This document shows, piece by piece, positions 1-57,190 of a DNA stretch of 57,190 nt; positions within the stretch are counted from its first letter, which is position 1; every line of letters begins with the position of its first letter. The translations under genes were made by a program, and so were the position numbers. The DNA lies in assembly GCA_037384945.1 (NCBI GenBank), contig JARRNM010000038.1, forward strand, positions 1 through 57,190, written 5' to 3'. The notes under the pieces were generated by a model. It did not search any database. It was not told where the DNA came from and worked only from the letters and a program-made list of their open reading frames with translations. Source of the DNA: Deltaproteobacteria bacterium. GTDB taxonomy: Bacteria > Desulfobacterota > Syntrophobacteria > BM002.

Positions 1-732
1 CCACCCAATTACCTCCTTGTGGGGCTAAAGGTGCTACCTGAAATAAACACCCCTGAGATTATAAGGGAAGTAGTTGGTCCGGACACAGCTATCGTCCTCT
101 TACAAAATGGTGTGGAAATAGAAGAATCTGTATCTCAAGCATTTCCGAATAACGAGATCATCAGTGGTCTTGCTTTTATATGCGTCACCCGTAACGATCC
201 GGGTCACATTGTCCACGTAGACTTTGGGCGTCTGGTAATCGGCCGATTTCCTGCGGGTAGGTCAGACAAGACGGACCACCTTGCCAGGCTTTTCAATGAA
301 TCCGGTGTGCCATGCACAGTAAGCGAAGACGTGGTTACTGACAGATGGCGAAAGCTCGTGTGGAACGCACCCTTCAATCCCATCTCTGTTTTAGGAGGTG
401 GTGCGGACACCAAAACCATGGTGGACAATCCTGAGTCCTTAGAACTCGCCCGCCAAGTAATGGAAGAGGTGTGTCGGATTGCCGAGGCTGAGGGTCACCC
501 GCTCCCAACTGGAGTTGTAGAGGAAAACATCGAAGGGACCCGTAGGATGTCCCCTTACAAGAGCAGCATGTTGGTTGATTTCGAGGCTGGGAGACCCATG
601 GAAGTTGAGGCCATACTCGGAAACGGAATCCGGGCAGCCAAACGACATAAGATTGCTGTGCCCCACATGGAAAGTCTTTATGGCCTTTTAAAACTGGTGG
701 ACAAGAAGATTCGCAGCCGGAGGAATTCGTAA
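1..732 (+). CDS. panE: 2-dehydropantoate 2-reductase (ketopantoate reductase), 5' partial
   Basis: Frame 1 is open from the window start. ApbA motifs LLQNG, RWRKLVWNAPFNPIS, YKSSMLVDFEAGRPMEVEAILG. Confidence 0.9.
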   Translation, partial: PPNYLLVGLKVLPEINTPEIIREVVGPDTAIVLLQNGVEIEESVSQAFPNNEIISGLAFICVTRNDPGHIVHVDFGRLVIGRFPAGRSDKTDHLARLFNESGVPCTVSEDVVTDRWRKLVWNAPFNPISVLGGGADTKTMVDNPESLELARQVMEEVCRIAEAEGHPLPTGVVEENIEGTRRMSPYKSSMLVDFEAGRPMEVEAILGNGIRAAKRHKIAVPHMESLYGLLKLVDKKIRSRRNS

Positions 733-825
733 GACCCTCCCCCTATCAGCCTGTACTAAATATCTGTGTGGAAACTCGGCCAAGGCTTCATCTTATACCA
801 TTCAGATCCGGAACGATACTCCTAA

Positions 826-1578
826 CTATTTGTCTCGCTGAATTTTAAGCTCCTTGAAGTAGTCTGCCACTTTTATAAAGAGTTTCTTCCAAGTGACCCA
901 ATCATGCCCGCCGGACACAGTGAAAACTTGTTCAGGCGGCAAGACCTCAGCCAAAATCCGGCACTGTTCGACAAATATATCCTCGGTTCCAAACCCTAAG
1001 ACTATCTTTTTTCGATTCTCTGGATTTGAAACATAAACCTTCAAAGACTTCCACAGATTGCATGCATGGGTCCAGGCGAGAAAAGGACAATCTTCCCAGT
1101 CAGCGAGACCGCCTGCATCATCAATTGCCTCACTTGCCGTGTCCCCACTTATAAAAGGCGCAAGAACAATTACACCATCGACATCTTCCGGATACTCGGT
1201 TGCGTAAAGCAGAACACCATGTCCGCCGAGAGATATGCCAACAATATAGATTTCCTCAAATCCCTCAGCTTTTGCAGGCTGGATCACCTCGGTTTTCAGG
1301 AGCTCGACAATCCTGTTCCCCAGATAAAGAGATGGCCTAACGTCGACAACCTCCAGGCTGGCCTCAAATCCTCTCTCCCACACTTCGTCGAGAAACCCCT
1401 CGGTCTCATAATGAGATCCTTCACCGCCTATGGTGGGTAAAAGCACAACGAGCGAGCGCTTTCCGGTCATGCCTGCATAGCGTACGGAGGGCAGTGCTTT
1501 CTTGTTCGGGGATCCGGCGCATCCCAGTAATAAAACGAACATGCTTGCTATGGCACAGTGCCAGATTATCCTCTTCAT
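826..1578 (-). CDS. Alpha/beta-hydrolase-fold lipoprotein
   Basis: Start moved to MKRIIW (ATG 1578). Lipobox LLGC, nucleophile elbow GISLG, candidate Asp (GTEDI) and His (GGHDW). Confidence 0.75.
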   Translation of the reverse strand: MKRIIWHCAIASMFVLLLGCAGSPNKKALPSVRYAGMTGKRSLVVLLPTIGGEGSHYETEGFLDEVWERGFEASLEVVDVRPSLYLGNRIVELLKTEVIQPAKAEGFEEIYIVGISLGGHGVLLYATEYPEDVDGVIVLAPFISGDTASEAIDDAGGLADWEDCPFLAWTHACNLWKSLKVYVSNPENRKKIVLGFGTEDIFVEQCRILAEVLPPEQVFTVSGGHDWVTWKKLFIKVADYFKELKIQRDK

Positions 1579-1949
1579 GGTTGTGTCCTTCTGCCTGGTT
1601 GAAGTCGGTCGTCGAATCGTCTGGATTGTAATTTGACAGAGCATCTGGCTGTCTGTCAAGCACTGATGGCTTAGACACGAATTGAACTAGACTCTGTCCT
1701 CGCCAGGTCAAAGTAAGCCTCGGAGGCCACTTACCTGTTGCCCTACCGAACTGCTTGTCCTATACTATCTCCTCGAAACCGTAGCTACGACTCTGACTGC
1801 GTAAGGCATTTCAGACTTTTCAGAAAACAATATGACACATTAAGCCTGCTTGCCTCGTCTTCGGGATTGTCGTTGACACATCCGCGAGGGCTCACACCTA
1901 TGCCTAAAAAAGCCATCAGGTGAATTATTGAAACTAAAGGAGTAGGTTT

Positions 1950-4346
1950 ATGAATAGCAAGATGAACAGCAGGTTCTTTTTTCTAATAGCCACCATGGTG
2001 TGTGTGGTAGCACTAAGGATTCCTGATGCCAGGTCCGCTGCCAAACTGCCTGTTGTTCGCATCGGTATTGTCAGGGACGGCCCGCCGGAACGTTTATCAG
2101 ACATCACCCCCCTGGTCAAAGAGGAAATCCTCAAACTAACCTCGGGGGAATTCGATGTCCGGTTTCCGCAAGCGAAATTCATTCAGGGTAACTGGGAACT
2201 AGGGGAAATAGAGAGCTCTGTGGACAAGCTGCTTGCCGATCCCGAGGTTGATCTGGTAATCACCCTCGGTTACCTATCGACGAATTACGTTTGCCATAAA
2301 GAAAAACTACCGAAGCCGGTGGTTGCCTCCATTGTAGCTGATGCCAAGCTGCAGAATCTGCCTCTCAAAGACGGTGCCAGCGGAGTCAAGAACCTCTGCT
2401 ACATTGATTCCTTCCTCAGTTTTGAAAGGGATATCAAGGTGTTCCACGAAATGGTTCCTTTCCGCAAACTGGTGGTTCTTGCTACCAGGAACTCCATTGA
2501 TGCTATCCCGTGGCTCGAGAAGAAATTACGCCAGACTGCCTACGAGTATACCATCGACATACAAGTCGTTCCCGTCGACCCCTCCGCTGAGCAAACCCTG
2601 GATGCTTTTCCTTCTGAAACCGACGCCGTTTACCTCCTGCCTCTTGCACAGATCACACCTGGTGAGTTCCGCAAACTCGTATACGGCTTGATCTTAAGAA
2701 GACTTCCAAGTTTCTCCATGCTGGGAAGAGACGATGTTGAGGCGGGGGTGCTTGCCAGTCTTGCACCTAAAGATCTATTCTTGCGTCTCACCAGGAGGAT
2801 TGCCCTTAACGTGCAGCGAATCCTTCTGGGAGAAGAGGCCTCCACTCTCAAGGTGGCTTTCCCCCTGGGTGAGAAGCTCACCATAAACATGGCCACAGGA
2901 AGGGCCATTGGTTTTTATCCCACCTGGAGTACACTCACCGAAGCAGATTTGCTCAATGAACAAGTTGAGCGAGTAGAGCGGAGACTTTCTCTGCAAAGTG
3001 CCGTGCGCGAGTCCATTGCAGCGAACCTTGACCTGGCGGCCCAGAACAGAAATGTTGCCGCAGGCGAACAGACCGTAAAACAGGCGCGTTCTGCCTTGCT
3101 GCCTCAGGTAGGCCTTGATGCCAGAGGTGAAATAATTGACAAGGACAGGGCAAAAATAAGTAGCGGTGTCACCCCTCAGCGCTCTGTTACAGGTTCAGTA
3201 ACCGCCACCCAGCTTCTTTACGATGAGGACTCCTGGTCGAACTTCACGGTTGAAAAAAATTTGCAGACCTCTCGCCAAGAGCAACGCAACACGGTGGAAA
3301 TCGACATCATCCGCAATGCGGCTGTGGCCTACCTCAATGTGCTGCGGGCCAAGACCCTAGAGCGTGTGCAGAAAAACAATTTGAAGTTAACCCGAGCCAA
3401 CCTCGAGCGTGCTCGGGTACGGGTCTCCATCGGCATCGCCAATCGCTCTGAGGAGTTTCGCTGGGAGAGTAAGATCGCCACAGACCGGGCTAATGTCCTC
3501 TTCGCTCAAGCCACAACCCGGCAAACTGAGATAGCACTCAACCGCTTGCTCAACCGGCCCCTGGGTGAAAAATTCGTCACTACGGAGACGGACCTCAGTG
3601 ATCCCCTCCTCATTGTCAGTAACCGGCGTCTTTTCCCCTATGTGGACAACCCACGAAACTTTCAGACTTTCAGTGATTTCATGGTCGCACAAGGGTTGGA
3701 AATTGCACCAGAACTTCTGGGTTTCGATGCCTTCATCTCTGCCCAAGAAAGAGTTCTGCTAAGGGCAAAGAGAGCCTTCTGGCTACCATCCTTTGGCGCC
3801 CAGGGGAGTGTATCCGAGTTGCTGGCTGAGAGTGGGGAAGGGCAACGAAGCGACACCCCTCTGGATGACACTGATTGGCGGGTAGGAGTTTTTGCCACTT
3901 TCCCTCTGGCAGAAGGAGGGTATAAATTTGCCACTATTAAGCGGGCCAGAGAAGAATTGTCGCGCCTCCAACTGGAGAAACAGTCAACATCAGAGCGAAT
4001 AGAACAAAACATCCGCTCAGCCCTCCACCAGGCAAGCGCATCCTATCCCAACATCCTCCTTTCTCGTTCTGCCGCAGAAGCAGCCAGGAAAAACCTCGAT
4101 CTGGTGACGGATCAGTATACACGCGGCCTGGTCACTATAGTTGATTTGCTGGATGCTCAGAATTCATCTCTCACAGCAGATCAGGATGCTGAAAATGCGG
4201 TCTATAACTTCCTCATTGACTGGATGGATGTGCAGCGTGCTGCCGGCAGGTTCGATTTTCTTATGACCCCGGGCCAAAGGGAGGAATACTTCCAGCGACT
4301 CCAGGTATTTTTCAAAGAGGCTGGGGTCAAGCCAATCAAGAGATGA
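1950..4346 (+). CDS. TolC-family outer membrane efflux protein with N-terminal ABC substrate-binding-like domain
   Basis: AGGAG RBS and signal peptide. C-terminal ~450 aa has OMF repeats (AVRESIAANLDL, QARSALLPQV, YTRGLVTIVDLLDAQ). N-terminal ~340 aa resembles ABC_sub_bind (LPSFSMLGRDDVEAGVLAS, KLTINMATGRAIG). Confidence 0.85.
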   Translation: MNSKMNSRFFFLIATMVCVVALRIPDARSAAKLPVVRIGIVRDGPPERLSDITPLVKEEILKLTSGEFDVRFPQAKFIQGNWELGEIESSVDKLLADPEVDLVITLGYLSTNYVCHKEKLPKPVVASIVADAKLQNLPLKDGASGVKNLCYIDSFLSFERDIKVFHEMVPFRKLVVLATRNSIDAIPWLEKKLRQTAYEYTIDIQVVPVDPSAEQTLDAFPSETDAVYLLPLAQITPGEFRKLVYGLILRRLPSFSMLGRDDVEAGVLASLAPKDLFLRLTRRIALNVQRILLGEEASTLKVAFPLGEKLTINMATGRAIGFYPTWSTLTEADLLNEQVERVERRLSLQSAVRESIAANLDLAAQNRNVAAGEQTVKQARSALLPQVGLDARGEIIDKDRAKISSGVTPQRSVTGSVTATQLLYDEDSWSNFTVEKNLQTSRQEQRNTVEIDIIRNAAVAYLNVLRAKTLERVQKNNLKLTRANLERARVRVSIGIANRSEEFRWESKIATDRANVLFAQATTRQTEIALNRLLNRPLGEKFVTTETDLSDPLLIVSNRRLFPYVDNPRNFQTFSDFMVAQGLEIAPELLGFDAFISAQERVLLRAKRAFWLPSFGAQGSVSELLAESGEGQRSDTPLDDTDWRVGVFATFPLAEGGYKFATIKRAREELSRLQLEKQSTSERIEQNIRSALHQASASYPNILLSRSAAEAARKNLDLVTDQYTRGLVTIVDLLDAQNSSLTADQDAENAVYNFLIDWMDVQRAAGRFDFLMTPGQREEYFQRLQVFFKEAGVKPIKR

Positions 4347-4600
4347 TTGGAGATTTCGGATTTGAGAAGGCATAGAGCATAGGGCAGAGAGCATAGAGTA
4401 AAACGAGAATGACGTTTATGGAAATTACAAATCACAAAACTCAATTACTTAGGTGTCAGGTGTCAGGTTTCGGGTGTCAGGAAAAAAATAAAAGGAAAAA
4501 CCTGAAACCTGAACACTGAAACCTGAAACCCTGAGATGTCTTGCTTGGAGTTTGGGATTTTATAAGTTAGCCATTACTCCAACACTCCATTACTCCAAAG
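4345..4600. repeat. Nested 7/8-nt-periodic inverted-repeat elements
   Basis: (GCATAGA)n, AAATCAC-type arm, (AGGTGTC)n..(CCTGAAA)n, TTTGGGATTT arm, (ACTCCAWY)n. Confidence 0.75.
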
Positions 4601-4653
4601 TGACTTCGATCTTTAGAACAAACTTTGACCCTGCCCTGTACATCTCCGCTAGA

Positions 4654-7600
4654 CTAAAGCGTCGCGTCGCCTCTCTCTGCTTTCACCTTGAAAAATAAGC
4701 TGTATAGCACCGGCACCACCACCAGGGTAAGAAGGGTGCCGGCGGCAAGGCCGAAACTGATCACCACTGCCATGGCAAAAAACATGGGGTCGGGCGGGAT
4801 CATCAGAGAAACCAACCCGAGAATGGTCGTGAGGGTGGTCATCAGCACCGGTTTGAACCTGGTCAGGCAGGCGGTCAAGACCGCATGGTAAGGTTTTGCC
4901 CCTCCATCAATCTCGTTTTGCATCGAGTCCAGCAAGACAATGGCATTGTTGATAATAATGCCCGCCAGACTAAGAAAACCTAGAATCGCCATGAAGCCAA
5001 AAAAGGCACCGGTAATCAGCAATCCCGGAGCGGCCCCGATCAGAACCAGGGGGATGGTAATAAAGATTATCGCCGGCTTGGCATAAGAGTTGAACTGCCA
5101 GACCATGAGCAAGATCATGGCTCCCAGGGCATAGGGGATGAATGCTGCCAGAGCCTTTTGTGCCTTGGCAGAGTTCTCAGACTCTCCTCCCCACTCCCAG
5201 AAGCTCCCGGGCGGCAAGTCCTTCATTATCTTATTCAGTGCGGGGGTGAGAGCCTCCTCCAACTCTGCCGCCTGCAACCACAAGTGTTTGGCATCCACGG
5301 TCACAGTGGGGAGAAGATTCCGCCGATAGATCTGGTTGAACATGGTCTCGGTCCTGAGATCTGCCACCTGGGTCAACGGTACGTTCTCATTCATCGCCGA
5401 GGAATACACCCCAACAGTCCGAAGGCGATCCAAGGTCTTGCGCTCCGCCCCTATAGCCCGGAGCACCACTGGTATGGCCTTGTCCTCCTCCCGATAGTTC
5501 GTGATCGTGCTGCCGCTGAAAAAGGCGTTCAGGCTATTGGCGATCTCCTCTGAAGTGACCCCAGCCCTGCGAGCCCGGGGCTGATCCACGTCGACAATTA
5601 TTTTGACCACCCGGTTTTCCCAGTCATTATAGATACCCACCGTCCCGGGGATATCGCGAAGAGCCTTCTCCACCTGCTGACTCAACTCGTAAATCTTGTC
5701 GTGGTCCGGCCCGGAAATCCTTACCTGCACCAGACCTGTCTCATTTGCTCCCAGCCAGAACTTCTTAATACGGGGATAGACTTCGGGGAAATTCTGAGCA
5801 AGATAATCGCGGGTTCTGTCCATAGACGGGTAGATGGAATCGAAGTCTTTGGTTGTTACCAGGATAAAGGAAATATTAGCTGCGGCGGCCCTGGGGCCAA
5901 ATGTTTGGAAAAACCGTGGCCCCCCGTAACCTACATAGGCCATGGTGCTGGTTACCTCAGGATTGGCCTTTTTGTCTTCGAGCCACTTGAGAAAACGGAC
6001 CGCTGTATGGTCCATGGCATTGGTACCGTAACCGGCTGGAACATCTAAATAGATCATGTACTGATTCCGCTCCGAGTCGGGCATGAACTGCTTCCTAACC
6101 AAACCCATCAGGGCTACAGCTCCCACCATTAGACCTGCCACCACCCCGAGGACAACTAGCCGGTTGTTCAGAGCGAAGGTCAAAAGCCCCTTGTATCTCT
6201 GCATCATGGGTTTCTGGTGCTGTGCTTGTATTTCCTCTTCAGTGAGAGCTTTGGGCCTCAGGAACCAGTAACAACCTAGTGGAGTTACCATTGTAGCAAG
6301 CACCCACGAGGTGAGAAGGGTGATGGCAATCACCGTGGCCATGGAGCTCAAATACTCTCCGGTCACATTTGGGGCCATGGCCAGAGGCACAAATGCCAGG
6401 ATAGTGGTCAACGATGAGGTAAGTAACGGCAGTGCCAGGGTTTTGCCCGCATTTATGGCTGCATCCTTTCGCTCCTCCCCTTCCAGCATGCGCCGGCCGA
6501 TTTCCTCGGCCATAACGATGCCGTTGTCCACCAGAAGCCCGAGGGATATTATCAGGGTGGCCAGGGTAATCCGGTGCAGCTCTAGTCCGAACAGTCGCAT
6601 CCAGACGAGAGTAATAACCATGGTAAGGGGAACAATAGTCCCGACAATGAGTCCGGTCCGCAACCCCAGAAAAAGTATTACCACAGCGAGCACGGTGACC
6701 AGGGTCTGGATCAGATTCATGAATACCCCGTGCACCGATTCTTGCACGTACTTGGCCTGGTAAAAAGCAACGTCTACCTTGTAACCGATGGGAAGCCGTT
6801 TCTGCCATTCCTCAACTCTCTTCTGCACTTTGGGTGTGAAATCCAGAACGTTCACCCCTTTTTCCATTTGCTCCACCGCCAGAATAATGGCGGGCTCTCC
6901 ATTGTAGTAAGCTTTTTGCTTTGGCGGGTCGATATAGGCTCGCTTCACCTCGGCAAGATCCTTGAGGTAGGCAACCTGGTTGGAGGCGGGGAGTTTTATG
7001 ACAACATTCTCGATGTCCTTGACGCTCTCGAAATTTCCCGAAGGCTCAACCACCATTTCCACCAAGCCGGTCTCAACGGATCCGCCTGGAAGTATGATGT
7101 TCTGCTTCCTCAGGGTCTGGGCAAGCTCGGCGGGACTGAGCCCATACTGGGCCAGGCGGGCGTTGGATATCTCCAAAAATACTCGCTCCTCCTGCACCCC
7201 GTGAAGGGATACCTTGCGGATGCCCGGGATGGTATAAAAATCGTCCTGCATGTCCCGGGCCACATCACGCATCTCCGCCATGGAAAAGCCCTTGGCTGTC
7301 AGGGCCACCAAGACCACAGACACGTCGCCGAACTCGTCGTTCACCAGAGGGCCGATAGTTCCCTCTGGCAGCTCTGCCTTGACATCATCCATTTTATTAC
7401 GCAGGTCATTCCATATTTGATCCATGTCAAAGAACTTGTCCCATACCTTGACGTAGACGATGGACACCCCGGTGGCGGACTTGACATTGTAGATGTTTTC
7501 CACCTCAGGAATCCGGCGGATGTATTCCTCCACCTTACGGGTGATGAGGTCTTCCACCCTTCGAGGTGACATTCCCGGATAGTAGGTGGTTACTACCGCA

Positions 7601-7731
7601 TCCCGGATGGTGACGACGGCGTCCTCTTTACTGGGGTAGTTCGTCAGCATGACAAGGCCGGTGACGGTTAGCATTGCCACCACAAGCATCACCAGGCGTG
7701 AGTTATTGAGTGAGAAACCGGTAAGGTTCAT
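4654..7731 (-). CDS. RND efflux permease (AcrB/AcrD/AcrF family)
   Basis: About 1025 aa. Motifs GLLVDNGIVMAE, GIIINNAIVLLD, RFKPVLMTTLTTILG. Start placed at MNLTGF behind AAGGGA. Confidence 0.92.
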   Translation of the reverse strand: MNLTGFSLNNSRLVMLVVAMLTVTGLVMLTNYPSKEDAVVTIRDAVVTTYYPGMSPRRVEDLITRKVEEYIRRIPEVENIYNVKSATGVSIVYVKVWDKFFDMDQIWNDLRNKMDDVKAELPEGTIGPLVNDEFGDVSVVLVALTAKGFSMAEMRDVARDMQDDFYTIPGIRKVSLHGVQEERVFLEISNARLAQYGLSPAELAQTLRKQNIILPGGSVETGLVEMVVEPSGNFESVKDIENVVIKLPASNQVAYLKDLAEVKRAYIDPPKQKAYYNGEPAIILAVEQMEKGVNVLDFTPKVQKRVEEWQKRLPIGYKVDVAFYQAKYVQESVHGVFMNLIQTLVTVLAVVILFLGLRTGLIVGTIVPLTMVITLVWMRLFGLELHRITLATLIISLGLLVDNGIVMAEEIGRRMLEGEERKDAAINAGKTLALPLLTSSLTTILAFVPLAMAPNVTGEYLSSMATVIAITLLTSWVLATMVTPLGCYWFLRPKALTEEEIQAQHQKPMMQRYKGLLTFALNNRLVVLGVVAGLMVGAVALMGLVRKQFMPDSERNQYMIYLDVPAGYGTNAMDHTAVRFLKWLEDKKANPEVTSTMAYVGYGGPRFFQTFGPRAAAANISFILVTTKDFDSIYPSMDRTRDYLAQNFPEVYPRIKKFWLGANETGLVQVRISGPDHDKIYELSQQVEKALRDIPGTVGIYNDWENRVVKIIVDVDQPRARRAGVTSEEIANSLNAFFSGSTITNYREEDKAIPVVLRAIGAERKTLDRLRTVGVYSSAMNENVPLTQVADLRTETMFNQIYRRNLLPTVTVDAKHLWLQAAELEEALTPALNKIMKDLPPGSFWEWGGESENSAKAQKALAAFIPYALGAMILLMVWQFNSYAKPAIIFITIPLVLIGAAPGLLITGAFFGFMAILGFLSLAGIIINNAIVLLDSMQNEIDGGAKPYHAVLTACLTRFKPVLMTTLTTILGLVSLMIPPDPMFFAMAVVISFGLAAGTLLTLVVVPVLYSLFFKVKAERGDATL

Positions 7732-7813
7732 CAAGAATCCCCTTGTTTGATTCCAACCTGTCAAACCAAGACATCTGGCTACTGAACTAGTTCTTTATCG
7801 ACTATGGTTGTCC

Positions 7814-8013
7814 CTTGGAGTATTGGAGTAGTGGAGTATGGCGAACTTGTAAAATCCCAAACTACAAGCACCAAACTAAAAACAAATCCCAAATTCCAAT
7901 ATCTTAATGACCAAAACAGTTTGGAACTTTGAATTTCGGTCATTGTGATTTATTTGGTATTTGATATTTGTGATTTGGAATTTCTATACCTCCAGTACTC
8001 CATCACTCCACTA
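7814..8013. repeat. Periodic inverted-repeat element between the MFP and RND genes
   Basis: GGAGTATT..GGAGTAGT / ACTCCA arms enclose AAATCCC/AAATTCC versus TTTGGAATTT arms. Confidence 0.7.
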
Positions 8014-8024
8014 TTCTCAGAGGA

Positions 8025-9155
8025 CTATTCCTTTTCCTTCATGAGATTAACTTTCTGCCCGTCGGTCAGGAACTGGACACCGGCAGTGGCTATGATGTCG
8101 CCGGCCTTGAGAGCACCGGGCTCAACGAGTACGTCGTTTTCGCGCAGGGCCAAGGTCTTTATTGGAGTCTTCTTGACAGTGGAGCTCTTCTCATCATAAA
8201 TGAAAACAAATTGTGTTTTTTCTGCTTCCACAAAAATCGCTGCGAGAGGGAGTGCAAGGCCGGTCAATAATGGCTCCCCCGTCTCCGATTCCGGGATAAA
8301 CTCGAAGGCAACTTCCACCGACATTCCCGATCTGAAATCATCAAATTGTTCCTGCAACTGAACCGTAACCGGATAGGTACTGGCAGTCCTCGATCTGGAG
8401 CCGATCTCGGTGATCACCCCAGCAACCTTGCGATTGTTCAAGGTGGGAAAAACAACTTCGGCCTCATCACCCGATGAAAGATGTATTACCAACGAGTCAG
8501 GCACTGCCGCCGAGACTTCGAAGCCAGATTCCACTCCATCCAGGCCGAAAACTGCTTTGCCCGGGGAAATTTCCATGTAAGGCTCGATCTCTTTCACGGA
8601 GATAGTACCGTCAAAGGGAGCCGTCATTTGAGTTTTACGCAAATCGCGACGTGCCAGCCCCAGTTGAGCCTGTGCGGCCTTCACCTGGCTCTTGGCGCTG
8701 TCGAAGCTTGCCCTGGCTTCATCCAACTCGGCCTTGCTGGCATTGTTTGATTCGTAGAGGGCACTATAGCGCTCGTAGTTGGCCCGTCTTTCTACCAAAT
8801 TAGCCTGGGCTTTTGACAGTCCGGCTTCTGCGTCCCTGACCGCCAGCACGAAAGGCTGTCGATCCAGTTCGGCTAGAACCTGCCCTTTTTTGACCTTATC
8901 GCCCAGCTTGGCTTCGACCTTCTCGACTGTCCCACCCACAGCAAAGCTGAGAGCAGTCTGGTCCACAGGCTTGGTGGTGCCAGAGATCATCCTCACCTGT
9001 CTGGCTGTGGTCTCGGCCACTTTGGTCCACTTAATAGAGCGGATGACTTCTTCAGGCTTTTCCTCCTTACCGCAGCCAAAGGTTGCCAATATTGAAACAA
9101 GTAGGCAGAGGATCAAAGCGAGAAATTTGCTCCTGCCGGAAACAGAATAAACCAT
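8025..9155 (-). CDS. RND efflux periplasmic adaptor (membrane fusion protein), lipoprotein
   Basis: Lipobox TFGC, lipoyl/hairpin motifs VKKGQVLAELD and APFDGTI. Directly upstream of the RND permease. Confidence 0.9.
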   Translation of the reverse strand: MVYSVSGRSKFLALILCLLVSILATFGCGKEEKPEEVIRSIKWTKVAETTARQVRMISGTTKPVDQTALSFAVGGTVEKVEAKLGDKVKKGQVLAELDRQPFVLAVRDAEAGLSKAQANLVERRANYERYSALYESNNASKAELDEARASFDSAKSQVKAAQAQLGLARRDLRKTQMTAPFDGTISVKEIEPYMEISPGKAVFGLDGVESGFEVSAAVPDSLVIHLSSGDEAEVVFPTLNNRKVAGVITEIGSRSRTASTYPVTVQLQEQFDDFRSGMSVEVAFEFIPESETGEPLLTGLALPLAAIFVEAEKTQFVFIYDEKSSTVKKTPIKTLALRENDVLVEPGALKAGDIIATAGVQFLTDGQKVNLMKEKE

Positions 9156-9306
9156 CAAATCACCTCCAGAGTACCGAAAGGCGGACTGAACTCCGCATAA
9201 TTTTGTATCTATCTCTTGATCTGAGAATTGGATAAGATCATAGGAGTGATCTTGTTTGCCGAGTCTACTGCATTTTACTTGAATCCCGGGAGAAGTAAAT
9301 AGGGTA

Positions 9307-10992
9307 TTAAGTCAACCACATGTATTGATAAGGTCTCAAGGTGAAGGAATCAGTTTTGAATTTCTCTCCCGAGATTAAGTCTTCCATCTGTTCTGGAACG
9401 CTATGGCCAGACAGAGAAAAGGAAATTTCTGTTGAGGAAACATTGGTCAGGGCATATAGCGTCTGCTTCTGGGAAGACCTCTTTATAACGAACGCCTTGG
9501 GATCAATTTCGAGTATCTCAAAATCGACGTTTGGATGGAAAGCTTCTTGCTCTCTCCGGGTCTTGATCAGCTTTATGTACGGGAAAAAGACCCTTGCCCG
9601 GAAGGAGTTTGGATCATTCAATTCCGACGCCACCTCTTCAGCATCTAATTTTTCCCGATTGATTGTCCTGGCCCTGCCCGTCTGTTTCACCCCTGCCAAC
9701 CAGTTTCGTGAACCTAACAGGCTGTGGATATAGGTAGCCGGGACTCCAGGGAGGACATACTGTATGGCCTGGGAAGCCAGGAATTTCTCTGCTCGAGTAG
9801 ACTCCGCACCTGCCAAAATAGCATCAACATAAGTGATGTTCAATTCATAAGGGCTGTCCGAGCCATCCGGGTTTCTCTTATACGACACCTGGCCGCCGTT
9901 ACCCTTCACCACCTCAACCAGGTTATCGATCTCCTCCGGCTGTAATATCCCTTCCAGAGGCCGCACACCGATGCCGTCATGTGATGCGGTGAAATTGAAA
10001 AAGGTGTTGCTCTCAGACTCCAGGTCGAGACCTCTGGCCCATTTTGACAGGACAGCGGCGTCTTCTTTCAGGAAGGAATAAAACAGCAGCGGCGGCAGGG
10101 TAAAGTTATAGACCATCTGGGCTTCATCGCGGCCGTCACCGAAGTAACTGATGTTCTCCTGGTGGGGTACGTTGGTCTCCGTCAGAAGAATTACATCCGG
10201 CGCCACCAGATCCAGTACAGCCCGAAACAGCTTTACCATGTCATGGGTCTGGCTCAGGTGGATACAGGTGGTGCCGATTTCTTTCCATAAGTAGGCAATT
10301 GCATCAAGTCTCAAGATCTTGGCACCTTTTGCAACGTAGAAAAGGAGCACTTCTATCATCTTCTCCAGCACATCCAGGCTTTTAAAATTAAAATCGATTT
10401 GATCTCCGCTGAAGGTTGTCCACAGATGGACGGTGCTCTCATCGTACTTCTTGTATTCACTCAGAAGGGGAAGTGACCTGGGCCGGGTGACCTGAGACAA
10501 ATCGGTTGCCGGATCAACTTCAATGGCAAAATCCGCGTACCTATTTTTGCCGGCAAGGTAATTTTGAAACCATTTACCTTTGGCAGAGAAATGGTTGACC
10601 ACGTAATCAAACATGAGCTGGAAATCGCCACCGATGGCAACTATGTCTTCCCAGGATCCAAGCTCGGGATTGATGGCGAAAAAATCCATGACCGAGAAGC
10701 CATCATCCGAAGACCAAGGGAAAAAAGGCAAGAGATGGATGGTAGAGATTGCATCCTTTAAATAGGTGTTGGCAAAATCATGAAGAGTGACCAAGGGGGG
10801 TTGTCCTTCTTCCAATAGCGAGTCGCCGTAGGTGATCAAAACTGTATCCTCTTGAGAAAAATATCCTTCTCTCCTACTTTTTTGGACATTAGCTTTTTCT
10901 ATCAAGGGCACGATTCTCTTTAAGGCCGACTCCCCTTTTCTCTCGCCGTAGATCCTTGTGAGTATGGCTTTTACCCTATCGAAGTCAGCCAT
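9307..10992 (-). CDS. GH13_18 sugar phosphorylase, probably glucosylglycerate phosphorylase (YcjM-like)
   Basis: RLDAIAYLWK nucleophile motif, LTETNVPH, ASHDGIG, PYELNITY. The ETN and YExN motifs match the GGaP clade rather than sucrose phosphorylase. Confidence 0.8.
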   Translation of the reverse strand: MADFDRVKAILTRIYGERKGESALKRIVPLIEKANVQKSRREGYFSQEDTVLITYGDSLLEEGQPPLVTLHDFANTYLKDAISTIHLLPFFPWSSDDGFSVMDFFAINPELGSWEDIVAIGGDFQLMFDYVVNHFSAKGKWFQNYLAGKNRYADFAIEVDPATDLSQVTRPRSLPLLSEYKKYDESTVHLWTTFSGDQIDFNFKSLDVLEKMIEVLLFYVAKGAKILRLDAIAYLWKEIGTTCIHLSQTHDMVKLFRAVLDLVAPDVILLTETNVPHQENISYFGDGRDEAQMVYNFTLPPLLFYSFLKEDAAVLSKWARGLDLESESNTFFNFTASHDGIGVRPLEGILQPEEIDNLVEVVKGNGGQVSYKRNPDGSDSPYELNITYVDAILAGAESTRAEKFLASQAIQYVLPGVPATYIHSLLGSRNWLAGVKQTGRARTINREKLDAEEVASELNDPNSFRARVFFPYIKLIKTRREQEAFHPNVDFEILEIDPKAFVIKRSSQKQTLYALTNVSSTEISFSLSGHSVPEQMEDLISGEKFKTDSFTLRPYQYMWLT

Positions 10993-11311
10993 TGTCTATC
11001 TCTCTTTTTGCGAGGCCGATCTTTGCAATTGTTAAGTTTTACTGGAGTAACGGAGAAATGATTATTCAAGTTGGAATTCCGCTTTTGGCTTTTTCCAATA
11101 CTCCAGTACTCCAACACTCCGAGACTCCAAGACCGGGCTTTCCCAGGCAGTTTTTTCGAATTAAGACTGCCTTTGGTAACTAGTTCAGCCCTGCTCTTGT
11201 CCGAAGAGTTCAGGATCATTGATGGCAGCTATTTCCAGTCGCCTCCGTAAGACGTCGCAAGAAAAGAAGCGTTTGCCCAACTCATAAGTATGCTGCTCTA
11301 TCCTGACTTCC

Positions 11312-15051
<3,740 letters not shown>

Positions 15052-15132
15052 CCGTTGTTCCTTTTCTTTTGTGCTGCAAGCTCGTTCAGGTTGATTGGTA
15101 AAGGTTTCACCTTAGCCACGGGCAGAAATCTC

Positions 15133-16566
15133 CTACTTCCTTCTCAGGTCGATGATTTCCATGCGATTGTTTGCTTGCGGATGTCTTGGTGAGGGTCCGG
15201 CTGCCAAAATCACTAAGTCTCCCTCCAGTTCATGCTTTTTCAGCCAATCTCGTGCGAAACTGTTCCAGTCCTCTATCTCGTCGTCCGGCAAATAAACCGG
15301 CTGGACGCCGTAAGAGAACTGCAGTTGTTGACAGGTGGCCTCGTTTGAACTTACGGCCGCGATCCATACAGGAAGCCTGAAACGCGTGATGCTTCTCACA
15401 GACGCCCCACTTTTGCTGGGTACTATCAAGGCGGCGGGGGACATGGTCTCCACGCTCGTCTCAACACTGAGGGCAATGAGATCCTTTAAATCAAGACTGC
15501 AGTCCAGGCCGCAGGCTCGCAACTCGCTTCGCACATGATGCCCCGGACGACGAGGCTCCACGGCAGAAGCAATCTTGGCCAGCATCTTCACTGCCTCCAC
15601 AGGATACTTGCCCGTTGCTGACTCACCGGAGAGCATAACGCAGTCCGTTCCATCCAAAATAGCGTTGGCCACATCGGTGGACTCTGCCCTGGTAGGACGG
15701 GGGTAGTCGGTCATCGATTCCAACATCTGGGTGGCGGTGATGACCGGCTTTCCCCTCATATTAGCCAGGTACATGAGGTCCTTTTGGGCAAGGGCAATTC
15801 TCTCGATGGGTATTTCCACCCCCAGATCCCCGCGGGCGATCATGATTCCGTCAGCCGCCTCAATGATCTCCTCCAGGTTATCTTGCGCTCGTGCTCGCTC
15901 TATCTTGCCGATGATAAACGGATGGTAGCCCTGCTCTGCGGCGGCGTCGCGCACTTCCATGATATCACTCTTTTTTTCCACAAAGGATTGACTGACTGCA
16001 TCCACTCCCTGTTCCAGCGCAAACTTCAAACACTCACGGTCGTGTCTAGTGAAGGCGCTGATGCCGAGGTCTATTCCGGGCAGGTTTAGACCTTTGCGGG
16101 ACCGTAGCTCACCCCCCGCCACCACCCGACACTCTATATCCTTGCCCCTTACTGCGACCACCTCGATCTGGATATAACCGTCATTGAGATACAGGGTGTC
16201 ACCGGGCCTTACCGCTTTTGGCAAACCTGGAAATGTCACCGAAGCTCGTCGGCTGTCACCGATGATCACTTCCGTGGTCAAAATGAATGAAGCGCCCACT
16301 TTGAGCTCTATTGGCTCCTCAGCCAGTTCGCCAATTCGTATTTTGGGACCGGCAAGGTCGGCTAGTATGGCAACTCGCCTCCCGGTTGCTCTGGCAGCAG
16401 ACCGAAGGTTTTCGATTGCCTTTTTATGAGTGTCGAAGTCACCATGGGAGAAATTCAGCCGGGCCACATTCATGCCCACCAGTATCATCTCCTCCATAAC
16501 CTCAGGTGATTCTGACGCCGGCCCAATGGTACAGACAATCTTGGTCTTGTTTGGCGGAAGTTTCAT
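15133..16566 (-). CDS. pyk: Pyruvate kinase
   Basis: TKIVCTIGP, RLNFSHG, MIARGDLGVE, ATQMLESM, RAESTDVANA. Confidence 0.98.
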   Translation of the reverse strand: MKLPPNKTKIVCTIGPASESPEVMEEMILVGMNVARLNFSHGDFDTHKKAIENLRSAARATGRRVAILADLAGPKIRIGELAEEPIELKVGASFILTTEVIIGDSRRASVTFPGLPKAVRPGDTLYLNDGYIQIEVVAVRGKDIECRVVAGGELRSRKGLNLPGIDLGISAFTRHDRECLKFALEQGVDAVSQSFVEKKSDIMEVRDAAAEQGYHPFIIGKIERARAQDNLEEIIEAADGIMIARGDLGVEIPIERIALAQKDLMYLANMRGKPVITATQMLESMTDYPRPTRAESTDVANAILDGTDCVMLSGESATGKYPVEAVKMLAKIASAVEPRRPGHHVRSELRACGLDCSLDLKDLIALSVETSVETMSPAALIVPSKSGASVRSITRFRLPVWIAAVSSNEATCQQLQFSYGVQPVYLPDDEIEDWNSFARDWLKKHELEGDLVILAAGPSPRHPQANNRMEIIDLRRK

Positions 16567-16577
16567 TAACCAAACCC

Positions 16578-18219
16578 TTATTGTAGAGGAAAAAGCAATG
16601 GGACAACCAGCAAGGTGACCACCATGGCCAAAAGCTGCAGGGGCACGCCCACCTTGACGAAGTCAGTAAATCGATAACCGCCTGGACCAAGAACCAGAGT
16701 ATTTACCGGAGATGCCACCGGGGTTGAAAAGGCTGTTGAGGCGGCCAGGGCCACAGTCATCAGGAAGGGATAAGGGGAGACCCCGGCCTCCATGGCAGCG
16801 CCGACAGCAATGGGGGCAACCAGTACGGTAGTAGCGGTATTGGAAATAAACTGACTAAATAGAGAGGTAATGATAAACAAGCCCGCCATCAAAGCTATGG
16901 GACCAAAGTCGCCCAAGCTTTCCGTAAGGCTGTTGACGATTAACTCCACTCCTCCTGTCTTTTCTAAAACTGTGGCCATGGGCAGCATTCCGGCGATAAG
17001 TACCAGGCTTTCCCAGTTTACCGACCTGTAGGCATCTTTCATGCTCACACAGCCGACAAGGACCATGGCCAATGCCGCCAGCAAAACCGCGGTAACCGCA
17101 TCCACCAGCTTGAAGGTCATCAGAAGCATCATGCCCAAAGTCACCGCCAGGGCCAAGGGGGCTTTACTCCTATTCGGGGCGACCTCGTTCATTTCTTTAG
17201 GCAGATTCAACACCAGGAAGTCCCTTTGCTTGCCTTGTAAAAGATCGATTTGAGCCCAGCCCCCACCCATTAAAAGTGAATCTCCGAAGGCAAGGGGAGT
17301 TTTAATCAACTCTTTGTTCAAGGGCTCCCCATGGCGTAGGACTGCGAGAACAGACAAGCCGTAGCGCTCGCGAAAGCGAGCTTCACTCAAAGTCTTACCA
17401 ACGAGTTCCGACCTCGGTGCCAACAGCACCTCCACCAGCCCGAGCTCCTGAGCCGCAAGTTTGCCCTGCCCCTCCCCGAACTCCAGTCTTTCCAGCTCTT
17501 CGGCCATTACCAGCCTGTCTACTTCCTCATGGGTTCCAACTGCATAGATGACGTCCCCCGCCCTGAACTCCGTGTCGATAAGGGCGGGATTAATCGTCTT
17601 AGTACGCCGCCGCTGCCGTTCTACCCCGAGCACGGTGACGCCGTATCTGGTTCGAAGCAGGGCTTGGCCCACAGTCTTGCCCTCCAAGGGTGAACCGGCC
17701 CATAGGCGCAAACGGTGTAACTGATTAGTAATGTTGTAGATATCCGCAAGCTCTCTCAGAGAAAAACGGTCTTTCACAGCTCCCTCCACCCCCTCTTCAT
17801 GGGAAAGTGAGCGTTGCCCGAATAGCATTATATAACCAATCCCAATGAGGAGAACCAGCAGACCAATGGGGGTGAAGTCGAAAAATCCGAAGGACTCCAG
17901 ACCATCCCTGGTCAGTTGCGTACTCACCACCAGGTTGGGAGGGGTGCCGATCAGAGTCAACATCCCGCCAATGAGAGAGGCAAAAGCCAAGGGCATCATC
18001 AGCCGTGAAGGACTTGTGCCGGCCTTGGAAAAGACCTGCAATCAACAAAACCACGGGATCACCAAAACCCGCAAGGGCAGCGGTCGGCGACAGCAAGCCG
18101 CTGAGTATCAAAGCCAATATGACCATGATGGCCACCACATCCAGGCGAAATCGGCCGCTGACAAACAGGATTACGGTTATCAGCAACAGGCCAAAAACAA
18201 AGAGGATCTCAGCCGTCAT
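16578..18219 (-). pseudogene. SLC13/CitMHS-type permease with TrkA-C domains (YfbS-like), interrupted by a deletion and frameshift near 18027
   Basis: N-terminal frame ends at DPVVLLIAGLF. The C-terminal frame resumes at KAGTSPSRLMMP. About 65 residues expected in YfbS-like proteins are absent. Confidence 0.8.
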
Positions 18220-18228
18220 TGCATTTTC

Positions 18229-19911
18229 CTAGGTACCCAATACTCTCTGGAGAATGGCTTTGGTTATCATATAGGTCGGACGTATTCCTTCGAGCCCCAT
18301 AGGGCCGGCTGCCAGAGTCTGCCCGCTCTTTAAAGGGTTATCCGAGGCATAGTAGGCGTACCTGACTTTGACATTCTCTGGAATATGGCCTCGGATGATG
18401 GCAGCATTTATTGCCCGCTGGTAATGACCGCCTTCCATCTCCAAGCCGATCGCTTTCCAGGTCGTGGTCTGAAACTTCTCCAGAATGTCGCTGTTCTGCA
18501 AGGAGGTGCCGAGAACGGTTATGATCGGACCCACATAAATATCTATGTCCCGGTCAAAATCCTCCCTGCCAAGATCGTTGTCCACAATATAGTTGTGAGC
18601 CTGTCCCTCGAGGACGTGAGCTGTTGGCAGCATTATGTCGCCCTTTTTTCCAGGCAATATGCCTGCCTTGCCCATGATGGAGATGGATCTGACCTGGAGA
18701 GTTTTGCTTGAGCCGTTCTGGTCCAAAGGCTCGAGGAGTTCATCCATCAGTTCAAATGCCTGGAAGCCGAAAGCATAATCCATGACCACAAGCACCGTCC
18801 TCTGTTTCACTACTTCATCAGATTTGAACTTGATTGCTGGATGGAGACCCACAGTCTTGAGCTTTGATGTGTCTATTATTTGCCAGTTTGTCTGCGCCCC
18901 ACTTTCATCCACCATCTCATGAAAGCCGTGTTTGCTGGCAAAGGATTTAATCTGTTCTTCCCGGTCACTAATGTGCTGGATAAAAGTGTAGAGATCTTTA
19001 TTTGGCTCTTTTCCTTTCTTGTCTTTAACCGCTCCGTATCCGTAGATAAGATTGACCACACTGTGAAGATTTGCACTGATTATATGGATTGGACGATCCT
19101 GCAGCCCGAGAGCGGCCAATTTGTTCTTTATGGAAGCCGCCCATTTTTTTCCGTAGAGCTGATGCACAATTTGGTCGATGAGAGAAGGCCTGAAATAAAC
19201 AACCAGCCGATCGTTTTCCCGGATTTCCTTTTCTATGAGATTGCGGAGACTGTAGATTATTTGGAAAAGGCCGTTATTGCTCTTAAGTTCATCCTTCACC
19301 TTGCCTAAATAATCGTAGGTATCTCTAGTTTCATGATAGGTTCTGCCCAAAAGGATGCTCAGGTTCCAGATCGCCTGCTCTAAGTCTTCCTTTTCAAGCT
19401 CTTCTTCCCGATGAACGTCTTTTTCGAACCGTAACCATTCCCTGATCGGCTTACCATCCTCGTCCCTGGTTTTGCTGTGTATGTGTTTCGCTTCTATGTA
19501 CAGAAAGGTCAGATGGGTCAAAATGTCATAGATTTCACTCATTCCCGTGCTGATTACAAAACCCATCTCATTGTCGCTGACGCGAAAGGAGATTCTCCTT
19601 CTGCTTGGTGGACGAAGTTTTTCAAATGAAGTTCCCTCCAGATCGCCTTTTACGGTCATGACAAAACGGTTGCACTGCTCAATTCCCCGTGGAAGCCTGT
19701 CCATGATGTATTCCAGACCCTTCAACTCAATTCTCTTGGGGTCATTCATGCTCCCGTAAATTTCAGGGCTGAGAGTTCTTAAGGAAGCCTCCAGGGCCTG
19801 GCCGGATTGGCCCGCCATGCTGTAATGCCCTCTTAGCAAGAGGGCATGGGCAATTATTTGAAACGCTCTGATTGCAACTCTTCCCTGATGAGCTCTGTCC
19901 ATATCATCCAT
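18229..19911 (-). CDS. Conserved unknown protein (DUF6909-like) with C-terminal nucleoside phosphorylase-type fold
   Basis: 560 aa soluble ORF co-oriented in the operon. GKAGIL..GDIMLP and GLEMEG motifs are typical of the PNP/UDP/AMP-nucleosidase fold. Family name is from recall and unverified. Confidence 0.65.
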   Translation of the reverse strand: MDDMDRAHQGRVAIRAFQIIAHALLLRGHYSMAGQSGQALEASLRTLSPEIYGSMNDPKRIELKGLEYIMDRLPRGIEQCNRFVMTVKGDLEGTSFEKLRPPSRRRISFRVSDNEMGFVISTGMSEIYDILTHLTFLYIEAKHIHSKTRDEDGKPIREWLRFEKDVHREEELEKEDLEQAIWNLSILLGRTYHETRDTYDYLGKVKDELKSNNGLFQIIYSLRNLIEKEIRENDRLVVYFRPSLIDQIVHQLYGKKWAASIKNKLAALGLQDRPIHIISANLHSVVNLIYGYGAVKDKKGKEPNKDLYTFIQHISDREEQIKSFASKHGFHEMVDESGAQTNWQIIDTSKLKTVGLHPAIKFKSDEVVKQRTVLVVMDYAFGFQAFELMDELLEPLDQNGSSKTLQVRSISIMGKAGILPGKKGDIMLPTAHVLEGQAHNYIVDNDLGREDFDRDIDIYVGPIITVLGTSLQNSDILEKFQTTTWKAIGLEMEGGHYQRAINAAIIRGHIPENVKVRYAYYASDNPLKSGQTLAAGPMGLEGIRPTYMITKAILQRVLGT

Positions 19912-20054
19912 GGCTATATCTCTGTCCGTTTTTCACTTGGGGCAATAGGATTCTGGGGTGATGGAGTGTTGGAGTACTCCAAAGTAGACGTTTCTTGTGA
20001 CTTCCGTTGGCAATAGTGAGAGCTTAATTTAGAAGACCAAACCACCGCTTACGC

Positions 20055-21344
20055 TTAAATCATCTCCCTCGGCTGTCCCGTGCAGGAGAGCACGCCGGTC
20101 CACAGTTTGTCCTTTGGATCGATTTGTTTACGCTCCGAAACCGCCGCAGAAATTGGTACGTAGGTGAACTCATCCCTCCAGTAAGCTACAACCATGTTGG
20201 TTCTCCCGGCCATAGCTGCGTGGACCGCGTTGTGAGCCAGTATAAGACAGAACGCCGAATCCGGCGGACTCGCCGGCATACTCCGAATAGTGTAACTGGG
20301 ATCAATATACTTAAGTTCCATATCAATCCCCGCTCTACTGAAATAATCCTTGATTTGCTCTTTAAGAAAGACACCAATATCGCCCAATCGAACGTTACCT
20401 GAAGCATCCCGTTCGCCCGTTGTCCCCATCAGATCCTGGCCAGCTCCTTCCGCAACCACCACCACGGCATGGTGTCTATTTTCCAGTCTCTCCTTCAGCG
20501 CTCCGAGGAAACCAGGTAAAGTGAAGCTCACCTCGGGCACCAGACAAAAATTGACGTCGCTGTTTGCCAGAGTAGCGTGAGCGGCGATAAATCCGGCATG
20601 GCGTCCCATCAGTTTCACCAGGCCGATACCGTTTCTCGCTCCTTCCGCTTCTGCATGGGCAGCATAGATTGCCGTGGTCGCTTCTGAGACAGCGGTCACA
20701 AAACCAAAAGACCTTTGTACAAAAGAAATGTCGTTGTCGATGGTCTTGGGAATGCCAATTACGCCGATTTTCAAGTTACGTTGTCTAATCTCCTCCGAAA
20801 TAGCCTGAGCTCCTCGCAGGGTTCCGTCTCCGCCGATAGCAAAGAGAATCCCCACGTTCATCCTCTCTAGAGTATCCACCATCTCAGAGACATCTTGAGG
20901 GCCACGGGATGAACCCAATATAGTTCCTCCCTGCTGGTGAATGTCTTCCACAACTTCCGGAGTCAGTTCCAGGGATGCGTGACCGTACCTATAAGTAAGT
21001 CCTTCAAATCCATAGCGAAAACCAAATACCGTCCGAACCCCGTAATGATAGAGAAGACTCAAGACAATGGCCCGAATGACGTCATTCAACCCAGGACAGA
21101 TACCACCACAGGTCACGATGCCGCACTTGAGCTTAGAAGGATCGAAGTAAATTCTTTCCCTCGGCCCGGCCATCTCAAAACATGGTGGCAGCTCATCCTT
21201 GTCGAGAAAGTCCGTAATTACGCTGCAATCTGCATGATAAAGTACATGCTTGCCATCGCTGACAAACTGCACACCCGACATGGGAGATGGTATACGGCAC
21301 TGTCCCAATCTCGAAATGGTTAGGTCCATATCATTGATGTCCAT
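20055..21344 (-). CDS. pfkA: 6-phosphofructokinase, PPi-PFK-related clade X type, predicted ATP-dependent
   Basis: TCGGICPGLN, GGTILGSSRG, IGGDGT, PKTIDND, MGRHAGFIA, YIDPSYTIRS. Confidence 0.93.
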   Translation of the reverse strand: MDINDMDLTISRLGQCRIPSPMSGVQFVSDGKHVLYHADCSVITDFLDKDELPPCFEMAGPRERIYFDPSKLKCGIVTCGGICPGLNDVIRAIVLSLLYHYGVRTVFGFRYGFEGLTYRYGHASLELTPEVVEDIHQQGGTILGSSRGPQDVSEMVDTLERMNVGILFAIGGDGTLRGAQAISEEIRQRNLKIGVIGIPKTIDNDISFVQRSFGFVTAVSEATTAIYAAHAEAEGARNGIGLVKLMGRHAGFIAAHATLANSDVNFCLVPEVSFTLPGFLGALKERLENRHHAVVVVAEGAGQDLMGTTGERDASGNVRLGDIGVFLKEQIKDYFSRAGIDMELKYIDPSYTIRSMPASPPDSAFCLILAHNAVHAAMAGRTNMVVAYWRDEFTYVPISAAVSERKQIDPKDKLWTGVLSCTGQPREMI

Positions 21345-21397
21345 ATAGGTCTCCTAGGTATTATTATCATTGAAATGATGGAGTCTGGCAGAAGTAG

Positions 21398-21626
21398 AAA
21401 TTCCAAATCACAAATAACAAATATCAAACAAATAACAATGACCAAATTCAAAATTCCAAACATGTTTCGGTCATTTGATACTTGCCCTGTGGAATTTCGC
21501 CTTGGGCGAACCTGCCGAAGGCAGGATTCCACAGGGTGAAAATTTGGGATTTGTTTGTAATTTGGTGCTTGGAGTTTGGAATTTTATGAGTTCACCATGC
21601 TGCACCACTCCAGTACTCCAATCATC
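21398..21626. repeat. Periodic inverted-repeat element with an internal GC-rich hairpin
   Basis: AAATTCCAAATCAC.. / ..TTTGGAATTT arms around CCCTGTGGAAT..ATTCCACAGGG. Confidence 0.7.
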
Positions 21627-21631
21627 CTTTC

Positions 21632-23281
21632 TTAAAGGCTACCTGCGACAAGCGCCGCGTCAATGATCGCCTGTGCCTCTGCCTGAATCCTCCGCAAATG
21701 ATCATGTCCTTTAAAGCTCTCAGCATAGAGTTTGTAAATATCCTCGGTACCAGATGGACGGGCAGCAAACCAACCATTTTCAGTTACAACTTTAAGCCCA
21801 CCAATGGGAGCGTTGTTTCCGGGTGCCTTGGTAAGCTTGGCAGTGATGGTTTCACCGGCGAGTTCTTCTGCCGTAACCATAGTCGGAGATAGTTTCTTGA
21901 GAACCTCTTTTTGCGCAACTGTCGCTGGTGCGTCAATACGTTCATACAGCGGGCTGCCCAGTTCGTTTTCGAGATCTTTGTAGATCTCCGCCGGATCTTT
22001 CCCTTTAGTTGCCGTGATCTCGCAAGCCAGGAGGTCCATGATGATTCCGTCTTTGTCAGTTGTCCAGACCGTGCCGTCTTTTCTCAAGAATGAGGCTCCG
22101 GCGCTTTCCTCCCCGCCGAATCCGTAGGTGCCGTCCAGCAGTCCGTCCACAAACCATTTGAAGCCTACCGGCACTTCGGAGAGCTTCCGTCCCAGTCTCG
22201 AACTCACCCGATCTATCATGGAACTGGAAACCAGGGTCTTGCCCACAGCTGCGTCTGTTTTCCACTCAGGCCGATTTTGAAACAGGTACCATACCGCCAC
22301 CGCGAGATAGTGGTTGGGATTCATCAGGCCACCACTTCTGGTGACGATTCCGTGGCGATCACAATCTGCGTCATTGCCAAAGGCGATGTCGAAGTTATCT
22401 TTCAGGTCTATCAACCTTGCCATGGCATACTTTGAGGAGCAGTCCATCCGGATCTTGCCGTCCTTATCCACGGTCATGAAGGCAAAGGTTGGATCGACAC
22501 TACGATTCACCACCTCAATGGAAAGGTTGTACTTCTCGGCAATAGGATCCCAAAAGTTCACCGCTGACCCGCCCAGGGGGTCCACACCTATCCTGATACC
22601 CTCTTTAGCGATAATCTCCATATCAATGATGTTTTTAAGATCTTCAACGTAGGGAGTGATGAAATCATACTCCCGTGTAGTGTCAGCCTTTAGCGCTTTT
22701 TCAAAAGGCAGCCGTTTCACTTCCTTGAGTCCGGCGGCAAGTATCTCGTTGGCCCGCTCCTCGATAACCCTGGTGGTTTGAGTATCCGCAGGTCCTCCCT
22801 CAGGAGGGTTGTACTTGAATCCGCCGTCCGAGGGCGGGTTGTGGGAAGGGGTGATAACAACGCCATCGGCGAATCCCTTTTCCTTGCCGCGGTTGTAGGT
22901 CAGGATGGCATGGGAAATTACCGGGGTAGGCGTATAGCCAAAATCCTTCTGGATAATCACTCTCACACCGTTTGCCCCAAAGACTTCGAGCCCGCTGGCC
23001 AACGCCGCTTCGGAAAGTGCGTGGGTGTCCATTCCCATGAAAAGTGGTCCGGTGATGCCTTTTGCTTTCCGATGTTCACAGATGGCCTGACTGATTGCCA
23101 GCACGTGGTCTTCGTTGAAGCCGTTTCTCAGAGACGAGCCCCGGTGACCCGAGGTCCCAAAGGAGACTCGCTGTTCGGGCTCAGAGACGTCAACCTTGTG
23201 AGTGTAGTAAGCTGAAACAAGCCTGGGAATATTTTCAAGCAGATAACTGGGCGGGGGCTTACCAGCAAGTTCATGTACCAC
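21632..23281 (-). CDS. pgm: Phosphoglucomutase (alpha-D-glucose-1,6-bisphosphate dependent)
   Basis: FGTSGHRG, phosphoserine loop [31 protein letters not shown] start at 23281 follows GGAGG. Confidence 0.96.
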
Positions 23282-23704
23282 TATTCTATCCTCCAATGTT
23301 CAATTAACCTCTCACGGAGCCCACGGAGTCCTCAGTCAATTTGTTGTTTTGCAGCTCTGCCTCCCCAACCTCTCGTCGGGTTTACCCTGAGCGCCTCGAC
23401 CTGAGGACTTCGAGCGAGCCTCCGTTCGACCCGAGCCTTTCGGCAGTGAGCTCAAGGCCGAACTGCTCACGGCCGAGGGCAGTCGAACTTCTCGCCGACA
23501 GGTCTTGCCGAAGGGCCCGACATCACCTCCCGTGGCGTGAAGCGGTTAGCGCAGAGCGTTAAATAAAGGCTCTCAAACCGTTAAAATAGTAAAGATAGTA
23601 AAAATAGTAAGCGCTCAGAAGGTTGTAAGAGTCGTACAAATCTCAGAAGCCGAGGAAGCCATCAAGCTAGCTCACTGCGACAGATCTTCCTAATAACAGA
23701 TAAC

Positions 23705-23890
23705 TAATGTTCATCCGGAAACTTGCTTTTCCATTGTCATTCTGAGGAGTCCCGCTAACAGCGGGACGACGAAGAATCTCGAGATCCTTCGCTCCGCTCA
23801 GGATGACAGGGTGGATCTTTCTTCGCGGAGTTAATCCTGAGTGAAACGAAGGGCTCAGAATAACATCATGGAGTTTCCTGGTGGACACTA
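23705..23890. mobile_element. MITE/REP-like element copy 1
   Basis: Ends TAATGTTCATCCGGAAAC and GTTTCCTGGTGGACACTA; core GTCATTCTGAGGAGTCCCGC..GAAGAATCTC..GGGCTCAGAAT. Confidence 0.65.
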
Positions 23891-23976
23891 ACTAATAACG
23901 GATAACGACTCTGTCTGCTGCACTCTGCCAGCTGCCTCCTGCCAGCTGTATGTCCCCATGCTCTATGCCCTATGCG

Positions 23977-25581
23977 CTAAGACGGTCCGGCTCCACTGAT
24001 ATCTTCGGAGACGTCTTCAGCAAACTGCTTGAAGTTCTCCGCGAACATGGAGGCCAGCTTTTTCGCCTGTTGGTCGTAAGCCGCCTTGTCCTTCCAGGTG
24101 TTCCTGGGTTGCAGTACCTCGGACGGCACATCGGGGCAGGTCTCTGGCACCTCGATTCCAAAGAAAGGATCTTTGGTCCTGGGGATTTCTTCCAGAGTGC
24201 CATTTAACACCGCGCTAACCATGGCGCGGGTGTAAGGTAGTTTGATTCGTTTGCCGGTACCGTATGGACCGCCGCTCCAACCGGTATTGATGAGCCAGAC
24301 TGAGGCATGGTGTTTTGCTATTTTCTCACCCAAAAGATCCGCATACACTACTGGATTTAGAGCCATGAAAGGAGCTCCAAAGCAGGCGCTGAAAGTTGCC
24401 TGTGGCTCCTTGATACCCCTTTCAGTCCCGGCTACTTTAGCGGTATAACCGGAAAGAAAGTGATACATTGCCTGTTCCGGCGTCAATTTCGCAACAGGGG
24501 GCAATACCCCGAAGGCATCCGCCGTGAGAAACAATATTTGTTTAGGGTGACCACCCACCCCATCCCTCGTAGCATTGGGGATGTGAGATATGGGGTATGA
24601 TGCCCTGGTATTCTCGGTGAAGGCATCGCTGTCGAGATCGAGACGCCTGCTCGCTGAATCTATGGCCACATTCTCCAGAATTGTGCCAAATTGACGAGTG
24701 GTTTCATAAATCTCAGGCTCAGCCTCAGGAGATAGCCTGATCACCTTGGCGTAACAGCCTCCCTCGAAGTTAAACACGCCATTTTCACTCCATCCATGCT
24801 CATCGTCACCTATAAGCGTTCGATCCGGATCAGCCGAGAGGGTGGTCTTGCCCGTACCCGAAAGGCCGAAAAACAGGGCAAGATCATCTCGGCTCTTGCC
24901 GTAATTGGCTGAACAGTGCATGGGCAATACGTTCTTTTCCGGCAAGATATAGGTCATCACTGTCAGCATGGTCTTTTTTATCTCACCAGCATAATGGCTG
25001 CCTGCCACGATCGCCTCCATTCTGCCAAAATTGAGCAGGACTACGACCTCGGAATTGGTGCCATCCTCCTCGGGGTTGGCGTTGAAACCCGCAGCATCGA
25101 GAATAGTGAAATCCGGCTGGTGCTGGGCCAGCTTGAGTGGATCTAGTTCCCGGACGAACATGTTTCGGGCAAAGAGATTGTGCCAGGCCTTCTCGGTAAT
25201 CACTCTAATCGGAAGCCTATACTCGGGGTCTGCACCCACATAACAGTCCTGGACGTAGAGATCCTTACCCTCGAGATAGGCCAGAATGCGGGCCCGTAGC
25301 GTTTCATAGCGCTCGGGGCTGAAAGGCCGATTGACCTCACCCCAGTAGATCTTGTCCTGGCTGGATGGCTCTCGAACGAGGTACTTGTCGTTGGGGGAAC
25401 GGCCGGTGTACTGACCGGTACGAACCACGAGCGGTCCGAGATGGGACATTAGTCCTTCATACCGTTGAAGGGCGTGTTCATAGAGAGCGGGACTCGATAA
25501 GTTCCACCATATGGTATTGGCATTGGTTATCCCGAAGTCCTCTAAACCATGTAGACTCCTGACTTGACCTTGATCTTGCAT
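23977..25581 (-). CDS. pckA: Phosphoenolpyruvate carboxykinase (ATP)
   Basis: [22 protein letters not shown]-loop [24 protein letters not shown]. Confidence 0.98.
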
Positions 25582-25665
25582 TTTAACCTCCGTGCAATTT
25601 TAGATTTAAGATTTTAGATTGGAGATTTTAAATTACAGATTTATTAATAAAATTAACGCATACCT

Positions 25666-28047
25666 TTAAGAATCTCCTTTCGCCACGGCCTCGCAGACCA
25701 CCGAAGGAACATCCGGAGAAAGCCTGACCTCTTCGTCTCTGTGTCGAATCACCAGACCGTCCCCTTGGAGCAAGGTGTAGGTGGTGCAATCGGACTTCAT
25801 GTCAACTTCTATTCTCTGCCCCCGGACTGTCAGGGGAAAGCGAATTCTGCCCTGCCCTTCGAATTGCACTGGGTTGAAGGACAGTTGGCCGTCATAATCG
25901 CGCATTCCCGCAAAACCATGCACCAGTACCATCCAGGTGGCGCCCATGGCTGCCATGTGGACCCCGTCACTCACATTACCTCCAACATCGGCAAGATCCA
26001 TGAGCACAGCATAACGGGCATAATCGTTTGCCTTTTCCAGATAACCCAACTCGAAGGCCACGATGCTCTGGATGCCCACAGATAGGGATGAATCCCCGGT
26101 AGTCAATGGATCGTAGTAGTCAAAGTTGCGCTTCTTCTCCTCTGTTGAGAACTCATCTCCGAGAAGAAACATGGCCAAGACCAGGTCTGCCTGCTTGATT
26201 ACCTTGTGCCGGTAGATAACCAGGGGATGGTAGTGAAGCAGTAAGGGATATTTGTCTTGAGGTGTGTTGTCGAAGTCCCACCTCTCCTTGTTAGGGAAGC
26301 TGTCGTCTTGAGGGTGAATGGAGGATTTGGCATCAAAGGGAAGGTACATGTTGTCTGCAGCCTTCTGCCATTCCTCGGTTTCGGATATGTCCAATCCGGT
26401 TTTGTCCACCAGTTCGGCAAAGCGGTCGGGATGATCCCGATGAATGTCTTTCATGGTTGCGGCGGCGTACCACAAGTTCTCTCTTGCCATCAGGTTGGTG
26501 AAGGTATTGTTATTCACCACGGTATTGTATTCGTCCGGTCCGGTAACTCCGTGAATGCAAAATTTCCCGCCCTTCCTCTCCGAGTAGAAACCAAGGTCGG
26601 CCCACAGCCTCGCTGTTTCCACCAGCATTTCCGCGCCCTCATCATAAAGAAACTCTAGATCACCCGTGGCATCCACGTACTTCCTCATGGCGTAGATAAT
26701 ATCTGCATTGATGTGATACTGGGCCGTTCCGGCGGCGTAGTAAGCAGAGGCCTCCTCACCGTTGATGGTCCGCCAGGGAAAAAGAGCCCCTCTCTGATTC
26801 AGCTCTTTGGCCCGCTCTCTGGCCTGCCCCAGCATGCTGTAACGGAACCTGAGCAGGTTCCTGGCAATTCGGGGCGAAGTGTAAATGAGAAAGGGAAGAA
26901 GGTAGATCTCGATATCCCAGAAATAGTGACCTTCATAGGCCTGTCCTGTGAGCCCCTTGGCCGGGACTCCCACTCCCTCCGCCCGGCCGGCTGCCTGGAA
27001 GACATGGAAGAGATTGAAGCGGACCGCCTGCTGCCACTCCTCTGTGGTCCTGCGTCTTCTGGAGGGATCCACGGAAACCTGAACGTCGCTCCTCTGCCAG
27101 AAACCGTCAAGACACCGCCGCTGACCTGCAAGCAGTGCGGAAAATCCTTGCTCCTTGGCACGGTCGAGGGTCCGTTCTGCTCTTCCGCACAACTCTTGGG
27201 GTGAAGCACTCCTTGACGAGTGGTAGGTAATGTATTTGGTCAGCTGAATGGGTAGCCCTGGTTTCGCTTCGATGGAAAAAACAACCTTGCCGGAATCTTC
27301 TGAAATTTCCCGTTTAAAAGAATACGGACACTCTGTTTCGACCACATGCTCCATACCACATGCTAGTGTCATCTTGCTGCGGTTCGTCTGGTAGCCAAAG
27401 ATTGCCCGCTGATCTTCTTCATAGACAACCATGGGCAACAGGACCCGGTCTCCGAAGCTCCGTGCTCGTCGAGGATCCCCTTCATCCACAACCTCACCTT
27501 GCTGATTGGTCAGCTTCGAGGAGAGCACCACCGGCGCCTTACCATTGTGAACCGTTACCTCGTAAGCAATGGCAGCAAGGTGACGGTGTTCCAGGGAGAC
27601 CAGCCTTCTGGACTTGATGGAAACTCTTTTTCCTGACGGCGTTTCCCAGAGTATCTCTCTGTCGAGGGTACCGTTTTTCATATCCAGGACACGCTCAAAG
27701 CTGAGCAGGTCGGCGGTAGGAAGATAAAAGGGCTCGTCGTCCACGTAAAGCCTAATAATTTTGGTATCCGGCACGTTGACTATGGTTTGCCCGGTTTTGG
27801 CAAAACCATAGGCCTCCTCCCCATAGACGATGGGCCAGGACTCATAGAATCCGTTGACAAAGGTGCCGTTCTCGTAGGTGGGCATCCCTTCATCGAAATT
27901 ACCCCTCATGCCTATATAGCCGTTGCTCAGGGAAAACATGGTTTCCGACTGAGCCAGAAAACGAGGGTAGAAATCCCTTTCGACAAATTTCCATTCATGG
28001 GGAGGATAAACATATTTGGGAGGTTTTAACCTCTCTCGGTGAAGCAT
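25666..28047 (-). CDS. GH65 disaccharide phosphorylase (trehalose/maltose/kojibiose family)
   Basis: NGYIGMRG, YEGHYFWD, GPDEY, IKQAD, HDGVH-like DGVHMA. Adjacent to beta-PGM. Confidence 0.93.
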   Translation of the reverse strand: MLHRERLKPPKYVYPPHEWKFVERDFYPRFLAQSETMFSLSNGYIGMRGNFDEGMPTYENGTFVNGFYESWPIVYGEEAYGFAKTGQTIVNVPDTKIIRLYVDDEPFYLPTADLLSFERVLDMKNGTLDREILWETPSGKRVSIKSRRLVSLEHRHLAAIAYEVTVHNGKAPVVLSSKLTNQQGEVVDEGDPRRARSFGDRVLLPMVVYEEDQRAIFGYQTNRSKMTLACGMEHVVETECPYSFKREISEDSGKVVFSIEAKPGLPIQLTKYITYHSSRSASPQELCGRAERTLDRAKEQGFSALLAGQRRCLDGFWQRSDVQVSVDPSRRRRTTEEWQQAVRFNLFHVFQAAGRAEGVGVPAKGLTGQAYEGHYFWDIEIYLLPFLIYTSPRIARNLLRFRYSMLGQARERAKELNQRGALFPWRTINGEEASAYYAAGTAQYHINADIIYAMRKYVDATGDLEFLYDEGAEMLVETARLWADLGFYSERKGGKFCIHGVTGPDEYNTVVNNNTFTNLMARENLWYAAATMKDIHRDHPDRFAELVDKTGLDISETEEWQKAADNMYLPFDAKSSIHPQDDSFPNKERWDFDNTPQDKYPLLLHYHPLVIYRHKVIKQADLVLAMFLLGDEFSTEEKKRNFDYYDPLTTGDSSLSVGIQSIVAFELGYLEKANDYARYAVLMDLADVGGNVSDGVHMAAMGATWMVLVHGFAGMRDYDGQLSFNPVQFEGQGRIRFPLTVRGQRIEVDMKSDCTTYTLLQGDGLVIRHRDEEVRLSPDVPSVVCEAVAKGDS

Positions 28048-28108
28048 AAACTCCTCTCTTAAGGTATCAATTCAAGTCGATCTGCAATCTTCAACCTAAA
28101 GTCTGCAA

Positions 28109-28846
28109 TCACAGAAGTTCCCCGGGATCGGGTACGACAATGTGGGCACCGTTCTCTCTCAACTCCTCCGCCTGTCCCTTACGGTCAACCCCAACAACCA
28201 GACCGAATCCGCCGTCTCGGCCGGCTTGGACGCCGGAGATAGCATCCTCCACCACCACGGCACGTTCCGGTTCCACCCCCAGCTGTTGAGCAGCTTTGAG
28301 AAACTTGTCAGGAGCGGGTTTGCCGGGAAGCTCCAGCTGGTTGGCCACCTCACCGTCCACCCTTACATCAAACAGATGGTCAAGGGACGCTGCCTCGAGG
28401 ACTGCTTTGCAGTTCTTACTCGCAGAAACTACGGCAGTTTTTATCCCCTGGCTTCGGAGTTGATTGACCAGTTCCACAGCCCCTTCGTAGACCTCGATAC
28501 CCTCTTCACGGAGGACTTTTTTAAACATTCGGTCTTTTACTTTCCCGAGACCCTGAACGGTCTCGTAGTTCGGAGGCTCAGCTGAGTCACCTTCAGGCAA
28601 GTAAATTCCACGAGACTGGAGAAAGCTGCGCACCCCGTCTTCTCGGAGCTTTCCGTCAATATGTTTCGGGTAATCTGTCTGGATGTCAAAGGGCTCAAAG
28701 GGTTCTTCAGGGCGACGCAACAGAAATTCATCAAACATCTTCTTCCAGCAAGCAGCGTGGACCTTGGCGGTGGCGGTAATCACGCCATCTAGATCAAAGA
28801 GCACCGCGTCAAACCTATCTTTGCTTATGGCTTTACTGTAAGTCAT
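28109..28846 (-). CDS. pgmB: Beta-phosphoglucomutase family HAD hydrolase
   Basis: FDLDGVIT, VVSASKN, GKPAPD, VVEDAISGVQAG. Start placed at MTYSK behind GAGGGA. Confidence 0.88.
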   Translation of the reverse strand: MTYSKAISKDRFDAVLFDLDGVITATAKVHAACWKKMFDEFLLRRPEEPFEPFDIQTDYPKHIDGKLREDGVRSFLQSRGIYLPEGDSAEPPNYETVQGLGKVKDRMFKKVLREEGIEVYEGAVELVNQLRSQGIKTAVVSASKNCKAVLEAASLDHLFDVRVDGEVANQLELPGKPAPDKFLKAAQQLGVEPERAVVVEDAISGVQAGRDGGFGLVVGVDRKGQAEELRENGAHIVVPDPGELL

Positions 28847-28867
28847 AATCGTCCCTCGACTGCCAAT

Positions 28868-29031
28868 TAATGTCCATCCGGAAACCATGTTTCTGGATGT
28901 CATTCTGAGGAGTCCCGCCGGGGCGGGACGACGAAGAATCTCGAGATTCTTCGCGGAGTTTACCCTGAGCCCGCCGACAGGTCTTGCCGAAGGGCTCAGA
29001 ATGACAATAGGGAATCTCCGGATAGAGACTA
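28868..29031. mobile_element. MITE/REP-like element copy 2
   Basis: Ends TAATGTCCATCCGGAAAC and CTCCGGATAGAGACTA; same core. Confidence 0.65.
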
Positions 29032-29032
29032 A

Positions 29033-29957
29033 TTAGTCATCAAATACTGTCGTGTCTGCTCCCCGCAAGTCTTTCACCGCCTGCATAACCCTCTTAGCCA
29101 TGGATTCTTCCGCCAGTTTCATATAGACACGAGGGTCATATGTCTTTTTATTTCCCACTTCTCCGTCAACCTTGAGAACACCATCGTAGTTCTTCAGCAT
29201 ATGATCTGCTATTGGACGAGTAAAGGCGTATTGGGTGTCTGTGTCGATATTCATCTTCACAACTCCGTAGTCGACTGCCTCTCTGATCTCCTCGAGTGAC
29301 GACCCCGAACCTCCGTGAAAGACTAGGTAAAAGAGCTTATCCTTCCCGTAGGTTTTCTCCAGAGCCTGCTGGCCTTCTCTGAGAATCGAGGGCTTGAGCT
29401 TGACGTGACCCGGCTTGTAGACCCCGTGGACGTTACCGAAGGTGGCAGCCACCAAATAACGGGCACCTTTGACTTCATTCATCCGGCGAGCCGCCTCGAG
29501 CATATCGTCAGGGGTGGTATAGAGTTTTTCAGCAGCCCCTTCTCCACTTACCCCGTCCTCTTCACCGCCTACTATGGCTATTGAACAGATTCGGCAAACC
29601 TGCCGCTCTGCGTCTTTCCGTCTCTTCTATGAGTGGGATGACGAAGCTCTCGAGCTTGTCAGCTTGACAGTGGTCCGTGTGCAAGGCAACATAGATGTCG
29701 TAGCGCTCTGCAAGGCGGTGGACATGTTCGGCAATGGACATGGCCCCCAAAGCCATGTCCTTGACCGAAGTACCGGAGGCGAAAGCCCCGCCTCCGGTGG
29801 AAACCTGAATAATGCCGTCGCAACGGCTCTCAGCCAACCCCTTCAGAACGGCATTGGCCGTTGTCAAAGAGGTCACGTTGATAGCCGGATAGGCAAACTT
29901 CTTGTCCCGCGCTCTATCCAACATTTTGCAGTAGGTTTCATAATCAGCAACTGGCAT
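29033..29957 (-). pseudogene. fbaA: Class II fructose-bisphosphate aldolase (FbaA type) with an internal deletion and frameshift at ~29572
   Basis: MPVADY..HTDHC..LFNSH in one frame, VGGEEDG..FGNVHGVYKPG..HGGSG..KMNIDTD in another. The MWDGS..EIEIG segment (~36 aa) is missing. Confidence 0.9.
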
Positions 29958-30062
29958 AGTAACTCCTCTATAATTTCGGATCCGGGCTTTCGCCTGCCGC
30001 CACCTCGCCCGCCATACGAGCAAGGCGAGGCGGGCGGGGAGGCGAAATCTCAAATCTAAATT

Positions 30063-31373
<1,311 letters not shown>

Positions 31374-31792
31374 TCACCACCCTTTCTTAAGATTCTTAAG
31401 ATTTTGGAAATAAGGGCAAATGCACTCATTCGTCTGAAGCATGTTGCCTATTGGTGTTTGGGATTAGTTAGGGTTAAATCCCTCTGGGATAACATAAGAG
31501 AGATATTAATAACTCTTTCCGACAAATCAACCTAAGTCAACTGTTATCACCCCTTTGTCTGGTGATAAAGACATAATTCTACAATGAAGAGTCTCTCAGG
31601 CTCAAGCAGAATTCTATGAGCGCACGACCACTTTTCAATCTGTGCTAGAGCCCCGAGCATGATTGGATCATCATTACAACCAAGTCAAGTGAGGAGAAGA
31701 TTCAATCAGCCCTGGTTGGCAATCGCTCAATTGGGTCTTATAATCATAACGTTGGACTCTATTTTAATACATCAAACAATAGGGGAATCGAA

Positions 31793-33013
31793 ATGGATCT
31801 GGATCTGCTTTCTTCGTTGGCTATTGAGAACGATACTAAAGTTGTTTTGGTAATCATGGACGGCTTGGGAGGTCTGGCGGGACCTGACGGGAAGACCTCT
31901 CTGGAAGCAGCGCACACCCCGAATCTTGATGGGCTCGCACTATCCTCCATTTGCGGCTTCCATGACCCTCTGGGGCCGGGACTCACCCCCGGGTCCGGGC
32001 CTGCGCACATTGGACTGTTCGGCTACGATCCCTTTCGTTACTTGATCGGGCGAGGCGTTCTGGACACAGCCGGGACCCCATTCGTATTCGAACCGGGTGA
32101 CATGGCCAGCAGGTTAAATTTCGCTACCCTGGCAGCCGACGGCACCATTGCCGACCGGCGGGCAGGACGAATACCCGACGAGAAAGGCAAACGGGTGACC
32201 GAGTTACTTGCCCAAAACATAAAAGAAATAGACGGAGTCCAGGTCTTGATGCAACATGTAAAAGAATACCGGGCTGCGGCAATTTTCCGGGGTAGGAAAC
32301 TGGACGGCCGCCTATGCGACAGCGATCCCCAACAGGTTGGCCACAAGCCGCTACAAGTTGCACCCACCGAAGAAAACCCCACTGCCGAGGCCAAGGAAGC
32401 GGCAGCTCTCGCCAACAAATTTATCGCCCGAGCGAAAGAAATACTGGCAGATGAACAGAAGGCCAACTTCGTCATGATGCGTGGTTTTGATATTTATGAG
32501 CCCCTGCCGAACTTCTGTGAACTCTACAAGTGGCGAGCCTGCGCGGTAGCCGCCTACCCCATGTACAAGGGCGTATCAAAGCTGGCCGGCATGCGGGTGA
32601 TCGAGGAAGGACAGTCCACCATTGAGGAAGAAATCGAGCTGGTGGAGCGTGAATTTCCCAAGACCGACTTCCTCTTTCTCCACGTGAAGAAAGCAGATTC
32701 GATGGGGGAAGACGGCAACTTTGAAGGAAAGGTGGGGGTAATAGAACATTTCGATCGTATTCTGCCCCGCCTCACGGCTCTGAAACCTGATGTTCTTTGC
32801 ATCACCGGAGACCACTCCACCCCTTGCAGGCTCAAAAGCCACTCCTGGCATCCGGTTCCCATATGTATTTCAGCAGAAAGTGTGAGGACCGACGCTTGCC
32901 AAACTTTCGGGGAGACGTCTTTTCTCACGGGAGGACTGGGGCGCATTCACAGCACAGAGGTTATGCCCCTGCTTCTGGCCCATGCGGGAAGATTAATGAA
33001 ATATGGCGCGTAA
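31793..33013 (+). CDS. apgM: 2,3-bisphosphoglycerate-independent phosphoglycerate mutase, archaeal-type
   Basis: MDGLGG, GLTPGSGPAH, RRAGRI, HVKKADSMGEDG, ITGDHSTP, HSWHPVP. Confidence 0.93.
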   Translation: MDLDLLSSLAIENDTKVVLVIMDGLGGLAGPDGKTSLEAAHTPNLDGLALSSICGFHDPLGPGLTPGSGPAHIGLFGYDPFRYLIGRGVLDTAGTPFVFEPGDMASRLNFATLAADGTIADRRAGRIPDEKGKRVTELLAQNIKEIDGVQVLMQHVKEYRAAAIFRGRKLDGRLCDSDPQQVGHKPLQVAPTEENPTAEAKEAAALANKFIARAKEILADEQKANFVMMRGFDIYEPLPNFCELYKWRACAVAAYPMYKGVSKLAGMRVIEEGQSTIEEEIELVEREFPKTDFLFLHVKKADSMGEDGNFEGKVGVIEHFDRILPRLTALKPDVLCITGDHSTPCRLKSHSWHPVPICISAESVRTDACQTFGETSFLTGGLGRIHSTEVMPLLLAHAGRLMKYGA

Positions 33014-33024
33014 GTCCAGGAAAG

Positions 33025-33093
33025 AACTAGGCACTAAGCACCAGACACTAGGCACAACAAAGAAGTAGTCGGTAGTCAGTAGCCGGTAGTTAG
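33025..33093. repeat. Heptamer repeat block, near-copy of 43804-43866
   Basis: AACTAGGCACTAAGCAC..AAGAAG(T/C)AGTC..GTAG at both sites. Confidence 0.7.
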
Positions 33094-33270
33094 TTATAGT
33101 AATTTAGAAATCATCCTTCGGACTCGCACCCTGCGGGCGGGTTCCGGGTTTCGACTTTAAGGAATGTTTTGACTCTATGCCCCATGCCCTATGCTCTATG
33201 CCTTCCGAAATCTGCAATCCGAAGTATCCAAAGTGCTTAGTACTTAGTAGCGGAACGGATGCGACCAGAA

Positions 33271-35028
33271 TCATTTCAGTTTCGGTTCTTCTTTGCCCAG
33301 TTGGAGGATTCGTTTGGCGTACTCCTTTTTCAACTCACCGATGAATGGTTCGTCAACTGGTCCCTTCCAGTTGGTCACTTCGGTAAAACGTTTGGGAATC
33401 TTTACCGCTTCCGGATCAAAACCGGTGGTCAGTCGAAGTCGCCAGCGCAACTTTTGAATATGCCGGGCCACCTCCTGCATGTTGTCGGCCAGAGTTGTGT
33501 AGCCCAGAGAATTCAGGCAGTCTGCCAGTAACTCATCCTTGTAGACTTCACGGGCAAAAAGACAGGCAACCATGGAGGTCAAGAGTACCCTGCCCTGTTC
33601 ATCCTTCACCAGAAAATCCACCGCCTCCTTTACCTCCCTATCTGTCGTGTGTTTCTGATCGTATGAATAGCCGCCACTGTCCAGGTGGGAATGTCTGAAT
33701 CCCAAAGCCTGGGAGGCGAAAAAGACCTCCCCGGTGGCATAGCCGGCCATCTCCTGACCTAGAACACAGGCAAAATCTTCACCGCCATAGTGCTCTGCCG
33801 CCTTCATGGTTCCCTGCCCAAGCAATCTGTAGAAGTCGTTGGAGCCTTTTCCAAGATGAAGCACGGCCTCTCTGTATGGATCAGCCTCACCAAACCTCAG
33901 GGGCACCAAGGTATCATTTTCTGAAAGAATGGTCCTTTCCAGCGCCTCCGTGGCCCAGGCCAAGGCCACCCCTGCCGACATGACATCGAGCCCCATCTTT
34001 TCCACTGTATCCATGAGGCCAAGGACCTTGAAACCGTCGGTCATACCCAGCATGGAACCAGTGGCAAATATGGGTTCGTGATCGTAGGAGACCTGACGAT
34101 AAAGATATTGATTGGGCTCCATAAATTTTTCCCGCACGAATCCCACGTGAATACAGCCAACCGGACAGTTGGCACAGGCAGTGTGCCGCAGGAGGATATC
34201 CTGAGCAAATCTTTCACCGGTAATTCCTTCGATCTCCGGATCACTGGTCTTTTGAAGATTCCTGCAGGGTAAAGCCTCAAGCTCATTCAATACGGCCACG
34301 TTAACCGGGGTGCCGAGGTTATGATACTTATCCATCATGTCTGTGGTAGTAAGCTGCTGGTAAACTTCTTTGAAAAGATCGGGATATTCTTTCCCCTCCG
34401 GCAGGTCGAAAACGCCGTCCCCTTGCACAACGATGGCCTTGAGGTTTTTGACTCCCATGACCGCGCCCCCTCCGAGCCTACCGAAATGACGGTAGGTGTC
34501 CACATTGATGCAGGCCATGGCCGAGCCGATTTCCCCGGCAGGACCTATACGCATAATGCTCCGATGCCCTGAGCCCGTTGACATGCGGCGAAGAAGCTTT
34601 CCCGCCTGATCCACCTCCATGCCCCACATGTAGTGGACATCTCTGACTTCAAGTTGGCGCGAGCCGATAAGGAGGCAGGAGGGTTTAGCCGCCTTGCCAC
34701 TAATCACCAGTCCGTCCAGATCGGCAAAGCGAAGTGAAAGGGCAGAGCGGCCCCCAGCGTGGCTTTCCGCGTACTGGTCATGGTAAGGTGATTTGAAACC
34801 ACACACGGTCTTACTGATGAGGGGAAAATAACCGGTGAGAGGACCGATGGTGAAAATGAGGGGTTGGTCGGGATCGTCCCATGGTCTGTCACTATGGCCA
34901 TAATCATTGAATAGGAGAGCCGCCAAGCCGCTGCCTCCAACAAACTGATCCCGACCCTCGAGGGTGAGAATCTTACCCCTACCTTTATCGAGATCCACCT
35001 TGAGTATCCTGAAGTAGTCTCTGATCAC
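33271..35028 (-). CDS. W/Mo-pterin aldehyde:ferredoxin oxidoreductase family catalytic subunit (GOR-like)
   Basis: FKSP..ESHAGGRSA, NVDTYRHFGRLG.GAVMG.KNLKA, CxxCxxxC (CANCPVGC) plus distal C (VACLF), MGLDVMSAG. GTG start overlaps the upstream stop (GTGA). Confidence 0.88.
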   Translation of the reverse strand: MIRDYFRILKVDLDKGRGKILTLEGRDQFVGGSGLAALLFNDYGHSDRPWDDPDQPLIFTIGPLTGYFPLISKTVCGFKSPYHDQYAESHAGGRSALSLRFADLDGLVISGKAAKPSCLLIGSRQLEVRDVHYMWGMEVDQAGKLLRRMSTGSGHRSIMRIGPAGEIGSAMACINVDTYRHFGRLGGGAVMGVKNLKAIVVQGDGVFDLPEGKEYPDLFKEVYQQLTTTDMMDKYHNLGTPVNVAVLNELEALPCRNLQKTSDPEIEGITGERFAQDILLRHTACANCPVGCIHVGFVREKFMEPNQYLYRQVSYDHEPIFATGSMLGMTDGFKVLGLMDTVEKMGLDVMSAGVALAWATEALERTILSENDTLVPLRFGEADPYREAVLHLGKGSNDFYRLLGQGTMKAAEHYGGEDFACVLGQEMAGYATGEVFFASQALGFRHSHLDSGGYSYDQKHTTDREVKEAVDFLVKDEQGRVLLTSMVACLFAREVYKDELLADCLNSLGYTTLADNMQEVARHIQKLRWRLRLTTGFDPEAVKIPKRFTEVTNWKGPVDEPFIGELKKEYAKRILQLGKEEPKLK

Positions 35029-35477
35029 GACGACAACTCCTCGGCTTCCTTTTGGGCTGTCGGCTCAAGGGGAACCGCTATAATTTCCAAACAGTCGTGA
35101 GGACAGAACTCCACGCATCTGCCGCAGTGGATGCAGACAAAGGGTTCCCTCGTCTCGTCGAGATAGATGGCGTCCACTGGACAGGCCTCGGCGCAGTCGC
35201 CGCAGCGGATACAGAGTTTTTTCCTCACAAGCACCCCCCCACCCTTACGCTGCGAGTAAGCCCCGGTTGGGCAGGCCTCGGCGCAGGGGGCAGGGTCACA
35301 GGCAAGACAGGGGCTGGCCTCAAAGCCGGTGGACAAACCGCCGGAAGATCTTATGCGAATGCCTGCCGTATCCCATGAAAGCCGCTTGTGGACAAGGCGG
35401 GCACAAGCCAGCGAGCAGGAGTGACAGCCAATACATCTCTCCATTCGGGGAGTCGTAAGTATTTTGGCAGCTTTCAT
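35025..35477 (-). CDS. Polyferredoxin-type 4Fe-4S subunit of the oxidoreductase
   Basis: Four Cys clusters: CIGCHSCSLAC, CLACDPAPCAEAC, CIRCGDCAEAC, CIHCGRCVEFC. Confidence 0.92.
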   Translation of the reverse strand: MKAAKILTTPRMERCIGCHSCSLACARLVHKRLSWDTAGIRIRSSGGLSTGFEASPCLACDPAPCAEACPTGAYSQRKGGGVLVRKKLCIRCGDCAEACPVDAIYLDETREPFVCIHCGRCVEFCPHDCLEIIAVPLEPTAQKEAEELSS

Positions 35478-35566
35478 AGGTGGACCTCTAGGATGTCCTT
35501 AAATTAGTTAAGGTAAAATATTAAAAAATAACTTTTTATATTATAATATTATATACTTGAGAGTAA

Positions 35567-35739
35567 CTATCAATCCGGAAACTTAACATTGCCATTCTGA
35601 GCCCTTCGCTTCACTCAGAGCCTGCCCTGAGCCTGTCGAAGGGATGAACTCCGCGAAGGATCATGAGATTCTTCGTCGTCCCGCCAACGACGGAACTCCT
35701 TAGAATGACAACCTCAAAGGAGGTTTCGGATGAACACTA
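35567..35739. mobile_element. MITE/REP-like element copy 3 (core inverted)
   Basis: ATCCGGAAAC .. GTTTCGGATGAACACTA; core CATTCTGAGCCCTTCG..GAGATTCTTCGTCGTCCCGC..AGAATGACA. Confidence 0.65.
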
Positions 35740-36369
35740 TTTAGCTAAAGCGGCCTTGATCTCCCCGGCAATCTGGCGACTGAGGTCGGCTACCAGTTCG
35801 CTCATGCCCGCAACCAGGGTATCAAAACTATCGTCTGCCAAAGGCTTGTTAAAGCTCGACTGTCTCGTTACAAGCTCTTTCATCCCATTCTCCTGGAACT
35901 GTAAAATGTAATATTGCGCTAGCAGTGACGCCTCTCCACCTCGTTCGCCGTCAAAGCGAATCACCTCCACAACGACTTGATACTGCAGTGGCAAATTCTG
36001 TTTATTTCTATAGGGGAAGATAAAGATGCGATCCGTAGAAAGAAGGATAGACAGGTTCTGGGCCAAAACGGTGGTGAAGTTACTGCCTAGAGGCTCACCC
36101 CAATAATGGAAGTCGTGAAGCTTGATCTCGCTTGTGCTGGTGCGGGTCACAATCTGGGGCCTGTTCAAGTACTCTTGGACTCTTACGGGACCTACCCCGA
36201 GTACAGTTCCCTCGCCCGTTGCTGCTCCCTGTTGTTCCATGGCAGAGTTAAGGGGCTGAAGCAGGTAGTAGTCTGTGGGTTTTTGAGTGCCCCCTCCCAG
36301 GCAACCTCCCAAAAAGGCAAAGGAAATCAGCAAAAAGATTTTTGTTAGATAAGAGCGATCTAAGCGCAT
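35737..36369 (-). CDS. pqiC: PqiC-family ABC transport auxiliary lipoprotein
   Basis: Lipobox LGGC, YYLL, GPVRVQEYLNRPQIV, WGEPL. Confidence 0.85.
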   Translation of the reverse strand: MRLDRSYLTKIFLLISFAFLGGCLGGGTQKPTDYYLLQPLNSAMEQQGAATGEGTVLGVGPVRVQEYLNRPQIVTRTSTSEIKLHDFHYWGEPLGSNFTTVLAQNLSILLSTDRIFIFPYRNKQNLPLQYQVVVEVIRFDGERGGEASLLAQYYILQFQENGMKELVTRQSSFNKPLADDSFDTLVAGMSELVADLSRQIAGEIKAALAK

Positions 36370-36372
36370 CTT

Positions 36373-37374
36373 TTACCTCCCCATGGGTACTTTGCCGCGG
36401 ATTAGGGAATCCGGTTGTCTTTGCAGGTAGCCGGCAAGAGCATTGATGGATTGAGCCATGACTCGGAGTTCATTAATAGTTCTGGTGAGTTCATACATGA
36501 GAGCTGAATCAGGATTGACCACGTCACCAACCGAGGCAAGTGCTACCCCGGCCTTTTCGACGGCAGCTTGAGCGGTCTTCAACGTTTCTTGCAGGTCAGC
36601 AAGTGTGGGCTCTACCTGAGCATTCACCTTTTGCACCAGCTTCCGAGTATCCTTCATGGTCTCCTCGATGCTGGTGGTCAGGGGGCCGACCCGGCGATCC
36701 AGATTACGGGCCAGCTTACCTAAATCTTGAAGGGTTTTATTAAGAGACGTTATCGAAGCTGCCAGCTCCGGGGAAGTGGCAAGCTTTTGGATAGCCGCCA
36801 GCGTCTTCCTCGCATCTTCCACCATCTCCTTTAAGGGAAGATTTTCTAATGTCTGGGTTAGTTGCTGCATGGCGGTGGGAATTGTTGGGATTTCAGCCAC
36901 TTTCTTTATGAGACCAACGTAGTGGACCGGAGTGTCTGGATACATGCCGAGTGCCACCTCGAGCTTACCGGTAACCAGACTCTGTAGGTCCAGCTTGGCT
37001 CTTAGACCACGTTCTACCAGCAATTTGATAGCCTCCTCTGGATTAGTAGCTACTACTTTTGTTTGCTCCGCAGTGTACTCTCCTATGTCCTTAATCCTGT
37101 CTGGAAAGACTTCCACGTACACCGGTGTTTGAAAACTCAAGGTTTCCCGATCAAATACAACCTTGACATCGGTTACCGTACCGACCTGCACGCCTCTGAG
37201 GGTCACCGGCGCCCCAACACTCAATCCCTTTACTGAGCCGGGAAAGAACAGCACGTACTGGTGCTTTTCAGCAAAGAATTTTCCTGAGCCAAAAATTATT
37301 ATTCCAATGGCTGACAGAATGGCGGCTCCAACCACAAAAGCACCGATGACTTTAGGATTCGCTTTTTTTGTCAT
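36373..37374 (-). CDS. mlaD: MlaD/MCE domain protein
   Basis: N-terminal TM, GSVKGLSVGAPVTLRGVQVGTV, long helical tail ending QPDSLIRG. Confidence 0.88.
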   Translation of the reverse strand: MTKKANPKVIGAFVVGAAILSAIGIIIFGSGKFFAEKHQYVLFFPGSVKGLSVGAPVTLRGVQVGTVTDVKVVFDRETLSFQTPVYVEVFPDRIKDIGEYTAEQTKVVATNPEEAIKLLVERGLRAKLDLQSLVTGKLEVALGMYPDTPVHYVGLIKKVAEIPTIPTAMQQLTQTLENLPLKEMVEDARKTLAAIQKLATSPELAASITSLNKTLQDLGKLARNLDRRVGPLTTSIEETMKDTRKLVQKVNAQVEPTLADLQETLKTAQAAVEKAGVALASVGDVVNPDSALMYELTRTINELRVMAQSINALAGYLQRQPDSLIRGKVPMGR

Positions 37375-37427
37375 AGCTCAAGCATCCTGTGAGTTTTAGG
37401 TGTTTTATCATTGAACCGTGTGGCTTA

Positions 37428-38198
37428 CTATTTCGCCGGCTCTTTATTCTCTCCCCGGGTGAGAAACTGGTAGACCTTGGGCTCCGGTGGATGGGCAACG
37501 AGTTCTTTAGGGTCTCCACTGGCGATCATGGTTCTTGTATCTGCATCGAGAAAGACCGAGTTGTTGCCAATGGCAAAAATGGATGCCAGTTCGTGGGTCA
37601 CCACAACAATTGTTGCTCCAAGACTCTCCGACAGTTCTTTGATAAGGTCATCCAGCAACCTGGCACTGATGGGGTCCAGCCCAGCAGAGGGTTCGTCGAA
37701 AAAAAGGATATCCGGGTCCAGGGCCATAGCCCGGGCCAGGCCGGCCCGCTTTTTCATTCCACCACTAATCTCTGACGGGTAGAACTCCTCAAAACCTCCA
37801 AGGCCGACCAGAGAAAGCTTGAGTGAGACTATTTCCTTAATCTGGCTAGGGTTCAGATCGGTGTAAAGCTCAAGGGGCAGAGCGATGTTCTCCGCCAGGG
37901 TCATTGAACTCCACAAGGCGCCACTCTGGTAGAGAATACCTACGTTCTGTATAATCTTCTCTTGTTGTTCAGGGCTGGTCTCCCAAAAGCTCACGTTGTC
38001 ATAAAAAATCTGCCCTTTGGCCGGTGACTTGAGTCCCACCATAATTCTCATCAGGGTGCTTTTGCCGCAACCGCTGCCACCCATGACTATGAAAACGTCT
38101 CCCCGGTTGACAGTAAAGTTGAGATCCCGCATGAGAACAAAGTCACCATAGGCCATGGTGAGGTCACGCACCTTTATGTGAGGTTCTTTGTTTGCCAT
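37428..38198 (-). CDS. mlaF: MlaF-type ABC ATP-binding protein
   Basis: Walker A GGSGCGKST, signature ISGGMKKR, FFDEPSAGLDP, VTH. Start placed at MANKEP. Confidence 0.92.
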   Translation of the reverse strand: MANKEPHIKVRDLTMAYGDFVLMRDLNFTVNRGDVFIVMGGSGCGKSTLMRIMVGLKSPAKGQIFYDNVSFWETSPEQQEKIIQNVGILYQSGALWSSMTLAENIALPLELYTDLNPSQIKEIVSLKLSLVGLGGFEEFYPSEISGGMKKRAGLARAMALDPDILFFDEPSAGLDPISARLLDDLIKELSESLGATIVVVTHELASIFAIGNNSVFLDADTRTMIASGDPKELVAHPPEPKVYQFLTRGENKEPAK

Positions 38199-38248
38199 CG
38201 TTTTCAAAATCACTGTCGGGTCATGATAAGGTTCTTCCTCAACCCGAT

Positions 38249-39412
38249 TTACCGCTTCCTTTTCTTGGCTTCCCACCACAAAGTACACCAAGTGCCATCC
38301 AGAACTATTATCACTACTATTGAAGTAACCACCGCCGAGGTGGCCGCGTCGCCCACTGCCGAAGCACTGCGCCCGCATTCCATACCTTTGAGGCAGCCGA
38401 TTATGGCTACAACTACTCCGTAAACCGCACTCTTGAAGACCCCTATGCCGAACTGAGCAATGTTGAGTGAGGCTTTGGTCTGCCCCATGTATTGGGTAAA
38501 GCTGATATCAAACATGCCGGTGCCAACAACAAAGCCACCCAGTATGCCCACCAGGTCGGAGTAGAGGCAGAGAAGGGGCATCATTAATATGAGAGCAAGC
38601 AGGCGAGGAAGGACGAGAAATTCCATGGGGGAGATGCCCATGGTTGTCAAAGCATCAACCTCTTCGTTCACCTGCATAGTACCAATCTGGGCGGCAAAGG
38701 CAGCTCCGGTGCGACCGGCCATAATGATCGAGGTCATGACTGCCCCCATCTCCCTGGCCATGGCAATGCCTACCAGATTTGCTATATAGATCTGTGCCCC
38801 GAACAGAGCCAACTGAACCGCCCCCACAAAAGCGAGGATCAAGCCCACCAGAAAACTTATAAGGGAAACAATCGGCAAGGCATCGGCTCCACACTGTTGA
38901 ATCGTCAACCAGAGATCCGTGCGGCGAAACTTTGCCTTGCCCACCAGGAATTTGCTAAAAGTAATTGCAGCCTTACCCAAAAATGTGGTCATTGCGGTCA
39001 CCTGGCGAGCAATGTCCACACTAGCCTTGCCAACCTGGACCAAAAATGGTTCACTCAAGGCCGTTTTGCGGGCGTCTTTCTTCTCCGGCACGGCCACAGC
39101 CAGATCGAGTAAGCGCCGCACCCCTTCCGGCAACCCTGACTGGTCCACATCGATCTGACGTCGGCCGCATTGATCGAAAACCTTGAGTAAAAAGGTGATC
39201 AATGCACTGTCCCAACGTCCAAGCTCATTTGTAGCAAAGGTGATCCGCTGAACCGGCAGGCCGGAATCGACCTGTTTATTGATCTCGTCGACTGAAGAAA
39301 TGTCTCCCCCGATGGTCCAATCCCCCGTCAGACTCACCAGCAGGCTGTTGTCTGCGGGTCGGCTAAAGGCAAGTCCAGCCGACGGTGCAGGTATTCCGGT
39401 TGCAGCATCCAT
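38249..39412 (-). CDS. mlaE: MlaE-type ABC permease with N-terminal STAS-like domain
   Basis: REMGAVMTSIIMAGRTGAAFAAQIGTM, EEVDAL..MGISP, PRLLAL. The C-terminal tail is atypical. Confidence 0.88.
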   Translation of the reverse strand: MDAATGIPAPSAGLAFSRPADNSLLVSLTGDWTIGGDISSVDEINKQVDSGLPVQRITFATNELGRWDSALITFLLKVFDQCGRRQIDVDQSGLPEGVRRLLDLAVAVPEKKDARKTALSEPFLVQVGKASVDIARQVTAMTTFLGKAAITFSKFLVGKAKFRRTDLWLTIQQCGADALPIVSLISFLVGLILAFVGAVQLALFGAQIYIANLVGIAMAREMGAVMTSIIMAGRTGAAFAAQIGTMQVNEEVDALTTMGISPMEFLVLPRLLALILMMPLLCLYSDLVGILGGFVVGTGMFDISFTQYMGQTKASLNIAQFGIGVFKSAVYGVVVAIIGCLKGMECGRSASAVGDAATSAVVTSIVVIIVLDGTWCTLWWEAKKRKR

Positions 39413-39895
39413 AGTGCTCTGAGTCAGGAAAGAGTGATTATTCTAGTGGCGAGTAGGCGCCAGCAGAAAGAATAGACAGACTGTTCCACATGATCACTGC
39501 AATGTACTATATTGAATATCGACTCTTGTGAAGGGTTTTTCGTCGCAAATCCTCGATTGGTTCGTGACGAAAAAAATGTTTCCTATCATTTCCGGATTGA
39601 AACTGATTTTAGATTATATTGGTCTTTTTACACCTTGGCAAGATGATCTCGAGGATTCTCAAGGAAACAGATATAGGTTTTTCCAGAGTGGAGCAAATAG
39701 ATGAATACATAGCTGCGGAATACCCGGTCGCTAACGACATGAATGACATCTCGAGATTGACCAGGCGAGTATTCGGATGTGGAACTCTGATGCATTCTCT
39801 CCTATAATGTTTCCCGTTCGGCTAAAATTAGGTTTTATTGCTCTCAGGAACCGGGCACCCAAGAAACAGAACATTTGTATCGAGGTGATAAAGAG

Positions 39896-40160
39896 ATGAA
39901 GAAGATCATGGTCTTAATTTGTACAGTTTTCCTGTTCCTGGGCCCTCACCAGAGAGGACCTTGACGTCTTTCATCAAAGTATAGTCAATGATGATGCTGC
40001 GGTGTTTTTGAAGCTCAGACAAGAAGGTAGAGCCTGGCTGTCAAGGGCAGGAGTGGAAGTCTACATCCTCGAAACTACAGACTCCGGCGAAATCAAGATA
40101 AGAACAAAGAATGCCTCACAAGAAATCTGGACAGTGCGGGAGGCATTAGAGAAGAAGTAG
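39896..40160 (+). pseudogene. Small exported hypothetical protein, frameshifted near 39940 (absent from the ORF track)
   Basis: GAGG RBS and signal-like MKKIMVLICTVFLFL. A second frame reads ALTREDLDVFHQSIVNDDAAVFLKLRQEGRAWLSRAGVEVYILETTDSGEIKIRTKNASQEIWTVREALEKK-stop. Confidence 0.55.
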
Positions 40161-40232
40161 TCAGATGTCAGGTGTCAGGTGTCAGCAATAGAAACACAAA
40201 GGGTAGAACCTGAAACCTGAACACTGAAACCT
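40161..40232. repeat. (AGGTGTC)n/(CCTGAAA)n hairpin, same family as 4451-4534 and 48612-48697
   Basis: Shared CCTGAACACTGAAACCT arm. Confidence 0.75.
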
Positions 40233-41047
40233 TATGGTAGTCGTTTCAACCAGGAAGCGTGCTCAAACCAGCGTTCAGTCAGCTCGTCCAGCCTACCCGT
40301 CTCATCGAGCGTATCGAGAAAGTTTTCCATCCAGTTGACCAGATGGGGGTCATAAGAAGGCAGGGCAATACCTATAGGCTCATAGGTAAGGGGGGTAAAT
40401 ATAGAAAGCAGTCCCTGATTTGGATGGCGCAAGAGGGATACCACGCAGATGGGATAGTCGGCAACCATAGCGTCTACCTTGCCCTTGAGCACCAGGTCCA
40501 CGGCTTCATTGTAGTCCTTTGCCGGGATGAACTGGACCTTTGGTAATACTGCTTGAACGAAATATTGACTGGTGGAACCCTTGAGAGCGGTCAACCTGGT
40601 GTTTGGGCTGTTTACCTCAGTGGCTTCTTTGGCATTGGCTATGGTCTCGATTTTTGTAAGAAATGCTTTACCGGAAACATAGTAGGGACCGACGAAGGCA
40701 ACTTTCAGATTCCTTTTGGGGGTTATAGTCATCCCTGACATGACCAGATCCACCTTGCCTTTTTCCAGGGCTGGGAGGAGCTCGGAAAATTGCATGGTTT
40801 CAATTTTTAGTTTAACCCCCATGGCGTCGGCCATCATTCTGGCCAGGTCCACTTCGAACCCTATTACCTCACCATCCTTGGTGGTCATGTTGAGGGGGGG
40901 CATGCTGCCGGCTGTTCCCAGCACCAACTCGCCTCTCTGCAAAATACTATCAAGTGCCGGCGTTGGCGTAGGCTTGACTATTTTCTGGGTACAACCGAAC
41001 CAAAGAAAAGAAAAAATAAGGGCAAAAACTGCTATACCTCTTTTCAT
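40232..41047 (-). CDS. Polar amino-acid ABC substrate-binding lipoprotein (SBP family 3)
   Basis: Lipobox WFGC, GFEVDLA, LLPALEKGKVDLVMSGMTIT..R. No cognate permease nearby. Confidence 0.9.
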   Translation of the reverse strand: MKRGIAVFALIFSFLWFGCTQKIVKPTPTPALDSILQRGELVLGTAGSMPPLNMTTKDGEVIGFEVDLARMMADAMGVKLKIETMQFSELLPALEKGKVDLVMSGMTITPKRNLKVAFVGPYYVSGKAFLTKIETIANAKEATEVNSPNTRLTALKGSTSQYFVQAVLPKVQFIPAKDYNEAVDLVLKGKVDAMVADYPICVVSLLRHPNQGLLSIFTPLTYEPIGIALPSYDPHLVNWMENFLDTLDETGRLDELTERWFEHASWLKRLP

Positions 41048-41189
41048 GCTATTTCTCCTTTGAATTTCTCTTTCCCGAAAATGTGATTGTTAGTCTACCA
41101 AAGATTGCCCTAAGTGACACCGGCCTGTCTTGACTCGGTTGAAATTAAGACAAGTATAACCAAGAGTCAACGACCTAGAAGGAGAATTC

Positions 41190-41218
41190 TTGACAGAAAC
41201 ATTAAGTTAGGCAAGAAT
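41190..41218 (+). promoter_or_regulatory. Candidate sigma70 promoter for the MscS gene
   Basis: TTGACA-17 bp-AAGAAT. Confidence 0.4.
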
Positions 41219-41268
41219 CGACGGGCAGAATTACATAGTTTTTCCATTCGGTACCAGAGGGGTTAGAA

Positions 41269-43716
41269 ATGCGTAAACAGAAGAAATTGATTCTTTGGTC
41301 GATTCTTCTTTTCTTTGGGCTTCTTTACTGTGCCCAGGTGGGCTGGTCAGCCAACCCAATGGCAATAAAGTCGCTAAAGGGCAAGAAAAAATCTGAAACC
41401 AAAGAAGAGGTGCAACTACCAGAAGATCTCTCCGGAGACCGGATCGACGGTTTCATGGCCACCCTCAGCGACCAGCAGGCCAGACGTCTTCTCATTGAGG
41501 AACTCAAGAAAAAGGCAACTGCAGAAGCCGTAACCGCAGGGGCTGGAGAGTCCTCTGAAAGAGGGAGCTCGTTGCGACAGTTCGTCGACGAAGCCGATGC
41601 CGGAGCTTCTGCGATTTTTAAGCGAATCAGGGGAATTTTCCGTGAGTCGGCTTCGGTCGTGTCGCAATGGCGCGCTCTGATTGCTTTATTATCCGACAAA
41701 CAGGGAACCGTTTCCTTGCTCATCACCTTGGTAGGGCTGATTGGACTGATTGGGGCAGGCCTATTAGGGGAGTCGCTGCTTTTGCGTCTCACCGAAAATT
41801 TTCGCGATCAGTTACTCTCCTCCGTTCCTCTAGGGAGCCTGGAGAAATTAGGCCGCATACTTTTGCGGCTGCTCCTCACTGCTTTGGGAGTGGCAGCTTA
41901 CATTCTGTTCACCCTCGTTCTCTTTGTTGTTTTCTATGATAAAGGAAACGCCTCATACGTCATTGTTGGTACCTACTTGATCGTTAGCTACTATTTACTG
42001 GCCATCATCTTCCTTGCCAGAGTCGTGCTCTCACCCGGAGCCCCGGCCTTACGGTTGGTGCCCATGGCGGATGAAGATGCAACCTTCCTCTACCGTTGGT
42101 TTCTCCGAATTACGATTGTGGCGGCGGTCATTGCAGGAGCGAGTGGGATTGTCCGCAATATTGTTATGAGCGAAGAGCTCTACCTGTTATTGTACAGTGC
42201 GTCTGGTCTCAGCGTTATTTTATTAATCGTCGTAATGATCTGGCAAAGCCGACAGAGAGTGGCGCAAGCTATCTGCCGCGATGCTGCCGAAGGGACCTGT
42301 GATTACTCCCCACTCCGGGCCGGATTGGCCAAGAGTTGGCATATCCTGGCGATTCTCTATGTAATTATTATGGGAGTGTTCTGGCAAATCAGCGCCCTGA
42401 TCGAGGGAAAGGGAACCGTCTTGAAACTCATTTCCAGCCTTTTCCTCATCCCTCTATTCATCGGAATTGATCAATGGGGAGAACGGATGTTGAAGGTCGC
42501 CTCCGGTGAGCTGCCCGAAACCTTTGACCTGAGCGGAGACGAAAAGGTTGAACCTGGGGCTGATCCGGAGGCACCTGGCGAACTCCCTACCGGCTATGAA
42601 CCCCCATGGGATGAGAAAGGGGTTACGAGGAGTTATATCCCCTTGGTCAAACGAATATTCCGTATTGTGCTGGTGTTGGCCCTGCTCTTCCTTTTTCTCA
42701 GATTATGGGAAATTGACCTCTCGGTCACCAAGATTTTCTCCTCCACTCTGCTCAGTATCATCGTTGCGGTATTGCTTGGACTTTTCGTCTGGGAGTATAC
42801 GAAAACGTTGATTGACAAAAAACTCGAGGAAGAATTCTCCGGAGATGGCGAAGAGCTTGAGGAGGGTGGCGGCGCCGGCGGCACCCGGAAGGGCACCTTG
42901 CTAATGCTTCTAAGAAAATTTGTCCTTACCGTCCTGGTGGTAATAGTAATGATGATTGTATTGGCGCAAATAGGTGTAAACATCGGGCCGATGATTGCCG
43001 GCGCCGGTATCGCTGGGCTGGCCATCGGCTTTGGTGCCCAGACCCTGGTGAAGGATATCATTTCGGGGGTGTTCTTCCTCGTTGACGATGCCTTCCGCGT
43101 AGGTGACTTTGTGGAAACCGCCGGCGCTAAGGGTTCAGTTGAAAAAATCTCTTTGCGCTCCATGAGACTGCGCAACGCTCGCGGTCCGATAATCACAATT
43201 CCATTTGGTGATATGAAGACAGTTACAAACTTCAGCCGTGACTACCAAATCATGAAGCTCGATATCCGGGTTCGTTACGACACCAACATCAAAAAAGTAA
43301 AAAAGATCATCAAAAAAATTAACCAGAAAATTCAGGAGGATCCGGAGCTCGGGCCAACTTTACTGGACAGTATCAAGTCCCAGGGTGTGAAGGCAATGGA
43401 TGATTCCGCCATGATAATGCGGGTGAAATTCAAGACGGTTCCCGGCAAACAGTTCGCTATCCGGCGAGTGGTATTCCAACGAATTCAAGAGGCCTTTCGT
43501 AAAGAGGGCATCCAGTTCGCCCACCGAAATGTCACCGTGTATCTCCCGCCGGAGGAAACTGCGGGAGAGTCCAAAGAGGAGAAGGAAAGCAAGGACGAGA
43601 CTCTTCCTCCCCCCACCGACGAGGGAAAGCTCCAGGCAGCTGCGGCCGCAGCCCTTGCTATTGCCCAGGAGGAAGATGAAGCCGAGGAAGGTGGGAAAGA
43701 GAAGGATGACCGCTAG
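41269..43716 (+). CDS. Large MscS-family mechanosensitive channel (YbiO-like)
   Basis: AGAGIAGLAIGFGAQTLVKD, DAFRVGDFV, VEKISLRS, PFG. Many N-terminal TM helices. Confidence 0.92.
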   Translation: MRKQKKLILWSILLFFGLLYCAQVGWSANPMAIKSLKGKKKSETKEEVQLPEDLSGDRIDGFMATLSDQQARRLLIEELKKKATAEAVTAGAGESSERGSSLRQFVDEADAGASAIFKRIRGIFRESASVVSQWRALIALLSDKQGTVSLLITLVGLIGLIGAGLLGESLLLRLTENFRDQLLSSVPLGSLEKLGRILLRLLLTALGVAAYILFTLVLFVVFYDKGNASYVIVGTYLIVSYYLLAIIFLARVVLSPGAPALRLVPMADEDATFLYRWFLRITIVAAVIAGASGIVRNIVMSEELYLLLYSASGLSVILLIVVMIWQSRQRVAQAICRDAAEGTCDYSPLRAGLAKSWHILAILYVIIMGVFWQISALIEGKGTVLKLISSLFLIPLFIGIDQWGERMLKVASGELPETFDLSGDEKVEPGADPEAPGELPTGYEPPWDEKGVTRSYIPLVKRIFRIVLVLALLFLFLRLWEIDLSVTKIFSSTLLSIIVAVLLGLFVWEYTKTLIDKKLEEEFSGDGEELEEGGGAGGTRKGTLLMLLRKFVLTVLVVIVMMIVLAQIGVNIGPMIAGAGIAGLAIGFGAQTLVKDIISGVFFLVDDAFRVGDFVETAGAKGSVEKISLRSMRLRNARGPIITIPFGDMKTVTNFSRDYQIMKLDIRVRYDTNIKKVKKIIKKINQKIQEDPELGPTLLDSIKSQGVKAMDDSAMIMRVKFKTVPGKQFAIRRVVFQRIQEAFRKEGIQFAHRNVTVYLPPEETAGESKEEKESKDETLPPPTDEGKLQAAAAAALAIAQEEDEAEEGGKEKDDR

Positions 43717-44032
43717 GTGGATTTGACATTGCGGATTGCGGATTTGGGTAAGCATAGGGCACTTTTCAGCTTGCAGCGGGCAGCAGGCAGCTTGCAGTCA
43801 TTAAACTAGGCACTAAGCACTAAACACTAGACACCGCAAAGAAGCAGTCAGTAGCGAGTAGTTTAGAAGAACCCGATTTTCATTGCCTTTCTCCTGAATT
43901 CTGGCTTCTGAATTCTGGCTCCTTACTCTATGCTCCATGCCCTATGCCCCATGCTCAGTTCTACTGGCTACTGTATTTTTTGATTGCAGATTGTAGGTTT
44001 AAGGTTGGGCATTTCGAACCTGAGCGTGAGGA

Positions 44033-45265
44033 CTAAGTGCTGGTCCGGTTGCGTCCGGCTTTTTTTGCTCGATACAAGGCTTTGTCTGCTGCCTGGATTA
44101 CCTGCTGTGGATTGGCGTATTTCTCGTTGCGCTCCGCCACGCCAATACTTATGGTTATCTTCATCTTTTTGCGCGAACCCTTGATCTTCTTGGGATCCTC
44201 AGGTTTGCTGGGGGGACGGCTGCGCCCCCTGATGATGAAGCGTGTTTGCTCCACCGCCTTCCTCACACCCTCGAGATGAAGCGTTGACTCAGCAGCAGAC
44301 TTTCCCGGAAAAAGAATGGTAAACTCCTCACCGCCGTAGCGAAAGGATTTTCCTCCACCGCCAACCTGATTGAGTTTCGAGGCCACCATGCGCAGAACCT
44401 GGTCTCCGACCTTGTGACCATGTTTGTCGTTGAACTTCTTGAAATGATCGATATCAACCATGGCCACCGTGTAATTGCCGCCCAGCTTGAGAAAGGTCTC
44501 ATCCAAAGCCCTCCTCCCAGGAATGCCAGTCAATTCATCTTTAAATGCCATGCTATGGGAGGTTTCAATAACTGAAACTACTAGGACAAGCCCCGAGGTA
44601 GCCAGATAAATTGTCGAGATTGGACCAACCTTACCCACGGCGAAAGCCAAAAAGACAGAAAGGAGGGCCCAAAAGAAGCCGTTTTCAATTACCGACTCGT
44701 GTCGAATAAAGCCAAGGGTAAGGAATAGAAATGCTACGGCAAAGGAGAAAAGACAAGGCAGCGAAAGGGGTAGCCGTGAGAGCAAATGCCCATCAGCCAG
44801 TGAATAGTTGAAGAAAGCGGCAAGGCCCCACTTCTGATATCTACATATGAGAAATACGCCGAGAACCTGTAGTAAGATGACACTCAGTCGAACTATGCCG
44901 TGGCAGGTTAAGATCCCCCTTTCTTTCATCCGAGAGATAAGGACCAGATTCAGGGGCAAGAGAAAACCAACTGTATTATAGACGGTACGGCCGATACCTG
45001 TAGAGGCAGCACTGGCGCCAGAGGAAAACAGAAGTAATCCCCTGTCTGCCAGAGCCAGTAATAAAATGGCGAAAATCAAGCGACTGCGATTGAAGCGCCA
45101 GCCAAGCAATACTCCGGCTACAGCGACCAAATATGGATAAATATGCACCAGGGCAGAGAGGGATTTATCCGAAATACCAAGGCAAAGAAACACGGCCGTA
45201 ATAAAAACCACAAGTCCACCTGGCAAGAAAAGGGAAAAGAGTGTTCTCACAACCACTGAATTCAA
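44033..45265 (-). CDS. Membrane-bound diguanylate cyclase (GGDEF)
   Basis: DELTGIPGRR, DIDHFKKFNDKHGHKVGD, RYGGEEF, TISIG, ADKALYRAK. No RxxD I-site. TTG start follows AAGGAG. Confidence 0.9.
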   Translation of the reverse strand: MNSVVVRTLFSLFLPGGLVVFITAVFLCLGISDKSLSALVHIYPYLVAVAGVLLGWRFNRSRLIFAILLLALADRGLLLFSSGASAASTGIGRTVYNTVGFLLPLNLVLISRMKERGILTCHGIVRLSVILLQVLGVFLICRYQKWGLAAFFNYSLADGHLLSRLPLSLPCLFSFAVAFLFLTLGFIRHESVIENGFFWALLSVFLAFAVGKVGPISTIYLATSGLVLVVSVIETSHSMAFKDELTGIPGRRALDETFLKLGGNYTVAMVDIDHFKKFNDKHGHKVGDQVLRMVASKLNQVGGGGKSFRYGGEEFTILFPGKSAAESTLHLEGVRKAVEQTRFIIRGRSRPPSKPEDPKKIKGSRKKMKITISIGVAERNEKYANPQQVIQAADKALYRAKKAGRNRTST

Positions 45266-45385
45266 TTGGTTAAACTCCTTTCGTCGGCCAAGTGGGCACC
45301 CCCTCGTCAAAGAGATTTTGGGAAATTTTCAGAGCCGGTACTGGTCCAGGGAAATGCAATCAACGTGCCGAAGGCATGGGGTACT

Positions 45386-45695
45386 TTTCAGCTGGCAGGA
45401 AGCAGCTGGCAACTGGCAGAAATCAGAGGTCAGAAGGCGGAGGACAGACGACAAATGACAGACGACAGCAAGTTAAATCCTTCTGAATGACTCCCATGAC
45501 GAATTAACCATTTGACTAATTCTCTAATTGACTAATTGAGCAAAGGAACTGATTGACAGGTAGATCCGTGGGCAGATAGTTTTGGGGGAGTCATTCAGAA
45601 GGATTTAACTTGCTGTCGTCTGTCATTTGTCGTCTGTCCTCCGCCTTCTGACCTCTGATTTCTGCCAGTTGCCAGCTGCTTCCTGCCAGCTGAAA
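45386..45695. repeat. Perfect 110-bp inverted repeat with a 90-bp spacer
   Basis: 45386-45495 is the exact reverse complement of 45586-45695. The arms are made of 7-nt units. Confidence 0.9.
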
Positions 45696-46763
45696 TGGCC
45701 TGTTCCTTCGGATAGGGTGTTTCTCACAGGATCGGGAGATTCTTACTGCGCCGCCCTATTTGGCCAGTGGCTGATGGAAGAACGTGGCCGGGTATATGGT
45801 CTGCCAGCCCTTGAAGCGAGCCAGGCTGCTCAGCACTTCCAAGCCGGCGACAATCTAATTGGCATCAGCGTATCCGGTCGCACAGTAAGAGTCTTAGAGG
45901 CGGCCAAGAGAGCCTTGACGGCAGGCGCTCAGGTAGTAGCGGTAACCGATGATCTGCACAGCCCTCTAGCAGAACTGGCCTCTTCGGTCTGGCCTATATA
46001 TGCTTCCCCCCCGGAAGAACTACAGGATACCAGGTATACAGACGAGTACGCCAGACAATACATTGGTTATCACCACGATGTCGCCCAGAGCAAAACCTTC
46101 TGGGCTGCTCTACTAACCCTTATGCGAGGGGCCGAAACAGGACCAGATTGGCAGATCCTCTACGATCACACCCGCACCTTGCTCTCACCCACCTTTTATG
46201 AGCCCTTATTCAACAAAGCCAATCTCTGGGCCGAAAGTGGACAAACCTTTTTCCTGGGAAGCGGTTGGGCAAAAATTGCCGCTCGCTTCGCCAGTTACAA
46301 GATGCACGAGTTCAGTCGCCGGGGGTTTTTCACTGGCATCGAGGAATACTGCCACACCCTCTACTTCATAACCCGGTCCAAGGACACTCTTGTCTTTCTT
46401 ATCTCTGACGAGGATACCGCTGCCAGAGCAGGGGAAGTTGTTCCCGTGCTCTGCGAATTGTTCGATGCCAGGATCATCTGGCTTCAACCTGAGTTCCTTG
46501 GCAGCGACTTCACGCCTGCCGGGTCCGAGGGCAACATTCAAGTGGTAAACACGCCAGCCTCCGACCAGCCCGAGCAGCAGTTTCTTGATCTCATCCTTGC
46601 CGTGCAATGGCTGACCTATGCAATCGGCCGGGTAAACGCACCCGACATCAATACCTTCCACGCCGGCTACGATGCAGAGCGTCTGGTGGCAGGGACCTTG
46701 AGAACCATCCGCCAATCTGCCATTCGAGTATCAAAGCACAGGAAGCTTGCAGATGCAGATTAA
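45696..46763 (+). pseudogene. Double SIS-domain sugar-phosphate isomerase/deaminase-like protein, 5' end replaced by an inverted-repeat arm
   Basis: FLTGSGDSY, GISVSGRT, VAVT..SPLA, FLGSG, EEYCH. The track N-terminus (45627-45695) is translated repeat DNA. Confidence 0.65.
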
Positions 46764-46966
46764 CGAGGTGTGCCTGTACCACCTCCCGCTTCGTAAGAAC
46801 AGGTGGTAAAATCTATAGTAGTGCCGCATTTAGCACATGTGTGACTTTTTTTGAATTCGTCTGAAAAGATCTCTTTCTCTGCTCCGCAGTTGTTGCACTT
46901 GCAGACGAAGGATTTGAGATCCCTGAACGATTCGTATCCTGGGCAATGCTGTGGTGTTGAAGTCAT
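46760..46966 (-). CDS. Small zinc-ribbon-like protein
   Basis: GGAGG RBS; HCPG, CNNC and CAKC motifs. Confidence 0.7.
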   Translation of the reverse strand: MTSTPQHCPGYESFRDLKSFVCKCNNCGAEKEIFSDEFKKSHTCAKCGTTIDFTTCSYEAGGGTGTPR

Positions 46967-47317
46967 AATAAATCTCCTCCTCCGGTTTCAGATCAGTAGT
47001 TCCCCACACCATAAACTTCCCTTTGAATCCTTCTCTCAGTCTGGAAGTTTAGTCACGCATCTGCCAAAAGTCCAGGGAAAAGACCTATGAGAATTGCAGC
47101 ATATACGAAAGTGAGGCGGATAATAGTATTTAGCTCCTCCTGGTCGTGGAAAAACCAACTTGCCTGTTGTCCCCTTTAGCTTACAAGAGGTACAACATTT
47201 GCATAGCCTAACATGCTGTGTCTGTGCTAAATTGTTTTGGTACAGAATATTTCTCTTGCTTCATTCAGCTATTTTTCACGGTATTAGAGTCGGATCTTAC
47301 ACAAGGAGGGTGTCTCC

Positions 47318-47632
47318 ATGGGTACTTTCAGGAAACCATCACTTGTTTTTCTGTTTGTGGCTGTCCTCGCCCTTACCTGGGCGGTTTCCCCTGCTCTGGC
47401 TTCAGAAAAGAAGTATGTGACCGGCGAAGACCGGAACGCCCCTGCCATGATTTTTGATGCAGTGATCCTCAGACCTTTGGGTCTGGCTGGCTTTGTTCTG
47501 GGCACAGCATTTTTCATCGCCTCTCTGCCTATCAGCCTCCTAGGTGGGAATACTGGTGAAGCTGCACAAAAATTGGTGGTGGCACCTGCCAAATACACTT
47601 TTACCCGTCCTCTCGGAGCGGAAGATTACTAA
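47318..47632 (+). CDS. Exported/membrane hypothetical protein
   Basis: AGGAGG RBS, signal peptide (ALA-S), hydrophobic segment D..I.RPLG...SLP. Confidence 0.75.
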   Translation: MGTFRKPSLVFLFVAVLALTWAVSPALASEKKYVTGEDRNAPAMIFDAVILRPLGLAGFVLGTAFFIASLPISLLGGNTGEAAQKLVVAPAKYTFTRPLGAEDY

Positions 47633-47766
47633 GCTTCTTGGACAGGTAGAAGGTAAAATAAACCCTGGCCCTCACCTCCTCGCCAAGCGGCTGGCTTTTG
47701 AGCGTTGCTGGACGATTGAGCTATGTCGGCTTAATTTTGGTCCTCGCAGAACGAGAGCTTTAACCT

Positions 47767-48591
47767 ATGAATGTCCTGGAGGCCTTTTGTCTCGGCGCTC
47801 TGCAAGGTTTAACTGAATTTCTCCCAATTAGCAGCTCAGGGCATCTGGTCCTGGCCCAACATCTGTTGGGATTCCGGGAATCACAATTATTTTTTGATGT
47901 TGCGGTGCATGTGGGTACCCTTATGGCCGTATTTTTGGTCTTTCGCGGTGATTTGGCCCTCATGCTCAGGGGCTGCTTAAGGGCCTTAGGCCAGGCAACC
48001 TCCTCCCAAGCCACTGCCACCTCCAATGGTTTGAATAGTGGCGTAAAGCTGGCCTGGATGATCCTGGTTGGCTCCATACCTACAGCCATCATCGGTTTGC
48101 TTTTCAAAGACGTCTTTGCTCGCTTCTTTACCTCACCTGCCATCGTCGCTCTAGGTTTGTGGATCACTGGTTTTTTCCTCATCTGGAGTCGCAGGTCCAG
48201 GCCGAACCCCAAGCATCCGGACAACCCGGGAGTGTTTAATGCCCTGATGATTGGCTTGGTTCAGGGCGCGGCAATCACCCCCGGTGTGTCCCGCTCGGGA
48301 GTCACTATCACCTTGGGGATGCTACTCGGCCTCGAGCCAGACCTGGCATTCCGCTTTTCTTTTCTCCTGTCCATCCCAGCGATTCTTGGAGCGCTGGCCC
48401 TTGAAGCATTTCACGGAGGTGGCAACTATCCTGAATGGCAGGTGGTGGCCGTGGGCTTTTTCTCGGCTTTTCTTGTGGGTTGGTTCGCTCTGCGCATATT
48501 GCGATCATTGGTGAGCAAGGGCAAACTATTCTATTTTGCCCCTTATTGTTTAGTCCTTGGAGCCGTGGCTTTCCTAATTGCCTTCCTTTAA
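47767..48591 (+). CDS. uppP: Undecaprenyl-diphosphatase
   Basis: QGLTEFLPISSSGH, HVGT, PGVSRSG, FSFLLSIP. Confidence 0.96.
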   Translation: MNVLEAFCLGALQGLTEFLPISSSGHLVLAQHLLGFRESQLFFDVAVHVGTLMAVFLVFRGDLALMLRGCLRALGQATSSQATATSNGLNSGVKLAWMILVGSIPTAIIGLLFKDVFARFFTSPAIVALGLWITGFFLIWSRRSRPNPKHPDNPGVFNALMIGLVQGAAITPGVSRSGVTITLGMLLGLEPDLAFRFSFLLSIPAILGALALEAFHGGGNYPEWQVVAVGFFSAFLVGWFALRILRSLVSKGKLFYFAPYCLVLGAVAFLIAFL

Positions 48592-48803
48592 TGATTACGT
48601 TGCTCAGATTTGAGGTTTTAGGTTTCAGGTGTCAGGAAGAAGAAACAGAAACGCTAAACTTGCACCCTGACTAATTTATACCTGAACACTGAAACCTCAT
48701 GACCGAGCCTCCCCACAGATCTGTATCCTTTGTGTTATTGGTGATCCTCGTGGTGTGCAAGGAGTAATGGCTTGAATCTGCTTCCGTAGATTTTTAGGCA
48801 GGG

Positions 48804-49448
48804 TCAGATCAGATCAATCAGGTTTCTCCGTACTGCATAATGCACTAGTTCGGCTGTGCTCTTGCAGCCAAGTTTCAAAAGAATATTGGTGCGGTGAGTG
48901 TCCAAAGTTCTGACGCTTATGCTGAGTATTTTTCCGATCTCCTTCCTGCTTTTACCCTCTGCTATGAGCTTGAGCACCTCTCTCTCCCGTGGTGAGAGCT
49001 TAGGTTGCTTTTTCATTTCGCCGATTTCGTCGTATCCCTCGACCAGGTTGCCCGATATGGACGGACTCAAAAATTGTTCTCCTCTACAGATAGCTCTAAG
49101 AGCGCCGAATAGACATTGGGCGTCGGTGTCTTTTACCAGATAGCCTGAGCCACCAGCTTCAAAAAACTGGGCCACAAACCCCTCATCTTTGTGCATGGTG
49201 AGGGCTACGACTTTGGTCTCAGGCAGCGCTTCAATGATTCGGCGAGTCGCTTCGATGCCGCTCAGATCTGGCATAGAGATGTCCATGAGAACCAGATCCG
49301 GCCGGCACTTCTTGACCTGGTCGATAGCTGAGTGGCCGCTGTCGGTGCTGCCGATCACAAAAAATTCTGGCCTGGCCTCTAGGAGAAGTTTCAGGGACTC
49401 GGCAAAAATGGTGTGGTCATCAACGAGAAAGACGTTGTGTTTTTGCAT
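48804..49448 (-). CDS. NarL/LuxR-family response regulator
   Basis: VDDH, MDISMP, LTMH, GYLVK; HTH LSPREREVLKLIAEG..TLDTHRTNI..KL. Confidence 0.95.
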   Translation of the reverse strand: MQKHNVFLVDDHTIFAESLKLLLEARPEFFVIGSTDSGHSAIDQVKKCRPDLVLMDISMPDLSGIEATRRIIEALPETKVVALTMHKDEGFVAQFFEAGGSGYLVKDTDAQCLFGALRAICRGEQFLSPSISGNLVEGYDEIGEMKKQPKLSPREREVLKLIAEGKSRKEIGKILSISVRTLDTHRTNILLKLGCKSTAELVHYAVRRNLIDLI

Positions 49449-50071
49449 GGGTATGCTGGGCGCATCTAGGGTTACATGCTCTTAGACCATCACTCGTCGC
49501 CTACTGCAGCCCCAAATTCCACGAATCTCTCAGGCGAGACCGCGAAATTTTAGGGCTGATGGGAAAGTCCATCAACATCTTTTACTAGCAGATCGCTCGG
49601 CTTTGGGTCAACAATAATTCTGGAGTTTTCCCATTTTCCTCCAGATTTACCCACTATGAGCTAAGTCAGGGAAAGCTCTTTTGCAGAGCGCATAGTCGCT
49701 GCCCCTCTTATAATCTAAGGCCTCACCGTCGTGGTAAGGGTCATCTTACCGGGGTGCTACCCTGAGGATGTGGAACTGCACTGGGTGGTACCAAACGGAT
49801 GCTCCAGATGCGCTCTGCTCCAGAGCTCCCCCTGTCACCTCCTCGTGAGCAAGAGACATCTGCAAGGGCCAAAAGGGGAAGCTGCGAAACAACGAACATC
49901 TGAGCAACCGCTCTTCACTCTCTCAGCCTTGCGAGAGTCTCCATGAAGATATGGTGCACACTGAACAGGAATCCTGCCAATAAATGGTGCGAATCATGTC
50001 TGTTGTGGAGTAGCTTCCCCGTGGCCTACGTCTCTAAAGTATTTTTGGGGAAACTCCTGCCATAAATTACG

Positions 50072-50100
50072 TTGACACTTCCTAACCTGCTTGATATAAG
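50072..50100 (+). promoter_or_regulatory. Sigma70 promoter of tRNA-Ala
   Basis: TTGACA-17 bp-TATAAG ending 17 bp before the tRNA. Confidence 0.75.
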
Positions 50101-50117
50101 TAAAACCTACACTGGGT

Positions 50118-50194
<77 letters not shown>

Positions 50195-50208
50195 GCTATT
50201 TTAGATAC

Positions 50209-50741
50209 TTAGCTGGCAACGGCTTTTTCGGACAAAGAGGATGTGACCATTTTGTGACCATCCTCTTTTTTATTGCCTGTAGTCAAGCCGTTTAACAGCT
50301 TGATCTCTTCCCTGGCAAACTCTTTTGATAGATGGGCATAACGCATGGTTATTTTAATATCTGCATGGCCCAGGATCTTCTGCAGTGCCCTGAGTGATCC
50401 CCACGCATGACATAGTGAGAGGCGAAAGTGTGTCTCAAATCGTGCGGCCTGAAATCGGTAATCCCTGCCCTTTTGACTGCTGCATTGAAGGCGGTCTTAA
50501 TATCGGAGATGTGACCATTTTGGTCACAAAAGATGTATTTGGTCCCTACCGGCTGACGTTTCCTGATGGATTTAAAACATTCTGCCAGGTCTCCATTTAT
50601 AGGAATTTGTCTTGCCTTGTCGGTTTTGGTTTTCTCGAGATAGATAAACTCCCCTCGGATCTGGTCCCGCCTCAAGGAAAGTATCTCACCCTTTCTCATG
50701 CCGGTGTTAACGGCAATGATGATAAAATCCCTAAGATAGAC
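50209..50741 (-). pseudogene. Tyrosine integrase, C-terminal catalytic half only, frameshifted at the CCCC run 50399-50402
   Basis: TGMRKGE, KTKT, HDLRHTFAS in one frame; LQKILGH..TMRYAH in the shifted frame; stop at 50209. The N-terminus is missing. Confidence 0.88.
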
Positions 50742-51009
50742 AGCCTGCGGTCCAGCAAACGGTGAACGCTGACGAAGACATCCTGCCGCGGCTGCCACCT
50801 CCTGCCGGTCCATAGACTTCACGCCAACTAGCCCGGCACTTGGACGATCGACACCCTCGTCGGCGCCTTCCGCGACTTGCGAGACGCGAGCTTTCCCGCT
50901 ACTTCCTTCGGCTGCATCAGCTGGTTCTGGCCCCGGAGGGCGATCAGCTCGCCTTCGCGCTCGCGATGCTGCACAGGCACATCCAGCGGCACGGTTCGCC
51001 ACTGCCGAC

Positions 51010-51411
51010 TCTATAGACGGGAAAAGAGATAAGATCTTTGATGCCCTGGAATGGCTGGCGGCCATGTGTTCTCACCTCTCTGGCAAGGGTGAACAGATGG
51101 TGAGGTATTACGGCTACTTCAGCGACGTTTCTCGAGACACACAGAAGAAGAAAAACGAAGACAACCTCATACCCTGCATCCTGAAGCCGGATGAGTCATC
51201 GAAAGCGTCGAGGAAGAATTGGGCCAGACTGATCCGGAAAATCTACGAGGTTGATCCGCTTGTCTGCCCAAAGTGCAACTACCAGATGCGGATCTTGAGC
51301 TTCATGGAAGACCAGGCGATGATCAGCAAGATCCTCAAGCATCTACGCCTATATCTGGTACGTTCAACACTCCCTGCCAGGGCTCCTACCCAGAGCCCCC
51401 CGGTTAGATGA
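51010..51411 (+). pseudogene. IS91-family (Y2 rolling-circle) transposase, C-terminal remnant
   Basis: DGK..KIFDALEWLAAMCSH..KGEQMVRYYG, RKNWARLIRKIYEVDPLVCPKC...MRI. Confidence 0.75.
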
Positions 51412-51716
51412 CTCATCCACTCAGATTCCGGTCTTGGATGATCATCTCTACACCGATCCTGAATACTCTGCCGATGACTATTTCTCCTGATTCAAAGACA
51501 GGGAAGGGATGGAAAGGAATCGGTGTGCCCGAATTTCCGTGAATAGTCCCAGTCCAGGTCTCCATGGCGCGAACACCCCCTCACCACTCTCTCCCATCCC
51601 CGGTCTTGAGACAACCGAAATATACTGAACCACCATATGTTGCCCTGCATGGCTCTTGACACAAAAGACTCTTTCTTCCTATACTCCCCACCATGGAAAG
51701 GGAGTTCTTATCAGTT
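51352..51716 (+). repeat. IS91-like right (ori) end, copy 1
   Basis: Near-identical direct repeat of 54322-54555; ends GGAAAGGGAGTTCTTATCAGTT. Confidence 0.75.
51656..51685 (+). promoter_or_regulatory. Outward-facing sigma70 promoter inside the IS end, reading into the APC gene
   Basis: TTGACA-18 bp-TATACT, 55 bp before the ATG at 51740. Confidence 0.6.
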
Positions 51717-51739
51717 TTTACCAGTAAGGAGATCGAGAG

Positions 51740-53512
51740 ATGACAGTTCCCCCGACACCCTCGCGCAAGGAACTCCTCTTCGGAACTGCGCCCAAAAAGC
51801 GTTTGAATCAGTGGTTGGCCACGGGGATCTGCGGCAATGACATTTCATCTTCCTGTCTCTATGTCTCAGCCATTGCAGCTGTCTACGCCGGCGTTCTTGC
51901 CCCCTTGGTGCTCCTCATGGTCATCGTGGTTCTCTACCTCTACAAGAAGGTCTATACGGAAGTGGTGGAAGCCCTCCCCCTGAACGGGGGCACATATAAC
52001 TGCCTGCTCAATTGTACGTCCAAGTTCGCCGCTGCCCTTGCCGCATGCATGACTATCCTTTCCTATATCGCCACAGCCGTGATCTCTTCCAAGACAGCGG
52101 CCGAGTACCTTAATACTGTTTTCCCTGCTTTTAGCGTGATGGAGGGCACCATATCAATTTTGGGCATCTTTGCCATTCTTGCCATCATCGGGATTACTGA
52201 GTCCGCCGTGGTGGCCTTGACCATTTTTGTCTTGCATATAGGGACACTCACCGCTTTTTGCCTGTTAGGTTTCATCAGCCTCCCTGCTGATTTGCATATC
52301 TTCAAAGCGAACCTCAATTCCTTGCCGGCGGGGAAGAATCTGTACCTTGCCGTTTCATTGGGGTTTTCGGCGGCCCTGCTGGGTATAAGCGGATTCGAGA
52401 GTTCGGCAAACTTTGTGGAAGAGCAGGACGTGGGAGTCTTTCGAAAAACCTTACGCAACATGCTCATTACGGTGGCGATTTTCAACCCTCTGACTTCCAT
52501 CCTTGCCTTGAACCTGCTGCCCCTATCGGACATAGTGGGGCACAAAGACTATCTCCTGTCCGAAATGGCCCACATGATGGGGGGAAAATCATTCAAGATG
52601 ATCGTGGTTCTGGATGCCACAGCCGTGCTTTCCGGTGCGGTGCTTACGAGCTATGTGGGAGTAACCGGACTCGTGCAGCGAATGGCTCTGGATCAATGCC
52701 TGCCCCGTTTCTTCCTGAAGAGGAACAGGAGAGGGACTTCTCACCGAATTATTCTCACCTTCTTCTTGCTTTGCTCCTCCATCCTTCTGGTCACCAAAGG
52801 AAGTCTCCTCTCTCTGGCCGGGGTCTATACCATTTCTTTTCTGGGAGTGATGACCCTCTTTGGGATAGGCGATATCCTTCTTAGAACCAGGCGAAAAGAA
52901 CTGAAGCGAACCTACCGAGCAGGCTGGGCCACCATAATCCTTGCCATTTTGGCAACCAGTATGGGCATCGTGGGGAACATTTTTATCGACCACAAGAATC
53001 TCCTCTACTTCCTGCAGTATTTCATCCCCACCGTTTTGCTGGTCGTTCTCATGTACCTGCGTATTCCGATACTGAAGACCGTACTGGAATTGCTAAACAA
53101 TCTTATGGCCAAGGTTTTGGTCTCGCGTACCATCGTCATTGATCAGATAACTGCGCTGACCGACCAGCGGGTGATACTGTTCGCCAGGGGCGGTGACCTC
53201 CATCGGCTGCACGATGCGTTCAACTATATCGTACACAACGAGTCCAGCCGGTCAGTTATTGTTCTCCACCTCTATTCCAATCCCGGAAGCAGTGAGGAGG
53301 AAAACCTCAAACACAGTCTGGAAGCAATTCGAGAGATTTTCCCAACGGTTAAAGTGAATCTGATCGTGAAGGAAGGGAAGTTCGCTCCGGAGATCATCAA
53401 CGAGGTCTCCGAGGAATTTAGAGTGCCCACCAACAACATCTTTATCGGTGCTCCGGAAGAAAAGCATGCTTTCTCAATCCAGGATCTGGGAGGAGTGCGA
53501 ATAATCTTCTGA
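51740..53512 (+). CDS. APC-family amino acid permease with C-terminal soluble USP-like domain
   Basis: GNDISSSCLY, LPLNGGTY, GISGFESSAN, ~12 TM segments; AAGGAG RBS. Confidence 0.88.
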   Translation: MTVPPTPSRKELLFGTAPKKRLNQWLATGICGNDISSSCLYVSAIAAVYAGVLAPLVLLMVIVVLYLYKKVYTEVVEALPLNGGTYNCLLNCTSKFAAALAACMTILSYIATAVISSKTAAEYLNTVFPAFSVMEGTISILGIFAILAIIGITESAVVALTIFVLHIGTLTAFCLLGFISLPADLHIFKANLNSLPAGKNLYLAVSLGFSAALLGISGFESSANFVEEQDVGVFRKTLRNMLITVAIFNPLTSILALNLLPLSDIVGHKDYLLSEMAHMMGGKSFKMIVVLDATAVLSGAVLTSYVGVTGLVQRMALDQCLPRFFLKRNRRGTSHRIILTFFLLCSSILLVTKGSLLSLAGVYTISFLGVMTLFGIGDILLRTRRKELKRTYRAGWATIILAILATSMGIVGNIFIDHKNLLYFLQYFIPTVLLVVLMYLRIPILKTVLELLNNLMAKVLVSRTIVIDQITALTDQRVILFARGGDLHRLHDAFNYIVHNESSRSVIVLHLYSNPGSSEEENLKHSLEAIREIFPTVKVNLIVKEGKFAPEIINEVSEEFRVPTNNIFIGAPEEKHAFSIQDLGGVRIIF

Positions 53513-53656
53513 GTATGTCTTCCGAAGCCGCGCCGCAGATCCATTTGCTCTAGTGTGAACAATCGTGGCGACTAGCTTCTTTGCAGCTTCTCATTAAGAG
53601 CTCTCTTTCGATGACCGGAAAGAGGCCGTGGGTGAACCACAAAGGGAGAGGAGGAG

Positions 53657-54019
53657 ATGGACAGGAGACTCTACACCTTGACACTGGTATTGGCTTTGAT
53701 TCTTGGGTTGTCAGGCGGATTGATTTCAAGCTGGTTTCTGAAGAGCCACCCTGCACTGGCCGATGGGGGACTACAAGTCAACGAAGTTGTAATAGCCAAG
53801 GAGTTCCGCTTGGTAGGAGAGAACGACAGAACCCTGGCGGTGTTTGGGGGACACCCGGGAAGGGAACCCTACTTGCCCATTGAAGGCGGCTTGCGCTTCT
53901 ACAATCGGGAGGGCGAGCTTCTAATTATGGTTGGCGTCGTGCCCGTAGGTAAACCGGTGATTGCCATTTTTGACGGGAAAGGCCAAATCATCTGGAGGGC
54001 CCCTCAAATACAACCCTAG
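53657..54019 (+). CDS. Exported hypothetical protein
   Basis: GGAGG RBS, N-terminal TM/signal, beta-rich body. Confidence 0.65.
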   Translation: MDRRLYTLTLVLALILGLSGGLISSWFLKSHPALADGGLQVNEVVIAKEFRLVGENDRTLAVFGGHPGREPYLPIEGGLRFYNREGELLIMVGVVPVGKPVIAIFDGKGQIIWRAPQIQP

Positions 54020-54321
54020 CAGGGATTACCTCGCGGAGATGACTCAGGCCAACAAGATTGGATGCAGGCATGGCAAAGGGAGCAGGTTGCTGCCCTTGGA
54101 CGTCTCTCCCTTCACTCTGAATGGAGTGGACGATTTTCTCCAATCCTTGCCGAAACCGGCAAAATGATTCTCACCCCGCCATCATGACGAGGAGCGACAG
54201 ACGTCAGAGTGGGGCCGTACTCAAACCCTTACTTTACCACCACACCAAGCAGCGCCTCAAAGGCCTGCCGGTTGATCTTCTTCCTGAATCACCCGACCTC
54301 GGCTTTCGGCCCAGAGATTTG

Positions 54322-54555
54322 TACCTGGTACGTTCAACACTCCCTGCCAGGGCTCCACCCAGAGCCCCCGGTTAGATGACTCATACACTCAGATTCCGGT
54401 CTTGGATGATCATCTCTACACCGATCCTGAATACTCTGCCGATGACTATTTCTCCTGATTCAAAGACAGGGAAGGGATGGAAAGGGAATGGCACTTGACA
54501 CACAAGACTCTTTCTTCCTGTACTCCCCACCATGGAAAGGGAGTTCTTATCAGTT
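54322..54555 (+). repeat. IS91-like right (ori) end, copy 2, lacking ~134 bp present in copy 1
   Basis: Matches 51352-51520 and 51655-51716. Confidence 0.75.
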
Positions 54556-54938
54556 GCCCAGGTGAATACTTAACCTTTTATGTCTCTCATTGAGACTGCG
54601 TGTTTCTGTATCTGCTCCATATTCTTACTTCTCACCATGTGTCAAAGTTTAAGTTATGCTAATCATACCTGCATGGTTACTTTGCTCAGTGTAAGTGTGT
54701 TCAACTGAAGTCCCGACCTGTCAACCTGACTGTGGATTACATACTCCACTCTTGCCTCTGAGACCAAAATACCACATTTTGTTTGTAAACCCCCCGTAAA
54801 CCCCCCAATAATTTTGTGATCAAATGTGACCAAAATTATTTTCTGTGATCAAATTCTTTGTATTGTTTCAACACCCGGATTGTGTAAAATCAAATAATTA
54901 CAGTGATAGCACACACATAGAAAAACCGACGACCCTAC

Positions 54939-54985
54939 ATGGCATTCAAGAGGTCGTCGGTTCGATCCCGATCAACTCCACCAGC
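54939..54985 (+). repeat. attR: displaced 3' half of tRNA-Ala
   Basis: ATGGCATTCAAG...GATCAACTCCACCAGC, one G>A change versus the tRNA. Confidence 0.92.
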
Positions 54986-55412
54986 CAGTTTGACCCCACA
55001 GCCGATGGGAATGGATTGTTTGTTGGTGCTGCCAAATCCTTGCTATCGGGTTTTTGGTTAGAAGCTCCACACCCCTTGAAAAAGCAACAGTGGAATGATG
55101 GGAATCAAGCATTCCAACAACTGGCCAGGATACTTCCATCATTGGGACCACTCCTGTTAACCCCCTTTATTCTCTCCAAATCGAGTAAATTATGCAAGCC
55201 TCATTGAACTGTCTAAATAGCACTTTGGCTTAGGCATGAATCTTGAAAGTCCTGCACTATAATTTCAGCTACCGGAAACTGTTCCTCTTTTCACCTTCCA
55301 AAGCATCAGGCAAGAAAATGTGTTTTCAAAAAACAATCAATTACCATCTTCAATCAAAGCCGTGTTTGGGTTGGCGGGGTTTGATAATGCCATCTAAAGG
55401 CAAGGAGACAAA

Positions 55413-56144
55413 ATGGCCACATTCTCCCTTTTGAAAAACAGACCTCTTACCGTATTGGTCGTGGAAGATGATGCTGAACTCAGAGAAATCCTCCAGGCCG
55501 AATTCGAACTTGAGGGATTGACTGCTCTTACCGCCACAAATGGCAGTGAAGCAGTTACCGCAGCACGAGAATTTAAACCTGATTTAATACTAATGGATTT
55601 AATGATGCCGGTCATGGATGGCATTGAGGCCACCAAAATAGTCAAGGATAATGAAGAAACCAAACATATTCCTATAGTAATGCTCACTGCCGCGGGAAAC
55701 AGAGAGGACATTGTCGCAGCACTCGAGGCCGGCGCAGTTGATTATATAACCAAACCCTTTTTTATGCCTGAGCTTAAAGCTCGTCTAAGGTCTGTGCTTC
55801 AGCATAAAATAATGTATGATGAACTAAAGAGAATCCAGGACACTCTGATAAGAAGGGAGCGACTCCAGACTATAAAGGAGCTTACTGAGGCATTTCAAGG
55901 CTCGATTAATGGACCACTTACAGTTATCCTTGGCAGGATACATCTCCTCAAGAAAAAACACGGCAACATACCTGAGGACGACCTAGAGACCTTGGAGAAG
56001 GCGGCCCACAAAATAAAAGGGATAGTTAATCATTTGGGCATTATGGAGTGGATCTATCCAGCATCACTTTTGAGTGATACCCCTGCGGTTGACCTACCGC
56101 TTCTCAACCAGGACAATAAAATGGCGGATTTCAGATTGAGATAA
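55413..56144 (+). CDS. Response regulator receiver plus degenerate HisKA-like helix pair
   Basis: VEDD, MDLMMP, MLTA, YITKPF. The tail INGPLTVILG is DHp-like but has no His and no ATPase domain. Confidence 0.85.
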   Translation: MATFSLLKNRPLTVLVVEDDAELREILQAEFELEGLTALTATNGSEAVTAAREFKPDLILMDLMMPVMDGIEATKIVKDNEETKHIPIVMLTAAGNREDIVAALEAGAVDYITKPFFMPELKARLRSVLQHKIMYDELKRIQDTLIRRERLQTIKELTEAFQGSINGPLTVILGRIHLLKKKHGNIPEDDLETLEKAAHKIKGIVNHLGIMEWIYPASLLSDTPAVDLPLLNQDNKMADFRLR

Positions 56145-56198
56145 ATGAAGCGCCAAAATCTTCAATCCAAAATCTCAAATCTTACCTGACCCACGGGG

Positions 56199-56621
56199 TT
56201 ACATGCGAATCATCCGGCTCACCTGGGAATCAACGCATGTATATATTTCCTCGTCGGTACCGTAAATGTCCACTATCGTTCGGTGGTTAATCAGCGTTTC
56301 GATGATAAAGGCGGTAAGGTAGAGACTAATGAAATTGGGACGACGCACGATCGTTCTTAATGGTGCGATCCGGTACTGAACGTCAAAATCTTCTGCTGAT
56401 ATTAGTGTCTTGATACATCCGGCCAGCTGGCGTTCGAGTTCCTTTTTGTTTTTGGTCTCTATGAGCTTGTCCTCAATCAACTTCATGGCGATCCGATTCG
56501 CCAGATCCTCCCCTACCTCGTATAGCTGACTAATGGCTCCTGCCCTTGCTGCTTCTTTAGCAGAGTCCAACCGAGATATTACATTGCTTTCCCTGACATT
56601 TGGTCTGTAGTCTCTTGCCAT
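56199..56621 (-). CDS. Conserved hypothetical protein
   Basis: 140 aa, protein-like composition, GCAGAGGG RBS, co-oriented with the neighbouring gene. Confidence 0.7.
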   Translation of the reverse strand: MARDYRPNVRESNVISRLDSAKEAARAGAISQLYEVGEDLANRIAMKLIEDKLIETKNKKELERQLAGCIKTLISAEDFDVQYRIAPLRTIVRRPNFISLYLTAFIIETLINHRTIVDIYGTDEEIYTCVDSQVSRMIRM

Positions 56622-56687
56622 CCCTCTGCACCTCGAATCGATTCTTCGCTATTATCCTTACCACTTGCGAAGTCATCATTTTACCAA

Positions 56688-57190
56688 CTATTGTCCAGCG
56701 CTGCACTCGTTCAGAAAATTTTTCAGTGCTTTCGACACCTCCCCCTTCATTGGCAAGAAATGCACGCCAACAATATAGCCTTCACCCTTGTCTTTCGGTC
56801 TCGACCACACAACTTCTCCCTTCAGAGGAATGATCCCGTGGCGCGATGAATTCAACTTTGTATGAAAGATACTGCCTACTTTGAGCTTAGTCAATGAGTG
56901 TAAACGCATACCCCCCAGACTGAGATTTAAAATTCGAATTTTCTTTCCCTGAGAAACTTGAACAACAAGCTCTTCACCCTCTGAAACGCTCTGCCTCGGA
57001 TGCCGCCGTCGCTCCGGCAGCATTACCTGGATACTGGTGCTCTTGATGAGAGCATAAAGATAGTCCACCAAACTGGTCAAGCGAGTCTTATCTTCAATGG
57101 ACCTGTCTCTTTCCACCTGACCTTCGATGCTTTCTTGGAGATCGGCAATCTCGAGGAGCAGATCGTCTAGCTGGGTCTTCAGCTCTCTGT
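56688..57190 (-). CDS. Coiled-coil plus PilZ domain protein, 5' partial
   Basis: RRHPR and NLSLGG c-di-GMP motifs, VVWSR. The frame stays open to the window end. Confidence 0.85.
   Translation of the reverse strand, partial: RELKTQLDDLLLEIADLQESIEGQVERDRSIEDKTRLTSLVDYLYALIKSTSIQVMLPERRRHPRQSVSEGEELVVQVSQGKKIRILNLSLGGMRLHSLTKLKVGSIFHTKLNSSRHGIIPLKGEVVWSRPKDKGEGYIVGVHFLPMKGEVSKALKNFLNECSAGQ

Follow-up and report, generated by a model that had tools for sequence, protein, structure and literature searches.

The 57,190-nt stretch of DNA analyzed here (the window), from an uncultured deltaproteobacterium of sediment, raises the question of what the tandem 7-nt repeats in its intergenic gaps are and where they come from. 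At a score of at least 30, Tandem Repeats Finder (TRF) placed 21 period-7 arrays where the first-pass annotation had reported them (4370, 4451, 4498, 7951, 21404, 23925, 23949, 25597, 33065, 33175, 40160, 40207, 43728-43930, 45443-45662, and 48604). Units of longer period were also present, with period-8 arrays at 7815, 11094, 19954, and 4576 and one period-9 array at 23582. We propose, with a probability of about 0.68, that these period-7 elements, like the less frequent ones of period 8 or 9, represent terminal repeats of cassettes of the intervening sequence (IVS) type, together with ORF-less remains and relatives of these cassettes. The arrays share words with the arms of selfish IVP cassettes, which joins two puzzles, each about 30 years old.

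Throughout the host genome, 2,095 period-7 tandem arrays were found, compared with 73 after shuffling in 200-nt blocks. Other periods were also in excess (period 14, 459 versus 14; period 8, 481 versus 117; period 9, 732 versus 79). Most of the period-7 arrays (1,837 of 2,095; 88%) were intergenic, and 277 canonical words covered them all. For intergenic DNA, autocorrelation values at lags 7, 14, and 21 were 0.296, 0.282, and 0.276 (shuffled DNA at lag 7, 0.254), and the coding DNA of this genome had no peak at these lags. The first-pass annotation had described the arms as usually mirrored. An inverted match (at least 12/14) lay within 200 nt of 29.6% of the arrays, compared with 3.4% and 2.3% for mirror and complement-only controls and 9% for direct matches. 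Among adjacent arrays no more than 150 nt apart, reverse-complement relations (at most one mismatch per unit) numbered 130 against 41 expected, and direct relations were depleted (11 against 32). The inverted layout is therefore enriched, but "usually" was too strong, as the majority of arrays stood alone or were strung together with unrelated words. Arms were typically imperfect; in the commonest pair, AGGTGTC/AAACCTG, 36 of 45 hairpins carried one G.A mismatch per heptad.

The link to arms around IVP (bAvd-like) genes suggested by the first-pass annotation was supported. The host genome contains nine PF05635 genes, six or seven of which lie between inverted arrays of one word each, AGGTGTC among them. 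When flanking by inverted arrays was counted for all ORFs of this genome, 4 of 9 IVP genes were flanked versus 35 of 3,944 others. These 35 were ordinary housekeeping genes, and no family besides IVP was specifically flanked. Within the taxonomic family of the host, 105 IVP matches occurred in 22 of 22 genomes, and same-period inverted arrays (at most one mismatch per unit) framed 45 of the 70 IVP genes with enough flank. A complete cassette of about 450 to 600 bp opens with a tandem array of about 4.5 word copies, followed by a stretch of about 60 nt that includes a Shine-Dalgarno-like GGGGG run and then by a gene of 120 to 150 codons, and the reverse-complement array begins about 25 nt past the stop. 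The gene encodes a PF05635 protein (23S_rRNA_IVP, "S23p," or four-helix-bundle protein) that is homologous to the DGR protein Avd. Cassettes occupied spacers between genes, with the upstream gene on the IVP strand in 49 of 58 cases, and each arm had a median of 4.4 to 4.6 copies of one 7-, 8-, or 9-mer (31 to 33 nt). PDB entries 2RLD and 2GSC, each with five chains, match the protein. Across periods 7, 8, and 9, array length (about 26 to 27 nt) rather than unit number was constant, which counts against one unit per pentamer subunit. Nine IVP genes accompany about 2,000 arrays in the host genome.

The words themselves tie the arrays to the cassettes. Of the host arrays (n = 2,051), 52% exactly matched one of 28 arm words, compared with 4.5% for letter-shuffled words; arm words from other genomes alone matched 43%, against 3.3% in the control. 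Elements of the REP or REPIN type moved by a RAYT, or MITEs derived from insertion sequences, would likewise appear as short inverted repeats scattered through intergenic DNA in hundreds of copies, and four Y1-transposase-like genes are present in the host genome. However, none of the Y1 genes was framed by arrays, IVP being the sole specifically flanked family; the arms are tandem arrays of many words with no single conserved palindrome, and no target-site duplication was seen at the elements. Such an origin is highly improbable. A reverse transcriptase was also looked for and not found. The resemblance to REP/BIME and REPIN-RAYT systems of E. coli and Pseudomonas (PMC3116915) is one of genome ecology: a few repeat-flanked, gene-carrying copies exist alongside short inverted-repeat derivatives that lie between genes by the hundreds, chiefly at gene 3' ends, and build mosaics. 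In contrast to those systems, the elements here have tandem 7- to 9-mer arms instead of a single 20- to 40-nt palindrome and are associated not with a Y1 transposase but with a four-helix bundle without known catalytic activity.

In the window, no IVP ORF or recognizable ORF remnant was found, and the elements were solely ORF-less forms. Their words were those of IVP cassette arms, in line with the first-pass reading of footprints left by a repeat-generating or mobile system. Three window hairpins of the AGGTGTC/AAACCTG type were homologous by BLAST to the 3' terminal hairpin of the host's own IVP cassette armed with AGGTGTC (the C28 cassette). The first (4451..4530) pairs (AGGTGTC)x4.4 at 4451-4481 with (AAACCTG)x4.7 at 4498-4530 around a 17-nt spacer, with one G.A mismatch per heptad; it was 78.6% identical to the C28 hairpin over 103 nt, and 4448-4536 folded at -38.1 kcal/mol (z -7.0 versus shuffles). 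The second (40160..40232), with (GTCAGGT)x3.7 and (AACCTGA)x3.7 arms, ends at the stop of ORF 40232-41047 (fold z -2.5; 81.6% identity over 76 nt). The third, of the AGGTTTC/AGGTGTC family, lies in a convergent spacer at 48604..48699 (-32.9 kcal/mol and z -4.9 for 48600-48700; 89% identity over 46 nt). The word of the (GCATAGA)x4.1 array at 4370..4398 forms cassette arms in genomes G005, G010, G011, and G016, and that of the (ATTTTAG)x6.6 array at 25597..25642, which fills an 84-nt spacer within an operon, occurs in cassette arms of G010 and G016. The latter array (25598) had been listed with 28075 under one unit type; the two spaced AATCTGC-type units at 28078..28114 occupy a different spacer and are not its hairpin partner, because a 2.4-kb gene lies between. 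The period-8 array (TCCAATAC)x4.6 at 11094..11130 belongs to a word family shared with 8-mer cassette arms. Another, (TGGAGTGA)x2.8 at 19954..19975, is followed by tactcca, and the period-9 array (ATAGTAAAR)x3.4 lies at 23582..23610.

Larger composites were also present. A nested hairpin in an mfp-RND operon spacer (7815..8018) has outer arms (TTGGAGTA)x3 and (TACTCCAN)x3 and inner period-7 arms that are A/C-rich against T/G-rich (CAAATCC/TATTTGG). It is dispersed and multi-copy, with 80 to 89% identity at many loci genus-wide, and 7808-8012 folded at -66.2 kcal/mol (z -5.9 versus shuffles). The same module (7850-7983) recurs at 21395..21625, where a period-7 hairpin whose arms are A/C-rich and T/G-rich (CAAATAA.../GTTTGGA...) carries an inner hairpin and, terminally, an ACTCCA array; it matches at 85.7% a module upstream of an AGGTGTC cassette in G004. 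A chain of (CTGCCAG) and (TATGCCC) arrays at 23908..23979 abuts the end of ORF 23977-25581. At 33022..33250, ACTAGGC-type, GTAGTCG, CTATGCC, and AATCCGA-type arrays follow one another in the module order of 43728..43990, inverted; the latter chain holds ATTGCGG, GCATAGG, CAGCNGG, ACTAGGC-type, GTAGTNN, CTGAATT/CTGGCTT, and CTATGCC arrays. The ACTAGGC/TAGTCRG pairs at 33025 and 43804 listed in the first-pass annotation folded no better than shuffles (z -1.5 and -1.6), so that the ACTAGGC/GTAGTCG part of 33022..33250 forms no hairpin. Elements nest into or replace one another, which results in such word chains. A short hairpin of GGATTTCAGATTGAG against CCAAAATCTTCAATCCAAAATCTCAAATCT lies at 56123..56182.

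The comparison of filled and empty orthologous sites was informative at two window spacers. For spacer 7765-8024, IVP cassettes were present in G004, G005, G010, and G016 and an internally deleted cassette in G018; G006 and G007 had hairpins of 70 to 98 nt with the same boundaries, and G003 had a stub of 37 nt. For spacer 4347-4653, cassettes were present in G004, G009, G014, and G017. The window retains at this spacer a vestigial IVP cassette with 8-mer arms (TGGAGTAW/TACTCCA; 4545..4600), comprising a left-arm remnant ttggagtttggg and the right arm ccattactccaacactccattactccaaag. This right arm (4571-4600) and the bases after it are orthologous to the right arm of a cassette that is intact in G017 and interrupted by TAG in G009. 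Stop codons and internal deletions reduce cassettes to short hairpins or single arms, and the internally deleted ones give the direction from cassette to hairpin. The suggestion that the window elements are empty derivatives was directly shown for some of them; most arrays are untraceable to a particular cassette.

Protein lineage and arm word were closely matched. Pairs of IVP proteins with at least 80% identity used the same word in 29 of 29 cases, those with 70 to 80% in 70%, and those below 60% in 0 of 1,092. With a median dN/dS of 0.08 (58 pairs), the IVP protein is under strong purifying selection. Differences per site were 0.03 to 0.06 in arm words, 0.22 to 0.60 at synonymous sites, and 0.05 to 0.07 at nonsynonymous sites. 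A protein lineage retains a word of its own, whose rate of change is about as low as that of amino-acid-changing sites. Plain co-inheritance of the cassette could account for the co-divergence of protein and word. The gene-plus-arms build was found in six phyla. Array-framed IVP genes occurred in cyanobacteria, Chloroflexota, Planctomycetota, Bacteroidota, and Gemmatimonadota, namely, in Aggregatilineales, Anaerolineales, Kuenenia, Spirosoma, Chitinophagaceae, Gemmatirosa, Nostoc, Calothrix, Anabaena, and Picosynechococcus. On five cyanobacterial plasmids, arrays of each word, perfect or nearly so, were in the records with its IVP; a degenerate variant of AGGGTGT occurred in one record that lacks the IVP armed with this word.

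The order of events might instead be reversed, with the arrays arising first as slippage-prone repeats (the replicative polymerase favoring heptamers) and local fold-back duplications, and IVP genes being captured passengers. Arrays are indeed far more numerous than IVP genes and persist where a cognate gene is missing: this assembly, 83% complete, contains no cognate IVP for the commonest host words (ACCTCTG, AGCTGCC, and AATCCGC), and (GATTGCG)n arrays are plentiful in 17 of 17 species of the genus, regardless of whether a cognate gene turned up. At 45386..45695, a perfect inverted repeat (about 110 bp), whose arms are each a (CAGCTGG), (CAGAGGT), (GACAGAC) chain around a (TGACTAAT)x5.4 loop, shows recent local inverted duplication of whole array chains (45378-45696, -245.9 kcal/mol, z -28.9 versus shuffles); relatives have unrelated word chains at the orthologous site. 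Work cited in PMC4692102 puts the bacterial heptamer excess down to polymerase slippage, and copy number varies among Coxiella strains (PMC4990558). Slippage, however, leaves unexplained why 28 words make up half of the arrays, why the word tracks the protein lineage, why arms retain their sequence despite saturation of synonymous sites, and why the same build recurs in six phyla, and the internally deleted cassettes point the other way. We consider an arrays-first origin unlikely.

Alternatively, the elements could be cis-regulatory, serving either as binding sites of global regulators, as proposed for Geobacter metallireducens, or, as RNA hairpins, in the termination, insulation, or processing of operon transcripts. 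The placement fits, with arrays making up 7.2% of the bases in convergent spacers, 6.2% in co-directional ones, and 3.2% in divergent ones, and 27% of arrays beginning within 15 nt of a stop codon. Several elements fold strongly, the genus has RNase III, and Aklujkar et al. annotated paired tandem 7- to 9-mers as regulator sites (PMC2700814). Nevertheless, orthologous spacers of sister species differed wholesale in length (37 to 626 nt) and in their words, the flanking genes were functionally unrelated, and a search of Rfam with the elements matched no family. ORF-less AGGTGTC hairpins were oriented 13:13 relative to transcription, and array-bearing spacers had no added sense-strand folding bias; an RNA-level role of the empty forms is therefore unsupported. 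A host regulatory function is accordingly quite unlikely.

In a complete cassette, the two arrays could pair in a transcript or in single-stranded DNA and loop out the gene, by analogy with the ORF-bearing intervening sequences of 23S rRNA. Recognition of its own word arrays by the IVP protein, which we infer, would keep the arm sequence beyond mere pairing. ORF-less hairpins may be kept or spread as nonautonomous elements by IVP supplied elsewhere in the cell, and paired arms in transcripts may be substrates of RNase III.

The system is not wholly undescribed; its parts have been published separately as 23S rRNA IVSs, as heptamer arrays of Xanthomonas, Nostoc, and Geobacter, and as STRR. The short tandemly repeated repetitive (STRR) heptanucleotides were reportedly described by Mazel et al. 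in 1990 in heterocystous cyanobacteria. These tandem heptamers occupy intergenic DNA, comprise several unrelated words, and were defined as cyanobacterial direct arrays without a gene association or inverted layout. In our analysis, cyanobacterial IVP genes were framed by such arrays, although the present host, with no psbA and few HIP1 sites, is not a cyanobacterium. The STRR of Calothrix PCC 7601 are cited in a passage of PMC4692102.

ORF-bearing 23S rRNA IVSs are known in Leptospira, Coxiella burnetii, Xanthomonas, and Brucella, and those coding for S23p have been viewed since 1993 as selfish and possibly mobile, with a decay-prone ORF (PMC4990558). As in the cassettes, the PF05635 gene lies in the loop of a long inverted-flank stem. 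In Coxiella, three to four GACAGAT heptamers precede the S23p ORF, in copy numbers that vary by strain, and RNase III cuts at the first repeat (PMC4990558). In contrast, the elements here lie in protein-gene spacers, even within operons, rather than in rRNA helices; each of the two arms is a full tandem array, with dozens of word lineages per genus; the gene is under strong purifying selection, unlike that of Coxiella; and there are thousands of ORF-less hairpins and solitary arms.

Geobacter metallireducens, of the same broad lineage (deltaproteobacterial in the published classification), has paired tandem-repeat "global regulator binding sites" (classes 1 to 3) and 4x GGGACCG elements (Aklujkar et al. 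2009, PMC2700814). These are multi-copy intergenic pairs on opposite strands, of three to five tandem 7-, 8-, or 9-mers, and the word MTYCTGA recurs in the window as CTGAATT at 43894. They appear there in supplement alignments only, read as regulator sites with no link drawn to a gene family. The TAACTGA repeats of marine Beggiatoaceae, cyanobacteria, and Bacteroidetes (MacGregor 2015, PMC4679880) are likewise intergenic tandem heptamers, two to six repeats in each set, patchy over distant phyla, but with a single word, 169 direct sets versus one indirect, and a position immediately upstream of start codons. Rehm et al. 2015 (PMC4692102) described GGGAATC arrays in Xanthomonas campestris and X. 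axonopodis and GGGGATT arrays in Nostoc PCC 7120. As here, hundreds of intergenic heptamer arrays vary in length and sequence among close relatives; each Xanthomonas genome has 70 to 75 convergent inverted pairs, and most of the arrays are transcribed without strand preference. One word dominates there, however, and the authors took the arrays to form G-quadruplexes and did not propose an associated gene. The S23p of X. campestris is a homopentamer (PMC4990558), and the strain of Rehm et al. also encodes the S23p of structure 2GSC.

The first-pass annotation had described pervasive period-7 elements in the intergenic gaps of the window. Tandem Repeats Finder (TRF, score ≥30) returned 21 period-7 arrays at the sites it had named, together with period-8 arrays at 7815, 11094, 19954, and 4576 and a single period-9 array at 23582. 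The whole assembly (4.73 Mb in 325 contigs, 50% G+C, 83% complete) contained 2095 period-7 arrays, compared with 73 in a shuffle that preserved local composition. Periods 8 (481 versus 117), 9 (732 versus 79), 14 (459 versus 14), and 21 (112 versus 1) were also in excess; an array often alternated two variants of one repeat unit ("word"), which gave rise to the period-14 and period-21 calls. With ORFs of at least 100 codons as a proxy for genes, 1837 of the 2095 period-7 arrays lay outside coding DNA, and 277 canonical heptamer words were distinguished among the period-7 arrays. Base autocorrelation in intergenic DNA peaked at lags 7, 14, 21, and 28 (0.296, 0.282, 0.276, and 0.263; 0.254 after shuffling), and coding DNA gave a period-3 signal only. 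Thus, given the excess over the shuffle and the restriction of the autocorrelation to intergenic DNA, the periodicity is pervasive and far above chance, as proposed.

Among 924 pairs of adjacent arrays no more than 150 nt apart, 130 were related as reverse complements (at most one mismatch per unit; 41 expected by re-pairing), with a median spacer of 21 nt between the arms, and direct relations were depleted (11 versus 32 expected). In a search independent of the TRF partner call, an inverted match of at least 12/14 was found within 200 nt for 29.6% of the arrays, compared with 3.4% for mirror, 2.3% for complement-only, and 9% for direct controls. The inverted layout is real, but because it is confined to a minority of arrays, the earlier statement that the units "usually" form mirrored arms was too strong. 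In the window, hairpins were predicted at 4448-4536 (-38.1 kcal/mol, z = -7.0), 48600-48700 (-32.9 kcal/mol, z = -4.9), 40158-40234 (-22.3 kcal/mol, z = -2.5), and 7808-8012 (-66.2 kcal/mol, z = -5.9). The ACTAGGC/TAGTCRG pairs at 33025 (-15.1 kcal/mol, z = -1.5) and 43804 (-12.6 kcal/mol, z = -1.6), previously listed as mirrored arms, are recurring chain neighbors and not hairpin arms; likewise, the arrays at 25598 and 28075 do not form one pair, as they occupy separate spacers flanking a 2.4-kb gene. Imperfect pairing of the arms was typical: the commonest pair of the genome, AGGTGTC/AAACCTG, paired perfectly in only 9 hairpins, and in 36 each heptad contained a G.A opposition. This opposition (T.C on the opposite strand), once per heptad, was seen genome-wide, including at 4451-4530 and 40160-40232 in the window.

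The strongest fold came from a perfect inverted repeat of approximately 110 bp at 45386-45695, located in a divergent spacer, with three heptamer arrays per arm and an 8-mer array in the loop (uninterrupted stem of approximately 110 bp over 45378-45696; -245.9 kcal/mol, z = -28.9). Relatives lacked this repeat and carried unrelated chains at the same site. It is either a recent fold-back copy of the whole array chain or an assembly artifact. Its right arm ran into the ORF at 45627-46763 as called mechanically; the true start of this ORF is further down (ATGctcagagatgaatac in relatives).

Arms of this kind had been said to flank four-helix-bundle genes, and the genome bore this out. Nine PF05635 (23S_rRNA_IVP) genes were found in the assembly, and six or seven of them were framed by inverted arrays whose word differed from gene to gene. 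On the contigs concerned, the upstream and downstream words were ATCAGGG and CTGATCC (C307), GTTGGAG and CCTCCAA (C167), AGATCCA and TGCATCT (C159), GGTGTCA and CCTGACA (C28), AATTTCG and GAAATTC (C21), and TCATTTC and TGAGAAA (C106). Three hairpins of the window (4451, 40160, and 48604) use the C28 arm word. When same-period inverted arrays with at most one mismatch per unit were required, 4 of the 9 IVP genes were flanked, compared with 35 of 3944 other ORFs, which were ordinary housekeeping genes beside common words. Long-range pairs (250 to 2500 nt) were no more often inverted (127) than direct (175), and the only tightly fitting inserts between arms were IVP genes. Other gene families between arms were thus ruled out, as the ORFs in long-range pairs were housekeeping genes.

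The comparison was extended to 22 genomes: the window's own, those of 17 congeners, and four from sister genera. The metagenome-assembled genomes (MAGs) are incomplete, and repeats break their assemblies. IVP genes occurred in all 22, with 105 matches, of which eight had internal stops and several were truncated. Flanks were retrieved for approximately 70 genes, and under the same rule 45 of the 70 were flanked. In the analyzed set of 49 cassettes, that is, IVP genes between inverted arms, the period was 7 in 36, 8 in eight, and 9 in five. The arms had a median of 4.4 to 4.6 copies (interquartile range, 4.1 to 5.1) and spanned 31 to 33 nt; the upstream array ended approximately 62 nt ahead of the conserved part of the protein, and the downstream array started approximately 24 nt past the stop codon. 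Of 58 resolvable cases, the upstream gene shared the strand of the IVP gene in 49 (both neighbors did so in 34), and a G-rich Shine-Dalgarno-like run preceded the IVP start codon. Thus, the cassettes look promoterless, and transcription probably enters them from the host gene, as with an rRNA IVS.

A search with hidden Markov models in all six frames found no IVP ORF or remnant in the window, and its elements were therefore filed as ORF-less relatives rather than as cassettes. Our reading is that they are ORF-less members of the IVS-type element family. It draws on observations of five kinds: the association of arrays with IVP genes, a shared vocabulary, conservation of the words, successive stages of decay at orthologous sites, and recurrence of the build across phyla.

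The vocabulary was shared widely. The family cassettes yielded 28 canonical heptamer arm words, one of which was carried exactly by 52% of 2051 period-7 arrays in the window's genome, compared with 4.5% for letter-shuffled words; with arm words taken from other genomes only, the values were 43% and 3.3%. Most of the word types first noticed in the window also served as cassette arms in one or more species of the genus: AGGTGTC in G000 (the window's own genome) and its relative G004; GCATAGA in G005, G010, G011, and G016; ACTAGGC in G009 (13 copies); GATTTAA/AATCTAA in G010 and G016; CAGACGA and GGGCAGC in G005 and G010; and the 8-mer TGGAGTAA in G012 and G014. Several 9-mers were also among the cassette arm words. 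Not all types followed this pattern, however: the window 9-mer ATAGTAAAR and the AAATYMC/TTTGG units were absent from the family arm words, and the latter make up a module that is also seen ahead of the G004 cassette.

The words were conserved together with the protein. Among pairs of IVP proteins, which are related, not phylogenetically independent, and few in number, the same word was used in 29/29 pairs at ≥80% identity, in 70% at 70 to 80%, in 42% at 60 to 70%, and in 0/1092 below 60%; the period was identical in all pairs at ≥70%. The IVP genes were under strong purifying selection (median dN/dS of 0.08 in 58 pairs), and the consensus arm words differed by 0.03 to 0.06 per site, compared with 0.22 to 0.60 at synonymous and 0.05 to 0.07 at nonsynonymous sites. 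The arm sequence itself appears to be kept, beyond what pairing would require, and mainly for this reason something probably reads the word. The co-inherited IVP protein would be the obvious candidate, so that each IVP may read its own arrays. Its profile matched PDB entries 2RLD and 2GSC, each with five chains, and the Xanthomonas S23p structure is a pentameric toroid (quoted in PMC4990558). A correspondence of one heptad per pentamer subunit (five subunits, approximately five heptads) was weakened by the genome-wide arrays, in which length stayed at 26 to 27 nt while the unit number fell from 3.7 to 3.1 as the period rose from 7 to 9; length, not unit number, was constant.

Filled and empty orthologous sites were then available at two window spacers, with intact, TAG-broken, ORF-deleted, and stub states. 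Within an RND pump operon, the spacer at 7765-8024 separates the adaptor gene from the permease gene. Here, G005 and G004 carried complete IVP cassettes with (GCGGATT)/(AATCCGC) arms, and G016 and G010 carried sister cassettes with (GCAGATT)/(AATCTGC) arms. In G018, which belongs to another genus, the same cassette had an internally deleted ORF with both ORF ends kept. Hairpins of 77 and 98 nt were present in G006 and G007, respectively, and only 37 nt with a single unit of each arm in G003; the window, G002, and G015 had a different 8-mer hairpin. Elements of the same type shared their boundaries at this site (in operon orientation, the stop codon, then tcacATTTCGG ... CAATCGaATGggag). At the spacer 4347-4653, GATTGCG-armed cassettes were found in G004 and G014; G017 had an 8-mer (TGGAGTAW) cassette, and G009 had one of this type that contained an in-frame TAG. 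The window array at 4571-4600 and the next 30 nt were orthologous to the right arm of the G009/G017-type cassette. In addition, the AGGTGTC hairpin of the window lies inside the site of an A/C-rich hairpin that is uninterrupted in G007, which shows that elements can nest within each other and take each other's place.

The suggestion that the window elements are empty derivatives gained further support from the C28 cassette. The window sequences at 4428-4524, 40161-40235, and 48603-48647 gave 79 to 89% BLAST matches to its 3' hairpin, which directly follows the stop codon of the AGGTGTC IVP gene. For that family at least, the dispersed copies without an ORF correspond to the 3' terminal module of the cassette. 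As in IVS-type S23p/IVP cassettes, the inverted arms of window elements can pair into a long stem (z of -4.9 to -28.9, with some of the cited pairs at -1.5), and the window includes ORF-less hairpins homologous to parts of gene-carrying cassettes. The elements differ in having no PF05635 ORF between the arms and in their location, since all of them lie between protein-coding ORFs and none at helices 9, 25, or 45 of 23S rRNA genes.

A REP or MITE origin would explain small dispersed repeats of this kind but is very unlikely compared with the IVS-type reading. In REP/REPIN-RAYT systems, the repeat flanks a RAYT (Y1 transposase) gene; of the four Y1-transposase-like genes (PF01797) in G000, none lay between arrays and one had a single array nearby, and RAYT/REP was rejected. 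Such systems also have one conserved imperfect palindrome of 20 to 40 nt per family, whereas here there were 277 heptamer words and the arms were tandem arrays. MITEs share terminal repeats with a transposase element and show target-site duplications; in our data, only IVP genes were specifically flanked, and no target-site duplications were visible at junctions compared across nine genomes. Copying by a reverse transcriptase found no support, with no PF00078 match in the 83%-complete assembly, and neither did phage carriage, as only three DGR Avd genes in the cultured-phage collection matched IVP, at 30% identity. Rfam at gathering score, applied to the whole window, matched none of the repeat elements and no rRNA; its sole match was a tRNA at 50118-50191.

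Array counts bear on turnover of the elements, as does the perfect repeat at 45386-45695. Matches to (GATTGCG)n numbered 110 to 490 per species in 17 species of the genus and 0 to 7 in other genera (reversed control, 0 to 1), and the counts were highest in G004 and G010, both with cognate cassettes. A dependence of array abundance on the cognate IVP gene is suggestive only, as counts were high in all 17 species and kinship and incompleteness confound the comparison. An origin in which the arrays came first and IVP is a passenger is less likely than the IVS-type reading, under which the empty hairpins would depend on IVP.

The third alternative, host regulatory hairpins, concerns the position of the arrays. 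They made up 7.2% of bases in convergent, 6.2% in co-directional, and 3.2% in divergent spacers, and 27% of arrays started within 15 nt of a stop codon. The sense strand folded better in approximately 60% of array-bearing co-directional spacers, and equally so in array-free spacers; the asymmetric AGGTGTC/AAACCTG hairpins were oriented 13:13 relative to transcription. G.U versus C.A asymmetry thus gave no RNA-strand signal specific to the arrays. For Geobacter metallireducens, tandem 7-, 8-, and 9-mers that form pairs across the two strands have been listed as putative regulator sites (Aklujkar et al., PMC2700814), and the window elements agree with that description (opposite strands, three to five tandem 7- to 9-mers, multicopy, intergenic). 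A host regulatory role is likewise less likely than the IVS-type reading. Nearly all spacers of a minus-strand sugar-metabolism cluster at 9307-21344 (sucrose-phosphorylase-like, pgi, glgX, pyk, DASS transporter, and pfk) were filled with arrays.

The predicted stems may also be processed in RNA. In Coxiella, the IVS has been described as a selfish element whose S23p ORF is preceded by three to four GACAGAT heptamers in strain-variable number, with an RNase III cut at the first repeat (Warrier et al., PMC4990558). RNase III was encoded by 14 of the 17 congeneric genomes and by every one of the eight high-quality genomes in the family; a search of the 83%-complete G000 assembly (PF14622, PF00636) gave no match, probably due to assembly incompleteness.

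The gene-plus-arms build recurred in six phyla. IVP genes from nine genomes or records of other phyla had it under the strict flanking rule; overall, 12 of 23 satisfied the rule, and approximately 15 did so by eye. The upstream and downstream arms were TAGTTCC (×4.6) and GAACTAG (×3.9) in Aggregatilineales, AGTGCAA (×5.1) and TTTGCAC (×5.1) in Kuenenia, TAATGTA (×4.7) and CATTATA (×4.9) in Spirosoma, AGTTTGT (×4.7) and AACCACA (×4.3) in Chitinophagaceae, AGTAGGG (×7.9) and TCCCTAC (×4.9) in Nostoc edaphicum, AGGGTGT (×4.3) and CTACACC (×4.3) in Calothrix, and GGGTGTG (×3.9) and CCTACAC (×4.4) in N. punctiforme. Eight-mers were used in Picosynechococcus PCC 7003 (AGGAGATA, ×4.0; ATCTCCTA, ×3.4) and Gemmatirosa (GAGGGCAG, ×4.4; CTCCTGCC, ×4.2). 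Anaerolineales had three cassettes under the strict rule, and in Anabaena sp. 90, GGTGACA-type units upstream faced (CTGTCAC)n downstream by eye, with no upstream call by TRF. A tblastn search of plasmids for IVP returned 43 records, mostly Nostocales. Across five plasmids of cyanobacteria, a given word formed perfect or near-perfect arrays in the records carrying its IVP, including ORF-less hairpins in neighboring spacers, and one record without the AGGGTGT-armed IVP had a degenerate CGGGTGT-type hairpin.

In three plasmid loci (L180, Anabaena sp. 90 pANA02; L182, Picosynechococcus PCC 7003; L178, N. edaphicum pNe_5), genes annotated as "four helix bundle protein" were located between operon genes with just 35 to 90 nt on either side, in CRISPR-Cas operons (cas6/cas4; cas10/cmr2-cmr3) and between two ribonucleotide reductase subunit genes. 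A Chitinophagaceae MAG locus (L080, JAHBTJ010000011.1) had ten period-7 arrays in 21.6 kb, compared with 0 to 2 in most other loci retrieved with the same gene; its genome had three IVP genes, one of which had heptamer arms at ≤1 mismatch per unit.

Tandem heptanucleotides in noncoding DNA are also the mark of STRR sequences, whose hosts are (heterocystous) cyanobacteria. A cyanobacterial host was ruled out for G000, which had no Photo_RC (psbA family) match and 36 HIP1 sites in 4.7 Mb. A Chloroflexota host, first suggested by the glucose-6-phosphate isomerase matches, appears unlikely as well, because the best of these was a "Syntrophobacteria" MAG (82%), with Chloroflexota MAGs next. In the Xanthomonas strain that encodes the S23p of known structure, approximately 186 GGGAATC arrays have been reported, including 70 that lie in convergent pairs; that study did not connect the two and stated that detailed work on bacterial heptamer repeats was absent (Rehm et al., PMC4692102). 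TAACTGA repeats are common to Beggiatoaceae, cyanobacteria, and Bacteroidetes (MacGregor, PMC4679880). A full-text search, with most subscription journals outside its scope, found no paper tying the four-helix-bundle family to heptamer arrays beyond the Coxiella IVS.

The function of S23p/IVP, the origin of rRNA intervening sequences, and the excess of tandem heptamers in bacteria have been separate puzzles for decades. The data put all three on one footing: the spacer words are IVP arm words, the words are conserved like the protein, and the build occurs in six phyla. The joint proposal is that IVP/S23p proteins are sequence-specific partners of heptamer arrays, that cassettes and ORF-less hairpins form a widespread transposase-less mobile class, and that this class is the common cause of bacterial heptamer repeats and the source of ORF-bearing 23S rRNA IVS. 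We hold it tentatively, at a probability of roughly 0.3. If true, it would account for cyanobacterial STRR, the Xanthomonas GGGAATC pairs, the paired sites of Geobacter, and the overall excess of heptamers in bacterial simple repeats. Cassette-type elements would also explain why spacers in such genomes are highly variable and hard to assemble, and hundreds of "orphan" spacers, operon-internal hairpins, and MAG contig breaks could be assigned to one element type in annotation.

At 23730-23870, the window contained another class of small element, in which a GC-rich stem (cccgctaacagcggg) is enclosed by termini of the GTCATTCTGAG...CTCAGAATGAC type. Elements of this type also occurred in loci from G014 (L082) and from G002 and G016 (L188/L190), and the latter two genomes had an insert of approximately 190 nt bounded by tcagccctgatatctcatgaat and attcatgagatatcagggct. 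These elements have no heptamer periodicity and look like a separate MITE-like family.

Follow-up and report, generated by a model that had tools for sequence, protein, structure and literature searches.

Which reaction might be carried out by a polyferredoxin and an aldehyde ferredoxin oxidoreductase (AOR)-family protein whose genes lie together at the end of a glycolysis cluster? The original prediction held that this pair, found in a stretch of 57,190 nucleotides (the window, taken here at its full length), is a GOR-like tungsten enzyme that fills the missing step of the cluster by oxidising glyceraldehyde-3-phosphate (GAP) directly to 3-phosphoglycerate (3-PG) with ferredoxin. GOR has been known as an enzyme type since 2015-2019. 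Here, we examined the pair, its relatives, its neighbourhood in other genomes and the rest of the source genome.

A two-subunit oxidoreductase at the end of a glycogen-to-pyruvate island

We found that the pair forms the end of an alpha-glucan/glycolysis (glycogen-to-pyruvate) island of about 26 kb, the features of which are as follows.

9307..16566, minus strand: GH13 alpha-amylase-family enzyme, pgi, glgX and pyk
20055-21344, minus strand: pfk (NF005301, 670 bits)
21632-23296, minus strand: pgm (TIGR01132, 923 bits)
23977..25581, minus strand: pckA, ATP-dependent PEP carboxykinase
25666..28903, minus strand: GH65 glycoside phosphorylase and beta-phosphoglucomutase-family HAD hydrolase
29033..30053, minus strand: class II fructose-bisphosphate aldolase (fba), disrupted, with a frame change near 29534-29573
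30063..31370, minus strand: eno, enolase (TIGR01060, 630 bits), divergent from apgM
31793..33013, plus strand: apgM, cofactor-independent phosphoglycerate mutase (NF003160, 536 bits, cut-off 468), convergent with the large subunit
33271..35028, minus strand: large subunit, WorL/GOR-L-like, 585 aa, AFOR_N and AFOR_C domains, with predicted pterin-cofactor and [4Fe-4S] sites
35025..35028, minus strand: GTGA overlap of the small-subunit stop and the large-subunit GTG start, read from the sequence and translations
35025..35477, minus strand: small subunit, WorS/GOR-S-like, 150 aa, Fer4 families
35480..35590, minus strand: AT-rich promoter-like leader of the two-gene unit, with a TTGATA-N16-TAATAT match

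The glycolysis cluster that had been proposed from the open reading frames was borne out, with eno, pfk, pgm, pyk and pgi all scoring above their NCBIfam cut-offs, as did apgM. The fba gene was indeed in its place, but in the assembled sequence about 107 nt (49 aa) are missing from its interior, which leaves the gene in two frames. The pckA, glgX, GH65 phosphorylase, beta-phosphoglucomutase-family hydrolase and GH13 genes were likewise found in the window. As had been noted, gap and pgk are absent from the cluster, and gap, pgk and tpi were not seen anywhere in the window.

Both reading frames of the pair are present exactly where they had been placed, and the translational coupling ascribed to them can be read in the sequence as the GTGA overlap. 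The large subunit matched AFOR_N at 190.2 bits and AFOR_C at 172 bits (Pfam cut-offs 29.8 and 27). Four cysteine motifs were found in the small subunit, C15-x2-C-x2-C-x3-C, C57-x2-C-x4-C-x3-C and two more beginning at C89 and C115; no Tat (RR) motif was found in this subunit, and the first cluster motif, starting at residue 15, leaves no room for a signal peptide. The pair thus has the make-up of a Class II WOR, defined as a ferredoxin-linked, cytoplasmic enzyme of WorL plus WorS (PMC13328260): a small subunit with four [4Fe-4S] motifs adjoins the large one, and a Tat signal, a TM segment, WorN and WorABC genes are absent. The abutting small-then-large order also occurs in Caldicellulosiruptor bescii and in nearly all relatives.

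The promoter-like leader sits 259 bp downstream of an unrelated pqiC/Mla operon, and its conservation is confined to the genus. Upstream of the small-subunit gene there is also an inverted repeat, TTGATAGTTACTCTCAA, that is imperfect and that, lacking conservation among relatives, was dropped as a candidate element. A search against Rfam found no riboswitches or other families near the two genes, the sole match being a tRNA at 50118.

Both subunits are closest to C. bescii GOR but form a clade of their own

The closest characterised relative of both subunits was C. bescii GOR (formerly XOR; Athe_0820/0821, GOR-L ACM59936.1), a member of WOR clade 20, Class II. The large subunit aligned with GOR-L over its full length at 42% identity (482 bits), and the small subunit with GOR-S at 43% identity (94 bits). 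Much weaker matches were obtained with P. furiosus AOR (172 bits, the maximum for any solved AOR) and FOR (138 bits), and neither the AOR equivalog NF007354 (100.8 bits, cut-off 868) nor the archaeal GAPOR equivalog NF040818 (20.5 bits, cut-off 1300) was reached. The small subunit also had a full-length match to the Fe-S subunit of WOR5/ASOR (6x6u_B).

For the phylogeny, at least 80 superclade loci were collected by a degenerate YRHFGRLG DNA scan of genome contigs. In the resulting tree, which lacked FOR itself, GOR and the window protein share a superclade that is split from AOR-type enzymes with 100/100 support; another tree gave the same split at 100 SH-aLRT. The protein therefore does not branch with AOR-type enzymes, and it matches FOR only at the low score given above. 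The predicted placement in the GOR clade stands at the level of this superclade. Within it, the window protein falls in its own 100/100 clade, with a stem of 0.52 substitutions per site and at only 38-46% identity. The clade that unites CbGOR with Caloramator and Coprothermobacter (100/98) does not include it, although the tree does not fix the order in which the subclades branch. In the published 92-clade scheme (Schut et al. 2021), the window protein may belong to clade 20 or to a neighbour such as clade 19. Members of the window protein's clade come from Syntrophobacteria, Syntrophales, Desulfobulbales, Thermodesulfovibrionales and related MAGs, including an orthologue with 71% identity at about 1.835 Mb in a putative S. 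fumaroxidans genome. Judged from these alignments and trees, the window enzyme represents a sister lineage of the bacterial GAP-oxidising GOR, and so plausibly a member of a known enzyme type.

The likeness to C. bescii GOR extends to architecture, with two subunits, abutting or overlapping genes in the small-then-large order, a four-cluster small subunit and almost the same sizes (586 + 136 aa versus 585 + 150 aa). However, the hosts differ, being Syntrophobacteria, other Desulfobacterota and Nitrospirota for the window protein's clade and thermophilic Firmicutes for the C. bescii type. Archaeal GAPOR of P. furiosus (WOR clade 23, Class I) belongs to the same AOR/WOR superfamily and has the same proposed reaction, but it is monomeric without a small subunit, whereas the window enzyme has WorS. 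P. furiosus WOR5/ASOR (PDB 6X6U/6X1O; Class II) and AOR (PDB 1AOR) share the WorL fold families, and WOR5/ASOR also the WorS-type four-cluster subunit; their large subunits, however, matched at only 113-172 bits, lie across the 100/100 split and act on different substrates.

Catalytic residues are kept, with fixed changes beside them

The Fe-S cysteine ligands C285, C288, C292 and C489, which correspond to the [4Fe-4S] ligands C288/C291/C295/C494 of the PfAOR reference, are invariant in the window protein's clade. The second-shell residues T240, E318, Y430 and H448 are 100% conserved there, the PfAOR reference being Thr243/Glu313/Tyr427/His448 as found in aldehyde-oxidising AOR/WOR enzymes (PMC12096430). 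The GOR clade retains all four of these residues and archaeal GAPOR does not; in particular, archaeal GAPOR is without the conserved Tyr/His region (PMC12096430), which the window large subunit has.

All of these Fe-S and second-shell residues are shared with C. bescii GOR. In addition, 44 positions are fixed in the window protein's clade, in the C. bescii clade and in the rest of the superclade and differ in other AORs, among them R94, R156, R160, H181, K234, H236, H294, H446, R480 and R493. The two motifs on which the original prediction had leaned, one of them ESHAGGRSA, both occur in the window protein and in C. bescii GOR-L; ESHAGGR, NVDTYRHFGRLG and RHSHLD are common to the two proteins. 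R480 and R493 may correspond to the arginines that bind glutarate in P. furiosus FOR, the C-terminus of which did not align even with a profile.

In contrast, at least seven positions carry a fixed residue that is unlike the one in C. bescii-type GOR, and some of them adjoin catalytic residues: P319 instead of L after E318, A431 instead of H after Y430, and E434, Q425 and S439 instead of Y, N and G, respectively. At the sites flanking the catalytic Glu and Tyr, C. bescii GOR agrees with the other members of the superclade, and the window protein's clade differs. Taken together with the long stem and the 38-46% identity, these fixed differences next to the active site suggest that specificity could differ.

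Glycolysis and glycogen genes recur beside the pair in many arrangements

The small- and large-subunit genes were adjacent in 20/20 examined loci of the class Syntrophobacteria, to which the source bacterium belongs, and in 15 of these 20 loci pyk, fba, pfk, eno, pgm, pgi or glgX lay within 8 kb of the pair, where we estimate that chance would place such neighbours at roughly 4% of loci. The neighbours of the pair, which include pyk, fba, pfk, eno, pgm, glgX, glycogen phosphorylase and pta-ackA, come in at least eight different arrangements. In four genomes the glycogen phosphorylase gene directly adjoins WorS, and pta-ackA-pyk lies upstream of the pair in the putative S. fumaroxidans genome. 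The pair is flanked by pgm or glgX/eno in Thermodesulfovibrionales and Syntrophales MAGs, and by pyk and amylase on contigs labelled Chloroflexota and Planctomycetota. No sugar genes were found near the pair in P0121, the deepest member of the clade. Across 122 class genomes, presence of the enzyme correlated with the window-type PFK (32/14/21/55, odds ratio 6, p = 1e-5, kinship ignored). The predicted association with glycolysis and glycogen genes is thus conserved, under the labels of other phyla as well, and has been rearranged many times.

In C. bescii, the GOR genes instead sit with moaD-moeB-tupABC-moeA-moaA-moaC. Because these are tungsten-cofactor and not glycolysis genes, the context of the one enzyme is not directly transferable to the other.

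PGK and a GAPDH-like protein are encoded elsewhere in the genome

We then looked in the rest of the source genome for gap, pgk, tpi and tupABC. A pgk gene (C84) and a divergent GAPDH-like gene (C5) were present, as were TupABC-like tungstate transporter genes (TupA-like, 255 bits to its best family with a cut-off of 400; TupB-like, 212 bits), while TPI and canonical GAPDH were not found in this genome. That these two were not found and that the island's fba is broken count against the GAP-oxidising proposal, although the genome is only 83% complete. Genes for the pterin cofactor (two MoeA, MoaA, MoaC and MoeB) and three further AOR paralogues, which the large subunit matches at 69-120 bits, were also found.

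Canonical GAPDH occurred in 67/67 good genomes of the class, including carriers of the GOR-like enzyme. The notion of a missing step was therefore misleading: with PGK and a GAPDH-like gene in the genome and GAPDH throughout the class, the enzyme is better seen as a parallel branch. For C. bescii, the coexistence of GAPDH with GOR was reportedly described by Scott in 2019. GAPDH is kept beside GOR in that organism (PMC13328260), so that a GOR-superclade enzyme and GAPDH are found together in both lineages.

Proposed function and alternative readings

The architecture of the window enzyme, its catalytic and cofactor-binding residues, its closest characterised relative, its conserved neighbourhood and the genes for tungstate uptake and the cofactor are established by the sequences. 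We infer its substrate and metal, the acceptor of its electrons and its role in physiology, with GAP as the substrate being drawn from the gene neighbourhood. The reading we prefer, at a probability of roughly two in three, is a parallel GAP:ferredoxin branch of glycogen catabolism served by a Class II tungsten-type enzyme of the GOR superclade. The pair would encode a cytoplasmic oxidoreductase in which WorL carries a pterin cofactor and one [4Fe-4S] cluster and WorS four [4Fe-4S] clusters. It would most likely convert GAP directly to 3-PG, with ferredoxin receiving the electrons by way of the chain of clusters in WorS, within a route from glycogen/alpha-glucan to pyruvate and, in relatives, on to acetate. 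As in C. bescii, it would act as a parallel ferredoxin branch and not as a GAPDH replacement; running beside GAPDH/PGK, it would forgo one ATP for each triose and gain low-potential reductant in return, an exchange useful to a syntroph that needs to dispose of electrons as H2 or formate.

The same architecture could also act on a different aldehyde derived from sugars, for instance non-phosphorylated glyceraldehyde, erythrose-4-phosphate or some other phospho- or acid-sugar aldehyde, in a functionally diverged sister of GOR. The long stem of the 100/100 clade and the substitutions beside the catalytic Glu and Tyr would fit such a divergence, and so would the record of Class II WORs, in which only 2/40 clades have characterised members, with differing substrates (PMC13328260). 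However, we consider it unlikely: GAP is the sole aldehyde intermediate of the EMP and glycogen enzymes nearby (fba, pfk, eno, apgM, pyk), the superclade-specific basic residues are all kept, and no KDG/KDPG aldolase, glycerate kinase or pentose-pathway genes were found among the annotated ORFs of the window or the recurring families of the examined loci. A related and rather improbable view is that the clade is a functionally distinct WOR clade, retuned at P319, A431, E434, Q425 and S439, which in syntrophic and sulfate-reducing bacteria would act as a dedicated ferredoxin valve of endogenous glycogen metabolism, possibly by a reversible, very low-potential interconversion of 3-PG and GAP or on a different phospho-sugar aldehyde.

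The direction of the reaction might also be reversed, with ferredoxin driving 3-PG reduction for gluconeogenesis and glycogen synthesis without the ATP of PGK during growth on propionate or acetate. The pair is carried by syntrophs and sulfate reducers, which are non-saccharolytic and have low-potential ferredoxin, and pckA, eno, apgM and fba work both ways. AOR-family enzymes can reduce acids when given strong reductants (PMC9295118), but the GAPOR reaction, estimated at about -26 kJ/mol, is held to be unidirectional (PMC12525153). Catabolic genes (pfk, pyk, glgX, glycogen phosphorylase and pta-ackA) are what recurs beside the pair, and no FBPase was seen in the island, which makes a reductase very improbable. 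Also very improbable is a generic aldehyde:ferredoxin oxidoreductase of broad spectrum that would serve to detoxify aldehydes or to reduce acids and would lie among sugar genes incidentally. Public records name the protein only 'aldehyde ferredoxin oxidoreductase', and its second shell is that of aldehyde-oxidising AORs; yet it is separated from PfAOR-type enzymes at 100/100, falls far below the NF007354 cut-off, shares its genome with three other AOR paralogues and keeps its neighbourhood link through many arrangements.

Implications

Syntrophic and sulfate-reducing Desulfobacterota and their relatives are usually not seen as sugar users. If GAP is oxidised by the parallel branch that we prefer, many mesophilic members of these groups have a ferredoxin-dependent, ATP-sacrificing glycolytic branch linked to glycogen. 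Stored glucan would then yield reduced ferredoxin and, from it, H2 or formate at times when thermodynamics prevents the oxidation of NADH, which would bear on the energetics of syntrophy and on models of starvation survival. A WOR clade that is large and highly conserved, and of which no member is characterised, would also gain a function; its hosts include S. fumaroxidans, which is cultured and open to assay.

Gene pair and its relation to characterised tungsten enzymes

The ORFs of the original prediction were present at their predicted coordinates on the window, which is contig C38 of a 4.7-Mb genome (325 contigs, 83% complete).

33271-35028, minus strand: large subunit, 585 aa, AFOR_N and AFOR_C domains
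35025-35477, minus strand: small subunit, 150 aa, four [4Fe-4S]-type cysteine motifs
35480-35590, in the spacer upstream of the small-subunit gene: AT-rich promoter-like stretch, about 75-80% AT by eye against 52% GC for the genome

The cysteine motifs of the small subunit begin at C15, C57, C89 and C115, no twin-arginine motif was found in its N-terminus, and its TGA stop overlaps the GTG of the large-subunit gene as GTGA. Upstream of the pair lie a 259-bp spacer and an unrelated Mla/Pqi lipid-transport operon. The AT-rich stretch is conserved only in same-genus relatives (L039 and L040); an imperfect inverted repeat within it, TTGATAGTTACTCTCAA, is not kept in other relatives. On the 3′ side of the large subunit stands the convergent apgM (NF003160, 536 bits).

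Solved AOR-family structures are only distant from the large subunit (P. furiosus AOR, PfAOR, 162 bits; FOR, 138; WOR5, 113), and the NCBIfam equivalogs for AOR (101 bits vs cut-off 868) and archaeal GAPOR (20.5 bits vs cut-off 1300) were both rejected. Public-database homologues at 75-94% identity spanned more than 100 clusters, the close ones labelled as Deltaproteobacteria or Syntrophobacterales MAGs. Among 1.8 billion representatives searched, proteins of 585-600 aa formed a tier at 35-56% identity, well clear of ordinary AORs at about 30%. The large subunit of GOR, the tungsten enzyme of C. bescii that oxidises GAP with ferredoxin (ACM59936.1, on CP001393; obtained via a Caloramator homologue and cluster look-up), was 42% identical and 63% similar over 578 residues (482 bits) and shared the motifs ESHAGGR, NVDTYRHFGRLG and RHSHLD; the small subunits were 43% identical.

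Two trees were built, a quick one of 112 rows and a careful one of 54 rows, the latter including PfAOR and the genome's own paralogue. In the careful tree, C. bescii GOR and the window's protein share one superclade, which is split from all other AORs (100/100). Since the protein falls in this superclade, the branching with true AOR or FOR that the original prediction had named as its refutation did not occur. Within the superclade, C. bescii groups with Caloramator, Coprothermobacter and Clostridia (100/98), including Caloramator fervidus WP_103895832.1 and Coprothermobacter platensis WP_018963763.1, both labelled GOR in the supplement of a 2025 review. The window's protein belongs to a distinct clade (100/100, stem 0.52 substitutions per site) with members from Syntrophobacteria, Syntrophales, Desulfocapsaceae and Thermodesulfovibrionales and MAG proteins labelled Chloroflexota and Planctomycetota. 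Sequences within either of these two clades share at least 51% identity; across the two clades the figure is 38-46%. The careful tree does not settle the branching order of the subclades, which also include archaeal and Nitrospirota groups. These placements indicate that the window's protein is a sister lineage of the characterised GOR, outside that enzyme's own clade. Large subunits on two contigs labelled Chloroflexota and Planctomycetota (L183 and L184; 74-78% identical) are nested among Syntrophobacteria despite their labels, which points to recent transfer or mis-binning.

A conserved neighbourhood of glycolysis and glycogen genes

Past apgM, the minus strand carries eno, class II fba, a beta-PGM-family hydrolase, a GH65 phosphorylase, pckA, pgm, pfk, a DUF6909 protein, a DASS transporter, pyk, glgX, pgi and a GH13 enzyme, forming an alpha-glucan-to-pyruvate island of about 26 kb.

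18229-19911, minus strand: DUF6909 protein, 560 aa, between pfk and the DASS transporter
29033-30053, minus strand: class II fructose-bisphosphate aldolase, interrupted, by alignment to intact orthologues

A DUF6909 relative (64% identity) also adjoins fba and pyk in a related genome (L043). Elsewhere in the window, a truncated ORF of the phage-integrase family (50349-51065, minus strand) comes after a tRNA gene (50118-50191, plus strand), possibly what is left of an integrated element.

Of 122 genomes of the host's class, Syntrophobacteria, 46 encode an orthologue, and the small- and large-subunit genes were adjacent in all 20 loci inspected from different genera. Within 8 kb, 15 of these 20 loci had pyk, fba, pfk, eno, pgm, pgi or glgX, where about 4% of loci would be expected by chance (our estimate, from about a dozen such genes, a 4.5-Mb genome and 16 kb). 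Glycogen phosphorylase directly abuts the small-subunit gene in four Syntrophobacteria genomes by neighbour clustering (L050:10277-13012), and a single-contig genome of the class carries pta, ackA, an unannotated 218-aa ORF, pyk, an Asp-Al_Ex permease and the pair in a row (L049:15-5317). Beyond Syntrophobacteria, pgm adjoins the pair in a Thermodesulfovibrionales MAG, glgX and eno flank it in a Syntrophales MAG, and pyk lies near it on a contig labelled Planctomycetota and, with a glycosyltransferase and an amylase, on one labelled Chloroflexota. There are at least eight arrangements, which implies that the association arose or was retained repeatedly. None of these sugar genes was found at 77 loci of other subclades, where flanks were shorter (at most 8 kb) and the bacterial queries could miss archaeal enzymes. 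Across the class, the enzyme's presence correlated with that of the island's PFK (odds ratio 6, p = 1e-5, uncorrected for phylogeny), with 14 carriers of the enzyme lacking this PFK.

In C. bescii, by contrast, GOR is surrounded by cofactor genes (moaD, moeB, tupABC, two moeA, moaA and moaC). The genome studied here holds two MoeA genes, MoaA, MoaC and MoeB, and a row of TupA-like (best family tung_bind_TupA, 255 bits, under cut-off), TupB-like and TupC/WtpC-like genes.

Substrate and direction

Alignment to PfAOR showed that the four cluster cysteines (C285, C288, C292 and C489) and the second-shell residues T240, E318, Y430 and H448 are invariant. The GOR clade retains all four second-shell residues and archaeal GAPOR only two (PMC12096430). 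At 44 positions one residue is fixed throughout the superclade, in the window's clade and that of C. bescii as well as in the remaining members, and differs in other AORs; ten of these are Arg, Lys or His, which would suit an anionic substrate. The two clades are fixed differently at 18 positions, among them (window's clade/C. bescii) P319/L beside E318, A431/H and E434/Y beside Y430, Q425/N and S439/G. Because the remaining superclade sides with C. bescii at A431, Q425 and S439 (79-87%), the window's clade looks like the derived one at most such sites; at P319 only a slim majority agrees with C. bescii, and at E434 the remaining superclade has neither residue.

These differences, at most of which the window's clade looks derived, are our main reason for caution on the substrate, and the enzyme might act on another sugar-derived aldehyde, which we consider unlikely given the ten basic positions but the most serious of the alternatives. 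Gluconeogenic reduction of 3-phosphoglycerate (3-PG) is improbable: the partners pfk, pyk, glgX, glgP and pta-ackA are catabolic, which points to oxidation while stored glucan is being broken down. Slightly more improbable still is a generic AOR, from which the tree sets the protein apart.

GAPDH, PGK and aldolase in the genome

The original prediction put the enzyme at the missing step of a glycolysis cluster that lacks gap and pgk. No gap, pgk or tpi was found within the window, and the GOR-like pair does stand beside ApgM; across the genome, however, PGK (contig C84), the TupABC-like genes and a divergent GAPDH-like gene were found, and tpi and canonical gap were not.

C5:7998-9158 (L007:4999-6159), minus strand: divergent GAPDH-like gene on contig C5, 387 aa, 285 bits vs TIGR01534 cut-off 367

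Every one of the 67 high-quality genomes examined in the class has canonical GAPDH; further genomes of the genus and genomes that encode the GOR-like enzyme are among them. Incompleteness is therefore the best explanation for its absence here. The GAPDH-like gene adjoins an ORF of 1401 aa that is similar to pyruvate,phosphate dikinase in its C-terminal part. Canonical gap is paired in tandem with a long (435-455 aa), divergent GAPDH paralogue in many genomes of the class.

Aligned to intact orthologues, fba covers their residues 1-128 in one frame and 178-342 in another; near 29534-29573 it lacks about 107 nt (49 aa, among them the HMFDGS...EIEVGV segment). Neither a second class II aldolase nor TPI was found in this 83% complete genome. 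The interruption could be real decay or an assembly error, and the deletion and the missing gap and tpi could all be assembly or binning artefacts. In a same-genus genome (G018, locus L039), fba is likewise frame-broken, at another, N-terminal site.

Proposed role

We propose that the large subunit, at its pterin-metal site, would oxidise GAP from the island's aldolase to 3-PG, which would pass to the neighbouring ApgM and on to enolase, with two electrons passing from the large-subunit cluster through the four small-subunit clusters to ferredoxin. Bypassing 1,3-bisphosphoglycerate would forgo the ATP of PGK. The GAPOR reaction is about -26 kJ/mol (PMC12525153); by analogy, the proposed reaction would be strongly exergonic. 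Given that GAPDH and PGK are still in the lineage, both routes would operate side by side, as they do in C. bescii, in place of the missing-step arrangement, and the flux balance between them would probably be set by H2/formate pressure and the NADH/ferredoxin state.

The 2019 abstract on GOR reportedly counts homologues in 44 bacterial genera, mostly anaerobic. Descriptions of GOR date from 2015 and 2019, and the enzyme is classed as WOR clade 20, Class II (PMC13328260); the bacterial type receives only brief mention in a 2025 survey of glycolysis (PMC12525153). We found no paper placing such an enzyme in Syntrophobacteria or tying one to a glycogen island. Taken together, the comparative sequence evidence indicates that this clade is an uncharacterised sister clade of GOR, for which the genomic evidence of a role in glycolysis is unusually strong.
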